From positions 248,001-312,000 of the forward strand of contig NW_025767593.1 in assembly GCF_003918875.1 (NCBI RefSeq): DNA of 64,000 bases, written 5' to 3'. Below, piece after piece: positions 1 to 64,000 of the stretch. The notes under the pieces were generated by a model. That model had not been told where the DNA came from, ran no database searches, and saw only the letters and a list, made by a program, of their open reading frames with translations. The position numbers and the translations under genes were made by a program. The stretch is from Haliotis rubra (Eukaryota). Every line of letters starts with the position of its first letter. The stretch's first letter is position 1.

Positions 1-288
1 GTTTTTTGCACTCTTTTAAACCATTACATATGAAAGATTTATGGTTAGTCTTATGCGGAAAACAAATTTCATTCTTAAAAAACTTGTGGTTAAATTATAC
101 CGAGGGATTAAAAGTTGCCAAAAAGTCGCCTGCTTCACTCTCGCCCGCCAACGAAACCACAGACAGCTCACGTAACTCTGTCGCCAGAGCACTGCAATGA
201 CGTCATGTGAGTAAGGATTTTCAATTAGTTGTATATAAATTGTGTAGCAAGCTCGTCATTTTGATGATTTCTCGACATCAACGAAGAC

Positions 289-462
289 ATGCCGAATCGT
301 TGCGTTGTCGTCAATTGGTCCTAGGGGTCGGTCGATGGTGTCACCATGCACAGATTTCCACAGGACCCAGTTCGTGCTAAATGGGTTATGTTTGTGAGTG
401 CGAAGCGATCGTTGTGGAAGCCTGGAACGATATCTTACTCGTGTTCAGATCGCTTCACGGAA
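289..462 (+). pseudogene. Degenerate THAP zinc-finger domain fragment (DNA-transposon-derived), truncated by a MITE
   Basis: Manual translation from ATG 289 gives MPNRCVVVNWS*GSVDGVTMHRFPQDPVRAKWVMFVSAKRSLWKPGTISYSCSDRFTE. This fits the THAP pattern (C-x4-C ... FP ... W ... CSxHF) with C>W, H>R and an in-frame stop. Confidence 0.7.
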
Positions 463-742
463 GTTAAAGAATCAAAACTACTTACTAGTTGTAGTAAAAT
501 ATGTATATGATTGATAACCATAGAGATTTTCCATGACACAACTTGTAACATAACGATTTGTTCCTCGGAAGTGAGGTTGTGGTCGAAGTGACAATAATAT
601 TGTAAGTAGTATTATATTGACACCCACCTCGCTTCCACGAGAGAAATTGTTATGTTATACGCTATGTCATGCAAAATCCTATTGGCCATCAATCAAATAC
701 ATATATTTAACTACCAGTAGAAAGTAGTTTTGATTTTGTAAC
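463..742. mobile_element. ~280-bp fold-back MITE
   Basis: GTTAAAGAATCAAAACTACTT... at 463 is the imperfect reverse complement of ...AAAGTAGTTTTGATTTTGTAAC ending at 742. The arms pair imperfectly along most of the length. A further left-arm copy lies at 874-990. Confidence 0.7.
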
Positions 743-2965
743 TCGGTGAAAACAAACCTAAATTAAAAAGGCATTTATCCTCAGACTGGCGGATGTTCGC
801 GACAGGGCGCCGCCATTTTTGAAAATCGTAAAGTCACGGGCTAAAGTCTGTTAGAATTATAGTTTATCATCAAGTTAGAAAATCAAAACTACTTTCTACT
901 CCTAGTTAAATATGTATTTGAATCATGACCAAACTTATAACATAACGATGTCTTCCGCGGAAGCGAGGTGGGGCTCGAAGTGACAATACTGCCCGATACA
1001 TTTCTTGCTACATTCACGTGGTTAACGTGCACTCACCAGTATGTAGATACTAGTCAATGTGCGTCTTTATATTTGGTCTTTTAATCCTAATTAGTTTATT
1101 ATCATAATTGTATGCATTTTGAAACTAAATAAAAAGAAGACGATCTGCTGATACTTATAGTGAATTCATAACAGGACTGTAATATCTAGACATTTTATAC
1201 TTTGCCAATGTGAATCATAATTCGCACACACGCCCTAGTGGTATGTTGTCTGTCTTATTACACGTCACGGCGAAAACAATGATTCTGTTGAATGCTACGA
1301 CAAATGAATAAAAACAAAATGCAAAAATTACAATTAAAACAGATTAAAGTTATAGGAACAATGTCAAGCTATTACCTTGTTCGAGGAATGTATCCATCAA
1401 TATCCACAAAAACGAGTGATATGCCATTCATCTGCAGCTGTTCCAAGAGATGTGTCTTTTTACAGTCTAATATACGAAAAGGTGATATATCGTTTCAGGT
1501 ATTTCACATTGGTGTATAGTCTCACTGGTCACCCAAGATAGCACACCTGGCAACTAATTGCATAATGTCCGCCATTCTTGAAAAATAAAGTAATTTAGTT
1601 AGCCAATAGTGAGCAATCAATCAATGTATTGGCTGTTAATCCTCTGAAAGAAGGACGTTGTTTTTACAGTGACACGACTGTATTCAGTAGTAGATAAGTA
1701 AATCTACATACATAAACTCTACCTTTTGAAAAATCCACTGTGCAAGATAAAAGTAATAAATCAATCAGATTTGATCGATGTTTATAGTGTTGAGTATTGT
1801 GTCCAGACACAAGAAATGCCAAATGGGAACCTTTGTCGGGTAATCTAAGCGGTGTTACGACTAATTATACCTGTTATAAATTCATTAACTGACCATCAAG
1901 TGAATGATGACAAATAACATGTTTAGGGTATAAACACGGGTTACAACAAGGGAGTATTAATTGCTGTATTGCATGCAATTTTAATTGCATGTGAAAACTT
2001 GTGGACCGACATTGTTTTGCGAATACGAACAGTACTTCATCGTTGCGTAAGAAATACATATAATCATTTGCTGTGTGCTAAAACTGTATGTACCTATTAA
2101 CCTAAATACATTTCAGATTCTTCTAGCAATGGGTTGTTTTGTTTACGGATTCAAATAAATCAAATGTCAATTTTTAATATCATACGTAATAGACGCCATA
2201 TTTTACATGACATGATTAAATATCGAGGTACAAAAACACAGAAATGGGATCAATTCTGATCAGTCATACCATCCAGGCATTAGAAAACTTGAAAAAGCCC
2301 ACACTGCTTTGATACTTTATTATAATCAGACAAGAACTACCGGGGACTTTTTCAAATAACTGCATCTGATAGGCATCCACCCTTCCTAATGTCGCACTGT
2401 TTAGGTTGAAGAAATTAACCGTAACCGTGATGAGCGAGGCTGATCACCGTTTTCACTATCACTAGAGTCTGACTCGAACAAATAAGGCCTAGCGACACCA
2501 AGCGAATTTGACAGAATCGTCTATGAAAACAAGTTGTAACTTGGAAACTAGGCAAAGCAGGAGACAAACTTAAACGACAGTTGACAGTAGATTGTGAGAA
2601 CATATTGCTTTCAGTTTTCACATCAGTTGTCACGATTTCATGTTTATACAAACCTGTAAACACGATAATTTACCCCCTGAAAAGTACATGAATTCTGCAT
2701 CGGCCCTCATTTCTATTCCTCACATGACGTCACAGAGACGCTCCGCTCTGATTGGTTGAAATTTCGTTCGCGGATGAGAATTGTGCACTGTTGTCAAAAA
2801 GGTCAATTTAAGTTAATTAAAGATCGAAATGGGTAGTTTTAATGACGGGGTTTCATTTCTAACGATGACAATTAGTGATTTATGTATTTGTACCCCCCTC
2901 GAGTATACGTGATCTTTTAGGAACATTTCACCAACATCCACACATTCATAACAACTTATGCAAAT

Positions 2966-5900
2966 GTTTATACTGTAGTTACACTTCAACAGCAACAGAT
3001 ACCAGTATTTATACACTAGTTACACTTCAACAGCACCAGATACCAGTATTTATACACTAGTTACACTTCAACAGCACCAGATACCAGTGTTTATACACTA
3101 GTTACACTTCAACAGCACCAGATACCAGTGTTTATACACTAGTTACACTTCAACAGCAAATCTACAGATAGTATACACAATTCAACAGCACCAGATACCA
3201 GTGTTTATACTGTAGTTACAATTCAACAGCAACAGATACCGAGTATTTATACACTAGTTACACTTCAACAGCACCAGATACGAGATACCAATTTTATAGT
3301 TGCCACTCTAGTTACACTTCAACAGCAACGGATACGAGTGAACTTCAACGGCAACAGTTTATACTGTAGTTACACTCTTCAACGGCACCTAGTGTTTATA
3401 CACTGGTTACAGAGATTCAACAGCAACAGATACTGTGTTTATGCACTAGTTACACTTCAACAGCAACAGATACCAGTGTTCTTACACTGGGTACACTTCA
3501 ACATACCAAAGTGCCATCGCTACCCTTCAACAGCAACAGATACCAGTGTTTATACACAAGTTACCCTTCAGCAGCAACAGATACCAGTGTGTTTATACAC
3601 TAGTTACACTTCAACAGCAACAGATATACCAGTGCATGAGATACCACAGTATTTATATAGTGTTACCAGTTATACTACCAGTGTTTATACAGGCTACTCT
3701 TCAACAGTAACAGATTCAGTGTTTATACACTAGGTAACACTTCAACAATTCAACGGCACCAGATGCAGAGTATTTTATACTCTGGTTACACTTCAACAGC
3801 AACGGATACCAGTGTTCTTACACTAACAGCGTTTATACACAAGTTACCCTTCAACAGCAACAGATACCAGTGTGTTTATACACTAGTTACGCTTACACTA
3901 GCGGTTACACTTCAACAGCAACAGATACCGATGTTTATGTTTATGGTAACTGTTACACTTCAACGGATTTACGCTAAACGGCATGAGATACCAGCATTTA
4001 TACACTAGTTACAATTCAACAGCACAGTTACAATTCAACAGCAGATACCAGTATTTATACAGAAGCATACTCAGTTACATCAACACCTGTGTTTATACTC
4101 TAGTTTCAACAGCAACAGATACCAGTAAGTTTATACTGTAGTTACACTTCAACAGCACAACAAATACCAGTATTTATACACTAGTTACAATTCAACAGCA
4201 ACAGATACCTGTGTTTATACACTAGTTACACTTCAACAGCAACAGATACCGAACAGATACCAGTGTTCTTACACTAGGTACACTTCAACAGCAACAGATA
4301 CCAGTGTTTATACACAAGTTACCCTTCAACAGCAACAGATACCAGTGTTTATACACTAGTTACACTTCAACAGCAACAGATACCAGTGTTCTTACACTAG
4401 GTACACTTCAACAGCAACAGATACCAGTGTTTATACTGTAGTTAAACTTCAACGGCAACAGATACGAGTGTTTATACTGTAGTTACACTTCAACAGCACC
4501 AAATACCAGTATTTATACACTAGTTACAATTCAACAGCAACAGATACCTGTGTTTATACACTAGTTACACTTCAACAGCAACAGATACCAGTGTTCTTAC
4601 ACTAGGTACACTTCAACAGCAACAGATACCAGTGTTTATACACAAGTTACCCTTCAACAGCAACAGATACCAGTGTTTATACACTAGTTACACTTCAACA
4701 GCAACAGATACCAGTGTTCTTACACTAGGTACACTTCAACAGCAACAGATACCAGTGTTTATACTCTAGTTACACGTCAATGGCAACAGATACCAGCGTT
4801 TATACACTAGTTACACTTCAACAGCAACAGATACCAGTGTTTATGCACTAGTTATACTTCAACGGCATGAGATACCAGTATTTATACACTAGTTACTCTT
4901 CAACAGCAACAAATACCAGTGTTTATACACTAGTTACACTTCATCGGCAACAGATACCATTGTTTATACACTAGTTACACTTCAACAGCAACGGATACCA
5001 GTGTTTATACAGAAGCTACTCTTCAACAGTAACAGATACCAGTGTTTATACACTAGGTACACTTCAACAGCAACAGATACCAATGTTTATACACTTGTTA
5101 CACTTCAACAGCAAATATACCAGTGCTTATACACTAGTTACATTTCAACAGCAACAGATACCAGCGTTTATACACTAGTTACACTTCAACAGCAACAGAT
5201 ACCAGTGTTTATACACAAGTTACCCTTCAACAGCAACAGATACCAGTGTTTATACACTAGTTACACTTCAACAGCAACAGATACCAGTGTTCTTACACTA
5301 GGTACACTTCAACAGCAACAGATACCAGTGTTTATACTCTAGTTACACGTCAATGGCAACAGATACCAGCGTTTATACACTAGTTACACTTCAACAGCAA
5401 CAGATACCAGTGTTTATGCACTAGTTATACTTCAACGGCATGAGATACCAGTATTTATACACTAGTTACACTTCAACAGCAACGGATACCAGTGTTCTTA
5501 CACTAGTTACACTTCAACAGCAACAGATACCAGTGTTTATACACAAGTTACCCTTCAACAGCAACAGATACCAGTGTTTATACACTAGTTACACTTCAAT
5601 AGCAACACATACCAGTGTTCTTACACTAGGTACACTTCAACAGCAACAGATACCAGTGTTTATACACCAGTTACACGTCAATGGTAACAGATACCAGTGT
5701 TTATACACTAGTTACACTTCAACAGCAACAGACACCAGTGTTTATACTCTAGTTACACTTCAACAGCAACAGATACCAGTGTTTATACACTAGTTATACT
5801 TCAACGGCATGAGATACCAGTATTTATACACTAGTTACTCTTCAACAGCAACAAATACCAGTGTTTATACACTAGTTACACTTCATCGGCAACAGATACC

Positions 5901-6320
5901 ATTGTTTATACACTAGTTACACTTCAACAGCAACGGATACCAGTGTTTATACAGAAGTTACTCTTCAACAGCAACAGATACCAGTGTTTATACACTAGGT
6001 ACACTTCAACAGCAACAGATACCAATGTTTATACACTTGTTACACTTCAACAGCAAAACATACCAGTGCTTATACACTAGTTTCATTTCAACAGCAACAG
6101 ATACCAGCGTTTATACACTAGTTACACTTCAACAGCAACAGATACCATTGTTTATACACTAGTTACACTTCAACAGCAACAGATACCAGTGTTTATACAC
6201 TAGTTCCACTTCAACAGAAAAGATACCAGTGTTTATACACGAGTTACACTTCAACAGCAACAGATACCAGTGTTTATACACGAGTTACACTTCAACAGCA
6301 AAAGATACCAGTGTTTTATA
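2966..6320 (+). repeat. 41-bp minisatellite (ACACTAGTTACACTTCAACAGCAACAGATACCAGTGTTTAT)n, ~80 units, in an SLC5 intron
   Basis: Direct tandem repeat. It is scrambled at ~3150-4250 and regular afterwards. Confidence 0.97.
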
Positions 6321-6385
6321 ATAATGTTTATTGTTTCCAAATAGTCCGTGACTCGGGTTGAAGTGATGTTTGTGTCTGTTTGCAG

Positions 6386-6486
6386 CGATCCCTTCCACGC
6401 AATGTATACGCTGAGCTATCTGTATTACACCCCTACAGCCATGACGATCCTGGTCATCGTCGGACTCATAGTTAGTTTTATAACAG
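6386..6486 (+). CDS. SLC5 sodium:solute symporter (SMCT/SMVT/NIS-like), third-last exon encoding the last TM helix
   Basis: Acceptor tttgcag| and donor |gtttgt. Translates DPFHAMYTLSYLYYTPTAMTILVIVGLIVSFITG, matching the 'YxLSYLYY...VGLIVSxxTG' last helix of SLC5A5/6/8/12. Splice phases join cleanly to the next two exons. Confidence 0.85.
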
Positions 6487-6547
6487 GTTTGTAGAACACG
6501 TCTTCGTCAGTCTTTCCAACGTCAACAAGTGCTATTGGTCCTCTCTT

Positions 6548-6941
6548 TGACTTAATGCTGCCATTGATGCAGGGACATATTGACATCTCCTTGACTTATG
6601 CCGCCATTAATTCAGGACATATTGACATCTTCTTGACTTAATGCCGCCATTCATGCTGGGAATATTGACATCTCCTTGACTTTATGCGCGATTGATGCAG
6701 GACATATTGACATCCCCTTGACTTATGCCGCCATTAATTAAGGACATATTGACATCTTCTTGACTTAATGCCGCCATTCATGCAGGGAATATTAGCATCT
6801 CCTTGACTTTATGCCGTCATTGTTGCAGGACATATTGACATCTCCTTGACTTATGCCGCCATTAATGCAGGACATATGCAGGACTTAATGCCGCCATTGT
6901 TGCAGGACATATTAGCATCCCCTTGACTTAATACCGCCATT
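6548..6941 (+). repeat. ~42-bp minisatellite (CTTGACTTATGCCGCCATTAATGCAGGACATATTGACATCTC)n, ~9 units, intronic
   Basis: Direct tandem repeat between the SLC5 exons. Confidence 0.9.
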
Positions 6942-6985
6942 GGTTGATGAGTCGATGTTACCTGTAGTGAATGTTCATTTGACAG

Positions 6986-7104
6986 GTCCCCGGGAACCAT
7001 CGAGTATCGATCCTCGTCTCATCTGTCCTTTGTTCGACCGCCTCTTCCCCTGTCTGCCTGAGGCGATCCTCAAACCCCTCAGATTTGGGGTCAACCACAA
7101 AGGG
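6986..7104 (+). CDS. SLC5 symporter, penultimate exon
   Basis: Acceptor ttgacag| and donor |gttagt. Translates GPREPSSIDPRLICPLFDRLFPCLPEAILKPLRFGVNHKG, containing the SLC5 'DPxLIxP' cytosolic motif, in phase with both neighbours. Confidence 0.85.
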
Positions 7105-7317
7105 GTTAGTGAAAGATATTGATAAAACGAATCCTGATTGTTTTTAAGTGATGTGTAAAGTGCAGGATATGTTACTAAACGTTTTAAGGCACACATCTAA
7201 TACCAACAATGGGCATGAGCCCACCAACATTGTACTGCATTATAAAATGGTTCATATTTTTGCATGTAAACACATCCATTATAAGGTAAAGTCATGCAAT
7301 ATGTGTTTTGGTTTCAG

Positions 7318-7509
7318 AAGTACGACCTATCAATGACCAAGTCAGAGGATCCTGTTGAACATGCAACTGGACAACAGGTTGGTGTTGTTGAAGATTCACC
7401 AGGTCGGCAGCAAACAGATATGATCTCCAAGCCAGGAGACGAATGCGGTGATAACCGTCTGGGCTTCCAGGGAGATGAAAATTCGCTACATCGCGACAGT
7501 GTTGTGTAG
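7318..7509 (+). CDS. SLC5 symporter, terminal exon
   Basis: Acceptor gtttcag|, phase 0. Translates KYDLSMTK...GFQGDENSLHRDSVV*, ending in a class I PDZ-type S-x-V motif. Confidence 0.75.
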   Translation, partial: KYDLSMTKSEDPVEHATGQQVGVVEDSPGRQQTDMISKPGDECGDNRLGFQGDENSLHRDSVV

Positions 7510-7584
7510 CCTGTGGACATTTGTTCATCACTGAACGTTACAACCTGATGAATACGTATCAGAATCTATTCTTACTCAGACGGA

Positions 7585-8350
7585 ATTGGGGTGATAGGAA
7601 ACGACAATCGAGGACCATTGTGTACGTTTTCATGGACCATATCGGATCGGGGCACGTTTTCTGCTGTCTCCCTCGTATTCACCCGGCTGGTACAAATACC
7701 TAATACTGACCCAGTCCGGTAATTTGTTCTCTGTTTTATCACGATGTGCCGCTGCCGACGACGATTCGACAGATTTCATTTTGATGGCTTCGACGGGTCT
7801 CTTGCCAACGAGTCTGGTGACTTCGCTGTTGATGGCCCCATCACTCGCGGCAAGCGTTCGACCCATTCCGTATTTCTGTTTCCGGGATGGATTAAATCCC
7901 GACATTACTGGTGTGAGAATAGGCGTTCGGCTAAAGTGCGATTGAATCTCTCGAGGATCGCTTGGCTGCAGTGAGCTCGGCCACGCCTCGTCTCACCTGA
8001 ACATTGTGCTTGGCCAGCAGCTGCGACACAGCTCACATGAACTCGCGTCCTGGATTGATTTGCAATACGGCAGGCCATGCCAAGCGATTGCGCATGTATA
8101 TGCATTCTAAGGCTTTGGCGACTTCTTTCAAATGTTTCGTCGTCAATGGTTCGGCTTCTTAGTCGCGACTGGCAACGTCGACGATGGTAAGGGCATACCA
8201 GTAGGTTTTACGCCTCACAATGTCGTGAGGTAGAAACAGGAGGTCGGCTTGATGAACGTGATACAGTGTCGAAATGTCGAATTTTCTTCTCGGGATGTAT
8301 CGAGGCGCCGGCAGGTAAACTTGCCAGATAGCTTGTTTTTTAAGCCAACC
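7585..8350 (-). mobile_element. Polinton/Maverick (adintovirus-like) rve integrase remnant
   Basis: Minus-strand translation gives WLKKQAIWQVYLPAPRYIPRRKFD...HQADLLFLPHD...YALTIVDVASR..., then QAILERFNRTLAERLF and IRYLYQPGEYEG. DDE integrase motifs are present with stops and frameshifts. Confidence 0.8.
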
Positions 8351-8354
8351 TTTG

Positions 8355-9390
8355 TCGTTTGTTGATATTCGGACATCCAGTTCGGGTTCTCCGTTAATAG
8401 TTCGGGAGCTAGCGGATAGCTGTTGTGCAATTCGTGTAATTCTGCAGGATATTCCAAGTCCACTTCGAGTATGTAGCCTTTGTTCGAATCTGGCGCGATA
8501 CTATCGACGTCTATATCGAATGAGACCCATTCGAATCCCCAGGTGGGTAGATACTGACTCATGGCCCAGCCATACAGGCTGTTGGCATCGAGATAGAGGA
8601 TGTGTTTGCTCGGTTTGCTCGTGTCGTGACCTGGAACGTACTTGTTGTTGGCTTTGGCATACCGTTTGGAGGCCGTTGAAATCCCGCCTCGCAAGCCTTT
8701 CTCTACGAACAGGTGCATGTCGTAATCCGTCAGTTCCACGCCGGTCTTTTTCAACAAGGCGTCCCGAGAGAGACCGGGGGAGGAGAAATATCATGCGGGG
8801 TCTAGGCGGTACTGTTTCGAGCACGTTTTCTGACTATTTCCTACACCTAGGCCAGCAGCAGCACATCGTTTTTTAAGTAAAGGTTGTGGTAGTCACCCAA
8901 ATTCTTGCAGCCCAGTTTGTCCAACATGTTCAGGGCGTGCGCATAATCGTCCGGGGTGATGGTCGAGTCGGTCAAGTTGTTGTAAAAGCGATCGATGGGA
9001 GGCAATCGCGTCTCGTCAAACCTGGACCAGTCGTCCATGTATTCGTAGGGGTAGACCCCCTTCCTCAGCAGCAGAGGTCGAGTACCGGCGTCGGTGTATC
9101 AGTTGGTGATGTCAAAGTCGTCCGGGGAGACAACTGCAGGAACTGAACGCTGTCGATAAATTTCAAATCGTCTAACGAGAACGAGATGTATTTTTACCCG
9201 TTGTTGGGTCTGCATGTTATGTTACCGTCGACCTTCACGATGGCCTGCATGATCAAGTGAGAATCGTACCCACGAAGATTGTGGAACACGGCGGGCATTT
9301 TGATGGTTTTGGGATTGATTTTGAAGTTGCACGCGTTGTAAGCGGCGGCCCCTCTGTAATTACCGGTGACGTCACAATGATCTCTCACGG
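8355..9390 (-). mobile_element. Polinton/adintovirus-like protein-primed family B DNA polymerase remnant (N-terminal half)
   Basis: VRDHCxxTGxYRGAA; VFHNLRGYDSHLI (exonuclease); YLKNDVLLLA; GLRGGIS; YLDANSLYGWAMSQYLP (motif A); GYILEVDLEYP...YPLAPE. Frameshifted and truncated before motifs B/C. Confidence 0.88.
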
Positions 9391-10200
9391 AATCGAAATG
9401 AACACTCTGACAAGTGACAAGCACAGGATATACGATTTAAGGCTGAATAAAAATTCGTTGTCAGCGATGGATACGAAAGGATTCAACTTAAAAGCAATGT
9501 CATTATTTAGCATTGACAGAATTTCTAACTGTGATATAGATATGTCTTTGTAAGTCAGTCGTATTAATTTGTGCCACACCTGCCTCTTGCCACGGAGGCT
9601 TCACACACTGGTAAGTCAGTCGTATTGTGAAACACTCCATCCCACTCACCAGTAGTAGCCTGACATGCATCTCCATCACACAGGTCACAGGACAGGACAC
9701 TCAAATGTAGACCTATAATTCTGTGAATTAAGAAGACAGCAATTTTCTGAATGCTTTACTACCAATGTTGTGTTTTACGTTGCATGTGACCTTTAACTTC
9801 AAAAGCAGTCAACATACTGCATTCTTGCATGGCTTAATTGTTTTATGTCCTTTTCAAAAGGGAGAGCTATTCACGCTATTTCAACCACATTCATGGTTGA
9901 AACAGAGTCACGAAAATACAACCACAAACAACATTACAAGTGACCACAGAAGTGATCGTTTCCTGTATTTAAAATATACTGTTCACAATAATTCTGTTAA
10001 TGCACTTTCTGTAAAACACATTAGAATGCATGCCGAAAGGTTCATCTACAACTGGGTGTCCTACATTACCGGATCTGTTTTCATGCATAAATACACGTGC
10101 ACATAAAGTCACGTAAATCAGACTTAATTAAATTGGTTACATGACTTAGCGATACCATCTCTCGGTGGGGCGGATGGTCACGTGACTGCATTCAAGGAAT

Positions 10201-11649
10201 CTAGCACCAGCCGGGGCTCCAGACACCGTTAAAGTTGACCGGGTTAGATCGAGGGTCAGAAGGTGGATCCATCGCAGGCACCCGAGTCGCATTCTTCAGG
10301 GCCAGCATCTGCAGGAGGAAGTTGACGAGGGTGGGGTTGTCCTTCGAGATGTCATGGTGCTCCGTGGGGTCGGCGCGGATGTTGAAAAGCATGACACTGT
10401 CAGAGGGAGAGTCGTCCATGGCAGAGCCGTCTATGTCAGACCCAGCAGGGGGGTACCACCCTGCGTACCCAGGGTCACCAACGATCAACTTCAGGTCTCC
10501 CCATCTGAGAGCTGCGGCGTAGTGGTCGTCGTAGATGTTGTAGACAAATTCATTCCTTATGCTACTGCCTCCGTTCAGGATCATGTCGACTTGACTCATT
10601 CCGTCGATATCCAGTTTACTGGAGTCTCCCCCAGCTATGTCCAGTAACGTAGGGTACCAGTCCACAGCATGGAACATCCCAGGGTGAGTGTAGCCTCTCT
10701 TCTTCAGCAGAGTCTTACTGTAGACGAAACCGGCTCCTCTGGTTCCTCCCTCCCATAATGTAGTTTTTCCGCCCCTCAGAGGCCAGTTATTACCACCAGC
10801 AAAGGGAAGCCCACCATTGTCTGTTGTAAACACAAGTAGCAGATTGTCCATGAATCCAAGGTCCTCCAGGACGGTGGTGATGTTGTACACAGCATCGTCC
10901 AAAGCACTCACCATACCACTGTAAACCATCCTATCCAAATCATGAATGTGGCTGTAGCGATCGGAATATTTAGCAGGCACCTGCAGGGGTCCATGTACAG
11001 CTTGAAACGGCAGGTACAGATACATGGGCTTGGATTTGTCGTGGTTCATTATGATATCGATGGCTCTCTTTACAAACACGTACGTGGAGTACTCCCCTTG
11101 TGCGTCTTTGTAGACCTCTGTCATGTTTCTGAAGTCATATCCATAGTAATCAGCTAGCTCGTCCCTGACATGAGTGAAATAGTCCTCCATACCTGCATAG
11201 TAGCCCATGAAGGTGTCGAAGCCTCTGTAGGTGGGAGTGTACTTCAAGTTACAGAAGCCGAGGTGCCACTTGCCGACCATGTGGGTATCATAGCCGAGGG
11301 TCTTCAACCTCTGTGGGATGGTGATTATGTCCGCCGGCATGTACTTGGGTTGTTCTATAAAGACTACATTATCCTGGAGCCCCGTGTGGTAGGGGAACTT
11401 GCCCGACATGAAGCAGTTTCTTGAGGGGGAACACAGCGGTAGGACGTAGGAGGAGTTGAGGATGACGCCGTCACGGGCGAGGCGGTCAAGTGTCGGCGTC
11501 TGGATGTCCGGGTTGATCCAGCCGACGTCATTCCAGCCAAGGTCATCTGCCACGATGAAGACGATGTGTGGTTTGTCAGCAGCAGCAACAGTGCTTGTGA
11601 AACACGAGACGACCACAGCAGCGAGAACAGTGTAAAGCGTCATGGCCAT
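10201..11649 (-). CDS. Arylsulfatase B-like sulfatase, copy 1 (482 aa, intronless, signal peptide)
   Basis: Uninterrupted ORF with hydrophobic N-terminus. Contains ADDLG, CSPSR (formylglycine motif), GKWHLG, AVHGPL, TDNGG and RGGK, and the animal ARSB-type C-terminus. Start placed at MAMTL by alignment to the paralogs. Confidence 0.95.
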   Translation of the reverse strand: MAMTLYTVLAAVVVSCFTSTVAAADKPHIVFIVADDLGWNDVGWINPDIQTPTLDRLARDGVILNSSYVLPLCSPSRNCFMSGKFPYHTGLQDNVVFIEQPKYMPADIITIPQRLKTLGYDTHMVGKWHLGFCNLKYTPTYRGFDTFMGYYAGMEDYFTHVRDELADYYGYDFRNMTEVYKDAQGEYSTYVFVKRAIDIIMNHDKSKPMYLYLPFQAVHGPLQVPAKYSDRYSHIHDLDRMVYSGMVSALDDAVYNITTVLEDLGFMDNLLLVFTTDNGGLPFAGGNNWPLRGGKTTLWEGGTRGAGFVYSKTLLKKRGYTHPGMFHAVDWYPTLLDIAGGDSSKLDIDGMSQVDMILNGGSSIRNEFVYNIYDDHYAAALRWGDLKLIVGDPGYAGWYPPAGSDIDGSAMDDSPSDSVMLFNIRADPTEHHDISKDNPTLVNFLLQMLALKNATRVPAMDPPSDPRSNPVNFNGVWSPGWC

Positions 11650-11699
11650 GTAGCAATTGAGGACATGGACCTTCTGCGTTAAGGTCAGTGTGTATCTCA

Positions 11700-11800
11700 C
11701 TCTTATCAGATCACGTGCAAGGCTACGTTCTTATCATGAACCATTTCACACAGACGTCCTATTTCATGTTACTTATTTCAAGTGACGATAAGGTCACCCA
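11700..11800 (-). promoter_or_regulatory. Conserved upstream module of the sulfatase genes (GATA sites, CACGTG E-box, AGGTCA half-site)
   Basis: CTTATCAGATCACGTGCAAGGCTACGTTCTTATCAT. Homologous blocks lie at ~27037-27072, 35171-35193, 39523-39567 and 58369-58421. Confidence 0.55.
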
Positions 11801-11846
11801 GACATACCAATATCTCCCTCTCTCCCCTTCTCTGTGTTTACTGGTA

Positions 11847-12270
11847 TATGATGATGATGATCATAGGATATTTATATAGCGCACATATCCACGCAACTAG
11901 TACATGTTCAAGGTGCTTGAGCGTTCCTTTGATCAAACGATGTCTTTTTTTCTGGAATTTTTTTAACCATCTCAATTGCCTGGTAGGTATTCAGCTTCTG
12001 CACCTTGTTAGGCGCAGCGAGTTATAACACAGCCTCATCCTTACAAGGTACCCATTTGCCGCTGGGTGGACAGGGACACATAGTCACAGTGTTTTGTCCA
12101 ATGATACTGCACGTCACTATACCCACAACTACGTGTCTGCACGTGTGTCCACCATCCACCTACCGTCTGATGAGTGGGTTTTTTTAAGGGTGTGTACTGC
12201 ACTGTAGGTTTTGTGACCACACTGAACGAGCCTGAAAGTAATCTTAGGTCCAAGGTTTTTACACACGACT
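11847..12270 (-). mobile_element. Probable old SINE remnant (Deu-domain-like core)
   Basis: (ATG)n tail at the left end and GGTACCCATTT-x-GCTGGGTGGAC...GTGTTTTGTCCAA core. Family assigned from memory only. Confidence 0.4.
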
Positions 12271-12591
12271 ACAAGTGGGGATCAGTTATGTTTGCGCTAT
12301 ATTAGCGACTAGTCACAACCATATGCTGCCGTCATGAACAAGCTTCACCTTTGTGTACCGCTAAGTACTCTTACGCGAATGCTCGATTCTCTTCATATAT
12401 ATTCATGTTCAATTTTCTTCTTTTTTTTGAGTAATTTTAAGAATGACATTATATGATGAAAAGATTATTAACCTCGTGTATTTCCGTGTCATTAATATCA
12501 TATATTTGGAATAAAAAATATATATAGCTATATATGGCTCGCATAATACAATTTTTATTCCTAATACATGATATTAATGCAACTAATCTCT

Positions 12592-14195
12592 GTATATACA
12601 GTAGCTACACTTTAACAGCAACAGATCCCAGTGTTTATACAGTTGTAACACTTCAACAGGAACAGATACCAGTGTTTATGCACCAGTTATACTGTAACAG
12701 AAAAAGATACCAGTGTTTATACTCTATTAACACTTCAACAGCAACAGATACCGGTGTTTATGCACCAGTTTTAGTTCAACGGCAACAGATACCAGTGTTT
12801 ATACAGTAGCTTCACTTTAACATAAAAATATACCAGTGTTTATACTCTAGTTACACTTCAACGGCAACAGATACCAGTGTTTATGCACCAGTTATACTGT
12901 AACAGAAAAAGATACCAGTGTTTATACTCTATTAACACTTCAACAGCAACAGATACCGGTATTTATGCACCAGTTTTAGTTCAACGGCAAGAGATACCAG
13001 TGTTTATACACTAGTTACACTTCAACAGCAACAGATACCAGTGTTTATACACTAGTTACACTTCAACAGCAACAGATACCAGTGTTTGTACACTAGTTAC
13101 GCTTCAACAGCAACATATACCAGTGTTTATACACTAGTTACACTTCAACAGCAACAGATACCAGTGTTTGTACACTAGTTACGCTTCAACAGCAACATAT
13201 ACCAGTGTTTGTACACTAGTTACACTTCAACAGCAACAGATACCAGTGTTTGTGCACCAGTAATACTTCGACGGCAAGAGATACCAGTGTTTATACACTA
13301 GTTACACTTCAACAGCAACAGATACCAGTATTTATACACTAATTACACTTCAACAGCAACAGATACCAGTGTTTATACAGTAGTTACTCTCCAACGGCAA
13401 GAGATATCAGTGTCTATACACTAGTTACACTTCAACGACAACAGATACCAGTGTTTGTACTCTAGTTACACTTCAACAGCAACAGATACCAGTGTTTATA
13501 CACTAGTTACACTTCAACAGCAACAGATACCAGTGTTTATACACTAGTTACACTTCAACAGCAACAGATACCAGTGTTTGTACACTAGTTACACTTCAAC
13601 AGCAACAGATACCAGTGTTTATACACTAGTTACACTTCAACAGCAACAGATACCGGTGTTTATACACTAGTTACACTTCAACAGCAACGGATACCACTGT
13701 TTATACACTAGTTACACTTCAACAGCAACAGATACCAGTGTTTATACACTAGTTACACTTCAACAGCAAGAGATACCAGTGTTTATACACTAGTTACACT
13801 TCAACAGCAACAGATACCAATGTTTATACACTAGTTACACTTCAACAGCAACAGATACCAATGTTTATACACTAGTTACACTTCAACAGCAACAGATACC
13901 AGTGTTTGTACACTAGTTACACTTCAACAGCAACAGATACAAGTGTTTGTGCACCAGTTATACTTCGACGGCAACAGATACCAGTGTTTATACACTAGTT
14001 ACACTTCAACAGCAACAGATACCAGTATTTTTACACTAATTACACTTCAACAGCAACAGATACCAGTGTTTATACAGTAGTTACTCTTCAACGGCAAGAG
14101 ATACCAGTGTCTATACAGTAGTTACACTTCAACGACAACAGATACCAGTGTTTATATTCTAGTTACACTTCGACAGCAACAGATAACAGTGTTTT
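12592..14195 (+). repeat. Second array of the 41-bp minisatellite (~39 units)
   Basis: Same unit as 2966-6320 and followed by the same right-hand flank. Confidence 0.97.
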
Positions 14196-14261
14196 ATAAT
14201 AATGTTTATTGTTTCCACATTATCCGTGAAGTGTTGAAGTGATGTTTGTCTCTGTTCGCAG

Positions 14262-14362
14262 CGATCCCTTCCACGCAATGTATACGCTGAGCTATCTGTA
14301 TTACACCCCTACAGCCATGACGATCCTGGTCATCGTCGGACTCATAGTTAGTTTTATAACAG
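14262..14362 (+). pseudogene. Duplicated orphan SLC5 exon, identical to 6386-6486
   Basis: The 101-nt exon is identical by eye and keeps its AG/GT sites. Homology ends at ~14408 and no copy of the downstream exons was found. Confidence 0.8.
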
Positions 14363-14419
14363 GTTTGTAGAACACGTCTTCGAGAGTCTTTCCACCGTCA
14401 ACAAGTGCAGTCATTATTA

Positions 14420-15140
14420 TCAGCTATATTCAACTGTCAGGGTTAAGGATAAACATAGATAAGTCTACAGCTACCTGGATAGGCTTAAACGCAGATAAAA
14501 GAGATATAATTTGACAAGAAGACTTGAAGAAATTAATAGATTACTGGCAAGACATTTCACATTGATTGGCAAAATCACTATTATTGGCTCTTTCAAATTT
14601 ATTTACATTTTCAAATCTTCATCTAACCCACCTGGTGAATTTATCACTTCCCTTGAGAGAGTATTTTTCATATATATTTGGTATGAAAAAGGACAAAATT
14701 AAACGGAGCACTTTACAAAATAAAATACTGAATGGAATTTACCCATGACTGATATTAAAACCTTTGTTAATGCCATGAAATTATCTACACTCAGACTCTA
14801 TTTGAGAAGAACAAATATGAGTAATCAGTGCAATTTTCCATTAAATGCTATATTAAAATATAGAACACATTTTCAGAATATTGTAGACATTGATCATCCT
14901 TTTTGGAAAGATGTTTTAATGGCATGGAAATTAAGCTGTAATAAAGTACCATAGAAGCAGAGGACATTAAAGGAATTTTATTGCAACCCTTATGGTTGAA
15001 TAAAAATTTAAAACCCCAAATCACTTTATTAGACATTTGACTACAAATGGAATTTTGACAATTTAGGACCTTTGTACTGAAGATGGTTTTATGTCTTTTG
15101 AAGATCTAATGATTTAAAGTTCAAATTTGATATTAGAGGT
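14420..15140 (+). mobile_element. L1/Tx1-type LINE ORF2 C-terminal remnant
   Basis: Fragments INIDKSTATWIG, RHFTLIGKITII, FFIYIW...KIKRSTL and DIKTFVNAMKLS, with many frameshifts. Confidence 0.6.
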
Positions 15141-15148
15141 ACATATAT

Positions 15149-15309
15149 GGAGATCCGTGATAAGAATATTGATCTTCGGTAACCCATGCTTGTCGTAAGA
15201 GGCGACTAACGGGATCGGGTAGTCAGGCTCACGGACTTGGTTGACACATGTCATCGGTTCCAAATTGCGCTGATCAATCCTCATGTTGTTGATCACTGGA
15301 TTGTCTGGT
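15149..15309 (+). mobile_element. Structured-head SINE-like element, partial copy
   Basis: Homologous to 28683-28860 and 43053-43315 (AACCCATGCTTGTCGTAAGAGGCGACTAACGGGATCGGG). Confidence 0.8.
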
Positions 15310-15485
15310 AAAGTTCTGGTCTTGCCTGGTCCCGTTCTGGTCTTAAACGAATCTTTACAAGGAATATCACCAAGTGTCCTCTGATATCTATTAATATCCG
15401 TCACAGCTCGGGAAAGCTAAAGAAATTTGAGCCTGTGTCCATATCGGTTTGGGTGTGAACATAATGCCTAAATATCTGTAGAAGG

Positions 15486-16870
15486 CTACAACTTCAATAT
15501 TGTCGCCATTGTGGGTCCACATTCATAACTTCTGAGGGGTCCACCATTTCTAAAGACCATGACGTTTGTTTTTTTCAAGTTCACTTTCATTCCAGTTTCT
15601 AAGCAAAATAATTTCAGAGCATCTATTTTCATTTGGTGTTGAACATTTGAATATGCTACAGAGGACACGTCATCGGGAAACACTATTCCAAAAACATTTG
15701 TAAAGTCTTATGAGATAAAAACACCATCTCCTCCAACATCTTCCAGTTGTTTTGTGGGGTTTATAAAGCGTTGGCTCGTACCCGGGTTGATCCCATATGA
15801 TAAATGAGTTGAGGAATATGATACAAGAGGGCTCAAAACAGCCGTGGAGGCTGCCATATTATTGAAATAATCCGTTAATCCTCTTGAACCCCTCACACAA
15901 GCACACGGCCTGAATACAAAGATGGAAGTACATTATAAACGTTTCCCTTAATTCCAACATCCTTCAAACTGTGTAATAAAATAGCATGTCTTATAGTGTC
16001 AAATGCATTTGAAAAGACCACAAAAAGGCAGTAAAATTTCCCTTTCCTTTTTCTGGTATATTTCTGTATCATTGCTTGCAGATTGAATATATAGTAGAAT
16101 AGTTGAGTAATTTGATCTTAAACCTGCCTGATGATATTGTCTTCACAGAAAGTCTTGAGTCTCCAGTTTAATATTTAGTAGTACATATTTTACACATGGT
16201 ATCAATCAATGAAATTTCCATGTAGTTGTTAACATCATTCTCATCCCCAGATTTGAAAAGAGGGCAAATAATACTTCTATTCCAAACAGTAGGAAATACA
16301 CCACTGTCAAATATCTGATTGTAAAGGACTGTAATTGTTGGTAAACTAGTACTTGTGATCAACTCCATCTGGTCCAGGTGATATATTATTTGCTAACTCT
16401 TTAATATGCTGTTCAACTTCTTGGCGGCTAATAGGTTGATTTAATTCTGCTGTTGTAACACTGTCATCTTCATCTATAGTAGGAGGTAAAGTAGGTGTAT
16501 GTTCTGTTTGGAGGAGAGACGAAAAGTGATCTGTGCATTCCTGGGTACTGATTCCTTCTGGCATGTGTGATTGTCTCCCCCGTTTCAACAATTTCCAGAA
16601 TATTTTAGGGTTTTATCTTGAATCAATTAGTTTTTGTTTCTGTTCATCCTGGTAGGATTATATTTTGATAATAAATGCTTTCTTGAATTTAATGCGTAGC
16701 CCCCTGAATAGGTTAAAGTCCAAGTTATGGTCGCTATGCCCCCTCAGTGCACGATATTTCTCATTCTTTAGGTCTTCAAGTTCACTGTCCCACCAGGGAG
16801 GTTGACTGTATAATTTGGACTTGGAATTATGTTACAACTGGTGAAGTAGACTCTCTTGTTTATAGATGCT
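15486..16870 (-). mobile_element. LINE reverse-transcriptase remnant (CR1/L2/RTE-X-like)
   Basis: SPGPDGV; YNQIFDSGVFPTVWNRSIICPLFKSGDENDVNNY; MFPDDV...GMKVNLKKTNVMVF. Frameshifted. Confidence 0.8.
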
Positions 16871-16885
16871 GCTTCTTGATAAACA

Positions 16886-17053
16886 GGGCGGTGGGGTAGC
16901 CTAGTGGTTAAAGCGTTCGCTCGTCACGGCGAAGACCCGAGTTCGATTCCCCACATGGATATAATGTGTGGAGCCCATTTCTGGTGTCCCCGCCGTGATA
17001 TTGCTGGAATATTGGTAACAGCGGCGTAAAACTAAACTCACTCACTCACTCAC
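16886..17053 (+). mobile_element. tRNA-derived SINE with 12-bp TSD
   Basis: A box TAGCCTAGTGG, B box GTTCGATTCC and an (ACTC)n tail. TSD TCTTGATAAACA at 16874-16885 and 17054-17065. Confidence 0.92.
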
Positions 17054-17306
17054 TCTTGATAAACATTAACAAGTAAACATAATGCAGAGTTCTGACCAGG
17101 GAGTTGCTTCATTGCCACTTGCGACACACTTGCCATGGGTTTGTAGATCATTGGAGTCTTAATGGATGAAATCCAACTTACAGAAGTTTTACATCGCTGT
17201 CCCAAATGGAGATCTCATTAACTCAATATCGGGCCCAAATCGGTTGTTTTACACAGTCAAATAGTAAAGAAGAAGACCTACATTACTTACAATAGGAGGG
17301 AAAGGT

Positions 17307-18930
17307 ATGAACATGTGCATCAGACTTTTAATCATGTTGAGTTGCCTACCGATTGTGAGTGGAGACGTCGAGTGCAACCAGAGACCCGGTCCGACCACAA
17401 CACAACAAACTACACTGTCAGTGAGTGAAAGCGGCTCAATCGACCTAAAATTAGGGATAAATCGGAAGAAAAAGTACGTACGTTTTTTAGTGGGAAGCTA
17501 CACATGGATAACAGCAAAGATATGATAACTGTGCTCTGAATTTGATAATAACAGTAGTGAAATATAATAAAAACAAAATGAAACAAAGAGATAAAACACC
17601 AAATTTGAACTACATTATGGAAGACGTAAAGACAACATATTATGCTGAACGTTTTAACGCCTATTCAAATTGCAAATATGACAGCTTCACAAAATTTTGG
17701 TCACTATGTCACAATCTGTTCTGTTAACCTAGCGCTATATATAATGTACTGCTATTATATTTTCAAGTACCTATTCATTTCCACCTGAATGCACATTTGC
17801 CTGCAAATCGACTTTGAATATATTTGCGAATCATGTTTATACCAACCCGTTATGTAATGAACTGTATGACCTGGATGTATGGAGAATCAAAATAAATAAT
17901 AAAAAAAAGGATATGACAAGCATACGTGCACACAGACTAAATCAGAGAAGAAATGATTCTCCTATCATAGCAAAATTCCTCCTGACAAATGATAAGAGCA
18001 ATATTTTCAAGCAAACCTATATAGGAATCACAGGAACGAAGAGCTAGGACACGAGTGACAGAATATTTTCCGCAGTCAGTGCCCGAGGATCGACGAGCAT
18101 TATCGCCGTGGTTTGTGCAAGCGCAAGATGCGGGAAAACCTAAAATGTGTCTCAACAAGATGCTAGTTCAAGGGAAAGTAGTCGTGTATGACAAAATGTC
18201 TATGTTCGTCAAGAATATTTCACGCAATCAACCACACAGCTTACAACCAACAGGTAACCAGCGCACATGGGCATATTTTGTTTGGACCCGGAAACAGGGG
18301 ACGCCCCACTCCAAGGGAGGCTACTCCCATGCCGATGTCTCAAAACATAAACACGTGAAGAGATGGCCACGGCCTCACATTTTACATTCTTTCATGGAAC
18401 ACAGAAGGATTACATAAACACGATACCCAAGATTCGCAGGTAAAACGTTTTTGCTCGTATTATGACTAGATTGCCTTGTATGATTTGAAACGTTTTCGAT
18501 CATGTAACAGTGTACGGATAAAAACTACGAAATTTGGTCGGTACAGTGATTGCGTAATAATTTTCACCAGACAGTCATGGCTGAATGTATGAACATTTTG
18601 AAAATACATGGGTTTTCCTGTTCAAAACATCAAGATTAGGTAGTGTAAATCATACAGTACTGATTCTGACATATCTTTCACCTGAAAACTCTCACATCTA
18701 TGAGGATACAGATAAAGATGGCATGTCTGTTTTGGAGGATTATTTGACCCAGATAGTTTATGACCACCCTGATATGGAACTTTTCTTAACAGGTGATTTG
18801 AACGCAGGACTAAAACATTCCTTGAATACATACCTGAAGATAACACTGACTTCGTACAAAAAGGCTCTGATGAATACCCCACTGACAGCTTTGAAGTTCC
18901 CAGGAGCAATACGGATTCAGATACAAGAAG
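17307..18930 (+). mobile_element. Non-LTR retrotransposon 5' remnant (ORF1 with degenerate 2A-like motif plus endonuclease), apparently interrupted by an A-tailed LINE fragment at ~17475-17908
   Basis: SGDVECNQRPGP; IRAHRL...PIIAKF...VTEYFP (ORF1 C-terminus); YLSPENS...LTGDLNA (APE endonuclease). Confidence 0.6.
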
Positions 18931-20048
18931 ATCACGAGGGCATGTAATCAGGTAACTTAGTAGTGGAGAAGATCATGATGTAATGTAATCCTGTAGTGGA
19001 GAAGATCATGAGGGCATGTAATCAGGTAACCCAGTTGTGGAGAAGATCACGAGGTAATGTAATCCTGTAGTGCAGAAGTTCACGAGGTAATGTAATCACG
19101 TAGTCCAGTAGTGGAGAAGATCATGAGGGACCGTAATCCTGTTATCGTGTAGAGGAAAAGATCACGTTGGAATGTAATCCTGTAGTGGAGAAGATTACGA
19201 GAGCATGTAATCAGGTAACCCAGCAATGGAGAAGATCACAAGGGAATGTAAGCCTGCTGTCCAGTAGAGGAGAAGATCACGAGGGACTGTAACCCTGCTG
19301 TCCAGTAGAGGAGAAGAAGATCATGAATGTAATCCTGCTGTCCAGTAGAGGAGAAGATTACGAGGGAATGTAATCCTGCTGTCCATGGCTAGAAGAGGAG
19401 AAGATCATGAGAAACTGTAATCCTGCTGTCCAGTAGAGGGGAAGATCACGAGGGACTGTAATCCTGCTGTCCATTAGAGGAGAAGATCACGAGGGAATGT
19501 AATCCTGCTGTCCAGTAGAGGAGAAGATCATGAGGGAATGTAATCCTGCTGTCCAGTAGAGGAGAAGATCATGAGGAAATGTAATCCTGCTGTCCAGTAG
19601 AGGAGAAGATCATGAGGGACTGTAATCATGCTGTCCATTAGAGGAGAAGATCATGAGGGAATGTAATCCTGCTGTCCATTAGAGGAGAAGATCATGAGGG
19701 ACTGTAATCCTGCTGTCCAGTAGAGGAGAAGATCATGAGGGAATGTAATCCTGCTGTCCATGGCTAATAGAGGAGAAGATCATGAGAAACTGTAATCCTG
19801 CTGTCCAGTAGAGGGGAAGATCACGAGGGACTGTAATCCTGCTGTCCAGTAGAGGAGAAGATCATGAGGGAATGTAATCCTGCTGTCCAGTAGAGGAGAA
19901 GATCATGAGGAAATGTAATCCTGCTGTCCAGTAGAGGAGAAGATCATGAGGGACTGTAATCCTGCTGTCCAGTAGTGGAGAAGATCATGAGGGAATGTAA
20001 TACTTCCGTCCAGTAGTGGAGAAGATCGCGAGGGCATGTAATCAGGTA
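18925..20048 (+). repeat. 41-bp minisatellite (GTAATCCTGCTGTCCAGTAGAGGAGAAGATCATGAGGGAAT)n
   Basis: Direct tandem repeat, homogeneous in the centre and degenerate at the edges. Confidence 0.95.
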
Positions 20049-20519
20049 AGCATAAAACCTGTCCAAGAATATTTTGGACACACCAACTTCAGTCCATACT
20101 ACCTGAGTGTACGAGAGCAAAAGAAACATTAGGACAAAGCCATGCCCATGTATGCATACTCGACAGAGCAGAATGTGCAACGCCAGACCTAACTGCCAAC
20201 ACACTGTCAGCTACCTTTGCATGAACCCACAGTTCCAGCTGCAGCAGACTCGGGACTACAAACAGACGTCAGCTTTGTCCTTCCAGAAATGCCAGATGCA
20301 CTTGTTGCGGACAGTACACTAAGTGAAACCACTCATGTTGGTCTCAAACACTTTGACTTCCCTTCCGATTCTGACCACAGGCCCTTGTGTCTTTGCGAGT
20401 ATTAAAGGTTAAAATCTTGTATTGTTTTAGATGATCCCCCGACTCGAAATGCTTCACAGTACAATGCATTATGACAAGGCCGGACACTTCGGTGTACCAC
20501 ACCCGCCTGCTTTGCCGAT

Positions 20520-21620
20520 CCCTACGCTAACATCGCATGCAATCGATTAAATCTTAACGCAAACATAATCGTGGGTGATTGGTCTATCGATCACCACTGA
20601 TGACACCTACCTTTTCTTTATTGTTATGTTTGCAAGTCGATTGAAACCCGATTTTGACCCTCAACTAAACGATCTTGACTCAAATGGATGACGATATGGC
20701 CGCACAAAACGGGGCTGTGGTCGAAGCAAGCCCAGGGGCAATCATGAGCAATCGTGATAACCGTAGGTCAACCGTGAACGACACGTGATATAATTGGTAG
20801 AGCAGTAACAGCCATGTAAGACCTCTATAGACACGACTGACTACGATTAACTGCCGATGATGTCCCGTAATGGTTGCGACAAAATTATTCCTTACAAAAA
20901 CAACGGCGTCCCCGACACGGTTTGACGCGAATAGGCCCCGACTGACCAACGTAATGCCGGAATAAGACACTACTCACGATTAACTCGCAACAGAGCCCCA
21001 ACGAGACCCGACCACTTCACGGCTATAAAAACCTTTCGCCGATGTAAGGCGATCCCATAACTGTTCCGACTTCAGTGCACTCATATCAAGTTTATTACTA
21101 AAACTGCCTAGAGGAGGAAAAACTCGTTCAACTGGAAAAGGGGAAGAAGACACTTCGGCCCCCGACTCCCACCATTGTGGAAAAAAGTCAGCAAGAAGCT
21201 CCCTCCCCCAAGCAGCAATAGGAGGAGAGGAGTCTCAGGATGACGTCCTTGAGGGTCCACCCAAGAAGAAGTCAAGGGTTACAGTTAATCTCACACCAGA
21301 CCAGGAGGAGGACATGGTGGACTTCATTCAGAACAGCCCCTTCTTCAAATATACTTGGGCATCAGATATGTGTCCCATGCCCTCAACGTCCACCCACTCG
21401 TGAGTCTGTCGTGATATTAAGTAGGTATCTCGCAGTGTAAACGGCAGTTAATCGTAGCTTATTGGAATACATCGGCAGAAATCGGATATCGGCTCCTTAT
21501 TGTAATCTATTTGTACGATATCTTGAACGTCGGAACTGTAAGTATACCGCAAGTCACAAGTAGAAAATAGAGATATAAAGACAATTTCTCTGATTACAGC
21601 CGATTCAATCGTAGGTGGAA
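20520..21620. mobile_element. Possible non-autonomous DNA transposon remnant (Harbinger-like, MADF-like fragment)
   Basis: Internal inverted repeat CTACGATTAACTGCCG (20841-20856 / 21442-21457). Plus-strand KKSRVTVNLTPDQEEDMVDFIQNSPFF resembles a MADF N-terminus. Termini not identified. Confidence 0.35.
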
Positions 21621-21649
21621 CATTGTATACTATCCGTAGCTGCTGTCAA

Positions 21650-22420
21650 GAATGGCACAACTGGACCAACCTTTGTTGGACAAATGTTATGTCTTTGGAT
21701 AAATCAAGGTTTACTTTGGACTCCATTGACAAGCGCATCCGATTGTAGGTAGAGTAAGTGTTGTTATGCCGTTCGCCTCAGACAGTGCGATCGTTTTTGG
21801 GATGGCTCAGGAATGGTGTTTGATAACTGTGACTGGCAGAACACGGACGTGTAACTGGGCAGTACTACCGTGACATCAAACTGGAGCAACATGTAGTGCC
21901 ATTTTCTTGCCAGGCATGGACATATTTTTTCTTTCGGGATGAGACAACAATAACACACAGGGTTCGTATTGGTACTGAGTGCATCCAACAGGATAACATA
22001 ACCACCTTAACAGACCAGCATTCAGTCCAGATGTGTCACCGATCGAACATGGGATCATAACTTGTGACACCTGGCTACATCTCTGGCATCTCTCTGACGA
22101 ACCTTATGCCCCAGGATGTCCCAAACATGCTCGATAAGGTTCAAATCAGGACTTCCGGCTGGCCATGGGAGGGTGGTAATGGCTTCTGGCTGGCCATGGA
22201 AGGGTGGTAATGGCTTCTTGATGCAGGAAATCAATGACTGCGCGTGTGCGAAGTGGCCTGACTGCGTCATCAAGGTTGCATTTTCTTTTAGCAATTATGC
22301 TTTCTGAATATATATTGTTGTGTGGCAGTGTTATTCGTTGTGTAACAATGTTCCAAGTATAATGTCAATAAATGTGGGCTTTGAGCATTTACTGTGCATG
22401 GAAATAGCGCGGTACAAATG
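21650..22420. mobile_element. Two opposed Tc1/mariner transposase remnants
   Basis: Plus strand: RPAFSPDVSPIEH at ~22010-22050. Minus strand: WPAGSPDLNLIEHVWDILG at ~22110-22170. Confidence 0.7.
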
Positions 22421-22424
22421 GACT

Positions 22425-23560
22425 ATAATAATAATAATAATAATAATAATAACTCCTTGCCAAAGGAGATTCCAATTTGAAAGAGCAGGTTCTCCTTGTC
22501 GAGTCCTTTTCTAATGATATTGGCATGACATTTGGACTCGACAAATGTAATACTCTTCATTTGAAACGTGGCAAGGTAACTAATGATGGATCGGTCAAGT
22601 AACGAGGGGGAGGAGTTATTGAGCATCTTGTGGAAGATCAGGCCTACACCTATCTTGGAATGTAAAAAAAAAAATACATGCAGTGTGTTGAACAGAATAG
22701 CAATCCCACCGACTCCTTCGCCTGGATGAAGTCGGCTGGTCTTAAATGTGAAACTGAGGGCTTCCTTTTTGCTGCTCAGGACCAGTCACTTCCCACTCGT
22801 AATCGCCTAAATGTGATTCTGAAAGAGAATATTAACATGAAATGTCGACTTTGCAATGAATTTACAGAGACTGTCCAACACCTTGTCAGTGGATGCCCTT
22901 CCTTGGCACAAACAGCATATCTTAAACGACATGATGGCATGGCTCGTTGCTTTTACTACCGTCTCCGACATGCCTGTGGCTTTGACTCCGAGGTCCATCC
23001 ATGGTACGACCCTGAACATGTCCAGGGCGTCATGGAAAATAATGCTTTCAAACTTCTGTGGAATAGGCCCATATACAGCCTCAGAAGAATTCCAGCTAAC
23101 AAACCTGATCTTGTCCTTTTTTGATAAAGCCAATGAATTTATTTATATCATTGAATTTTCTGTCCCTTTTGACACCAATGTGATTGGCAAGATTAAGGAA
23201 AAGCATGATAAATATGCGGACCTCGCCTTTGAAATGTCTCGCTTGCATCCCAAGTACACTGTCGTCAGGCTCCCCATTGTTCTCGGTGCCCTTGGTTTGG
23301 TACCTCCTGATCTCTTGGCGCAGATCAGGAGAGTGCCCGGGTTCTCCACCGGGAGCACAGCCCTTCTGACACTCTGGGTAATGCAGAAGGCTGCAGTGTT
23401 GGGGAGCCTTCATATTCTCCGGAAAGTTCTTGGTGCGTTCGACTAGAGGGGGGCAAGGACCCTGAGCTGATGATGAGCCTTACCAGCCTGACTGTGCCAG
23501 GATCACCCGAACCCTGTCTGCTGCATACAATTTTTAATCTGTAAAACATAATAAAATGTT
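22425..23560 (+). mobile_element. R4/Dong-clade non-LTR retrotransposon 3' fragment, abutting a (TAA)n microsatellite
   Basis: ETEGFLFAAQDQSLPTRN; CCHC knuckle CRLC...ETVQHLVSGC; YLKRHD; restriction-like endonuclease KPDLVL...IIEFSVPFD. One frameshift at ~23120. A (TAA)n run sits at 22425-22452. Confidence 0.85.
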
Positions 23561-23565
23561 CTACA

Positions 23566-24060
23566 TTATTCCTGACTCTGTCGAACACGACAGCCTAAAC
23601 TGTTCTGTTGCATGGACTGGTTGACAGCTCGTACTCTGTAAGGCCTGGCATTGTCATTCAAAAATTTGGGTAGCAAGAGGATGGTAATCAATATGTGGGA
23701 CAACACACCTCTCAGGGATCCCCTGTTGATGTCATTGGTAATGATGTCCATCTTGCAACCCAAGGAAATGCATCCCCATATCATGATTGACCCTTCCTTA
23801 AAGAAAACCGTCTCTTGTCTCTAGGCCATCCACCATATGTAATGAGAAACCCTCCGCCATGATGCAATATTACACCGGGTAAGTCGAACTGCTTTGTGAG
23901 CTGGAGTTTTATACACCTGGTCGGTCTCCTGGTCCTGTACTCTGGTGCACACTCGATTCCTGGAGGACATACAGGAAATGACCGTCCCTGGTTGCCTAAA
24001 CGATGTGCTTGAGTCCAATGAACGACACCCAACAAGTCTCAACAATGCTCTAGCTCTCAT
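23566..24060 (-). mobile_element. Tc1/mariner transposase remnant
   Basis: MIWGCIS and NDNARPYR motifs, heavily degenerate. Confidence 0.6.
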
Positions 24061-24482
24061 ACTGTTGTTTTACTGAGTCCGCATTTCACGTGCATTCCGT
24101 ACCGTTGCATTGTATATCTCCACAAATGTTAATAAAGCATTCAGAAAAATACTCTGTTTTCTTAATTCACAGAATTATAAGTCTGTGAAGTGGGTGATGC
24201 TTAATTAATTTCCATATGTATATTAACGTCTTGGAATCTAATGGCTGTTAAATGCGTCCCCGTCCCTTAGTAATAACAGACATACGAGTGCCCTGTCCTG
24301 TGACCTGTGTGATGAGGGTGCATGTCAGGCTATTACTGGTGAGTGGGATGGAGTGTTTCACAATACGACTCACTTACCAGTGTGTGAAGCACTCCATTTC
24401 AGTCACCAATAGTAGCCAAACAAGTACCTCCGTGGCAAGAGGCACGGGTCGCACCAAGTAATACGACTCACTTACCAGTGTG

Positions 24483-25003
24483 AAACACGCCATCTCAAAC
24501 ATTGATGCACATGCACTTCCATGACACAGAAACACGCCATCTCAATCATTGATGCACATGCACTTCCATGACACAGAAACACGCCATCTCAATCATTGAT
24601 GCACATGCACTTCCATGACACAGAAACACGCCATCTCAATCATAGATGCACATGCACTTCCATGACACAGAAACACGCCATCTCAATCATTGATGCACAT
24701 GCACTTCCATGACACAGAAACACGCCATCTCAATCATAGATGCACATGCACTTTCATGACACAGAAACACGCCATCTCAATCATTGATGCACATGCACTT
24801 CCATGACACAGAAACACGCCATCTCAATCATAGATGCACATGCACTTCCATGACACAGAAACACGCCATCTCAATCATTGATGCACATGCACTTCCATGA
24901 CACAGAAACACGCCATCTCAATCATTGATGCACATGCACTTCCATGACACAGAAACACGCCATCTCAATCATTGATGCACATGCACTTCCATGACACAGA
25001 ACA
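24483..25003 (+). repeat. 47-bp minisatellite (AAACACGCCATCTCAATCATTGATGCACATGCACTTCCATGACACAG)n, ~11 units
   Basis: Near-perfect direct repeats. Confidence 0.96.
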
Positions 25004-25533
25004 CAGACAGCTCAGTCATACTCAGTTCAGTTCCAAAAAATGGAGTTGTGTTTAGCTTTAAAATCAGTCAACACGATGCATATGCTTGATTACCCTTACG
25101 TTCTTTTGAAAGGGACAGCTAGTTGCGTTATTTCAACCACATTCAAGGCTACAGCCACGGGCCACTTTAAACGTAATCGTTTCCTTTATTTAAACATATT
25201 AACATGATCTGGTCTTTTCCAGCCACAAAATATACGCGAGCACAGAGTCACGAAAATACAGCCACAAACAACATTACAAGTGACCACAGAAGTGATCGTT
25301 TCCTTTATTTAAAATATATTTATCACAATCATTCTGTCAGTGCACTTTCTGTAAAACACATTAAAATGCATGCCGAAAGGTTCATCTACAACTGGGTGTC
25401 CAACATTACCGGATCCTTTTTTCATGCATAAATACATGGGCACGTAAAGTAACATAAATCACACTTGTTTAAACTGGTTACATAACATCGGGATTCGGTG
25501 GCGCGGATGGTCACGTGACTGCATTCAATTATT

Positions 25534-26982
25534 CTAGCACCAGCCAGGACTCCAGGCACCGTTAAAGTTGGCCGGGTTAGATTGAGGATCAGAGGGTGGA
25601 TCCATCGCAGGCACCCGTGTCGCATTCTTCAGGGCCAGCATCTGCAGAAGGAAGTTGACGAGGGTGGGGTTGTCCTTGGATATGTCATGGTGCTCCGTGG
25701 GGTCGGCGCTGATGTTGAAGAGCATGACACTGTCATGGGGAGAGTCGTCCACTACGGAGAAGTCTAAGTCAGAACCAGCAGGGGGGTACCACCCTGCGTA
25801 CCCAGGGTTACCAACGATCAACTTCAGGTCTCCCCATCTGAGAGCTGCGGCGTATTTGTTGTCGTAGATGTTGTAGACAAATTCATTTCTTACGCTGCTG
25901 CCTCCATTCAGGATCATGTCGACTTGACTCATCCCGTCGATATCCAGTTGACTGGAGTCTCCCCCAGCTATGTCCAGTAACGTAGGGTACCAGTCCACGG
26001 CATGGATCATCCCAGGGTGAGTGTAGCCTCTCTTCTTCAGCAGAGTCTTACTGTAGACGAAACCAGCTCCTCGGGTGCCTCCCTCCCATAATGTGCCTTT
26101 CCCACCCCTCAGAGGCCAGTTATTACCACCATCATAGGGTAGACCACCATTGTCTGTTGTAAACACAAGAAGCAGATTGTCCATGAATCCAAGGTCCTCC
26201 AGGACAGTGGTGATGTTGTACACAGCATCGTCCAAAGCACTCACCATCCCACTGTAAACCATCCTATCCAAATCATGAATGTGGCTGTAGCGATCGGAAT
26301 ATTTAGCAGGCACCTGCAGGGGTCCATGTACAGCTTGAAACGGCAGGTACAGATACATGGGCTTGGATTTGTTGTGGTTCATTATGATATCGATGGCTCT
26401 TTTCACATATATGTACATCGAGTATTCCCCTTGTGCGTCTTTGTAGACATCTGTCATGTTCCTGAAGTCAATTCCATAGTAATCAGCAAGCCTGTACCTG
26501 TCATGAGTGAAATAGTCCACCATACCTGCGTAGAAGCCCATGAAGGTGTCGAAGCCTCTGTAGGTGGGAGTGTACTTCCAGTTACAGAAGCCGAGGTGCC
26601 ACTTGCCAACCATGTGGGTATCATAGCCCAACGTCTTCAGCCTCTGTGGGATGGTGATTATGTCCACCGGCATGTACTTGGGCTGCTCTATGAAGACCAC
26701 ACGATCCTGGAGCCCCGTGTGGTAGGGGAACTTGCCCGACATGAAGCAGTTTCTTGAGGGGGAACACAGCGGCTGGACGTAGGAGGAGTTGAGGATGACG
26801 CCGTCACGGGCGAGGCGATCAAGTGTCGGCGTCTGGATGTCCGGGTTGATCCAGCCAACGTCATTCCAGCCAAGGTCATCTGCCACCATGAAGACGATGT
26901 GTGGTTTGTCAGCAGCAACAGCAGTGCTGGTGAAACACGAGACTACTACAGCAGCGAGAACAGCGTAAAGCGTCATGGCCAT
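25534..26982 (-). CDS. Arylsulfatase B-like sulfatase, copy 2 (482 aa, intronless)
   Basis: Intact ORF with the same motifs as copy 1. Candidate AATAAA (minus strand) at 25304-25309. Confidence 0.95.
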   Translation of the reverse strand: MAMTLYAVLAAVVVSCFTSTAVAADKPHIVFMVADDLGWNDVGWINPDIQTPTLDRLARDGVILNSSYVQPLCSPSRNCFMSGKFPYHTGLQDRVVFIEQPKYMPVDIITIPQRLKTLGYDTHMVGKWHLGFCNWKYTPTYRGFDTFMGFYAGMVDYFTHDRYRLADYYGIDFRNMTDVYKDAQGEYSMYIYVKRAIDIIMNHNKSKPMYLYLPFQAVHGPLQVPAKYSDRYSHIHDLDRMVYSGMVSALDDAVYNITTVLEDLGFMDNLLLVFTTDNGGLPYDGGNNWPLRGGKGTLWEGGTRGAGFVYSKTLLKKRGYTHPGMIHAVDWYPTLLDIAGGDSSQLDIDGMSQVDMILNGGSSVRNEFVYNIYDNKYAAALRWGDLKLIVGNPGYAGWYPPAGSDLDFSVVDDSPHDSVMLFNISADPTEHHDISKDNPTLVNFLLQMLALKNATRVPAMDPPSDPQSNPANFNGAWSPGWC

Positions 26983-27290
26983 GAAGCAATCCCTGTATAT
27001 GTAACGAGATTGTAGCTAACGCGAGGACATGTATATCTTATCAGATCACGTGCAAGGCTACATTCTAATCCTGAACAATTTTACATAGACGTCATATTTC
27101 ATGTTAGGTATTTCAAGTATTTCCAGACATACCAATCTTTCTGTCCCTCTCCCAGCTAGAAATGACCTGCACCAATTTGTCATCAATAAAAGGTTCAGGA
27201 ACAGCTCACTTCCGGTTTAACAGTGCGTCGTCGTCAGCGCTGACTAAATATCGCTGAGTGCAACAAACAATAAGTTTGATTATAGGGTTA

Positions 27291-27886
27291 GTTACCATAA
27301 GGTTGGTGTGCACCAGATGTTACCATAAGGTTGGTGTGCACCAGATGTTACCATAAGGTTGGTGTGGACCAGATGTTACCATAAGGTTGGAGTGCACCAG
27401 ATGTTACCATAAGGTTGGAGTGCACCAGATGTTACCATAAGGTTGGAGTGCACCAGATGTTACCATAAGGTTGGAGTGCACCAGATGTTACCATAAGGTT
27501 GGAGTGCACCAGATGTTACCATAAGGTTGAAGTGCACCAGATGTTACCATAAGGTTGGTGTGCACCAGATGTTACCATAAAGTTGGTGGGCACCAGATGT
27601 TACCATAAGGTTGGTGTGCACCAGATGTTACCATAAAGTTGGTGGGCACCAGATGTTACCATAAGGTTGGAGTGCACCAGATGTTGCCATAGGTTGGAGT
27701 GCACCAGATGTTACCATAAGGTTGGAGTGCACCAGATGTTACCATAAGGTTGGAGTGCACCAGATGTTACCATAAGGTTGGTGTGCACCAGATGTTACCA
27801 CCAGTGCAAGGTGCTACCATAAGGTTGGAGTGCACCAGATGTTACCATAAGGTTGGAGTGCACCAGATGTTACCATAAGGTTGGTG
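27291..27886 (+). repeat. 28-bp minisatellite (GTTACCATAAGGTTGGAGTGCACCAGAT)n, ~21 units
   Basis: Near-perfect direct repeats ~300 bp upstream of sulfatase 2. Confidence 0.96.
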
Positions 27887-28682
27887 CGTCACTATTTATT
27901 TCTCTGTTACCGTTGTATCGCTGATGACATCAGCTTGGCCTCACAGCTGGGCAGATCCATGTTGGCAACAAAGGTACTGTAAGTCCCCATGGTCCCCAGT
28001 CTGGTGATCTGCTTTCAGTTGTTGGCGATCTATAGCCCGTTTTAATATCTCAAACTGTGATATTCTAGTTATTTTACTGTTTACTGTTTATATTCAAATA
28101 TTATCCATTGCTAATGGCTGAAATATAGACGATGTGACTATAAATTTTAACTCTGTCACACACTCACAGTTGGTCGGAACTCCTGAGGAACCTACAGTGG
28201 CCAAGAACATTCCTCATTCTTTGTATGCAAAGTCTTCCATTCACAGAACTGCTGCATACACATGCTGCATTGTGCTTTATGGAGCAGGTAACTCTGATGT
28301 GTTTGCATTCCCTGAATATGTCCTGTATTGTGAGAGAGAAGGCGCCGATAAGAAACTCTTGAGATATTCTAGTACTGGGGTCAAAAATTCCTTTTAAACA
28401 TAATTGTTTTTCAATCGGTGTCATAAATCATATTATGGTTACATTTTTCTCATGGCATAAATGGGAACAGGGTGTTTGGGGAACTGTATATTTCTCACAG
28501 AGTGGATGTGAGCCTTCATAAGACCAGTACAGAAGTTTCCTGAAGAGGACATTAAACTGCTATATAATTGTGCATGGGGACTTAAATGCCAGAACTGACA
28601 GTGGCTGCTGTTGTGGCTCTATTGACAATGACGATGTAACATCATCCCGTCATTGACGATATGCAATATGTCCAAAACAGTG

Positions 28683-28860
28683 GACCCGTGAAGATCCCGG
28701 TTAGAATTGATCTTCAGTAACCCGTGCTTGTCGTAGGAGGCGACTAACGGGATCGGGAGGTCAGACTCGCTGACTTGGTTGTCATCGTATCTCAGTTGCG
28801 TAGATCGACGCTCATGCTGTTGATCACTGTATTGTCTGGTGCAGACTCGATAATTTACAA
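28683..28860 (+). mobile_element. Structured-head SINE-like element, 3'-truncated copy
   Basis: Begins GACCCGTGAAGATCCC and is homologous to 43053-43315. Confidence 0.85.
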
Positions 28861-29249
28861 GACAAATCAAGAAAGTGCCATCCCCAGATGTTCACTTGGT
28901 AGAGTAATCACTGGAATTACGGCTATCCACAAAACGTCCAGTACTGATGATGATTATTTGCCACCATAGTGTGAGTGAGTGAAAACAAAAGGAGGGAATA
29001 TAGAGATTTATGAAATGATGTTTCATCTATAAATAAAGACTTGTTGGATCATTGTTTAAACATTATAAAATATGTAAACATAGCACATAATGATGAAGCG
29101 TGTGTCGACGGTTTTATGAATCCTCCAAAATGTCGTCTCTTTCTGGTATGTAATCCCAAACACTCGAATGGAAATTGAGATATCAGGACTCTGATAAATT
29201 GCATGTAAAGGTACTATTACATATATCTTTTAGGTCAAAATGTTGTAAT

Positions 29250-29990
29250 ATACTCAAAGGCAAAAGTTATTGTGACATATAAACAATAAACAGAATCAGT
29301 GTTAAACATTTACTGTCGATGATTAAATGTTATTATACGGATATACAAAGATTCCAAGGTAATGATCAACAGGCTATTAGACGTTGATGAAAGTGGTGGT
29401 CATTACATGTCCGAGGATGTGGCAGAGAGTTCCTGCATCGTTGTTTCAAGATTCATCCCAGACGTGTTCAACGGTTGATAAATCAGGGGCTCTTGCAGAT
29501 CACTGAAACACAATAATATTTCTGTTGTACTGCTGTACAACAACAGGTGTGCTGGCTTTATCTTGTAACGTCAATCGAGGGCCGTTCTGTTGAGAAAACG
29601 GTAAAGCGGTCATTTGTCAAATCTCGTCTCGGTACCTCATGGTATCAAGTTCCAACCAAGATCATAAGACCGAAACCTCCAAAAGCATCCTCTTCCAAGA
29701 ACGTTCACATGTGCGGCTGTAGACACGTGTCCTGCCGTGTTCTGGCAGGTTGTTGTGCATTATGGTACGGACTGTACGGGCTGCTGGCTGGCACCTGTGT
29801 CGGAGGTGCATGGTTTGAATCCGTCGGTCTGCACGTGAGGTCGTTACTAGTTTGCGGCCAATATAGTGACGGTTTATTACTTGAAAACGTCGTCATACGT
29901 GCCAAATGATGTTTGCATCGACGGGCACAAAGCATAGCACTCCATCTATTTTCTCGTGGCTTGTCGGACTGGTTCAATAACTTTGGTAAA
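29250..29990 (-). mobile_element. Degenerate Tc1-like element
   Basis: Minus-strand PDLSTVEHVW motif at ~29460-29490. Possible TIR remnants CAAAAGTTATTG / CAATAACTTTGG. Confidence 0.5.
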
Positions 29991-30073
29991 TGTGTTTCTT
30001 CATACTTTTGCACTTCTTAAGACTGCACACCCAGTTAAGGCCTATTTGGGAAAGTTAAACATATCTGCAGTTA

Positions 30074-31382
30074 CACTCATGTGCCATATTAAATGTAATT
30101 TTCGCTAACTCTGATGAGATGTAAATAAAGTTTGATTTCAAAATAATGCCTTAAGCCACTTACCTTATATTTTCAGTATTTAGTAATACAGCCATTTACT
30201 GCAAGTACAGCCCTCATTCGCTTAGGTAGAATAGAATACAGTGATTTTATGTACTCTGGAGTAAGTGATGGCCAGATACCTTGAACGTGATCTATCAGAT
30301 CCTGCTTGGTTTTTATTTCATGTAACTGTCTTTATAGTCTGATTTTCAGAGTTCTCCGTACATTTTCAATGATATTACAGCCTGGGGACTGAGGTGGCCA
30401 ATTCATTGTCTGAATGTCATTGTCACGTTTCCACTGAATTGTCTGTCTAGAAACATGGACAGGACAATTGTCCTCTTGAAATATATAGCCACGATATGCT
30501 GGAACATTGGCTATTACCGGCCAAAGGTTGCTGTCCAGTATATCTATATACTTTGTAGAGTTGATATGACCATCTACATCGACAAGGGTGCCAACACCTT
30601 CAAAACAAATACACCCCCAGAACATCACACTGAGACGTGGGGCATTTTTATCCCTGTACACTTTTCTTCATTAGTCCTCCAAACATAAACTTTCTGATCT
30701 TTTCCTACAACAACTTGAGTCTTATCTGAAAATTTTACCCTAGACCAATCTCTATTTACATTCCATCTCAAATGTGTTCTGGCAAAGGCTCTTCTCTTGA
30801 ACCTGTTTTGAGTCACAACTCTTCTATGAAAACCATTTTCATGAAGACGCCTTTGTATTGTCCTCCTGGATAGTCTTACTTGAGATGTCTGGTTCCAAAG
30901 TGAAGGTATATCCTGAAGAGACTTCCTCCTATTACACGTAACGATCTTCAATAAAGCCCTATAGTATCTCTGTCAGTTGATTTTCTTCTCCTGCCACTTC
31001 GCTGACAATTTTCTGTATTTCCTCCTGGAGAAAACCTCTTCAGAAATGTACAGACAGTAAACCTATTAATTCCAGTTATTTTACCCATTTCACTTCCACT
31101 CTTGCCTTCTGAATTCAAACTTAATATGAGCTTTTTTTGATAGGCAGTAAGATCTTCCCTCTAGGTGCCATGACACTTTGAGCAGACGTCATGCTAAGCA
31201 CTTGAGAGTTATTCCCCTTTTGTTTACAAAATGTAACAGGTGTTAAGTCAAATGTGTACCCTCTAAAATTTCATACCCTATAAATATTGCTAAGATGAAA
31301 TAAACTTTCATTTAAAAGAACCAGCTACTGCTGGCAAGAATCACAGCGGCCATTTTCTGAACTTTAATATGGCACATGAGTG
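30074..31382 (-). mobile_element. Complete but decayed Tc1 transposon (1.3 kb)
   Basis: Perfect 20-bp TIRs CACTCATGTGCCATATTAAA (30074-30093 / 31363-31382) flanked by TA. Transposase fragments SRRTIQRRLHENG, VKFSD, VMFWGC, FQEDNCPVH and WPPQSPGCNIIEN. Confidence 0.92.
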
Positions 31383-32530
31383 TAGGTAAATATTACCGTC
31401 ATTGTCTTAATTGCTACAACCACTGAGTTCGAGTTATACTGTCTCAGAATTTGTCCTCCCACTCCATTGTGTACTGACACTGTGATGCCTTGGTAGTGAT
31501 TTGTCACACCACGCCCTTTGCATGGGCGAATTTAATTTCTGAACAATCCTTCAATCTCCTACATTTCATTATTATCTTATGATACATTTTGCCTAGACTC
31601 CTATTCCAGTAGGCGGTAGCTCATCGGCCCATTATTGTCCTCCGCATTCCATCTGTCAGCAGGTAACTGTCAAGAGCGGAACCAGCCTAACGTTTACTCC
31701 GTGTTGTACACTAATAGCTACCTGGAGTACAGTATCCTGTAGCCTTGGAATTTGTAGTTGGCTTCTGCTACTTTTATTGTTGACACTGGATGTCGAATAA
31801 TTTTCTGACATTATATTCCAACGAGGAATCTGTTCAAATGTTTTATTCATGGTCACGATTTCTGACCCATGGTCCCTAGCATGGTGATCTATCTTCGGTT
31901 GTTGGCAACCTTTTGCCCATTTATATATTGTATTGTTCCATTTAATAATAACATTTTATGATAGCATGCTAGTTTTTACTTTAATATCTGTGATATACTA
32001 GTAGTTTTACTGTTCTTCGACAACAGACTTTTCATTTCTAATTGTATTGATCTATAATATAACAATATATTGTTCCCGTCACGATATGGCTGAAATATTG
32101 CCGATGTGACGATAAATGTTAAAGTCAAACCCAAATCTATTGAAGAAATATGTGGTGCAGAGACCATAGTTTCTGCTCCGGTCCCCTGCTTGTGGAAAGA
32201 GACAACAATATGAAAGTCTTTTAAACGCTTATAATTTGGAAATAATGTTGTCTCCGTGCACAAAATCTCAATTCATGTGTTGGCTTTACCCGTGGTGGCG
32301 CAAAGTGCCCCTCAGACATGGCTTTAGAGGAAATGAAACCCCAATGTTTATTCACTGTTAAACGTTTTACGTTGAAAAATGGTGACGACATCATAAACAC
32401 CAATACATTTGTCTTCTCTAAGATCCCTTTATCTATCAAACGCCGGGTATTTTAACATGAGTTAATGTGTATATTACCTACTCAACTCCGTAGTTTTAAC
32501 TGTCATCGAGTCGACATGGGGCAAAGTATT

Positions 32531-32656
32531 GCCATAACACACAAACGTGTCCCGCTGCATCTGCACAGATCATATCAAATGTGCATAGTGTTGCCATAAC
32601 ACACAAACGTGTCCCGCTGCATCTGCACAGATCATATCAAATGTGCATAGTGTTGC
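32531..32656 (+). repeat. 62-bp direct tandem duplication
   Basis: GCCATAACACACAAACGTGTCCCGCTGCATC... occurs at 32531 and 32593. Confidence 0.9.
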
Positions 32657-33604
32657 CGCGAGGGGGCTCAACCCAACAAGAGTACTAAAGTCTGTACTTT
32701 ACTGGGGAAATGTAAACCTAACTAGAACATGCGTTAAGAGTATAGTCAGTCCTAGAGCAACTACAGCACTCATAAAGCTGTATTTACTGGTGGATCCAAG
32801 GCAGGTAAGACAGTAGCTTGTGCCACTGTCACTTCATTCAGAGATATATCATCATCATTGCCAAATGGTAGTTCAAACTTTACAGCAAAAGCTATATTAA
32901 CAGACAGCTTCTCAATATATAAAAACTGGTTATAAACATAAACAATTTATTATATTATTTGGCAAGTGGTCTTGCCACTTGCAATCGAAATTCTGCATAT
33001 GACATAGTTTTCTGTTGGTTACCCGCCATGTTGGAATTACTGGTAACACAATGGTTGAAACTGCGACACCACTTCTTATTCCTTACAATGAAATAAACCG
33101 GTGTTTTGAATTTACATCCGTGATCTAACGAAAAGTGGGTCGCCCAAGCACATGACCTTGAACAAATTACCATGTATGCCCGGTGCACGGCTGTACACCG
33201 CCGAAGTGGGGTATAAGTCTTTGCGAGGGAGAATAAATCATTTATACCCCGCCCAATGCAACAACACATGCATCCATGACAGTCAGTAAGCCATGAACCA
33301 GTGGTTTGGATCGACTGGGCATTGCTTACAGAAAGACGCATAAATCTTGTTTGGCAGGGAGGCAGCAGTTCCAAAGATGTCGTGGTAGGATCTCTACGTT
33401 TGTGAGATGCAGTGATCATATATTTTAAGAAACAGAGTTATTGTTGATGAAAACACTTCTGGCAATGTTCAGAACATTCAAGACCTTTAATTGACGATTT
33501 ATTTTTCATATTCATCATATCTTTATATCAATGTGCCAAATTTGCTATGTTAGTAATGCGTCATACTAATCTACAAAACAATTGGCCAACTCTCTTACAC
33601 AACC

Positions 33605-35053
33605 CTAGCACCAGCCGGGGCTCCAGGCACCGTTGAAGTTAACCGGGTTAGATCGAGGGTCAGAAGGTGGATCCATCGCAGGCACCCGTGTCCCATTCTT
33701 CAGGGCCAGCATCTGCAGGAGAAAGTTGACGAGGATGGGGTTGTCCTTCGAGATGTCATGGTGCTCCGTGGGGTCAGCACTGATGTTGAACAGCATGACA
33801 CTTGGGAGGGGAGAGTTGTCCATCTCAGGGATGTCTATGTCTGACCCAGCGGGGGGGATCCACCCTGCATGCGAGATGTCACCAACCATCAACTTCAGAT
33901 CTCCCCATCTGAGGGCTGCGGCGTAGTGGTCGTCGTAGATGTTGTAGACAAATTCATTTCTTACGCTGCTGCCTCCGTTCAGGATCATGTCGACTTGACT
34001 CATTCCGTCGATATCCAGTTGACTGGAGTCTCCCCCAGCTATGTCCAGTAACGTAGGGTACCAGTCCACAGCATGGAACATCCCAGGGTGAGTGTAGCCT
34101 CTCTTCTTCAGCAGAGTCTTACTGTAGACGAAACCGGCTCCTCTGGTGCCTCCCTCCCATAATGTTGCTTTCCCGCCCCTTAGAGGCCAGTTATTAGCGC
34201 CATGGCTCGGAGGACCACCATTGTCTGTTGTAAACACGAGAAGCAGATTGTCCATGAATCCAAGGTTCTCCAGGACGGTGGTGATGTTGTACACAGCATC
34301 GTCCAAAGCACTCACCATACCACTATAAACCATCCTATTCAAATCATGAATGTGGCTGTAGCGATCGGAATATTTAGCAGGCACCTGCAGGGGTCCATGT
34401 ACAGCTTGAAACGGCAGGTACAGATACATGGGCTTGGATTTGTCGTGGTTCATTATGATATCGATGGCTCTCTTTACAAACACGTACGTTGAGTACTCCC
34501 CTTGTACGTCTTTGTAGACATCTGTCATGTTCCTGAAGTCATAGCCATAGTAATCAGCCACCTCGTCCCTGACATGAGTGAAATAGTCCTCCATACCTGC
34601 ATAGTAGCCCATGAAGGTGTCGAAGCCTCTGTAGGTGGGAGTGTACTTCCAGTTACAGAAGCCGAGGTGCCACTTGCCAACCATGTGGGTATCATAGCCC
34701 AGGGTCTTCAGCCTCTGTGGGATGGTGATCAGGTCCGCCGGCATGTATTTGGGTTGTTCTATGAAGACTACTTTATCCTGGAGTCCTGTGTGGTAGGGGA
34801 ACTTGCCCGACATGAAGCAGTTTCTTGAGGGGGAACACAGCGGCTGGACGTAGGAGGAGTTGAGGATGACGCCGTCACGGGCGAGGCGATCAAGTGTCGG
34901 CGTCTGGATGTCCGGGTTGATCCAGCCAACGTCATTCCAGCCAAGGTCATCTGCCACGATGAAGATGATGTGTGGTTTGTCAGCAGCAGTGCTAGACTTC
35001 AAACAGGAGGAAAAGGCTAGAAGCGCTAGAACAGCTGAAAACCGCATGGTCAT
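33605..35053 (-). CDS. Arylsulfatase B-like sulfatase, copy 3 (482 aa, intronless, divergent signal peptide)
   Basis: Intact ORF with all catalytic motifs. N-terminus MTMRFSAVLALLAFSSCLKSSTAA differs from the other four. Confidence 0.95.
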   Translation of the reverse strand: MTMRFSAVLALLAFSSCLKSSTAADKPHIIFIVADDLGWNDVGWINPDIQTPTLDRLARDGVILNSSYVQPLCSPSRNCFMSGKFPYHTGLQDKVVFIEQPKYMPADLITIPQRLKTLGYDTHMVGKWHLGFCNWKYTPTYRGFDTFMGYYAGMEDYFTHVRDEVADYYGYDFRNMTDVYKDVQGEYSTYVFVKRAIDIIMNHDKSKPMYLYLPFQAVHGPLQVPAKYSDRYSHIHDLNRMVYSGMVSALDDAVYNITTVLENLGFMDNLLLVFTTDNGGPPSHGANNWPLRGGKATLWEGGTRGAGFVYSKTLLKKRGYTHPGMFHAVDWYPTLLDIAGGDSSQLDIDGMSQVDMILNGGSSVRNEFVYNIYDDHYAAALRWGDLKLMVGDISHAGWIPPAGSDIDIPEMDNSPLPSVMLFNISADPTEHHDISKDNPILVNFLLQMLALKNGTRVPAMDPPSDPRSNPVNFNGAWSPGWC

Positions 35054-37986
35054 GAATTAATAAAAGTGCATGTAACGAAGTAATATATATACCTGATGAC
35101 ATGGGTTAATCTATATCTCCTCCAACGATAAGGTCAACATCTGTCTCTCTCGCATAAGGCCACATTCCATTTGCAAGGCTACGTTCTTATCATTTCATTT
35201 TCGTTGATATGAATACATGGAACTCCTTAAACATGTTTCATTTTTGTGTTTCATATAACTATATAATGTCGACAAAAACGAAAGCTTAGTCTTGACTCTC
35301 CTCAGAATCCGTAAGTCATGGACGCAAGGAAGGTGTGTGTTTGTGTGTGTCGGTCCATTTTTGTTGGTTTTGCTTTGTTTCTAGTGTCCTATGTCTATCT
35401 GGTTAGTAAAGCAGGTGATTATATTGGATGTGAATTTTTGTTGTAATTACATAATTTAATGTAGTTTAAAGTTATTCAATTTAAAGAAATTATACTAATA
35501 AATGTTATAATGAAGGTGGACATATCAGACTATAATGAATTGTTGGTGACACTGTTTCAAGTGGTGTTCTCAGGGAAATGATCGGAGAACCATGAAATAG
35601 GTTAGGACAGAAAACTCGGCCAACAGAAGCATCACACTGCAAAGTAAGTTTATTGACCAACAAGAATGGTATGGGAACTGTCACAATAGGCAATTGTCAG
35701 CCATGTACTGATCGGGCATTGGCATAGGGAATCGGAACTCACGGACATTGTCCAACGGGAGGTCAAGTAGGTAATTGAAGTTCACAGCGGCGTGTCAACC
35801 TGGATAGGTTCTTTTAAGGAAAGGTTACTGCCCCCATGGTACGTCATCATGCAGGCAGGACTGACGATGGGACCCGGGTTCCTGATGAAGAGCGGACCCC
35901 ATCTTCGTCTGGTGCGCGTCTGCTAGCGTCTTGTTGCCATTGTGTACCTTTTCGAACCAGATTCTTTTCATAGGCACCAGGATTTCGAAGACACAGCCAC
36001 TCATCAAGTTGTCGGCTATATCGGAATACAAACGGTCGTCAATATACTGCAATGTGATCTATCCAGTGTTTGCCTGAAACCTGAAACCAAGCTACGCTCA
36101 TTTCATACATACAGCGAGGAATCAGACAGCCTTCACAAACAAAATGGATGAACATAGGGCATAATGTATTCATTTTCTTGTTTTATATGGTACAATGGTT
36201 CATCGATTCATTTATCCAGTATTCTCCTCAAAATCATATATCGCCCCAGCACCCCCAGGAGTACACACAGGACCTTTACTACACGTAGTGCAACGTTTAG
36301 TCATCTACAAGAGAAATATGATCTCAGTACCGTATTCTCTTAATTTTATGAAGCATTGTAAATGAGCATGTGAAATTTCACGGACTCCGAGAACGTAACA
36401 ATCTGACATGAAAACTTGAAATATATATACCATTCGAAAAATACCACTAGCCAATGCCAATGCATATGAGAAAAGTAATATATATATATATCCATACAGA
36501 TGACACATTTCCAAAGGAATGGAATATATTGTCACATATTCCCTTAATGTCTCTTCATCATCTGTTTCCTCCTTGGCTTCATCATTTGCATTTTACCAAT
36601 CTTGTAAATCCAATATACCCTACTTTTTTGGGATGGATATATATCAACCACCAAGAAGACCATTTTAAACTAACAATTCACCACATACCCAAGTCTTGTG
36701 TTTAAAGAAATCAAAGTCAAAGATTAGATTAGACCAAAATATGTTGTTGAATGAGACAGATTGCTGCTTTATCACATCTTTGTAAAAAAATCCCACACCT
36801 GTGTTAAATCCACAAAGTGACAAGTCGATGTGTTGTCAGTTCGAAAACTGTAACGTGTACAATGGCGTAAAAAAACCCTCTTCTTTTATCGACACGGCTT
36901 TTATAACCATGTGCTGTCGGGGGTGATATATCCTTGAACTATGCTATGTGGCAGTGATAATCATTGTGTGACAATGAACTAGGTGTAAAACATTGTACAT
37001 GTGATATTCAGTGAAAGGCAGTTGTGTGCTATATTTGGGTTAGGGTACTAAAGTTAGACAGAATGATCTGGAAAGTCCTGCAAGGAGCATATTCCATAAG
37101 CATCTGCTTAGGAGAATATTGGACAATTTGTTAAGCATATTTCTCTGAGGTAGATAAAGATAGTTAACGATGTGGAGGCATGGCTACTGTTGCTACCAGG
37201 TAAATATCATCAACATGACTTGATTGAACCACATTTCATACAGCAAGACTTTTGTAGTTTCGTTAGTAAAGACATCTTGGATGATATATTGTCTTTAATT
37301 ATTAATTAAACAATAGATTTGTTATCATTGGGTTTTTTCATGAAAAGAAAATGGTTTGTTTTCCCTTTTCACACACGGAATTATTTGTTAAATTAAATTC
37401 TGGATACATTGTGATTCTATTTCAAGTAATTAGAACTTAAGTCCTATAGCATCAACTCAGATTCAGCATTCAGGTTCCGGTGGCCCTGTGACAGAGCTTG
37501 AATTCATGTTGCTAGCCGACCTAAATACCATATCGCAGTTTAACATGGACACCACTCGTAGACAATGTATTTCAGGTCCATTCAATGGATCTATGTTTAG
37601 TAAGTAAATAATCATAAAAGCAAGCAGAAACATAGAGATGATAGGTGCATCTGCTGTAGACGTTCTCCGAAATATGTGTCTTACGTACCGTTGCCAAGAG
37701 CTGCTTAGACAATGTAAAAATGGTGAACAAGATTGAACAGTATTGAAGATATATCATACTAACAATTTAATTTTCCACCCAGCTGAAGTATATGAAAAGT
37801 CTAAATTAATTCAACTTTACACATTCATTGTCAAAAGATTTATTCGGTCTACTTTCTCTGGTCCAAAACAGGCATAAAATCAGATGTCAACAGATTATTA
37901 AGTCAATTAGACATAAGATTATCAAGTGATATTTCGATTACATCTCTCAATGGATCAGAGGGTCACATGACTGCATTCGAGAAGTT

Positions 37987-39435
37987 CTAACACCAGCCGG
38001 GGCTCCAGGCACCGTTGAAGTTGACAGGGTTAGATCGAGGGTCAGAGGGTGGGTCCATCGCAGGCACCCGTGTCGCATTCTTCACGGCAAGCATCTGCAG
38101 AAGGAAGTTGACGAGGTCGGGGTTGTCCTTGGAGATGTCATGGTGCTCCGTAGGGTCGGCGCTGATGTTGTACAACATAACGCTTCCGAGGTGAGAATCG
38201 TCCATGACGGGGACGTCTATGTCTGACCTAGGAGGGGGGTACCATTCTGAGTACCCAGGGTTACCAACGATCAACTTCAGGTCTTCCCATCTGAGAGCTG
38301 CGGCGTAGTAGGCGTCGTAGATGTTGTAGACAAATTCATTTCTTACGCTGCTGCCTCCGTTCAGGATCATGTCGACTTGACTCATTCCGTCGATTTCCAG
38401 TTGACCGGAGTCTCCCCCAGCTATGTCCAGTAACGTAGGGTACCAGTCCACAGCATGGAACATCCCAGGGTGAGTGTAGCCTCTCTTCTTCAGCAGAGTC
38501 TTACTGTAGACGAAACCAGCTCCCCTGGTGCCTCCCTCCCATAATGTGGCTTTCCCACCCCTCAGAGGCCAGTTATTAGCACCAGCAAAGGGAGGACCAC
38601 CATTGTCTGTTGTAAACACAAGAAGCAGATTGTCCATAAAACCAAGGTTCTCCAAGACGGTGGTGATGTTGTACACAGCATCGTCCAAAGAACTCACCAT
38701 ACCACTATAAACCATCCTATTCAAATCATGAATGTGGCTGTAGCGATCGGAATATTTAGCAGGCACCTGCAGGGGTCCATGTACAGCTTGAAACGGCAGG
38801 TATAGATACATGGGCTTGGATTTGTCGTGGTTCATAATGATATCGATGGCTCTTTTCACAAACACGTACGTGGAGTATTCCCCTTGTACGTCTTTGTAGA
38901 CATCTGTCATGTTCCTGAAGTCATAGCCATAGTAATCAGCCACCTTGTCCCTGACATGAGTGAAATGGTCCTCCGTACCTCCATAGTAGCCCATGAAGGT
39001 GTCGAAGCCTCTGTAGGTGGGTGTGTAGTTCCAGTTACAGAAGCCGAGGTGCCACTTGCCAACCATGTGGGTATCATAGCCCAGGGTCTTCAGCCTCTGT
39101 GGGATGGTGATTATGTCCGCCGGCATGTATTTGGGCTGCTCTATGAAGACCACACTATCCTGGAGCCCCGTGTGGTAGGGGAACTTGCCCGACATGAAGC
39201 AGTTTCTTGAGGGGGAACACAGCGGCTGGACGTAGGAGGAGTTGAGGATGACGCCGTCACGGGCTAGGCGGTCAAGTGTCGGCGTCTGGATGTCCGGGTT
39301 GATCCAGCCAACGTCATTCCAGCCAAGGTCATCTGCCACCATGAAGACGATGTGTGGTTTGTCAGCAGCAGCAACAGTGCTGGTGAAACACGAGACTACT
39401 ACAGCAGCGAGAACAGCGTAAAGCGTCATGGCCAT
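37987..39435 (-). CDS. Arylsulfatase B-like sulfatase, copy 4 (482 aa, intronless)
   Basis: Intact ORF. Start placed at MAMTL by alignment. Candidate AATAAA (minus strand) at 37839-37844. Confidence 0.95.
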   Translation of the reverse strand: MAMTLYAVLAAVVVSCFTSTVAAADKPHIVFMVADDLGWNDVGWINPDIQTPTLDRLARDGVILNSSYVQPLCSPSRNCFMSGKFPYHTGLQDSVVFIEQPKYMPADIITIPQRLKTLGYDTHMVGKWHLGFCNWNYTPTYRGFDTFMGYYGGTEDHFTHVRDKVADYYGYDFRNMTDVYKDVQGEYSTYVFVKRAIDIIMNHDKSKPMYLYLPFQAVHGPLQVPAKYSDRYSHIHDLNRMVYSGMVSSLDDAVYNITTVLENLGFMDNLLLVFTTDNGGPPFAGANNWPLRGGKATLWEGGTRGAGFVYSKTLLKKRGYTHPGMFHAVDWYPTLLDIAGGDSGQLEIDGMSQVDMILNGGSSVRNEFVYNIYDAYYAAALRWEDLKLIVGNPGYSEWYPPPRSDIDVPVMDDSHLGSVMLYNISADPTEHHDISKDNPDLVNFLLQMLAVKNATRVPAMDPPSDPRSNPVNFNGAWSPGWC

Positions 39436-39761
39436 GAAGCAATCCCTGTACATGTAACGAGATAGTGGGCATACCTTATGACATTGCATGATCCTTCTGC
39501 GTTGCGGTCAATATATGTCTCACTCTTATCAGATCATGTTACATGTGCAAGGCTTTCTTCTTATCATCATTATGTACTCGAATGAAAGCGCATATATCAA
39601 ATGATTTAAACAATGTGTATATATTCTAAATGATCCATCTATTTTTCCCTTTGCACTAAACAGAGTTGTTTTTGGGAATGGTCAAGACTGTTTTTTATTC
39701 TTCTGCTCGGCCATCTGAGTGAATGTGTCTGATGGTGGATTGAAGTCCTTGACATACATCC

Positions 39762-40455
39762 CTTGATTGTCTGGTTTGTTTACAGGCCACCGCTGCATAT
39801 GGCAGGAGTGCTGCTGTGCAGCGTCAGGTCCAATATTCTTCCAGCTTCAGGCATTTTGTGTGAAGGGCGGGTACTACTGGCAGGGCAGGACATGAGTCTT
39901 CATGTGTTTTCAGTGACCAATTCATGTAATTCTCACAGCTACAGTTCCCCTTTACACCAAATGGAATTTGTTTCTTAACATATTCAAGACTGGATATTCT
40001 CTTGCACCGAAGTTCTATATTTTTTTCCACTGGCTCGATATTTCTGCTAATGGATTGAAGTCCCCGAGATTCATTATAAGGTCAGCAAAACTAACACCCC
40101 AATGTGTTGTTTTTATACGTATAAGCTTAGGAATCTCTATGCTTCGACACAGCAGTCATAATTCAAAGTTTTCTAAACTGAACTTCTGCCCCGTCGATCA
40201 CTTGATTGTCTGGTCAGTTTACAGGCCGTTGCTGCATATGGTAGGAGTACTGCTGTACAGAGTCAGGTCAAATATTCTTCCAGTTTTCAGCAAGTTTGGT
40301 AAGTGGCGCGAGTTACCGGGAGGGCATGACATGCTTCCCCTTTTTGCAAACTTCTGGTGCCATTACTGGTTTTAAGTGATCCATTCATATAATTTTCACA
40401 GACATTGTTTCCCCTGTACACCAAACGGAACATATCTGAACATATTCGGGATTGT
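39762..40455 (+). repeat. Diverged ~240-bp direct duplication (39762-39995 vs 40201-40455)
   Basis: Both copies begin CTTGATTGTCTGGT...TTTACAGGCC...GCTGCATATGG-AGGAGT-CTGCTGT and align through TACACCAAA-GGAA. Confidence 0.75.
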
Positions 40456-40952
40456 GCACAAATGTGTGCATTGAAGGGAGGCTAAAAATCAAGAAGAAGA
40501 CAACAGGAAGACAAGGTTTTTAGAATGGCATTGAGAAGTGGTTACACATAAAGGTGAGCATTTGAGGATGTCAACTTCTATATTTGAGGAACACGGCGTT
40601 TCGGAGTATATTCTTATTCCTACATCAGGTGAATGACAGACTAGGAAACAGACAGCTATGTATGTGCATGTGAAACAACAACAGTGTTAAGATAACAAGG
40701 GAAGCCAGTAGTTAATTAGTTGTAAATTGGTACGGTGAATGGACAATTGGAAGCCAGGGAGTATTAATCCAGGCAACAATGGCGGCACTTGAAATGGCAA
40801 TATACAAACGGAAGCCTGAAATTAACCCAAGCCTAATTAGTGATAAGCACAAGAACAAGAACACATGATTCAATTTATCAAGCCCCAAGCGCTAGGCAGA
40901 TATATCCCTGGTCACGGTTCATTGCCGGCTGGACAGATAACGTTGTGCATGA

Positions 40953-41665
40953 AAGAGAAGCTGACACACAAAGAGAAGCTGACACACAAAGGGAAGCTGA
41001 CACACAAGGAGAAGTTCACACACAAAGAGAAGCTGGCACACAAAGAGAGTTGACACACAAAGAGAAGTTGACACACAAACAAGCTGGCACACAAAGAGAA
41101 GTTGACACACAAAGAGAAGCTGGCACACATAGAGAGTTGACACACAAAGAGAAGCTGGCACACAAAGAAGCTGGCACACAAAGAGAAGTTGACACACAAA
41201 GAGAAGCTGACACACAAAGAAGCTGGCACACAAAGAAGCTGGCACACAAAGACAAGTTGACACACAAGGAGAAGTTGACACACAAGGAGAAGTTGACACA
41301 CAGAGAAGCTGACACACAAGGAGAAGCTGACACACAAGGATAAGCTAACACACAAGGAGAAGTTCACACACAAAGAGAAGCTGGCACACAAAGAGAGTTG
41401 ACACACAAAGAGAAGTTGACACACAAACAAGCTGGCACACAAAGAGAAGTTGACACACAAAGAGAAGCTGGCACACATAGAGAGTTGACACACAAAGAGA
41501 AGTTGACACACAAGGAGAAGTTGACACACAAGAAGAAGTTGACACACAAGGAGTAGCTGACACACAAAGAGAAGTTGACACACAAGGAGAAGCTGACACA
41601 CAAAGAGAAGTTGACATACAAAGAGAAGCTGACACACAAAGTGAAGTTGACACACAAAGAGAAGA
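40953..41665 (+). repeat. ~18-bp minisatellite (GACACACAAAGAGAAGYT)n
   Basis: Direct tandem repeat with 15-18 bp variants. Confidence 0.95.
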
Positions 41666-42154
41666 GTATGCATGAAAGTTGGATACCGAATGCATGAAGT
41701 TGGGATATAAGTAATAAAATAAGTTTGTTTGTTATTTAACACTGCACTCAGTAATGTTCCACTTATTAGGTCTGCAAATAATCGAGTTTGTACCAGACAA
41801 TCCAATGGTCAACATCATGAGCATCGACCTACACAGTCTGAATACATATGTGTGAAGTTGGCATAATGTTCATTTATAAAATCCTAAGACACAGCTTCTA
41901 TAACATTTGAAGCAATATCTGGAGCAATAGCAATGTGCAGAGGAATCAACTGGATTGCACTCTAAAACTCCACGCTTAGCAGGAAGTTTCTGATTACCCA
42001 GACTGAAAGGGAGCTTGCCATGTGACCAGTCTCAAATCACATACTTAACACAATCATTTACAATATCATTAGATGAATTATGGATGTTTTTAGACATAAG
42101 TTCACGATGAAGACCTCGAGGTCTAGAACACCTCACAGTAATGATGTCCATCCT

Positions 42155-43020
42155 TTACTGAATCGATTCTATAACAAACTCAAAATATGCGGACCATCTC
42201 CAAAAGTAACCGTCATCTGCAAACTGCTTTGTATCTTCATTTAATGGTAAATCTGTAAAGAAAAGGTAATTTATCATAATACTGCTATAACTTTGTGGCG
42301 TACTATTTTCAGTCACATGCAACCCGGAAAAGTCTTGACCAGTGCGAACTTGAATAGTCCCTTTCGGAATGAAACGAGTGAATCCATCGGAACATGTTGC
42401 CATTTATCCCTACGCTAGATGCTGTAATTTGAAAACAAGTCCTTTTCTCCAGATCATGCCGTAAGCTTTCTCAATATCGAGGATGACGCACAACATATAC
42501 GTGTTGTGCTTCAGTCTGGAGTCGTTATTGATGATCAGTACATAAACGCCCCTTTCTAAAGCATGGCTGTGTTCTTGACAGAAGCCTTCTCTTCTCAAGA
42601 AAATATTTCAGTAAGTTTGTGACTACTCTTCCATACTATTAGACAGATTGGAAGTCTGTGGAATTGGTCTGTATGAAGCAGGCGTAGATGGGTCCTTCCC
42701 TGGTTTTGGTATTGAACAATGATGGCATGTTTTCAGGCTTTGGGAATGGCACCAGACGTACAGCAGATATTTAAAAGATCTCTGGTAATTAAAAGAGAAG
42801 AATCTGGCATATGTTCAAACATCTCGTAACATAGGGTCATATTGCTACAGATTTTTAATATTGCTCCTTTAAGTTCATCGACAGAGAACTGTGTGTTCAA
42901 GTCAAGGCTACTCTCCAACATGGCAGCAGAAATGTCGGGGGAAAATGTAGTTTCATTAGAGTCTTTGGGTTTTCTGGAATCCTTCTGCAAGTTATCAGAG
43001 CTACACACAGTCTCAAACTG
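42155..43020 (-). mobile_element. LINE reverse-transcriptase remnant (I-group-like)
   Basis: PKPGKDPSTPASYRPI, LDIEKAYGMIWRKGL and QFADDG. Degenerate. Confidence 0.8.
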
Positions 43021-43052
43021 ATCAGCTAGCGCATTGTCCTTCCGAATATTGG

Positions 43053-43315
43053 GACCAGTGAAGATCCGGGATAGAATAGGTCTTCAGCAACCCATGCTTG
43101 CCACAAAAGGCGACTATGCTTGTCGTAAGAGGCGACTAACGGGATCGGGTTGTCAGGCTCGCTGACGTGGTTGACATATGTCATCGGTTCCCAATTACAC
43201 AGATCGATGCTCATGCTGTTGATCACTGGATTGTCTGGTCCAGACTCGATTATTTACTGCCCGCCGCCATATAGCTGGAATATTGCTGAGTGCGGCGAAA
43301 ACTAAACTCACTCAC
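43053..43315 (+). mobile_element. Full-length structured-head SINE-like element with 12-bp TSD
   Basis: TSD TCCGAATATTGG at 43041-43052 and 43316-43327. Has an (ACTC)n tail and no tRNA A/B boxes. Confidence 0.9.
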
Positions 43316-43799
43316 TCCGAATATTGGTCACAATGTTACCGTCTCCACCTAAAACATGTATAGAACAACAGAGAAGAGAACTACTGATACTTTCAATCTT
43401 AGACCAAATATACATTGGATAACGACCACACTCCCCTCTGACAGCAAGGTTCGACGTTGAGGATTTAACCGCAAGAAATAGAAGAATAGGACTAATTTTA
43501 GTATAAAAAATCATAAAAAAACAGATCATATGGCGATAGATTAAGTATATGTAAAGTACACTTTACAAAATATATTCGCTTGTAAGGTTACACTATTTAC
43601 ATGAGAACTCCATGACAACGATCTTGGAAAGAATAACAACCAAATATATATATAAGTCGATTCCAATTCAAAAATCATTTCTCATGGGTTTTCAAAAAAA
43701 AAAAGCTTTAGTGGGGTTTATATCAAATTGTGTCTCAAGATAAAGAAATCTTATATTACCTGGTTCACCCTTAATTCTATGCCCTGACACAATGCAATG

Positions 43800-44300
43800 G
43801 GCGGTGAGGTCATTGTCGTCACATCGTTGTAGCTGTTAAATATGTCACATACATATTTCTTACACACAGTAGCTGTTTCTCTGGCTTTTTCAGGCAAATT
43901 ATAGAAAATAATGTTGTTCCTTCTACTGTACTGTTCTCGATCGTATATCCTCCATCGTACTAAGTTTATCTGTTACCATAGCAATATGCTCGTTGCAAGA
44001 AGATGCCTCCAGATGTTCCAGTCTATCAACAATGTCATCTACATCACAGCGTAAAACATTCTATAGCTGTTTCAGATTTAATACTATCTAGGGTATTGTT
44101 CATTCTGGACATGTCTGATTGTAATCCTCTAATTTCTGCAGTTACCTCTTTTCTCATAGATTTGATCTCTGACAGTAATTCATCGATGCATCGACATCGG
44201 TTGGTCCTGGGTTAAGGTCAATATATCCAGACAATATGATGAGAAGGGTGTGAGAAAACGTAAAGAGGTCAGAGGTTACCTTTTCAATCTCGGCCATACG
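43800..44300 (-). mobile_element. Non-LTR retrotransposon ORF1 remnant with degenerate 2A-like motif
   Basis: LLIILSGYIDLNPGPT followed by a coiled-coil-like region and DREQYSRRNNIIF. Confidence 0.65.
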
Positions 44301-44804
44301 AGTCATTCCCAGATGTGCGATCCTCCCTGAATATCCTAGATCGGAACTGCACACACAACCCTGGTATAGTTGAGTGAAGGTACAGCTAAATAACATGAAA
44401 GTCACACAGAAAAACCGGTAGCTTGTTTCCATACCCGGTGACCACTGGCTGGTCGGCGTGTACCTGTCAGAGCTGTCACTCGCATGGCGTGGGCGAAGCT
44501 TGGGGCGATGTTTCATCCAATTCGAAGACAAAAGAATCGTATAGAGCATGTTTTCACCTTTATTGGACATTCATATTCACAATTTCGTTTGTTAAATTAT
44601 ATTTAACACGTTGTGTATTTTTAAGTACATAGGAAATTGTAACAACGGGAGCGGACTTATATACACTACCCTACACTTCGTGTATGTAAATTACATAGCA
44701 TTTTCAAGCTATGTGATAATTTTGCTAAATGCTACTTGGGAAAGGAAAGAAGCATGACCACAGCACTACTAACATGCCCATGCGCCTTGACCTTATGATA
44801 TTAC

Positions 44805-45145
44805 GCATGCGCAACGACAGCGTCTAAAACGCGAAATGGCGAGAACGCGAGAAAATGAAATGTCGCATTCTCGCGTTCTCGCGATTTCGTGTTTTGTTGC
44901 CTTATTTGACAAGTCGAGATTGCGAGAATTGACATCATGTACAAATGTCGCATTCTCGCGTTATCGACTTTTGACAAAAGTGCTATGTATCAAAACCACG
45001 AGAATGCGAGATCGCGAGAACGCGAGATTTTGGCCAAATCTCGCGTTCTCGCGATCTCGCATTCTCGCACATTTGGCATTTTTAGCTTGTTTCCAAAGGT
45101 CGAGATCGCGAGAATGCGAGATCGCGAGAATGTGCCTTACAGTAT
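44805..45145. repeat. CpG-rich segment built from TCGCGA/CGAGA(A/T)CGCGAG palindromic subrepeats (probable MITE interior)
   Basis: More than ten CTCGC/GCGAG motifs in alternating orientation. Confidence 0.55.
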
Positions 45146-45285
45146 TCCATATTCATTGGTCGATCGAGATACCCATTTCTGTTGGTTATCAACTTGTGAT
45201 GTTAGATCTCACACAATTATAGGTTATAAGGCTTTGTAGATAACAAATACATATCCCTATGTCAACCACAACCGTTCTCTTCTTA

Positions 45286-46715
45286 CAGCTGGTTAAATCG
45301 CCAAGATCAAGGGATCACATGACTCGCTGTAGGGATGAGGTCCCGTTTATTCAGATAATTCCAGAGTCATACGTCAAGAACCATTTGTGGAATAGAGCCT
45401 TTCTGATTAGACCATGTTGTGCTGTTACATGAGTTCATATGTGACCTGTTTGATGTTGTTTATCTACCAGTGGACCTTGTTGCCCTGTTGCCTTAGTGCT
45501 GTGCTGTGCTAAAGTGTTATTACAGGGGTGCTCAGATTGGTGCATGGGAATTATGGGAATTTGAAATTAGCCAAATAAAAGCTAGGAATTAGAGTCAGGT
45601 GATAAACAATAATCCAGAATGAGACCATACTCTAGATCCAGCATATTTTGTGAATCCTAAACACAATTAGAACGTTTCAGGTGAATGAAATTTATCTGAA
45701 ATACTTGACAAATACAACCAAATATCAATATGATTGACAGATGCTTAAAACCACAAACTTTAGAATACTACCACCAACCTTCAATATGTTTAATGACCTT
45801 TTAATGACTTATATAATATTCGTATTCTTATTTTACTTGTAAAACAATAAAACACCATAACACCATTTTATATTCAATAATTGTAAAATAGTTCAAACTA
45901 ACCAAACTGAGTTTTGAAAAAACATGAAAAATGTCTCTGCTACACACTAACCCCAATCAAGAAATGACGTCCCCGTCATCACTCAGTTATGTTTGACAAC
46001 CGACAAGAGAACACATTTCGAAGGTAATGTGTTCCATTGGTTGCAAGATGTTCCCAAAATCTTGCTTCTCCAGCCAATCTGGTGGTCGACCTGCTTGTGA
46101 CATTACAAAGTCGCTGCTGATTTGCCATGCAGGTTTCCGTCTAGCTCTCTCTGATCGTCTGATCTGAGCATGTGGAATGTCTTGAGCAGGAGCTTGAATC
46201 CTTGTATCATTCACTTGTGCATTCTCGTGACTAATATTAGTCTCTGTTTCAACATTGTCAGAAACACTGTCCATACCAATGGCAACATCTGTCACGTGCG
46301 CTGCGTCAGGGTCAACAGCAAGCTCTGTGACGTCAGAACCATTAATGACAGTGATGTCAGCAGCGTCTGTGACAGGAGAGATATCAGCAAGATCTGTGTC
46401 ATCCTGATCTTCATTCATCAATGTGGGCTCTGATTCTGATGGAGAATCACCACTATGCTTATCGTCCATTGTAACTCCCACAGGTAACACGACTGGTGCC
46501 TAACTTAACAGATGGAAACAAAGACTACAGAATTATTTGTTATAAACTAATTGTGATACCTATGCAAAACATTATTTAATGTGTAAATGTTTCTAAGAAT
46601 GTTATGTGTGTTTCAGGACTTGATGTATGACTAAGGAATTATCTGAATAAACCGCACCTCATCCCTACAGCGAGTCATGTGATCCCTTGACATTACTTGG
46701 CGATTTAACCAGCTA
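45286..46715. mobile_element. Non-autonomous TIR element (TA-flanked) containing a Gypsy-like pol tail fragment
   Basis: ~55-bp TIRs CAGCTGGTTAAATCGCCAAG...TCAAGGGATCACATGACTCGCTGTAGGGATGAGG at both ends. Internal minus-strand ORF 45987-46490 contains IRRSERARRKPAW. Confidence 0.8.
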
Positions 46716-47305
46716 TAACACTCTCAAGGGAGGTAACTCACCCTCAAAGAAAAAGGTCATAAATGTCTGAGTGAGTGAGTTAATATTTAACGTCACATCG
46801 GCAATATTTCAGCCATATCGTGACGAGAACATTTGATATTGAAATGAAATATATGTATATTATAAAAACCTGCCGACGAAGGACAGTAAAACAACTAGAA
46901 TATCACAGATATGTATGTAAAACTAGTAATTAAATCTAAAACGTTATAACTATAAGGGAAAACAATACAGTATAAAAATGGACTATAAATCGCCAATAAC
47001 TGAAGGTAGATCACCAGACCAGGGACCATGGGGACTTACATTACTTTTGCTACCTGCATGGACCCTAGTTGGATTTACACCATCCCTTCAACCATTGGCG
47101 ACAGAAGAGAAATCTAGCCATAAATTAAAAGCACACATATTCTACGATTAAAAACCTGGTACACTTAAATTGACTAAATGTTTTGGGACTTACGTACCCT
47201 CTCGGGAGGACAATAATTTTACAATACTTCAACCCCCTTTGATGGTACAGCCACTAACAATCTCAGTTACTAATTTAAATTACCAATAATAAAATATTTA
47301 TCTAT

Positions 47306-50300
47306 TTACAAATCAGTTAACAAATCTAATTCTCTTAAAAATGCAATAATTAAATGAGAACTAACATTATTAAAAAGATCCTTCATAGTTCGATTTGAAA
47401 TAGTTATCCCTTGTGATGGAATATTCGATGCAGTCAAGCAAGACATGCTTGACCGTGATTCTTTCATCACAAGGGATGCAAAATGGAGGATCTTCTCCTT
47501 TAAGCAAATATTCATGGGTATACCTTGTATGGCCAATGCGACATCGCCGCATAATGACCTCTTCAAATCTGGACTGACAACCCAAGTAAGTGTAACCGAT
47601 ATAGGGTTTTATTGCATGTAATTTATTGATACCTACTTGGGTGTCCCACTTCTTTTGCATCAGATCACGGATGTAAGATCTAATGCAAGCTTTGTAATCA
47701 GAGTATGGGAGCAGAAGTGGTGTCACAGATTTGTTGAGTGCTGCCTTAGCAGCAATATCAGCCATTGTGTTCCCAGAAATGCCAACGTGGCTGGGTAACC
47801 AACAAAAGACGATGTCGCATTGGCCAGTAGCAAGCTCATTATACAATTCAATAATTTCTAACAAAAGTGGATGTTTGCAAGAAAGATTTTTAATAGCCTG
47901 AAGACACGAAAGAGAATCTGAAAAGATGATATATTGTTTATATTTACGGTGTTTATTAATATATTTAAGAGCTGTTAGTATTGCGTTTGCTTCTGCTGTG
48001 AAAATTGAACTGTCATTGGGTAGTCTGGAAGATATTGTTTTGGACCCAATGACAGTGGCACAAGCAACCGCGCCACCATCCTTGATCCATCTGTATATAA
48101 GGATTTATAGGTATTATATTTATTTCTTAATTGACTAAATTCTTGTTTATACTGTAAATCATTAGTTTCGGATTTTTAAATGTGGTTAATGTTAAGTCAA
48201 CGTCTGGCCTCACCAATTGCCAAGGAGGAAGAAAAAAGACGAGAAGGAGATATATTCTCCAGCTCAATGCCGGCAGCAGAAAGGAATGGTTTAATTCTGT
48301 GCCCAAGAGGCGGAACAAGAGAAGGCTTTTTGTTATACAAATCCTCATAAAGAGGAGTGAAGATGCAGTGAAACGCAGGATTAGACTCGTTAGAATATAG
48401 CTTCGTAATATACTGTAATGATAATTTTATACGGCGTTGGGTAAGAGAAGGCTCATCTGCCTCGACGTAGAGACTGTCAACAGGAGATGTTCTGAAGGAC
48501 CCAAGACAAAGTCTCAGACCTTGATGGTGGACTGAATCTAAGAGTTTTAGGTTGCTTTTGCAGGCTCCACCATAAACGATGGAGCCATAATCAAGCTTCG
48601 AGCGGACAAGTGATCTGTAAAGGTGTAGGAGCGTAGCTTGATCCCCTCCCCACCTTGAATTAGACACGACTTTCAATAAATCAAGTGCCTTCAGGCATTT
48701 AGTTTTGAGAGATTTGATATGCGGAAGAAAAGTTAAATGGGAGTCGAAAATGAGACCTAAGAACTTGGCCTCTTTACAACCTTGATGGGAGTGCCATTTA
48801 AAACAGTTCTGGGTCTTTATGTGGTTTATATTTACGGCAGAAATGTATGCAATTAGTTTTGGATTTAGAAAATTTAAAGCCGTTTTCAAGACACCATTTA
48901 TTTATTTTGTTTAAACACAGCTGCAATTGACGTTCAATAGTATGCATATTTTTACCACGACAAGAAATATTAAAATCATCCACAAAAAGTGATCCATCAA
49001 TGGAGTCGTTTAAAACGTTAGCTAAACTGTTAATCTTTATGCTAAATAAAGTGACAGACAAAATACTGCCCTGTGGGACACCCTGATCCTGATTGTAATG
49101 ATCAGACAGGGTTGAACCCACGCGAACTTGAAATTGCCTGTCAGATAAAAACTCGGCTATAAACTGAGGCAAACGGCCCCGTAAACCAAAATCATGTAAA
49201 TCTTTTAAGATGCCGTACTTCCATGTCGTGTCATAAGCTTTTTCTAGGTCGAAAAAGATTGACACTGCATGTTGCTTGTTAATAATGGCATTCTTAACAA
49301 ATGATTCCAGTCGAACTAAATGGTCAATGGTACTGCGATTTTTACGAAAACCACATTGAATATTTGTGATTAAATTATTAGATTCTAGGTACCAAGTTAA
49401 TCTGTTATTGATCATGCGTTCCATGGTCTTGCAAACGCAGCTAGTCAAGGAAATGGGCCTATAATTAGATGGATCGGTATGATCACGTCCAGGTTTGGGT
49501 ATGGGTACAACGATGGCATCACGCCAGGATGAAGGAAAGTTACCAGTTGTCCAAATTTCGTCAAAAATATTCAAAAGTGTCTCTAGACATGATCCAGGTA
49601 AATGTTTTAGGAGTTGATAATGAATACCATCAGCTCCTGTAGCAGTATTATGAGCTTGTTCAAGAGCATTATGAAGCTCATGAATAGAAAAGATTTCGTT
49701 GTAATCTTCCCGTTATCTGAATGAAAATTTATATTTTTCTTCTCCTGCTGTTGTTGGTATTTTTGAAAGTTAGAACATAGTTAGACGAGGATGAATGTTT
49801 CGCAAGTGTTTCACCCAGTTTATTTGCAATATCAGATTTATTAGTTACCAATTGATCTCCAGATTTTAGATGGTGTATGCTGGATTTATTACCCTTACCT
49901 TTAATTTTCTGGATCATGTTCCAAACCTTTGACATCGGCGTTCGTGAATTAATCTTTGAAACATAATTTCGCCAAGATTGGCGTTTATTTTGTTTAAAAG
50001 TACGCCGGGCTTTAGCATTTAAAATTTTAAACTTATTTAAATTATGGACCATTGGATGGCGACGGAAATACTGTTCAGCTTTCTTCCGTGCCTTCCTAGC
50101 TTGTTTGCAATCAGCTGTAAACCATGGTTTACGTATGTGAGGATTTGCAGAGGACTTCGGAATACACTCATCTGCTATCTCATGAAGGTAGTCGGAGAAA
50201 CGTTTAATAGGGTCGGGGACATCAATAAACATATCAGGATTTAGTTGATTACTGCAAAGAGTTTCATAAAGAACCCAGTCAGCTTTAGCAAAATTCCATC

Positions 50301-50986
50301 TTGTTGACGGAGGAACATCAGATGGTGTCACAGATGTTAATATGGTAGGAAAATGGTCACTACCGCATAGGTCATCATGAACTGACCATTCGAATTCACT
50401 CAGCAGATTAGAGTCAAACCACCGACAAATCTAGGCAAGAGTAAGATCCTGTCGCAGGATGTAGATATGTATGAGAACCATCATTTAAAAGGCATAAATC
50501 ATTATTAAGGAACATTTCCTCAAGCAATTTTCCTCTGGTATTGATGGCAGTACTACCCCAGAGAGGGTTATGGCCATTTAAATCTCCCGTGATAACACAG
50601 GGCTTAGGAGCTGGTCATAAAGTGCTTGAAGATCAGACTGTTGAAGTGAATAAGATGGTGGTATATATATAGAACATAATGTGAAAACAATATTTAACGT
50701 TATGCATTATATAGCAACAGCCTGGAGAGGAGTATTTAGCGGAACAGGACTGTGAATGATACCCCGCCTCACCATAACAGACGATCCTCCAGAGGACTTG
50801 TCCCGGAGGAGAAAAACAATGATATGAATCATATTGTCGAGGGTCAAAATTATCATTGTGTTTAAGGAAGGTTTCCTGTAAACAAAATACTGAGGGTTTA
50901 AAATCCTGAATTAATAGTTGGAGATCATTCATGTTTTTCCGAAGTCCTCTACAATTCCATTGTATTATATCAGCAGAGTAGCTCAT
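47306..50986 (-). pseudogene. LINE ORF2 (APE endonuclease, reverse transcriptase, RNase H), split by frameshifts
   Basis: IIQWNCRGL...CLQET; NYRPISLTS; FFDLEKAYD; GVPQGSILS; LFVDD; WLPSHVGISGNTMAD; RCRIGH. Confidence 0.92.
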
Positions 50987-52260
50987 GGAGGTTCAACTGG
51001 AGGTCGTGAGTCGCATGAATGTCCTTTACGCACTGGTAGCTTATGGGGAGACATCCATAGCAAGAGGTTCAAAGGTGTTGTGAACCTCCGCAGGAACTAA
51101 CAATGGGGAAGGCACCTCAATATGTTTAAGGGCCCTGGATTCTTTTTTTTTTGTTTTGTTTTTCTCTTCTCGTGAGGTGAAACGTTGGTTTTCAATCCAC
51201 TTGATCGGTTCAGGTCGTGATTCCAATACGGCAAAGTGACTGAAAGAGCTGTATTTTGCAGCTGAGGTTCAGTTTCGCGAAGCTGATGAAACGAATTTAG
51301 ATGGTGTGTTGTTGTCTTCAGCGCCAACTGGATACAAGTGTGTCTGTCCATTTGACAGCCAGCTATTAGGTGTTTGACATCCTGTATCAACTTTTGTAAT
51401 AGATGAGACAGCCGCAGAGTATGTCAGTGTAGAAGTGGATAGAGACGACTCGTTTGCAACCAATCTCTTTGCTTCAGTGAATGATATATCATTACTATAT
51501 TTCAATTTGAGAATTTTAGTCTGCGTAAGAAAAGCAGGACATGACTTTGAAGAGGAGTTAGCACATCTGATGGTATCAGTGCAGTCAGTGCTGACATGCT
51601 TCTTACTGCAGCGGGCGTAAACTGGTGAGCTACGACAGGATTTAGCCCCATGGCCAAACTGCTGACATTGAAAACAACGTAGTGGATGAGGTATATAAAC
51701 GTCTACCCCTAAGTTGAAGTATCCAGCTTTGATAGAAGATGGAATCTTTGAAAGCCCAAAAGTGAACAGATACGTATTGGTCTGAATAATATTGTCACCA
51801 TCTTTCCTACTAAACCGTTTCACAGATGTGACACATTGTGACTTCAGTTCAGATAGGATCTCATCTTCAGACATATCGGAGAGGCATTTTGCACGCATCA
51901 CGCACGATACCTCTACACCTAATTGAGCGCTTTGTGGATCGAGACAGCAATCTCAGTGGTAGCAAAGTGATGAGCTTTAAGAAGATTCAGAGATTGGTGT
52001 CTCTTTGCACATTCCACAAGCAGGGAACCAGAGCGAGACGAGTTACATTTTGACTGTTCCACATATGCCTCTCGATGGATTTTGAAATAACTTAATGGAT
52101 TAAGTTTGAGGGGCGCACCATCCATTCCATTCACGACCAGAAATCGTGGCCAAGAATCAACAGTGTACAAAGATTCTTCATCAGAAGACGTTCCAGTGTC
52201 AGTGTCAACGTGCCGTCTTTTAGTTTTGGATCGTGAACCAGTGAGTAATTGGGTAGCCAT
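50983..52260 (-). pseudogene. LINE ORF1 (gag-like nucleic-acid-binding protein), frameshifted
   Basis: WPRFLVV...SGSLLVEC and YIPHPLRCFQCQQFGHGAKSC. Confidence 0.88.
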
Positions 52261-52886
52261 GATAATAAAGGAAATTCAACACCCTGCTCCCCACCCGCCA
52301 TGGAGTGTCAACAAGGACGGAGTTGCAGTGGAAACCGACTGCAACACCAGGGCTACAAGGATGCTATACTCCAGCAAAAAGGACACAGGTAGCTATAATA
52401 GTCAAACAGTGTAAAAGGTCAGGCTGGTCCGGCCCTAGACAATTACCTGATGACAAATAGAACCCGGAGGTCATTAAAACCAGATTGGCCCATGAGCCAC
52501 CGCCTTCTGGCATAGGACTCTAGGCAATAAATTTAACAATAATTTGTATACTATACAATCAAAATTACCAATACCCAATAAGTCAAATGTGCAAAAATAC
52601 TTTCTATGCACAGGGCATGGCGTGACCAGCCGATTGATAGAACCGGGCCAGTTCTACCACCCGTCTAGGTGAAGTAAGGGTCAAAGTGGTGTGTTGGGCA
52701 AAAGGAACACGGTTCCAGGAACCTATTGCCCTCAACCACCAGAATCCCGTCCTCCACCGACACAGGGGCGCAACCATAAATGTCTGAGAAGTACCCAGTA
52801 TATGCGTCTGAGCAAATCGAGCAGCAGTCTTTTGACTGTAATTATCAAATATATTCCTTCTTTGAGTGGCATTTAGAAGTTGCAAA

Positions 52887-53080
52887 GATGAAAGAAAACC
52901 AAGTTCATAGGCTAGTCAACTTCTTTATTGCAATGAATGCGACGTTTTGATGTAGATGTTCACACTGTTATCAAGTGATCAATTGCTTGATAACGGATTT
53001 AGTATCTACACTGAAACGTCGCATTCATTGCAATTGCAATAAAGAAGTTGACTATCCATAGAACTTGGTTTTTCTTTATC
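52887..53080. mobile_element. ~195-bp fold-back element (probable Penelope-derived MITE)
   Basis: Long imperfect palindrome centred at ~52980. Each arm carries CTTGATAAC...AAACGTCGC...AATAAA. Confidence 0.7.
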
Positions 53081-54189
53081 CAATATGTGACCCTTGCACT
53101 TGACAGGTAGAAAAACAAACGAAGAGAAGGATGGAACATTGGGTGGTTCTGTAGCACGTATCTCAAGTGAAACCTTATTGGGTGAAGGAGAAACAATCCT
53201 ACTACCCTCTAAGGCAGACGCTAAAGTGTCCTTAATAACACCTAATTGCTGGTGGTACGGACACAAAATGATTGAAATACACGTTTATGCGCTCAGCAAG
53301 ACTCGAGTATCAAACATCATGATTTCTGTCCCAAAAAATTTTGGGGGTTGGGGTGTGGGGGTGTTGACTTTCTGCCCTTTCAGCTAATCAACATTTTCAG
53401 CTGCGTCAACATCATAGTCAACGTTATAGATACCGCCTTTGTTTTGACTGAAGCTCTTTAGGAATCGACTGAGAGAGATGTCACAAATCGGGATTACGCT
53501 TAGAACCACCTTCCAATTATCAAATGATTTGCAAGGCATTACTAAATTACGTTTTTCAAGGTTTTGCATGAAATCCACGTCACTCATTTTTTCCATACCT
53601 CACGAGCTAACGAAATTGGACTTAAGTTTGTAAAACATATTCTCGTGTCAACAGGCGAACAGAACACCTCAAACCTTCTTGTAGCATCAGAAATGGCGTT
53701 GGCTTTACTTGTAGTGATGTTTTGGTGCTTATGGGATATTTATATACCGTTATGAATACTTTTCTATAAATTGAGCGTCGGCAGATGGAATTTGCATTAT
53801 CCTCTTCCTCATGCTCCTCATTATCGCAGTCCAAACTAAAAGGGTTTACACCCGATGGCTAGCTCTCTCAAACAATACCCAAGAAAACTGATACAACCAG
53901 GCTCGTGGGACTAGAAGTCCATGCTACAAAAAAACATCATCCATGCCTATGATGCCTGGCCAAGATTTTGCTGCATAAATACAAAGGCCAGAAGCCACCC
54001 TTTTCAATATCATACAGAAACACAAGTTTTCACAGCATATTTTCAATCTAAGATATTGAAACATTAGTACGAAGGTCTAGTCTCGCTCAAGTATCTGGAT
54101 CATCATTGCAGGGCTGTGACTTTTAGGCGTAAGACAACAAGGCCTTAACGTTAAAACTGCCTTCCTTAGAAAAGGGTCTTAAAGTCGGA

Positions 54190-55950
54190 GGAGTATGGGA
54201 ATTTCCAAAAGTCCACATAAGGCTCACAAAAAGGACGCCCTAAAGTCAGGGACTTGCAGGGAACAGGTAGCAGGGCCAATAGACGAAATTCGTGGGGTGT
54301 CAATCAGGGCCGCAGGAGCAAGCCCAAGACCCCATCCAGAGGATATGGGAAGAATTTCCCAGCCAGGAAAACACGGTCAGTCTTACTTCACAAATCTCCC
54401 AGACAGCAGAAGCAAGAACTCTACACAATGAATAAACATACACCATCAATCCACGTGAAGGTATTTCAGGGTCCAGTGGGCGGGCGTTTGTTAGCTTTAA
54501 TAGCTTTGGAACATCATAATGACCGAACCGAAATACATCGACACACATCAAGATCTCATTTACTCCCCGCGGGAATGTTAGTAGGATGTCAGAGCCAGCA
54601 ATACCCACACGCTCTACGGTAATGGATACCACTATTAGGAGCTCTTACATCTGTGCAGGATCTTTCAATCAGAGGCCGACTGTATCTAAGATTTTTTTAT
54701 AACTGGATAGATCAGCATCAAGATCAACAGCTGGACATCAAGTGCCCACATGAAGAAACAATCCTGACAATGTCATACACCGGTCCCCAGTCAGGGGGTG
54801 GAGGTTGGACTAGGGGTTGAGGGGACGGGGGAGTTCATTTGAAGACCAGATGCCAGCAGGAGTTAGATTCACCAGTCCACATCAACATCCTGAAGATGTG
54901 AGCAGTTTTACTAGCCATCCAGCAAGGGCACCAATCCTCTGTAGGTCTGGAAAAGACACTGTAGTTGCCTGTATCAACAGACTCGGAGGAACCCTTTCTC
55001 CATTCTTCGTGGAACTTATGAGAGAGCTTTACCTTCAAGTGGACAGTCTGGACTGCAACATTTTGGATAGACACATCCCAGGGAAGATCAGCATCCTTGC
55101 AGATGCACTATCACGCCGGAACAAGATTCTATTGATGGTGTGGATGCTTACATCCGGAAGCCTTCGGGCAGATAGCGATAAAGTGGAACAACTTCATATA
55201 GATCCGGTTACAACATCCCTCAGCAATCAATTGCCAACTCATATCAGTCAAGGAGTTTCAGATGCGTTTCCTCAGCTGTTAGCTAGTCAGTCAGAACTTC
55301 AATATCTGCTTCATATGGCTATACATTGGACCGATTCCAGCAGTGAAGGTTGATTGTTGTGATCCTTGAAGCTTCTCTTGCTGCACAGTTGAGTCTAACA
55401 CCTCAAATGGTAGATGAAGACTAAAAATATGAACCGAATTATATCCAAATATGAAGTTGATTTGGTCTTCATATGAGTGGACACGGTATTGACCTGCCAT
55501 GATGTAGAAGGACGTATTCGTAAGAATTTTGGACCATTATCAACAGTGGTAATAACTCTTAGAATACTACATCTAGCATTTGAGGTAGATGCCCACGCAT
55601 TATCCCCCGAACATACCCAAGTACTTTCCTTAGGGTCCCCTAGGAAAAGTTATGAAGTTCTAGCGCCTACGTCAGGGGAGATCACTCCTATAGATAACGC
55701 TGGGAAAGACCACTAGGAAGAAAGACAAACACAAGGCCATGGACTTTTATCCAAGCTAACCTGTAGATCAGAAACCAGTTTCAGGAAATATATCAAGCAT
55801 GTGTTACAGGTATACAGGTAGTATTCTAGGAAATATGACCGTTGTTGATAATACACTAATAAACCATGCAGTGTCTGAACCCCAGTTACATGCAGTAAGA
55901 GACAACATCGGTATGCAGCTATCCAGAAATCACTAAAGACGAATCTCAGA
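54190..55950 (+). mobile_element. DIRS-type tyrosine-recombinase retrotransposon remnant
   Basis: PVGGRL at the start of pol and the DIRS RNase H signature TVVACINRLGGT...RHIPGKISILADALSR. Degenerate downstream; boundaries approximate. Confidence 0.75.
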
Positions 55951-56069
55951 AACGGTACACTTGTTCCACCATTGTGGACCTTGGCAGTATAACATCATAA
56001 GTCACGATATGGCTGACATACTGCCGATGTGACTTTACATTTCAACTCACTCACTCAGTACATCATTAC

Positions 56070-56235
56070 GGGGCGGTGGGGTAGCCTAGTGGTGAAAGCG
56101 TTGGCTCGTCACGCCGAAGACCCGGGTTCGATTCCCCACATGGGCACACTGTGTTAAGCCCATTTCTGGTGTCCCCCGCCGTGATATTGCTGGAATATTG
56201 CTAAAAGCGGGGTAAAACTAAACTCAGTCAGTCAG
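56070..56235 (+). mobile_element. tRNA-derived SINE with 15-bp TSD
   Basis: Same family as 16886-17053. TSD TCAGTACATCATTAC at 56055-56069 and 56236-56250. Confidence 0.92.
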
Positions 56236-56834
56236 TCAGTACATCATTACACTGAGTAGTACTGGTTGTCATCACACAGAAGAATCAAGTAACGACCACT
56301 TATATCACAAGAGAGGGGTCAAACAACACACTCCATCTCAATCACCAGTAGTAGCCAGACATGCTCCTGCATTGCACTTGGCACAGGAAGCAGGTTAAAA
56401 TGGATCCCCGCTCTTTTCAAGTTCATTTCCAACAAATTAATTTGCAATTGCATGCAATACAATACATATACCTCTTTGCAAGACTTGATTACTCTTTCGT
56501 ACCTTCGCATATGGACAGGCACTTCAGGTTATTTCAACCACATTCAAGGCTACAGCCACAGACAACTTTGGAAGTGACCTCAGGAATTATCGTTTCCTTT
56601 ATTTAAGTATATAGATCACAATAATTCTATCTGTAAAGCATATTAAAATGAATGCTGAAGTCGTTGAAAGGTTCATCTCCAACTGCGAGTCCTACATAGT
56701 TGGGTCTTTTTTCAGGCATAATAACTATATTTGCGAATATACAGCCACGTAAATCAGACTTAAGTTTGTTACATGACTTAGGGATGTCATCTATCATCGG
56801 ATGGTATGGTAAATAAATATTGCAGTCAAGGAAT

Positions 56835-58280
56835 CTAGCACCATCCGGGACTCCAGGCATCTTTGAAGTTGGCCGGGTTAGATCGAGGGTCTGAGGGTGG
56901 GTCCATCGCAGGAACCCGAGTCCCATTCTTCAGGGCCAGCATCTGCAAGAGGGAGTTGACGAGGGTGGGGTTGTCCTTGGAGATATCATGGTGCTCTGTC
57001 GGGTCGGTGCTGATGTTGAACAGCATAACGCTGGGGAGACGAGAGTCGTCAATGAGGGGGACGTCTAAGTCAGACTCAGGAGGAGGGTACCATCCTGAGT
57101 ACCGACCAGGGTTACCAACGATCAACTTCATGTCTCCCCATCGAAGAGCTGCGGCATGGTGGGCGTCGTAGATGTTGTAGACAAATTCATTCCTTACGCT
57201 GCTGCCTCCATTCAGGATCATGTCGACTTGACTCACCCCGTCGATATCCAGTTGACTGGAGTCTCCTCCAGCTATGTCCAGTAACGTAGGGTACCAGTCC
57301 ACGGCATGGAACATCCCAGGGTGAGTGTAGCCTCTCTTCTTCAGCAGAGTCTTACTGTAGACGAAACCAGCTCCCCTGGTGCCTCCCTCCCATAGTGTGC
57401 CTTTCCCACCCCTCAGAGGCCAGTTATTACCACCTTGAGTTGGAAGCCCACCATTGTCTGTTGTAAATACAAGAAGCAGATTGTCCATGAATCCAAGGTT
57501 CTCCAGGACAGTGGTGATGTTGTACACAGCATCGTCCAAAGAACTCACCATACCACTGTAAACCATCCTATTTAAATCATGAATGTGGCTGTAGCGATCG
57601 GAATATTTAGCAGGCACCTGCAGTGGTCCATGTACAGCTTGAAACGGCAGGTACAGATACATGGGCTTGGATTTGTCGTGGTTCATTATGATATCGATGG
57701 CTCTCTTTGCAAACACGTACGTGGAGTATTCCCCTTGTGCGTCTTTGTAGACATCTGTCATGTTCCTGAAGTCATAGCCGTAGTAGTCAACAAGCCTGTA
57801 CCTGTCATGAGTGAAATGGTCCTCCATACCTCCATAGTAGCCCATGAAGGTGTCGAAACCTCTGTAGGTGGGAGTGTACTTCCAGTTACAGAAGCCGAGG
57901 TGCCACTTGCCAACCATGTGGGTATCATAGCCAAAGGTCTTCAACCTCTGTGGGATGGTGATCAGGTCCGCCGGCATGTACTTGGGTTGTTCAATGAAGA
58001 CTACACTATCCTGGAGCCCCGTGTGGTAGGGGAACTTGCCCGACATGAAGCAGTTTCTTGAGGGGGAACACAGCGGCTGGACGTAGGAGGAGTTGAGGAT
58101 GACGCCGTCACGGGCGAGGCGATCAAGTGTCGGCGTCTGGATGTCTGGGTTGATCCAGCCAACGTCATTCCAGCCAAGGTCATCTGCCACGATGAAGACA
58201 ATGTGTGGTTTGTCAGCAGCAGCAGCAGTGCTGGTGAAACACGAGACTACTACAGCAGCGAGAACAGTGTAAAGGGTCAT
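56835..58280 (-). CDS. Arylsulfatase B-like sulfatase, copy 5 (481 aa, intronless)
   Basis: Intact ORF with all motifs and a one-residue insertion in NPGRYSGW. Candidate AATAAA (minus strand) at 56598-56603. Confidence 0.95.
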   Translation of the reverse strand: MTLYTVLAAVVVSCFTSTAAAADKPHIVFIVADDLGWNDVGWINPDIQTPTLDRLARDGVILNSSYVQPLCSPSRNCFMSGKFPYHTGLQDSVVFIEQPKYMPADLITIPQRLKTFGYDTHMVGKWHLGFCNWKYTPTYRGFDTFMGYYGGMEDHFTHDRYRLVDYYGYDFRNMTDVYKDAQGEYSTYVFAKRAIDIIMNHDKSKPMYLYLPFQAVHGPLQVPAKYSDRYSHIHDLNRMVYSGMVSSLDDAVYNITTVLENLGFMDNLLLVFTTDNGGLPTQGGNNWPLRGGKGTLWEGGTRGAGFVYSKTLLKKRGYTHPGMFHAVDWYPTLLDIAGGDSSQLDIDGVSQVDMILNGGSSVRNEFVYNIYDAHHAAALRWGDMKLIVGNPGRYSGWYPPPESDLDVPLIDDSRLPSVMLFNISTDPTEHHDISKDNPTLVNSLLQMLALKNGTRVPAMDPPSDPRSNPANFKDAWSPGWC

Positions 58281-58505
58281 GGTCCTGAAGTGGCAATAAG
58301 CAGTGTATGTAACGAGTACCTCATGACATTTCTTGATCCTTCTGCGTTAAGATCAATATATATGTTACCCTTATCAGATCACGTTAAACGTACATGGCTG
58401 CGATCTTATCACATTCTTATCTTGAAACATTTGATGGCCCATTTCATGTTTCTTATTTTAAGTGACCTGAAGGTCACTCAAATACATGAAAAAACATTTT
58501 TCATG

Positions 58506-58598
58506 TGCGTGAGTAAGTGCGTGAGTGAGTGAGTGAGTGAGTGAGTGAGTGCGTGCGTGCGTGCGTGCGTGCGTGCGTGAGCGAGCGAGCGAGTGAGT
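58506..58598 (+). repeat. Compound microsatellite (GAGT)n(GCGT)n(GAGC)n
   Basis: Read directly; ~230-320 bp upstream of sulfatase 5. Confidence 0.95.
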
Positions 58599-59559
58599 TA
58601 GTGAGAACCCTTCGAATGAGAACCCTTCGCCGTCTCACTTCCCTCTTCGCTCTAAGAGCTAGTGGTTCCATATATACATTCATATGCGCCACACCACCCC
58701 AAACTATGTAGTACCACGCACTGTGACTGAATGTCTTACTGAGGTAGTTCCATACAGACATTCATACAGGTCCACAGAGCCTTGATCCGTCATATGTGTA
58801 TATATATATATATATCTGGACTAACGACTCACTCAGCCAGTCAATCATTCCCAGGTCCTACACAAGTTAAGGTGATATGAGCTGGAGACGATCTCACATT
58901 ACCAGGTGATGGGGTCAATGTGCAGATCATGCACCCGTCCTACATGGCCACTGAAGTATGTCTGGTTAGCTGTCAGTACAGACGGAGTACACTCAACACG
59001 GTATGCCAGTGACAGAGGTAAGTTGATCGCACCTGTATTTGCTGACTATTGTGTCACTACAGTTATGCATTATTTACATATATGCCGAATTGAGATTAAT
59101 GGCTGTCCTAAGCTACCCATCTTGGTCATAAGGAACGTAGGGGTGTACTCTCCTGTGTGGAGGTGCGTGTCTGGCTCATTGAAATATAGAGAGTCGTGTC
59201 GTGCAGCGTCAAAACCAAACGAATTTCTGCATGTAAGAGACGCAAAGATTGGTTGTATCTACTTAAAATATTAATCGGCTTTATGCGTTTAATTTTCGAG
59301 TGTAATCAGTTTTGGTCTTTCGTAAAGCGAGTGAAACTTTTAACCTCGTTTAACACTCATTTTGAATGTCCATACTTGAACATTGTGTAAACGTGTTTTG
59401 CGTCGTCATTTGCTAGACAAAGGCGAGTGGCTCTTTGTAAATGTTCACTCCTCAAACAAACAGGATATAATGAGAATGTTGATTTGTTCATAAAATATTC
59501 CGTACAAATACAATAATCCTAGTGAACGGTGACAGCCACATGTTCGTCCACTGGGGTAG

Positions 59560-60448
59560 TGCAAAAACGTTTGTAGCTATATAACATTATTTAGAAGACA
59601 GCTGGAATTTGAAGCAGAATGCACGTAAAAAATGTGACAGTGCAGTGCAGTGACAATGAGTATAAAAGGTTAAACGTCGGTCAACATCTTGTCGTGCTTT
59701 TGTCGACTGAATGCAGACACTGATTGACAACATCGCCTCAGAACGTCTTGAAGCTGAGAGTCTGCAGTTGTACATCATATCATCATACACCAGAGCACTA
59801 TAGGTTGTCATTACACCGGTTCACCCCAATATCGATCAAGAACTGGTAGAGCAAGTGTAACAAGATCGTTACATCCGGGTCCTTTATTGACGTCATCGAC
59901 ATGATACTGCCACTGAGACTGCAGCACGTGCTTGGTTCGGGGGCATCTGAACAAATAATTCGGAATCGTCAGCCAGAGGTGGAACCAAGGCCCGGAAGAC
60001 TGGTATTTGTCCTGTACTGAGACGTTTGCATCGTCGACATCATATGCGATGGAGCAACGCCGTACATGCATGGGCTGTGAGAAACTGGCAGCGAATCTGC
60101 TCCCCGAATGACAGCCTCTCTATGTGTCTCTGACCTACACCAAACTGCGTTCAATAAGTCGACATCACAGAATTGTGATGGTGTGGACCTCCACACGGAG
60201 ATCTGACTTGGTAGTTCTTGGGAATCAGACAGCAACTTGGTACTGCGGCCAAATTCTTCCTCGTCACCTTATTCCGTTTATCTACCGACAGAGGGTGTTG
60301 TCCCAGCATGACAACGCTACAAAACGCAACTTGGTTTGTTGTTGACTCCAGACATAAGTCTCTTGCCATGGCCATCAAGATCTCCGAATCTGAACCCTAT
60401 TTAGCATCTGTGGGATGAACTCGATAGACGTGTCCGTCGACGTCGTCA
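59560..60448 (+). mobile_element. Tc1 transposase remnant, continuing at ~61715-61830 after an insertion
   Basis: QHDNA...WPSRSPNLNPI*HLWDELDRRVR before the break and EW...KIPTLIQYMPR after it. Confidence 0.75.
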
Positions 60449-61714
60449 GGCCACCCTTGTTTAATAACTTGGCAAGTTATTTTACTTGGATTACGGACCC
60501 GCCTACCCTAAATTTCTGGTAATTAAAACAACTTTGGAAATTGTCGATTTTTCACCGCCGACTGTACAAAATATTTCTTATTATTCTGCAAACATTGCTC
60601 GGAAGGGTAAAAAAATGGAAAAAAATAATGGCATATTTTGCAATGTTTACCCTGTTTAGAAAATATTCACTAATGGCTTTCGCGGTCGTTATCGAAGTTG
60701 TGGTAAGCAAATAAGAGTTACCCGCCCCTGACTACAGCTCCCTCTAAGCGTCGTCTGCAAAAGGCGGGTACGAAACACGGTGGGAATCTGACAGGTTTTG
60801 ATTTTGATGCACGTTTGTCGTTGACGACATGTCAGAAACATTTTGCTTTTGCATAGACTGCGGCAGAAATGTGAATAAGAAGGATTTAGATGTACATGTA
60901 GCAGACATAAGACTTTCTATAGGCAACTTCTTGAACCAAGAAAACATCGTTCATGATTCGGAGGTCATCTTGTTGGCCTTCGGGTCTTCAAGTGAAAATT
61001 CAAGAGAAGATCTATCCATCGACAGACTCCGTGATCTTTCAAGTCACTTATTGACTTAAGCAACAGGCGTTACATACACATACGTGTGAAGGATGCAAAC
61101 GCCGCTGCCGACGATAATGTCTGGCAGACCGTCTGGCCCCGTCTTAGAAACCACCACCGAGAAATGTATTTAACATGATCGACTGCCTGAATACAGAATT
61201 TTCATGCATTTTCACGCAGGAATGTTTTCGTAAATTTTTGTAGAATTGTAACATTATTAATTTAACGTGAAGTTTTACTTAAATATTTCGTATGCAACCT
61301 AGCCGAGACTAAATTGAACAACATTCTTCAAGTTTAACGACAGTAGTTGTATTTCAGAAATAGATCATTAATTATTAAATCATAACTCCCAAATTTTACA
61401 AAATTACAGTTCTTCAACCTTTGTTATATATCTATATCTGGATTAACTAAATCAAGATTTATATTTATATTTTATCGTCGATATAGGAAGTTGTGACCCA
61501 AACAAAATATATTTTTTGTTTAATCTTTGTTCAAGTATTTCCATTAAATTCCTCAATAAATCTAATCTATTAAACCGTACTTTCAAACTCATTTGTACAA
61601 AAACTGAATAAAAAACATCTTGACTGACTTATCAGTGTGTTTTTCCCTCCCTCCTCCGACTCTGCATTTCAGTTGAAAAAAATCCGTAATCCGAGTTATG
61701 TAAAAAGGGTGGTC
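60449..61714. mobile_element. Non-autonomous TIR element with 3-bp TCA TSD (Harbinger- or Zator-like), nested in Tc1
   Basis: Termini GGCCACCCTT...GGATTACGGA and TCCGTAATCC...AAGGGTGGTC. TCA at 60446-60448 and 61715-61717. Confidence 0.7.
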
Positions 61715-62391
61715 TCACACGCCACGGAGAATGGTCCAAGTGGTCAACGAGTGGCAGGGGGAATTCCATAAGACAAAATCCCAACACTTATTCAGTATAT
61801 GCCAAGGAGCAGTGAACACCGATAAGGGTTATGTCTCCTGAACACGTGATGTTCACCAAGTTTCATCCTTGTTTCCATAACATTCTTGTATAAATTTGAA
61901 CAGTGTATAAACTTCGAAAATGTCAATCTTTACCAAGGTGTGTCCCTACAGTGGAAAGAAACCCCTGCCACATAAATAGTCACAAAACCTTTCCACACCC
62001 AGAAGAAATCTTTGCTACAAGCAGAGTCGATGTACAATTGTGACTATATCCTGAACATCCTTGTTTCAGCAACATTACAGCGTAACGATGTTGTTTGTAA
62101 ACAACTCGAATCTGGACCAGGCACAAACATGGCCTAAATGTTTAGACTGTACATGTTTGTGATATATGTGTCAACCTAAATATGGTGTAACAATGAAGGC
62201 ACTGAAGCGTTCACAATACTGGTTCATAAGGTGTCTGTGTGTTTTCCCAGCGTCTAGGTTCCCGACTGACGGGTCGACCTGGTGGCTGTGGTATATGATA
62301 CCGATGTGGTGTTTACCGTATTTCCCTTTCATGTGTGACAATTTGTTACATGCCAATGATGATTTGTCTATCTTACAGCTCACATACCAGT

Positions 62392-63990
62392 AGGATATAG
62401 CTCAGATACTTGAAGGATATAGCTGATATACTTGAAGGATAAAGCTGAGATACTTGAAGGATATAGCTAATATACTTGAAGGATATAGCTGATATACTTG
62501 ATGGATATAGCTGATATACTTGAAGGAAATAGCTGAGATATATGAAGGATATAGTTGAGATATTTGAAGGATATTGCTGATATACTTGAAGGATGTAGAT
62601 TAGATACTTGAAGGCTATAGCTGAGATACTTGAAGGATATAGCTGAGATACTTGAAGGATAAAGCTGATATACGTGAAGGATATAGCTGATATACTTGAA
62701 GGATATAGCTGAGATACTTGAAGGATATAGCTGATGTACTTGAAGGATATAGCTGATATACTTGAAGGATATAGCTGATATACTTGAAGGAAATAGCTGA
62801 TATACTTGAAGGATGTAGATTAGATACTTGAAGGATATAGCTGATATACTTGAAGGATATAGCTGAGATATTTGAAGGATATAGCTGAGATACTTGAAGG
62901 ATATAGCTGATATACTTGAAGAATATAACTGATATACTTGAAGGATATAGATGAGATATTTGAAGGACATAGCTGAGATATTGGAAGAATATAGCTGAGA
63001 TATTTGAAGGGTATAGCTGATATACTTGAAGGATATAGCTGAGATATTTGAAGGAAATAGCTGAGATATTTGAAGGATATAGCTGATATATTTGAAGGTT
63101 ATAGCTAAGATATTTGAAGGATATAGCTGATATACTTGAAAGATGTAGATAAGATACTTGAAGGATATAGCTGATATACTCGAAGGATATAGCTGAGATA
63201 TTTGAAGGATATAGCTGATATACTTGAAGAATATAACTGATATACTTGAAGGAAATAGCTGATATACTTGAAGGATGTAGATTAGATACTTGAAGGATAT
63301 AGCTGATATACTTGAAGAATATAACTGATATACTTGAAGGATATAGATGAGATATTTGAAGGATATAGCTGAGATATTTGAAGGATATAGCTGATATACT
63401 TGAAGGAAATAGCTGAGATATTTGAAGGTTATAGTTAAGATATTTGAAGGATATAGCTGATATTCTTGAAGGATGTAGATAAGATACTTGAAGGATATAG
63501 CTGATATACTTGAAGGATGTAGATTAGATACTTGAAGTATATAGCTGATATACTAGAAGGAAATAGCTGAGATATTTGAAGGATACAGCTGAGATACTTG
63601 AAGGATATAGCTGATAAACTTGAAGAATACAACTGATATACTTGAAGGATATAGCTGAGATATTTGAAGAATGTAGCTGAGATGTTTGAAGGGTATAGCT
63701 GATATACATGAAGGATATAGCTGAGATATTTGAAGGAAATAGCTGAGATATTTGAAGGGTATAGCTAAGATATTTGAAGGATATAGCTGATATTCTTGAA
63801 GGATGTAGATAAGATACTTTAAGGATATAGCTGAGATACTTGAAGGATATAGCTGAGATATTTGAAGGATATAGCTGAGATATTTGAAGAGTATAGATGA
63901 TATACTTGAAGGGTATAGCTGAAATACGCGTGCGAGACAATTAGGATACATGTAGGATATAGATGAGATACGTGCAGTACATAGCTGAGA
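62392..63990 (+). repeat. 22-bp minisatellite (GAAGGATATAGCTGAKATAYTT)n, ~70 units
   Basis: Direct tandem repeat. Confidence 0.97.
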
Positions 63991-64000
63991 TACGTGCGGC

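What the first reader, a model, noticed from the sequence alone, without database searches (positions are those of the whole stretch)
10201..58280. Array of five intact, intronless secretory-pathway sulfatases diversified in a few short loops
Seen: five near-identical ORFs, none disrupted, while almost every transposon around them has decayed. Substitutions cluster in short segments (copies 1-5): QD[N/R/K/S/S]VVF; YAGMEDYFTHVRDEL / YAGMVDYFTHDRYRL / YAGMEDYFTHVRDEV / YGGTEDHFTHVRDKV / YGGMEDHFTHDRYRL; DNGG[LPFA/LPYD/PPSH/PPFA/LPTQ]G; GGK[T/G/A/A/G]T; YD[DHY/NKY/DHY/AYY/AHH]; and the loop around GW(Y/I)PP. Many changes swap charge or aromatic character. Known: in formylglycine sulfatases TDNGG supplies metal ligands and RGGK a sulfate-binding lysine, so at least two variable segments adjoin the active site. 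Inference: this is a substrate-diversified repertoire, plausibly for desulfating dietary algal polysaccharides in a grazing mollusc.
Basis: partly seen in the sequence, partly recalled or inferred. Interest (0 to 1): 0.8.

Follow-up and report, generated by a model that had tools for sequence, protein, structure and literature searches.

The report
Abalone sulfatase gene array, concerted evolution
Five intact, intron-free arylsulfatase-B-like genes sit in a row in blacklip abalone DNA; most of each gene is kept alike within the species by copying between copies, while a few short loops keep old, copy-specific sequences that may set what each enzyme desulfates.

Summary
There are five intact single-exon ORFs of 481-482 aa, 88-92% identical, all Pfam Sulfatase with every catalytic residue present. 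The genome is almost certainly Haliotis rubra, and RefSeq already annotates these genes. They form a small subclade (a sixth copy on another contig, at least 13 in H. rufescens) of a family of about 30 single-exon genes. That family probably began as a retrogene, because its nearest non-abalone relatives have 12 or more coding exons. The scan had already noted sister arrays of this family on other pieces of this genome.

dN/dS is below 1 even in the variable segments (0.35-0.91), and only one or two codons show omega above 1.

What the data do show is concerted evolution:
- Outside four hot segments the genes cluster by species (100/100 support).
- Silent divergence between H. rubra copies is twice as high inside the hot segments (p=0.003), while between-species silent divergence is flat.
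- c3 and c6 each share exclusive signature blocks with one H. rufescens gene.
- The c3 loops are conserved across species (omega 0.10).

So the loops are old, maintained, copy-specific islands, not recent diversification. Substrate and tissue remain untested.

The parts
10201..11649 (-). c1: single-exon ARSB-like sulfatase CDS, 482 aa (RefSeq-identical protein P0132)
   Evidence: the start at 11649 is chosen by homology to c2
25534..26982 (-). c2: single-exon ARSB-like sulfatase CDS, 482 aa (P0136). This copy was used for the structure model and for residue numbering.
33605..35053 (-). c3: sulfatase CDS, 482 aa (P0002). It has its own signal peptide and the 'LMVGDIS-HAG' loop shared with H. 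rufescens P0126. Homology to the other copies stops exactly at the stop codon.
37987..39435 (-). c4: sulfatase CDS, 482 aa from the homologous ATG (the RefSeq model P0135 starts further upstream, 488 aa)
56835..58280 (-). c5: sulfatase CDS, 481 aa (P0001)
26983..27118 (-). Conserved proximal promoter and 5'UTR block, about 130 bp, shown here for c2. The equivalent blocks lie at about 11650-11790 (c1), 35054-35193 (c3), 39436-39571 (c4) and 58281-58415 (c5). Each holds one or two TGATAAG (GATA-like) motifs and, in some copies, a TATA-like box near -40. The block is conserved in four of the five H. rufescens genes examined (Rf134, like c6, has a different 5' flank).
25242..25533 (-). Shared 3'UTR of about 300 bp, shown for c2. 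The equivalents are 9902-10200 (c1) and 56551-56834 (c5). An AATAAA lies about 270 nt after the stop, and homology continues beyond it. The 3'UTR is lost in c3 and truncated to about 50 nt in c4.
26470..26535 (-). Hot segment 1 in c2 (residues 150-171, FYAGMVDYFTHDRYRLADYYGI): a hairpin with lower model confidence. In some H. rufescens genes the same place holds a 5-aa deletion variant.
26092..26148 (-). Hot segment 2 in c2 (residues 279-297, GGLPYDGGNNWPLRGGKGT). It lies between the metal ligands D277/N278 and just past K295, and holds codon 283, the only codon flagged for omega above 1 in both site-model runs.
25852..25866 (-). Hot segment 3 in c2 (residues 373-377, YDNKY): a turn between the first two strands of the C-terminal subdomain
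25717..25815 (-). Hot segment 4 in c2 (residues 390-422): a long loop of the C-terminal subdomain with pLDDT 60-73. It holds the trans-species c3/P0126 signature at residues 389-395.

Best explanation
The five ORFs are functional genes for type I (formylglycine-dependent) sulfatases of the arylsulfatase B/I/J kind in the blacklip abalone.

Shown:
- They carry a signal-peptide-like N-terminus, the CSPSR formylglycine motif and all metal, sulfate and acid/base residues, and they fold like human ARSB.
- They are under purifying selection.
- The genome encodes the formylglycine-generating enzyme.

Origin (inferred, moderately strong): the whole abalone single-exon family of about 30 genes in this genome descends from one reverse-transcribed copy of a multi-exon sulfatase gene. 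It then grew by DNA-level tandem duplication that carried a short promoter and 3'UTR along.

Evolution of this subclade (shown statistically for H. rubra, a trend only in H. rufescens): the copies are older than the H. rubra / H. rufescens split. Non-allelic gene conversion keeps about 80% of the coding sequence alike within each species. Four short segments (residues 150-171, 279-297, 373-377 and 390-422), and in c3 and c6 the signal peptide (for c6 also the promoter), escape homogenisation and keep copy-specific sequences. For c3 these are conserved across species at omega about 0.1.

Function (inferred): the islands are the parts that differ in function between copies, most likely in recognising the leaving group (substrate). 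Two of them lie in the C-terminal subdomain, which shapes the pocket in solved S1 sulfatases, and one lies between catalytic residues. The enzymes most likely work in the digestive gland or gut on sulfated glycans. The nearest solved relatives all remove 4-O-sulfate from GalNAc or galactose (ARSB and the S1_19 carrageenan sulfatases).
For: Identity:
- Pfam PF00884 at E about 1e-48.
- Human ARSB 1FSU at E=6e-118.
- AF2 model with pLDDT 93, and Foldseek TM 0.91 to 1fsu_A, then TM 0.77-0.79 to S1_19 carrageenan 4-sulfatases.
- D35, D36, C73, P75, R77, K127, H129, H219, D277, N278 and K295 are invariant in 61 homologs.
- FGE (PF03781) is present in the genome.

Selection: pairwise dN/dS 0.20-0.34; M0 omega 0.21.

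Species: five G000 ORFs are identical to NCBI H. rubra proteins.

Retrogene origin:
- There are about 30 intact single-exon paralogs in the genome.
- The Littorina and chiton relatives have 12 or more coding exons.
- The Patella relative spans 9.3 kb.
- The sister gene P0023 maps exon by exon on C2170.
- These placements come from the tree.

DNA-level duplication: 3' homology continues past the AATAAA, and there is no poly(A) tract.

Concerted evolution:
- In the REST partition the two species are reciprocally monophyletic at 100/100.
- At codons with an unchanged amino acid, within-rubra silent divergence is 0.30 in hot segments against 0.15 elsewhere (p=0.003). Rubra-versus-rufescens silent divergence is flat, 0.37 against 0.375 (p=0.52).
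- Exclusive shared nucleotide states number 9 for c3-P0126 and 13 for c6-P0134, against 0-2 for all other cross-species pairs.
- In hot segments c3-P0126 has dN 0.059 and dS 0.56, whereas c3 against its own species' paralogs has dN 0.18-0.22.
- The same positions are hypervariable among 13 H. rufescens proteins.

Role of the C-terminal subdomain and of leaving-group recognition in S1 specificity: PMC9096561, PMC6923384.

Abalone entrails are a classical commercial source of sulfatase activity (PMC2684592). Fucoidan-degrading activity of abalone hepatopancreas is cited in PMC6315715.

Transcription: a small run (X8) of a closely related organism covers only coding parts of c3 and c4, not the unique spacer, whereas DNA run X4 covers everything.
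Against: - The hot-segment tree mixes species, but the AU test does not reject H. rubra monophyly (p=0.29).
- Sawyer's runs test on silent sites alone is not significant (p=0.37), and PHI is not significant (p=0.21), so no discrete recent conversion tracts were caught.
- The silent-site contrast is only a trend in H. rufescens (ratio 1.44, p=0.09).
- The hot segments were delimited after seeing the amino-acid variation, although the silent-site test used only codons with an unchanged amino acid.
- Paralog-variable sites are the columns that vary family-wide (entropy 2.29 against 1.24 bits), as plain relaxed constraint would also give.
- No coordinates of the model were available, so distance of the hot residues from the pocket was not measured.
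- The kind of run X8 (RNA or DNA) is not on record and its tissue is unknown.
- No enzyme assay exists for these genes.
Confidence: 0.62

Rival explanations
1. One reading: the copies are young duplicates whose substrate-contact loops are being driven apart by positive (diversifying) selection.
For: M2a beats M1a on the whole gene (2dlnL 15.5, p about 4e-4), with codons 283 and 417 at posterior above 0.99. Many of the changes swap charge or aromatic character. The same positions are hypervariable in H. rufescens.
Against: The omega>1 class holds only 0.5% of codons. The test assumes one tree, which the mosaic data violate (49% of informative site pairs are incompatible). With a partition-specific tree and 11 sequences the LRT falls to p=0.06, with one codon flagged. 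dN/dS is 0.35-0.91 in every hot segment. Silent divergence is doubled in the same segments. The c3 loops are conserved across species at omega 0.10.
Confidence: 0.12
2. Neutral reading: each species expanded the gene independently and recently. The variable segments are simply unconstrained surface loops, and the copies are functionally equivalent.
For: Variable sites fall in columns that vary across the whole family. About 20% of codons fit omega=1. The AU test cannot reject species monophyly in the hot segments. The silent-site Sawyer test is not significant.
Against: Uniform between-species silent divergence combined with twofold heterogeneity within H. rubra (p=0.003) is not expected from independent recent expansions. 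There are 9 and 13 exclusive cross-species shared states for c3-P0126 and c6-P0134, including third codon positions. Within the hot segments 75% of codons fit omega 0.13, and c3-P0126 omega is 0.10.
Confidence: 0.13
3. Dosage reading: the array is kept mainly to make more of one enzyme. Gene conversion maintains sameness, and the loop differences are tolerated by-products where conversion is blocked by mismatches.
For: All copies are intact, under purifying selection and share one promoter block. Homogenisation over most of the CDS fits selection for sameness. Divergent stretches are known to block conversion (general knowledge; compare PMC3966223).
Against: The cross-species conservation of the copy-specific c3 loops implies selection on each loop version, not mere tolerance. 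c3 and c6 also keep distinct signal peptides, and c6 a distinct promoter, which suggests differentiated use.
Confidence: 0.13

Closest known systems
Human arylsulfatase B (N-acetylgalactosamine-4-sulfatase, PDB 1FSU) and its paralogs ARSI/ARSJ
   Same: Best solved match by sequence (E=6e-118) and by fold (TM 0.91, 43% identity). It has the same ten active-site residues listed for 1FSU in PMC5159873, the same two-subdomain fold and an N-terminal signal peptide.
   Different: Human ARSB is a single multi-exon lysosomal housekeeping gene (from memory). Here there are 6 (H. rubra) to 13 or more (H. rufescens) single-exon copies in arrays. The loop that carries the C181-C192 disulfide in ARSB (from memory) is 5 residues shorter here. 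The substrate is unknown.
Molluscan ARSB duplications proposed as an adaptation to algal diets (scallop hepatopancreas proteome, PMC5159873)
   Same: The same protein family and the same hypothesis. That paper reports 7 ARSB genes in scallop (4 detected as protein in hepatopancreas), 16 in Aplysia, and divergent C-terminal regions suggested to give different specificities.
   Different: That work did not cover abalone, single-exon genes, tandem-array structure or concerted evolution. The abalone family is much larger.
Bacterial S1_19 carrageenan galactose-4-sulfatases (PfS1_19A/B 6B0J, 6PSM; ZgCgsA 9HH2-4)
   Same: Second-best structural neighbours (TM 0.77-0.79). They have the same S subsite and act on a red-algal polysaccharide that abalone eat. 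Their specificity comes from leaving-group contacts that include C-terminal subdomain residues (PMC6923384, PMC9096561).
   Different: Only 28-29% identical. The residues that contact carrageenan were not mapped onto the abalone proteins, so similarity of substrate is a lead, not a result.
Concerted evolution with islands of divergence that resist gene conversion (for example GOT1 paralogs in Tigriopus, PMC3728101; long-lasting mammalian cases, PMC2720389)
   Same: Paralogs are closer within a species than to their orthologs over most of the gene, with short segments that stay divergent and are read as targets of selection for distinct function.
   Different: Here the pattern lies in a multi-copy tandem array of a secreted/lysosomal hydrolase and spans two loci (c6 is on another contig). 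Discrete conversion tracts were not detected at silent sites.
The larger single-exon sulfatase arrays on contig C1112 of the same genome (earlier scan notes s1-329442, s1-329456)
   Same: Same retrogene-derived abalone family, same tandem head-to-tail layout, and the same kind of variable segments.
   Different: They are only 57-61% identical to the window's genes. The window's subclade sits on a very long stem branch (1.04 changes per site) and has its own promoter block.

Membership tests
Type I (S1) formylglycine-dependent sulfatases (Pfam PF00884) | Significant match to the Sulfatase domain model over its whole length | tested here: met
   All five score 162-167 bits against a cut-off of 25, covering profile positions 1-300 of 301
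Type I (S1) formylglycine-dependent sulfatases (Pfam PF00884) | C-x-P-x-R formylglycine motif | tested here: met
   CSPSR at c2 residues 73-77 is invariant in all five copies and in 61 homologs
Type I (S1) formylglycine-dependent sulfatases (Pfam PF00884) | Metal ligands and sulfate-binding/acid-base residues (ARSB D53, D54, D300, N301, R95, K145, H147, H242, K318) | tested here: met
   c2 D35, D36, D277, N278, R77, K127, H129, H219 and K295 are invariant and align to 1FSU. The residue list comes from PMC5159873, except N301, which is from memory.
Type I (S1) formylglycine-dependent sulfatases (Pfam PF00884) | Two-subdomain alkaline-phosphatase-like fold | tested here: met
   AF2 model with pLDDT 93; TM 0.91 to 1fsu_A; 481 PDB matches at E<=0.001, and all 50 listed are sulfatases
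Type I (S1) formylglycine-dependent sulfatases (Pfam PF00884) | A formylglycine-generating enzyme is available in the same organism | tested here: met
   PF03781 exon-wise matches above cut-off on contigs C2189 and C557
Type I (S1) formylglycine-dependent sulfatases (Pfam PF00884) | Actual formylglycine modification and sulfate-ester hydrolysis | not testable with these tools
   Needs protein chemistry and assays
ARSB/ARSI/ARSJ clade of animal sulfatases | Closest relatives are animal ARSB-like proteins rather than other sulfatase subfamilies or bacterial ones | tested here: met
   The top 120 hits that carry a name are all metazoan, named arylsulfatase B/I/J-like or hypothetical, at 46-84% identity. 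Human ARSB is far ahead of ARSA, GALNS, STS and bacterial chains. The SulfAtlas subfamily number was not checked.
Processed retrogene followed by tandem duplication | All coding introns of the parental gene type are absent | tested here: met
   Uninterrupted ORFs here and in H. rufescens. The Littorina and chiton relatives have 12 or more coding exons. The Patella relative spans 9.3 kb. The sister gene P0023 maps exon by exon on C2170.
Processed retrogene followed by tandem duplication | Single-exon genes form one clade nested among multi-exon genes | tested here: inconclusive
   A 38-row group holds all single-exon abalone genes at SH-aLRT 92, but a multi-exon Patella gene sits in the same unresolved fork. 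This was a quick tree only.
Processed retrogene followed by tandem duplication | Poly(A) remnant and target-site duplication at the copy borders | tested here: not met
   There is no poly(A) tract, and homology runs past the AATAAA. This is expected if the present copies arose by DNA duplication long after the founding event, so it bears on the copies, not on the founder.
Concerted evolution by non-allelic gene conversion | Paralogs within a species are closer than orthologs between species | tested here: met
   In the REST partition both species are monophyletic at 100/100. Mean dS is 0.16 within rubra and 0.24 within rufescens, against 0.54 between species.
Concerted evolution by non-allelic gene conversion | Independent markers show that the paralog lineages predate the species split | tested here: met
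   c3-P0126 share 9 exclusive nucleotide states (loop 389-395 and K94). c6-P0134 share 13 (signal peptide) plus a shared distinct promoter. However, the AU test on all hot segments together is not significant (p=0.29).
Concerted evolution by non-allelic gene conversion | Detectable conversion tracts | tested here: inconclusive
   Runs of identical splits are in excess (17 against 5.1, p<1e-4; mature part 9 against 4.3, p=0.024). Sawyer's test on all sites gives p<2e-4 but on silent sites p=0.37. PHI gives p=0.21.

The most novel reading that the evidence does not exclude
The four loop islands are specificity cassettes that selection protects from homogenising gene conversion. Under this reading the array, together with its sister arrays, encodes the long-used but molecularly undefined 'abalone entrails' sulfatase activity as a set of animal-encoded enzymes with distinct specificities for sulfated algal polysaccharides (carrageenan-type Gal-4-sulfate, fucoidan and others). 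An animal genome would then do a job usually credited to gut bacteria.
Probability: 0.25. Interest if true: 0.7.

Novelty: new member of a known kind. Interest (0 to 1): 0.42.

Why it matters
Sulfate esters block the breakdown of carrageenan, fucoidan, porphyran and ulvan. Almost all characterised algal-polysaccharide sulfatases are bacterial (PMC9096561), and no sequence is tied to the invertebrate fucoidan sulfatase activities known since the 1960s (PMC6315715). The dominant bacteria of the abalone digestive gland carry few sulfatases (PMC5870069). A large host-encoded repertoire would therefore help explain how abalone use seaweed, and would be a source of new desulfating enzymes.

For molecular evolution, the array is a clean natural case in which gene conversion makes old paralogs look young. 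Only the parts that matter for differentiation keep their history. This also warns that 'near-identical copies with a few diversified loops' should not be read as recent diversifying selection without a silent-site control.

Tried and rejected
1. 3D mapping of variable residues against the pocket was not possible. The model's coordinates are not exposed to the scripts, and the papers read give only a few contact residues for distant S1_19 enzymes. I used sequence adjacency, secondary structure and pLDDT instead. Loop enrichment was not significant (odds ratio 1.5, p=0.11).
2. Mutation-rate heterogeneity as the cause of the hot segments is rejected, because between-species silent divergence is flat.
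3. Bacterial horizontal transfer as the cause of intronlessness is rejected. The nearest relatives are animal genes at 50-60% identity, while bacterial structures are at 28-29%.
4. Independent retroposition of each copy is rejected. The copies share a promoter block and 3' flank beyond the poly(A) signal, and there is no poly(A) tract.
5. The whole-gene M2a result, taken as proof of positive selection, is set aside. It rests on 2 codons and a single tree in mosaic data, and the partitioned re-run gives p=0.06.
6. Expression by tissue could not be settled.
7. Literature searches found no abalone genome paper mentioning sulfatase expansion and nothing on abalone arylsulfatase expression in digestive gland.
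8. The 297-aa ORF at 40912-41805 is an artefact of an 18-bp tandem repeat and has no Pfam hit.

Full report
OBSERVATION

The window holds five uninterrupted minus-strand ORFs at 10201-11700, 25534-26982, 33605-35053, 37987-39489 and 56835-58280. Their products are 88-92% identical. tblastn with one copy finds exactly these five places and no fragments. The long versions of c1 and c4 are in-frame upstream extensions. By homology the starts are at 11649 and 39435, giving 481-482 aa for all copies.

All five match Pfam Sulfatase PF00884 end to end at E about 1e-48. Among the six H. rubra copies, 81 of the 458 mature-protein positions vary. They are clustered: the index of dispersion is 1.65 against 0.81 in permutations, p<2e-4.

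Self-comparison of the window shows that the copies share only the CDS, about 130 bp upstream and up to about 330 bp downstream. The spacers are unrelated, rich in satellites, and contain one decayed retroelement.

WHAT THE GENES ARE

- The best solved relative is human arylsulfatase B (1FSU, E=6e-118). After it come bacterial S1_19, S1_16 and related carrageenan sulfatases.
- An AlphaFold2 model built on 61 homologs has mean pLDDT 93. It superposes on 1fsu_A with TM 0.91, and on S1_19 galactose-4-sulfatases with TM 0.77-0.79.
- D35, D36, C73, P75, R77, K127, H129, H219, D277, N278 and K295 (c2 numbering) are invariant across all 61 sequences. They correspond to the active-site residues listed for 1FSU in PMC5159873.
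- The N-terminal 22-24 residues are hydrophobic, helical in the model and poorly conserved, as expected of a signal peptide. No signal-peptide predictor was run.
- The genome encodes a formylglycine-generating enzyme.

WHOSE GENOME, AND HOW BIG THE FAMILY IS

The word search returns only metazoan ARSB/I/J-like proteins, led by Haliotis. Five ORFs from another contig of this assembly are identical to NCBI proteins of Haliotis rubra. The assembly has 1.378 Gb in 2855 contigs. The five window proteins and a sixth on contig C595 are exact members of RefSeq-derived clusters, so they are already annotated.

Six-frame search of the genome finds the five copies, the sixth close copy (89%), about 25 more intact single-exon paralogs at 57-61% identity in arrays on C1112, C2414 and C1391, and many multi-exon sulfatase genes. 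Earlier notes of this scan describe the C1112 arrays. I reached the species and the retrogene idea independently, and they agree.

WHY THERE ARE NO INTRONS

The nearest non-abalone relatives are split into at least 12 coding exons (Littorina, 57% identical, and a chiton, 53%). A Patella relative spans 9.3 kb. The sister of the single-exon group in the tree, H. rubra P0023, maps exon by exon on contig C2170. Loss of all introns at once is the mark of a processed retrogene.

The present copies, however, share a promoter block and 3' flank that run past the AATAAA, with no poly(A) tract. They therefore arose by DNA-level duplication after the founding event. Monophyly of the single-exon genes has support 92 on a quick tree, with one multi-exon Patella gene unresolved in the same fork. 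A single founding event is therefore the most parsimonious reading, not a proven one. H. rufescens genes of this subclade are also single-exon and lie in a same-strand array at 245-354 kb of one scaffold.

SELECTION

Pairwise Nei-Gojobori values among the six H. rubra copies are dN 0.04-0.07, dS 0.15-0.30 and dN/dS 0.20-0.34.

My own codon-likelihood fits on seven sequences gave the following:

| Model | Result |
|---|---|
| M0 | omega 0.21 |
| M1a | 80% of codons at omega 0.04, 20% at omega 1 |
| M2a | adds a class of 0.5% of codons at omega about 25 |
| M1a vs M2a | 2dlnL 15.5, p about 4e-4 |

The M2a class consists of two codons: 283 in the DNGGxPxx loop and 417 in a low-confidence loop. 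That test assumes one tree, and the tree is poorly resolved (bootstraps 46-83). Of the informative site pairs, 49% are incompatible.

I re-ran the test on 11 sequences with separate trees for the hot segments and for the rest. The hot segments give p=0.06 with only codon 283 flagged, and the rest gives nothing. Within the hot segments 75% of codons fit omega 0.13.

The variable positions are those that vary across the whole family (entropy 2.29 against 1.24 bits, p=3e-14). The +-10-residue neighbourhoods of catalytic residues are depleted of variation (odds ratio 0.38, p=0.003); the exceptions are 281-286 and 296. Positive selection is therefore at best a minor part of the story.

THE MAIN RESULT: CONCERTED EVOLUTION WITH ISLANDS

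Silent divergence is not uniform along the gene. Using only codons whose amino acid is the same in all copies, the silent-site results are as follows:

| Comparison | Hot segments | Rest | Ratio | Permutation p |
|---|---|---|---|---|
| Within H. rubra (six copies) | 0.30-0.315 | 0.15 | 2.0-2.1 | 0.001-0.003 |
| H. rubra vs H. rufescens | 0.366 | 0.375 | 0.98 | 0.52 |
| Within H. rufescens (5 genes) | 0.271 | 0.188 | 1.44 | 0.09 |

A partition-free window test within H. rubra gives p=0.013. Because the between-species values are flat, mutation rate does not differ between the segments; what differs is the age of the paralog differences.

H. rufescens has at least 13 proteins of this subclade. 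With five of their coding sequences added, the 1137 nt outside the hot segments split cleanly by species (100/100). The 237 nt of hot segments give a tree that mixes species, although the AU test does not reject H. rubra monophyly (p=0.29).

Two lineages are clearly older than the species split:
- c3 shares 9 exclusive nucleotide states with H. rufescens P0126. Eight of them lie in codons 389-395, the 'LMVG[D/E]IS-HAG' signature, and they include third positions.
- c6 shares 13 exclusive states with P0134. Twelve lie in the signal peptide, and the two genes also share a distinct promoter.
- All other cross-species pairs share 0-2.

Even so, outside the hot segments c3 and c6 are dS 0.11-0.21 from their species-mates and 0.45-0.58 from those orthologs. 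The bulk of each gene has therefore been overwritten by copies from the same species, including between two contigs.

Within the hot segments, c3 against P0126 has dN 0.059 and dS 0.56 (omega 0.10). c3 against its own species' paralogs has dN 0.18-0.22. The loops are therefore not free to drift: each version is conserved, and the versions differ between copies.

Discrete recent tracts were not caught at silent sites (Sawyer p=0.37, PHI p=0.21), although runs of identical splits are in excess. This fits many short, old exchanges better than a few long recent ones.

The pattern of divergence islands persisting against conversion, read as regions under selection for distinct function, is a known one (PMC3728101, PMC2720389).

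LIKELY FUNCTION

All of this section is inference.

- In solved S1 sulfatases the catalytic residues do not discriminate substrates. Recognition of the leaving group does, with key contacts from the C-terminal subdomain (PMC9096561, PMC6923384).
- Two islands (373-377 and 390-422) lie in that subdomain. One (279-297) lies between the metal ligands and the sulfate-binding lysine. One (150-171) is a hairpin with lower model confidence.
- The nearest solved enzymes all remove 4-O-sulfate from GalNAc or galactose.
- Abalone entrails are a commercial sulfatase source (PMC2684592), and abalone hepatopancreas degrades fucoidan (reference 18 in PMC6315715).
- The dominant bacteria of the abalone digestive gland have few sulfatases (PMC5870069).
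- A scallop study found ARSB proteins in hepatopancreas and proposed the diet-adaptation idea (PMC5159873).
- The promoter block, conserved between the two species, holds paired TGATAAG motifs. The background rate is 0.2 per 200 bp. GATA factors drive gut expression in many animals (general knowledge). This is a lead only.

Transcription evidence is weak. In a small run of a closely related organism, contigs cover coding parts of c3 and c4 and a high-copy repeat, but none of the unique spacer. A DNA run of the same organism covers all of it. The kind of that small run and its tissue are not on record.

VERDICT

The family assignment and the host guess are right. The proposed mechanism (recent loop diversification under positive selection) is not what the sequences show.

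The array is an old, annotated member of a large abalone-specific, retrogene-derived sulfatase family. It evolves in concert except at a few conserved, copy-specific islands. By kind it is a new member of a known kind. The evolutionary pattern and the link to algal-polysaccharide digestion make it moderately interesting and directly testable.

Noticed in passing
window 2965-6316 and 12591-14194: The same 41-bp satellite (unit TTCAACAGCAACAGATACCAGTGTTTATACACTAGTTACAC; about 80 and 39 copies) lies on both sides of c1, with strongly negative GC skew.
   Followed up: no
window 62392-63993: A 22-bp satellite (AGGATATAGCTGAGATACTTGA, about 73 copies) with GC skew +0.42 runs to the window's end.
   Followed up: no
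window 40912-41805: The 297-aa ORF here is an artefact of an 18-bp tandem repeat (AAAGAGAAGCTGACACAC, 40 copies) and has no Pfam match.
   Followed up: yes
window 47370-50331 (minus strand): A decayed retroelement lies between c4 and c5: a reverse-transcriptase ORF at 48798-49574 (PF00078, E=1e-36), a weak RNase H remnant at 47370-47864, and neighbouring ORFs in other frames without matches.
   Followed up: partly
window 36441-36636: A short element between c3 and c4 is extremely high-copy in a DNA run of a related organism (summed word depth about 50,000 against about 59 for flanking unique DNA). It also appears in the small RNA-like runs, so it is probably an abundant, transcribed SINE-like repeat.
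   Followed up: no
window 33605 (3' end of c3): Homology of c3 to all other copies ends exactly at its stop codon. A contig of run X8 that matches the c3 coding end continues instead into the canonical 3'UTR seen in c1/c2. So either this genome's c3 lost its 3'UTR to a rearrangement or insertion, or the contig comes from another copy.
   Followed up: partly
upstream of each copy, e.g. window 27040-27118, 39500-39571, 58345-58415; L031, L035, L036, L038: Paired TGATAAG (GATA-like) motifs about 35 bp apart, and a GGTATATATA box near -44, are conserved in the promoter block between H. rubra and H. rufescens. c6 and H. rufescens P0134 share a different promoter.
   Followed up: partly
H. rufescens proteins P0121, P0122, P0125, P0128, P0131: These paralogs carry a 5-residue deletion in the 150-171 hairpin (THEENN-----NYD) and a 1-residue deletion in the loop after DNGG. 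The same hot segments therefore also vary by indels in the sister species.
   Followed up: no
G000 contig C2170:625000-736500: A multi-exon sulfatase array is the closest multi-exon kin (66-67% identical) of the single-exon family, and so is the likely home of the retrogene's parent.
   Followed up: partly
window 24482-25001 and 27291-27884: Minisatellites of 47 bp (98% matches) and 28/56 bp flank c2 closely on both sides.
   Followed up: no

What the first reader, a model, noticed from the sequence alone, without database searches (positions are those of the whole stretch)
10201..58280. Mosaic sharing of variants among the sulfatase paralogs suggests patchwork gene conversion
Seen: neighbouring segments group the copies incompatibly. 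TLYAV/VFMV joins 2+4; PADLI joins 3+5; GG..DH and VSSL join 4+5; THDRYRL, GGKGT and NPANF join 2+5; KDVQG, GPP..GANN and GGKAT join 3+4; DLDRM and LEDLG join 1+2; PFA joins 1+4; YDDHY joins 1+3. No single duplication tree explains all of these. Inference: short-tract conversion or unequal crossover shuffles loop variants between intronless copies, a combinatorial route to new specificities.
Basis: partly seen in the sequence, partly recalled or inferred. Interest (0 to 1): 0.72.

Follow-up and report, generated by a model that had tools for sequence, protein, structure and literature searches.

The report
Gene conversion among abalone sulfatase paralogs
Five side-by-side copies (plus a sixth elsewhere) of a secreted sulfate-removing enzyme gene in an abalone genome keep exchanging sequence by gene conversion, a well-known process that is new for this gene family; whether it creates new enzyme specificities is untested.

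Summary
The window holds five intact sulfatase genes with single-exon coding sequences (ARSB-like, 90-93% nt identity). A sixth close copy (c6) lies on another contig.

No single tree fits:
- 57 of 80 informative sites conflict with the best tree (simulated 34±6).
- At synonymous sites, 23 of 33 conflict (7-13 expected).
- Among c2/c4/c5 the three exclusive pairings get 7, 9 and 9 sites, arranged in blocks (runs test p=0.004).

The strongest evidence comes from the sister species. The mature coding regions cluster by species (dS 0.14-0.26 within, 0.44-0.67 between). Yet c6's flanks and signal peptide are orthologous only to one H. rufescens copy (AU test p=2e-30). This is concerted evolution by interlocus gene conversion.

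Clean recent tracts are not resolvable in this species: PHI and 3SEQ-like tests are not significant. In H. rufescens, PHI gives p<0.001, with tracts of about 100 bp.

Short-read unitigs confirm parts of c3 and c4, so an assembly artefact is unlikely but is not excluded for every block.

The adaptive "combinatorial specificity" idea is untested (dN/dS <1 everywhere). This is a new example of a known process.

The parts
10201..11646 (-). c1: ARSB-like sulfatase coding sequence in a single exon (the stop-to-stop ORF runs to 11700; the likely start is the MAMTLY Met)
25534..26982 (-). c2: sulfatase paralog. It carries the derived THDRYRL patch shared with c5 and the 24-type blocks shared with c4.
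33605..35053 (-). c3: sulfatase paralog with its own signal peptide and 3' flank. Homology to the other copies ends exactly at the stop codon. It shares the MVGxIS-HAGW loop motif and its best upstream hit with H. rufescens copy ruf99_126.
37987..39435 (-). c4: sulfatase paralog (the ORF runs to 39489)
56835..58280 (-). c5: sulfatase paralog
9902..10200 (-). 3' flank of c1. It is homologous to the 3' flank of c2 (88% over 295 bp) and of c5 (72%), but unrelated to the flanks of c3 and c6.
25242..25533 (-). 3' flank of c2, homologous to that of c1
38132..38314 (-). Hypervariable loop segment of c4 (alignment nt 1032-1208). A 183-nt short-read unitig (run X1) matches it with 1 mismatch, against 25-38 differences to every other paralog. 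It bridges 17 informative sites of many splits.
33746..33944 (-). Hypervariable loop segment of c3. A unitig from a second, related organism (run X4) matches it with 7 mismatches, against 27-46 differences to the paralogs.

Best explanation
The window carries a tandem array of five genes for secreted, formylglycine-type, ARSB-like sulfatases, each with an intron-free coding sequence. The genome matches the published Haliotis rubra assembly in size and contig count. A sixth member (c6) lies on another contig.

The six genes evolve in concert. Repeated non-allelic (interlocus) gene conversion copies stretches of the mature-protein coding region from one paralog into another. The stretches run from tens to a few hundred bases. 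Conversion needs sequence homology, and homology is kept only where purifying selection holds the sequence. The homogenised region is therefore confined to the mature coding sequence. Signal peptides, UTRs and flanks keep the older, diverged history.

Many overlapping events over a period equal to about a quarter to a half of the divergence from H. rufescens left each copy a fine-grained mosaic. Neighbouring segments therefore support incompatible groupings. New mutations are seen part-way through spreading, as derived states shared by different sets of four of the six copies.

Homogenisation is uneven along the gene. The within-to-between-species ratio of synonymous difference is about 0.2 in codons 1-60, 181-210 and 301-330 of the mature protein. 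It is about 0.8 in the hypervariable C-terminal loop region and the last 30 codons.

Shown: the excess conflict, its block structure, the clustering of coding regions by species, and the orthology of flanks across species. Inferred: the molecular mechanism (non-crossover repair), the tract lengths, and any effect on substrate specificity.
For: (1) The mature CDS clusters by species. In the third-position tree the species split has 100% support. dS is 0.14-0.26 among the six H. rubra copies and 0.44-0.67 between species.

(2) c6's 250 nt upstream (including the signal peptide) and 150 nt downstream are 73% and 67% identical to H. rufescens copy ruf11_134. They are only 31-44% identical (chance level) to every other copy. 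The flank trees group c6 with ruf11_134 at 100% and 99% support. The AU test rejects that same grouping for the mature CDS (delta lnL 125.5, p=2e-30; third positions p=1e-12).

(3) Quartet site patterns: the by-species pattern has 46-62 sites, the crossed pattern 0-7 and the orthology pattern 4-15.

(4) Homology of c3 and c6 to the other copies starts at the mature N-terminus and stops at the stop codon.

(5) Conflict exceeds simulated homoplasy, also at synonymous and four-fold sites.

(6) In the c2/c4/c5 triad the three exclusive pairings have 7, 9 and 9 sites, against a cross-clade background of 1.8 per pair. They lie in 11 runs where 17.6 are expected (p=0.0044). Adjacent informative sites are compatible more often than in permutations (p=0.0045). 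A GARD-like segmentation gains significantly only with 5 or more segments (p=0.03-0.007).

(7) The ratio of within- to between-species synonymous difference (pS) ranges from 0.18 to 0.83 along the gene.

(8) The independently assembled H. rufescens paralogs give PHI p<0.001 at all window sizes, with tracts of about 80-100 nt.

(9) Short-read unitigs, including some from a second related organism, reproduce mosaic segments of c3 and c4.
Against: Within H. rubra the classical detectors are weak:
- PHI at w=100 gives p=0.24 (five copies) and 0.19 (six copies).
- No 3SEQ-like triplet survives Bonferroni correction (best 0.18).
- Only c1-c6 nt 1089-1190 (global p=0.002) and c1-c2 nt 1171-1202 stand out as GENECONV-like fragments.
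- Compatibility falls to background beyond about 15-50 nt, so part of the conflict could be recurrent mutation. Ten of the 35 synonymous informative sites are CpG transitions.

The triad runs test was chosen after seeing the data.

The assembly was made from ~30x Nanopore reads, with a DBG2OLC hybrid assembly and Pilon polishing (PMC6774278). Such a pipeline can in principle mis-phase paralogs. The reads check covered only parts of c3 and c4, using unitigs of 110-320 nt.

One-to-one orthology is established by flanks only for c6. For c3 it rests on a weaker flank match and one shared loop motif.
Confidence: 0.8

Rival explanations
1. There is one true duplication tree, and the conflicting sharings are homoplasy. 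They would come from recurrent mutation at hot sites (CpG) and from parallel or convergent selection on a few loop positions.
For: The fitted rate heterogeneity is extreme (alpha 0.11). Ten of the 35 synonymous informative sites are CpG transitions. The same loop positions (mature residues 137, 139 and 140, the patch after DNGG, and the residue after the catalytic Lys) also vary among H. rufescens copies. PHI at w=100 and the 3SEQ-like tests are not significant in H. rubra.
Against: Conflict exceeds simulation even with the fitted gamma, also at four-fold sites. Many conflicting sites are non-CpG transversions. Multi-nucleotide patches are shared identically, for example nt 410, 415 and 419 in c2+c5 and nt 250 and 252 in c1+c2+c4. 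The three pairings within the triad are 4-5 times the cross-clade background and lie in blocks. Homoplasy also cannot explain by-species clustering combined with cross-species flank orthology.
Confidence: 0.05
2. The fine-scale mosaic is an assembly or polishing artefact. Consensus building from noisy Nanopore reads, de Bruijn contigs in the hybrid step, or Pilon with mis-mapped short reads would have switched between paralogs inside identical stretches.
For: The assembly pipeline is wtdbg + Racon + Pilon, DBG2OLC with Platanus contigs, and QuickMerge (PMC6774278). The paralogs share identical stretches longer than 31 nt. Logan contigs break into pieces of 100-330 nt inside the genes.
Against: Non-branching unitigs from raw short reads match c4 38132-38314 (1 mismatch, against 25-38 differences to the paralogs) and three c3 pieces (0 mismatches). 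A second sample and a second related organism carry c3- and c4-specific pieces that bridge incompatible splits, for example c4 38831-38945, which carries both 34-type and 24-type sites. Mis-phasing cannot create the by-species fixed differences. The separately assembled H. rufescens genome shows the same kind of mosaic, with PHI p<0.001.
Confidence: 0.07
3. The pattern comes from birth-and-death evolution with unequal crossing-over only. All H. rubra copies would be recent lineage-specific duplicates of one gene, and chimeric copies would arise by unequal crossover within the array, without non-crossover conversion.
For: c1, c2, c5 and partly c4 share 50-300 nt of flanks and the signal peptide. 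H. rufescens has very young sub-clusters (dS 0.02-0.05), which fits recent tandem duplication.
Against: The flanks of c3 and c6 are unrelated to those of the other copies right up to the stop codon, although dS is only 0.14-0.2. A DNA duplication that young would leave alignable flanks. c6 lies on another contig, and its flanks are orthologous to a H. rufescens copy about 1 Mb from that species' array. Eleven alternating blocks among three copies would need many reciprocal exchanges without any change in copy number.
Confidence: 0.06

Closest known systems
Concerted evolution by interlocus (ectopic, non-allelic) gene conversion in tandem gene families. Textbook cases include the globin, growth-hormone, RHD/RHCE and opsin duplicates, and yeast duplicate genes whose conversion is limited to coding regions (from my own knowledge).
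   Same: Paralogs are more alike within a species than orthologs are between species. Similarity is confined to the constrained coding region and the flanks are diverged. Segments are mosaic and phylogenetically incompatible. Homogenisation is weakest near the edge of homology.
   Different: This is a new gene family and a new phylum for the phenomenon, as far as two literature searches show. It includes a member on another contig. The tracts are too old and too overlapping to name donors.
Ectopic gene conversion among glucosinolate sulfatase (GSS) paralogs of plutellid moths (bioRxiv 10.64898/2026.10.12.758433).
   Same: Duplicated arylsulfatase-derived digestive or detoxifying enzymes of a herbivore. 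There is an excess of by-species ('TOTO') over crossed ('OTTO') site patterns. Conversion is mostly constrained by purifying selection. That paper also warns that positive-selection tests are invalid under conversion.
   Different: In the moths, enzyme assays, allelic conversion tracts and a link to host shift were shown. Here no substrate, expression or population data exist. The GSS genes have introns, whereas these coding sequences are intron-free.
Human N-acetylgalactosamine-4-sulfatase (ARSB), PDB 1FSU.
   Same: It is the best solved relative (E=6e-118). The sulfatase domain, the C-x-P-S-R formylglycine motif and the metal/sulfate-binding Asp-Asp, Lys-x-His, His, Asp-Asn and Lys positions are conserved. 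The AlphaFold model has mean pLDDT 93.
   Different: Only about 45-50% identical. The abalone proteins are members of a large lineage-specific expansion (at least 49 matches in the genome). Their substrate is unknown.
Gene conversion yielding novel combinations in GOT1 paralogs of the copepod Tigriopus californicus (PMC3728101; seen, abstract only).
   Same: The shared idea is that conversion between paralogs makes new combinations, while islands of divergence persist where selection opposes homogenisation. Here the candidate island is the loop at mature codons 361-390, with pS 0.40 and pN 0.18.
   Different: A different enzyme, and two copies rather than six. I did not read beyond the abstract.

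Membership tests
Type I (formylglycine-dependent, S1) sulfatase, ARSB-like | Sulfatase N-terminal domain (Pfam PF00884) above the curated cut-off | tested here: met
   All five proteins score 162-167 bits against a cut-off of 25.
Type I (formylglycine-dependent, S1) sulfatase, ARSB-like | C-x-P-x-R motif carrying the cysteine that is converted to formylglycine | tested here: met
   CSPSR is present in all six H. rubra copies. C73, P75 and R77 are invariant in the 64-sequence alignment.
Type I (formylglycine-dependent, S1) sulfatase, ARSB-like | Conserved metal and sulfate ligands (DD, K-W-H, H, D-N, K) | tested here: met
   D35, D36, K127, H129, H219, D277, N278 and K295 (c2 numbering) are invariant. 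The sequence aligns to 1FSU at E=6e-118. Assigning these positions as ligands rests on my knowledge of ARSB.
Type I (formylglycine-dependent, S1) sulfatase, ARSB-like | Sulfatase activity and a defined substrate | not testable with these tools
No RNA run holds the stretch.
Interlocus gene conversion / concerted evolution | Paralogs within a species are closer than orthologs between species, although the duplication predates the species split | tested here: met
   dS is 0.14-0.26 within and 0.44-0.67 between species. c6 and ruf11_134 are orthologous by flanks but not in the mature CDS (AU p=2e-30). Quartet patterns are 46-62 by species against 0-7 crossed.
Interlocus gene conversion / concerted evolution | Phylogenetic incompatibility beyond what homoplasy gives, including at synonymous sites | tested here: met
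   57 of 80 sites conflict against 33.8±5.6 simulated. At synonymous sites 23 of 33 conflict against 6.8-13.4.
Interlocus gene conversion / concerted evolution | Conflicting signals are clustered along the sequence (tracts) | tested here: inconclusive
   For: the triad runs test gives p=0.0044, adjacent compatibility p=0.0045, and segmentation into 5 or more blocks p=0.03-0.007. Against: PHI at w=100 gives p=0.19-0.24, and compatibility falls to background beyond about 15-50 nt. The feature is met clearly in H. rufescens (PHI p<0.001).
Interlocus gene conversion / concerted evolution | Identifiable donor-acceptor tracts with corrected significance | tested here: inconclusive
   c1-c6 nt 1089-1190 has global p=0.002. 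No 3SEQ-like triplet passes Bonferroni correction.
Interlocus gene conversion / concerted evolution | Direct observation of conversion, either as segregating tracts or in pedigrees | not tested
   A second sample's c3 differs at four clustered sites (alignment nt 195-234), all matching the state of the other paralogs. This equally fits ordinary allelic variation.
Adaptive diversification by conversion (combinatorial specificities) | Exchanged variants change function or show excess replacement change | tested here: not met
   Window dN/dS is 0.04-0.62, never above 1. Function cannot be tested here, and selection tests are confounded by conversion.

The most novel reading that the evidence does not exclude
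Conversion may be used adaptively. It would keep the catalytic core of the six enzymes uniform while re-assorting a small set of pocket-adjacent loop variants among copies. These are the patch after the catalytic Asp-Asn, the residue after the catalytic Lys, the THVRDE/THDRYR hairpin, and the C-terminal hypervariable loop. The abalone would thereby gain a combinatorial panel of sulfatases tuned to different sulfated seaweed glycans. Selection would protect the most diverged loop (mature codons 361-390) from homogenisation.
Probability: 0.15. Interest if true: 0.65.

Novelty: new member of a known kind. Interest (0 to 1): 0.42.

Why it matters
This is a clean, quantifiable case of concerted evolution in a mollusc digestive-type enzyme family. 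A six-member set, including one member away from the array, is homogenised only across the mature coding sequence.

Three practical consequences follow:
1. Gene trees of these sulfatases mislead about the age of duplications. Copies look species-specific even though at least one locus is older than the species split.
2. Tests for positive selection on the 'pocket loops' of abalone sulfatase arrays are confounded by conversion.
3. If the loop variants do change substrate range, the array would parallel the moth glucosinolate sulfatases as a second herbivore system in which conversion tunes sulfatases. That would be worth an enzymology test on carrageenan, fucoidan or ulvan oligosaccharides.

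Tried and rejected
- PHI test at w=100 on five and six copies was not significant.
- The 3SEQ-like test on 120 parent/child triplets gave nothing after Bonferroni correction.
- GENECONV-like runs that included the signal peptide were dominated by private differences of c3 and c6, so I redid them on the mature part.
- GARD-like segmentation with 2-4 blocks gave no gain over permutations, so there are no large recombinant halves.
- iqtree with 2 threads and alisim failed in the sandbox. I wrote my own K2P(+gamma) simulator instead.
- The distant paralog cluster on contig C1112 (about 60% aa identity) was tried as an outgroup. Its synonymous sites are saturated, so H. rufescens was used.
- P0121 could not be looked up. 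Its gene was recovered from L041.
- No RNA run holds the stretch, so expression is unknown.
- Logan contigs inside the genes are only 100-330 nt long, so whole-gene phasing could not be checked.
- The four clustered differences of a second sample's c3 (alignment nt 195-234) were considered as a segregating conversion tract. I rejected them as evidence because the alternative states are simply ancestral.
Only loop/coil status and sequence adjacency to catalytic residues are reported.
- Earlier notes of this scan near the window concern an unrelated SINE-like element.

Full report
**What is there**

The window is G000:C2703:248001-312000 of a 1.378-Gb assembly in 2855 contigs. That size and contig count match the published Haliotis rubra assembly (1,378,265,264 bp, 2,854 scaffolds; PMC6774278). 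Cluster names also point to abalone.

Five intact ORFs lie on the minus strand at 10201-11700, 25534-26982, 33605-35053, 37987-39489 and 56835-58280. I call them c1 to c5. Each:
- matches Pfam Sulfatase PF00884 at about 1e-48;
- carries the CSPSR formylglycine motif;
- keeps the catalytic Asp-Asp, Lys-x-His, His, Asp-Asn and Lys positions.

The closest solved structure is human ARSB, 1FSU, at E=6e-118. An AlphaFold model has mean pLDDT 93.

The genome holds at least 49 matches to this protein. One further close copy, c6, is at G000:C595:99968-101395. The next relatives are only about 60% identical. The coding sequences have no introns. H. rufescens annotations suggest that some genes have upstream non-coding exons.

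**Checking the observation**

At DNA level the five copies differ at 95-149 of 1440 aligned positions. They have 70 informative sites spread over 9 of the 10 possible pairings. With c6 added there are 71 biallelic informative sites over 21 different splits, whereas a six-taxon tree has three internal splits.

ML trees are unresolved. Ultrafast bootstrap is about 50% and the best five topologies lie within 2.6 lnL units. The fitted gamma shape is an implausible 0.11.

I simulated evolution on the ML tree to ask how much conflict homoplasy alone would give.

| Site class | Informative sites conflicting with best tree | Expected by simulation |
|---|---|---|
| Whole mature CDS | 57 of 80 | 33.8±5.6 (with fitted gamma; P<0.001) |
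| Synonymous third positions, invariant codons | 23 of 33 | 6.8±2.6 (K2P); 13.4±3.4 (fitted gamma; P=0.004) |
| Four-fold sites | 13 of 20 | 4.5±2.1 (K2P); 7.1±2.5 (fitted gamma; P=0.026) |

It is not met.

**Structure of the conflict**

The copies fall loosely into two groups, {c2,c4,c5} and {c1,c3,c6}, a split supported by 6 sites. Inside the first group the three mutually exclusive pairings have 7 sites (c2+c4), 9 sites (c2+c5) and 9 sites (c4+c5). The nine cross-group pairs average 1.8 sites each, which I take as the homoplasy background.

The 25 triad sites lie in 11 runs where 17.6 are expected (p=0.0044). This gives blocks of roughly 15-300 nt. I chose this test after seeing the data.

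More generally:
- Adjacent informative sites are compatible more often than in permutations (p=0.0045).
- Compatibility falls to background beyond about 15-50 nt.
- A segmentation test over all 105 topologies gains nothing with 2-4 blocks. It gains significantly with 5-10 blocks (p=0.03 to 0.007).

The classical detectors are weak in this species:
- PHI at w=100 gives p=0.24 (five copies) and 0.19 (six copies).
- No 3SEQ-like triplet survives correction.
- Only c1-c6 nt 1089-1190 (global p=0.002) and c1-c2 nt 1171-1202 stand out as long identical fragments.

The mosaic is therefore real but old and fine-grained. Donors and recipients cannot be named.

**Polarising with the sister species**

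These include GPP..GANN/GGKAT in c3+c4, Leu in PADLI for c3+c5, and DHY in c1+c3.

Incompatible derived sharings remain: c2+c4, c2+c5, c4+c5, c3+c4, c1+c2, c1+c2+c4 and c1+c2+c5. Seven different four-copy sets share derived states (1236, 1346, 1356, 1234, 2345, 2346 and 1246). This is what mutations part-way through spreading among paralogs look like.

**Independent evidence for conversion**

H. rufescens has eleven close copies.

| Location in H. rufescens | Copies |
|---|---|
| Contig JALGQA010000099 | five |
| Chromosome-scale contig JALGQA010000011, 43.33-43.40 Mb | four |
| Same contig, 44.35 Mb (ruf11_134) | one |
| Contig JALGQA010000024 | one |

The mature coding regions cluster by species. 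The third-position tree gives the species split 100% support. dS is 0.14-0.26 within H. rubra and 0.44-0.67 between the species.

c6's flanks tell the opposite story. Its 250 nt upstream (including the signal peptide) and 150 nt downstream are 73% and 67% identical to ruf11_134. They are at chance level (31-44%) to every other copy of either species. Flank trees join c6 and ruf11_134 at 100% and 99% support.

So the c6 locus predates the species split, while its mature coding region is 0.14-0.20 dS from the H. rubra array. The AU test rejects c6+ruf11_134 for the mature CDS (delta lnL 125.5, p=2e-30; third positions p=1e-12).

Quartet site patterns follow the logic of the moth sulfatase study. 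They give 46-62 by-species sites, 0-7 crossed sites and 4-15 orthology sites.

Between c3 or c6 and the other copies, homology begins at the mature N-terminus and ends at the stop codon. In contrast, c1, c2, c5 and partly c4 share 50-300 nt of flank. With dS of only 0.15-0.2, flanks from a duplication that young would still align.

c3 shares a loop motif (MVGxIS-HAGW), several other residues and its best upstream match with ruf99_126. This hints at a second old orthologous pair.

**Unevenness along the gene**

The ratio of within- to between-species synonymous difference varies along the mature protein:
- about 0.18-0.20 in codons 1-60, 181-210 and 301-330;
- 0.76 in codons 361-390;
- 0.83 in the last 30 codons.

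The 361-390 stretch is a low-confidence coil in the model. It has the highest replacement difference (pN 0.18), yet pN/pS is only 0.45.

This fits two readings: less conversion near the edge of homology, or selection against homogenising that loop. I cannot separate the two.

**Is it an assembly artefact?**

The assembly used ~30x Nanopore reads, Racon, Pilon, a DBG2OLC hybrid and QuickMerge. Such a pipeline could in principle mis-phase paralogs.

I laid Logan contigs of four runs on 33550-39540, which covers c3 and c4.
- Inside the genes the contigs are only 100-330 nt long.
- A 183-nt unitig of run X1 matches c4 38132-38314 with 1 mismatch, against 25-38 differences to any other paralog. It bridges 17 informative sites.
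- Three c3 unitigs match perfectly.
- A second sample (X3) has a 322-nt c3 piece with 4 differences, against 9-14 to the paralogs.
- A second related organism (X4) carries c3- and c4-specific pieces. One (38831-38945) carries both a c3+c4 site and c2+c4 sites.

By-species fixed differences cannot come from mis-phasing. The separately assembled H. rufescens copies give PHI p<0.001 at every window size, compatibility falling from 0.91 to 0.74 with distance, and tracts of about 80-100 nt.

I rate an artefact as unlikely. It is not excluded for c1, c2 and c5, which I could not check.

**Mechanism and rivals**

Best explanation (0.8): repeated interlocus gene conversion confined to the constrained mature coding sequence.

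Rivals:
- Pure homoplasy or convergence (0.05). It fails on the synonymous-site excess, the identical multi-nucleotide patches, the block structure and the species comparison.
- Assembly chimeras (0.07), discussed above.
- Birth-and-death with unequal crossover only (0.06). It fails on the unrelated flanks of c3 and c6, the separate contig of c6, and the number of alternating blocks.

**What is not shown**

The variable patches sit in loops. Two of them directly follow catalytic residues: DNGG-[L/P]P-xx-G[G/A]NN, and GGK-[T/G/A]. dN/dS stays below 1 in every window. Expression is unknown. Selection tests are confounded by conversion.

Two earlier notes of this scan describe hypervariable pocket loops in other sulfatase arrays of this genome. 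I did not test those arrays.

**Novelty**

Concerted evolution by gene conversion is textbook. A recent preprint shows it diversifying glucosinolate sulfatases in moths. Two literature searches found nothing on abalone sulfatases. This is a new member of a known kind, of moderate interest.

Noticed in passing
window 48798-49574 (-), with neighbouring ORFs at 48197-51901: A degenerate retroelement lies between c4 and c5. One ORF matches reverse transcriptase RVT_1 (E=1e-36). The adjacent ORFs have no Pfam match.
   Followed up: partly
window 36350-36750: A very high-copy repeat lies in the c3-c4 spacer. Contig word depth jumps from about 9 to 3500-36000 in all four runs, with many loose ends at 36441-36629.
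   Followed up: no
L032, L037, L038, L041 (H. rufescens contig JALGQA010000011, 43.32-43.40 Mb): Four very young copies (dS 0.02-0.03) have dN about equal to dS (0.020-0.026). They also have a CTPSR motif instead of CSPSR, a 5-residue deletion with an EENN motif in the THVRDE hairpin, and rewritten loops. This is a fast-evolving sub-array.
   Followed up: partly
G000:C1112:1026000-1372000 (L007-L029): A second, much larger cluster holds at least 25 intron-free sulfatase ORFs plus several broken fragments with internal stops. They are about 57-62% identical to the window's copies. L020, L021 and L022 look nearly identical to each other.
   Followed up: no
window 34748-34787 (c3, alignment nt 195-234): In a second sample (run X3), and partly in X1, c3 differs at four clustered sites, each matching the state of the other paralogs. 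This is either ordinary allelic variation at derived sites or a segregating conversion tract.
   Followed up: partly
L032 16492-17949 (-) and long ORFs at 491-4955 and 16534-20199: An integrase-bearing (rve) retroelement lies beside an H. rufescens sulfatase copy.
   Followed up: no
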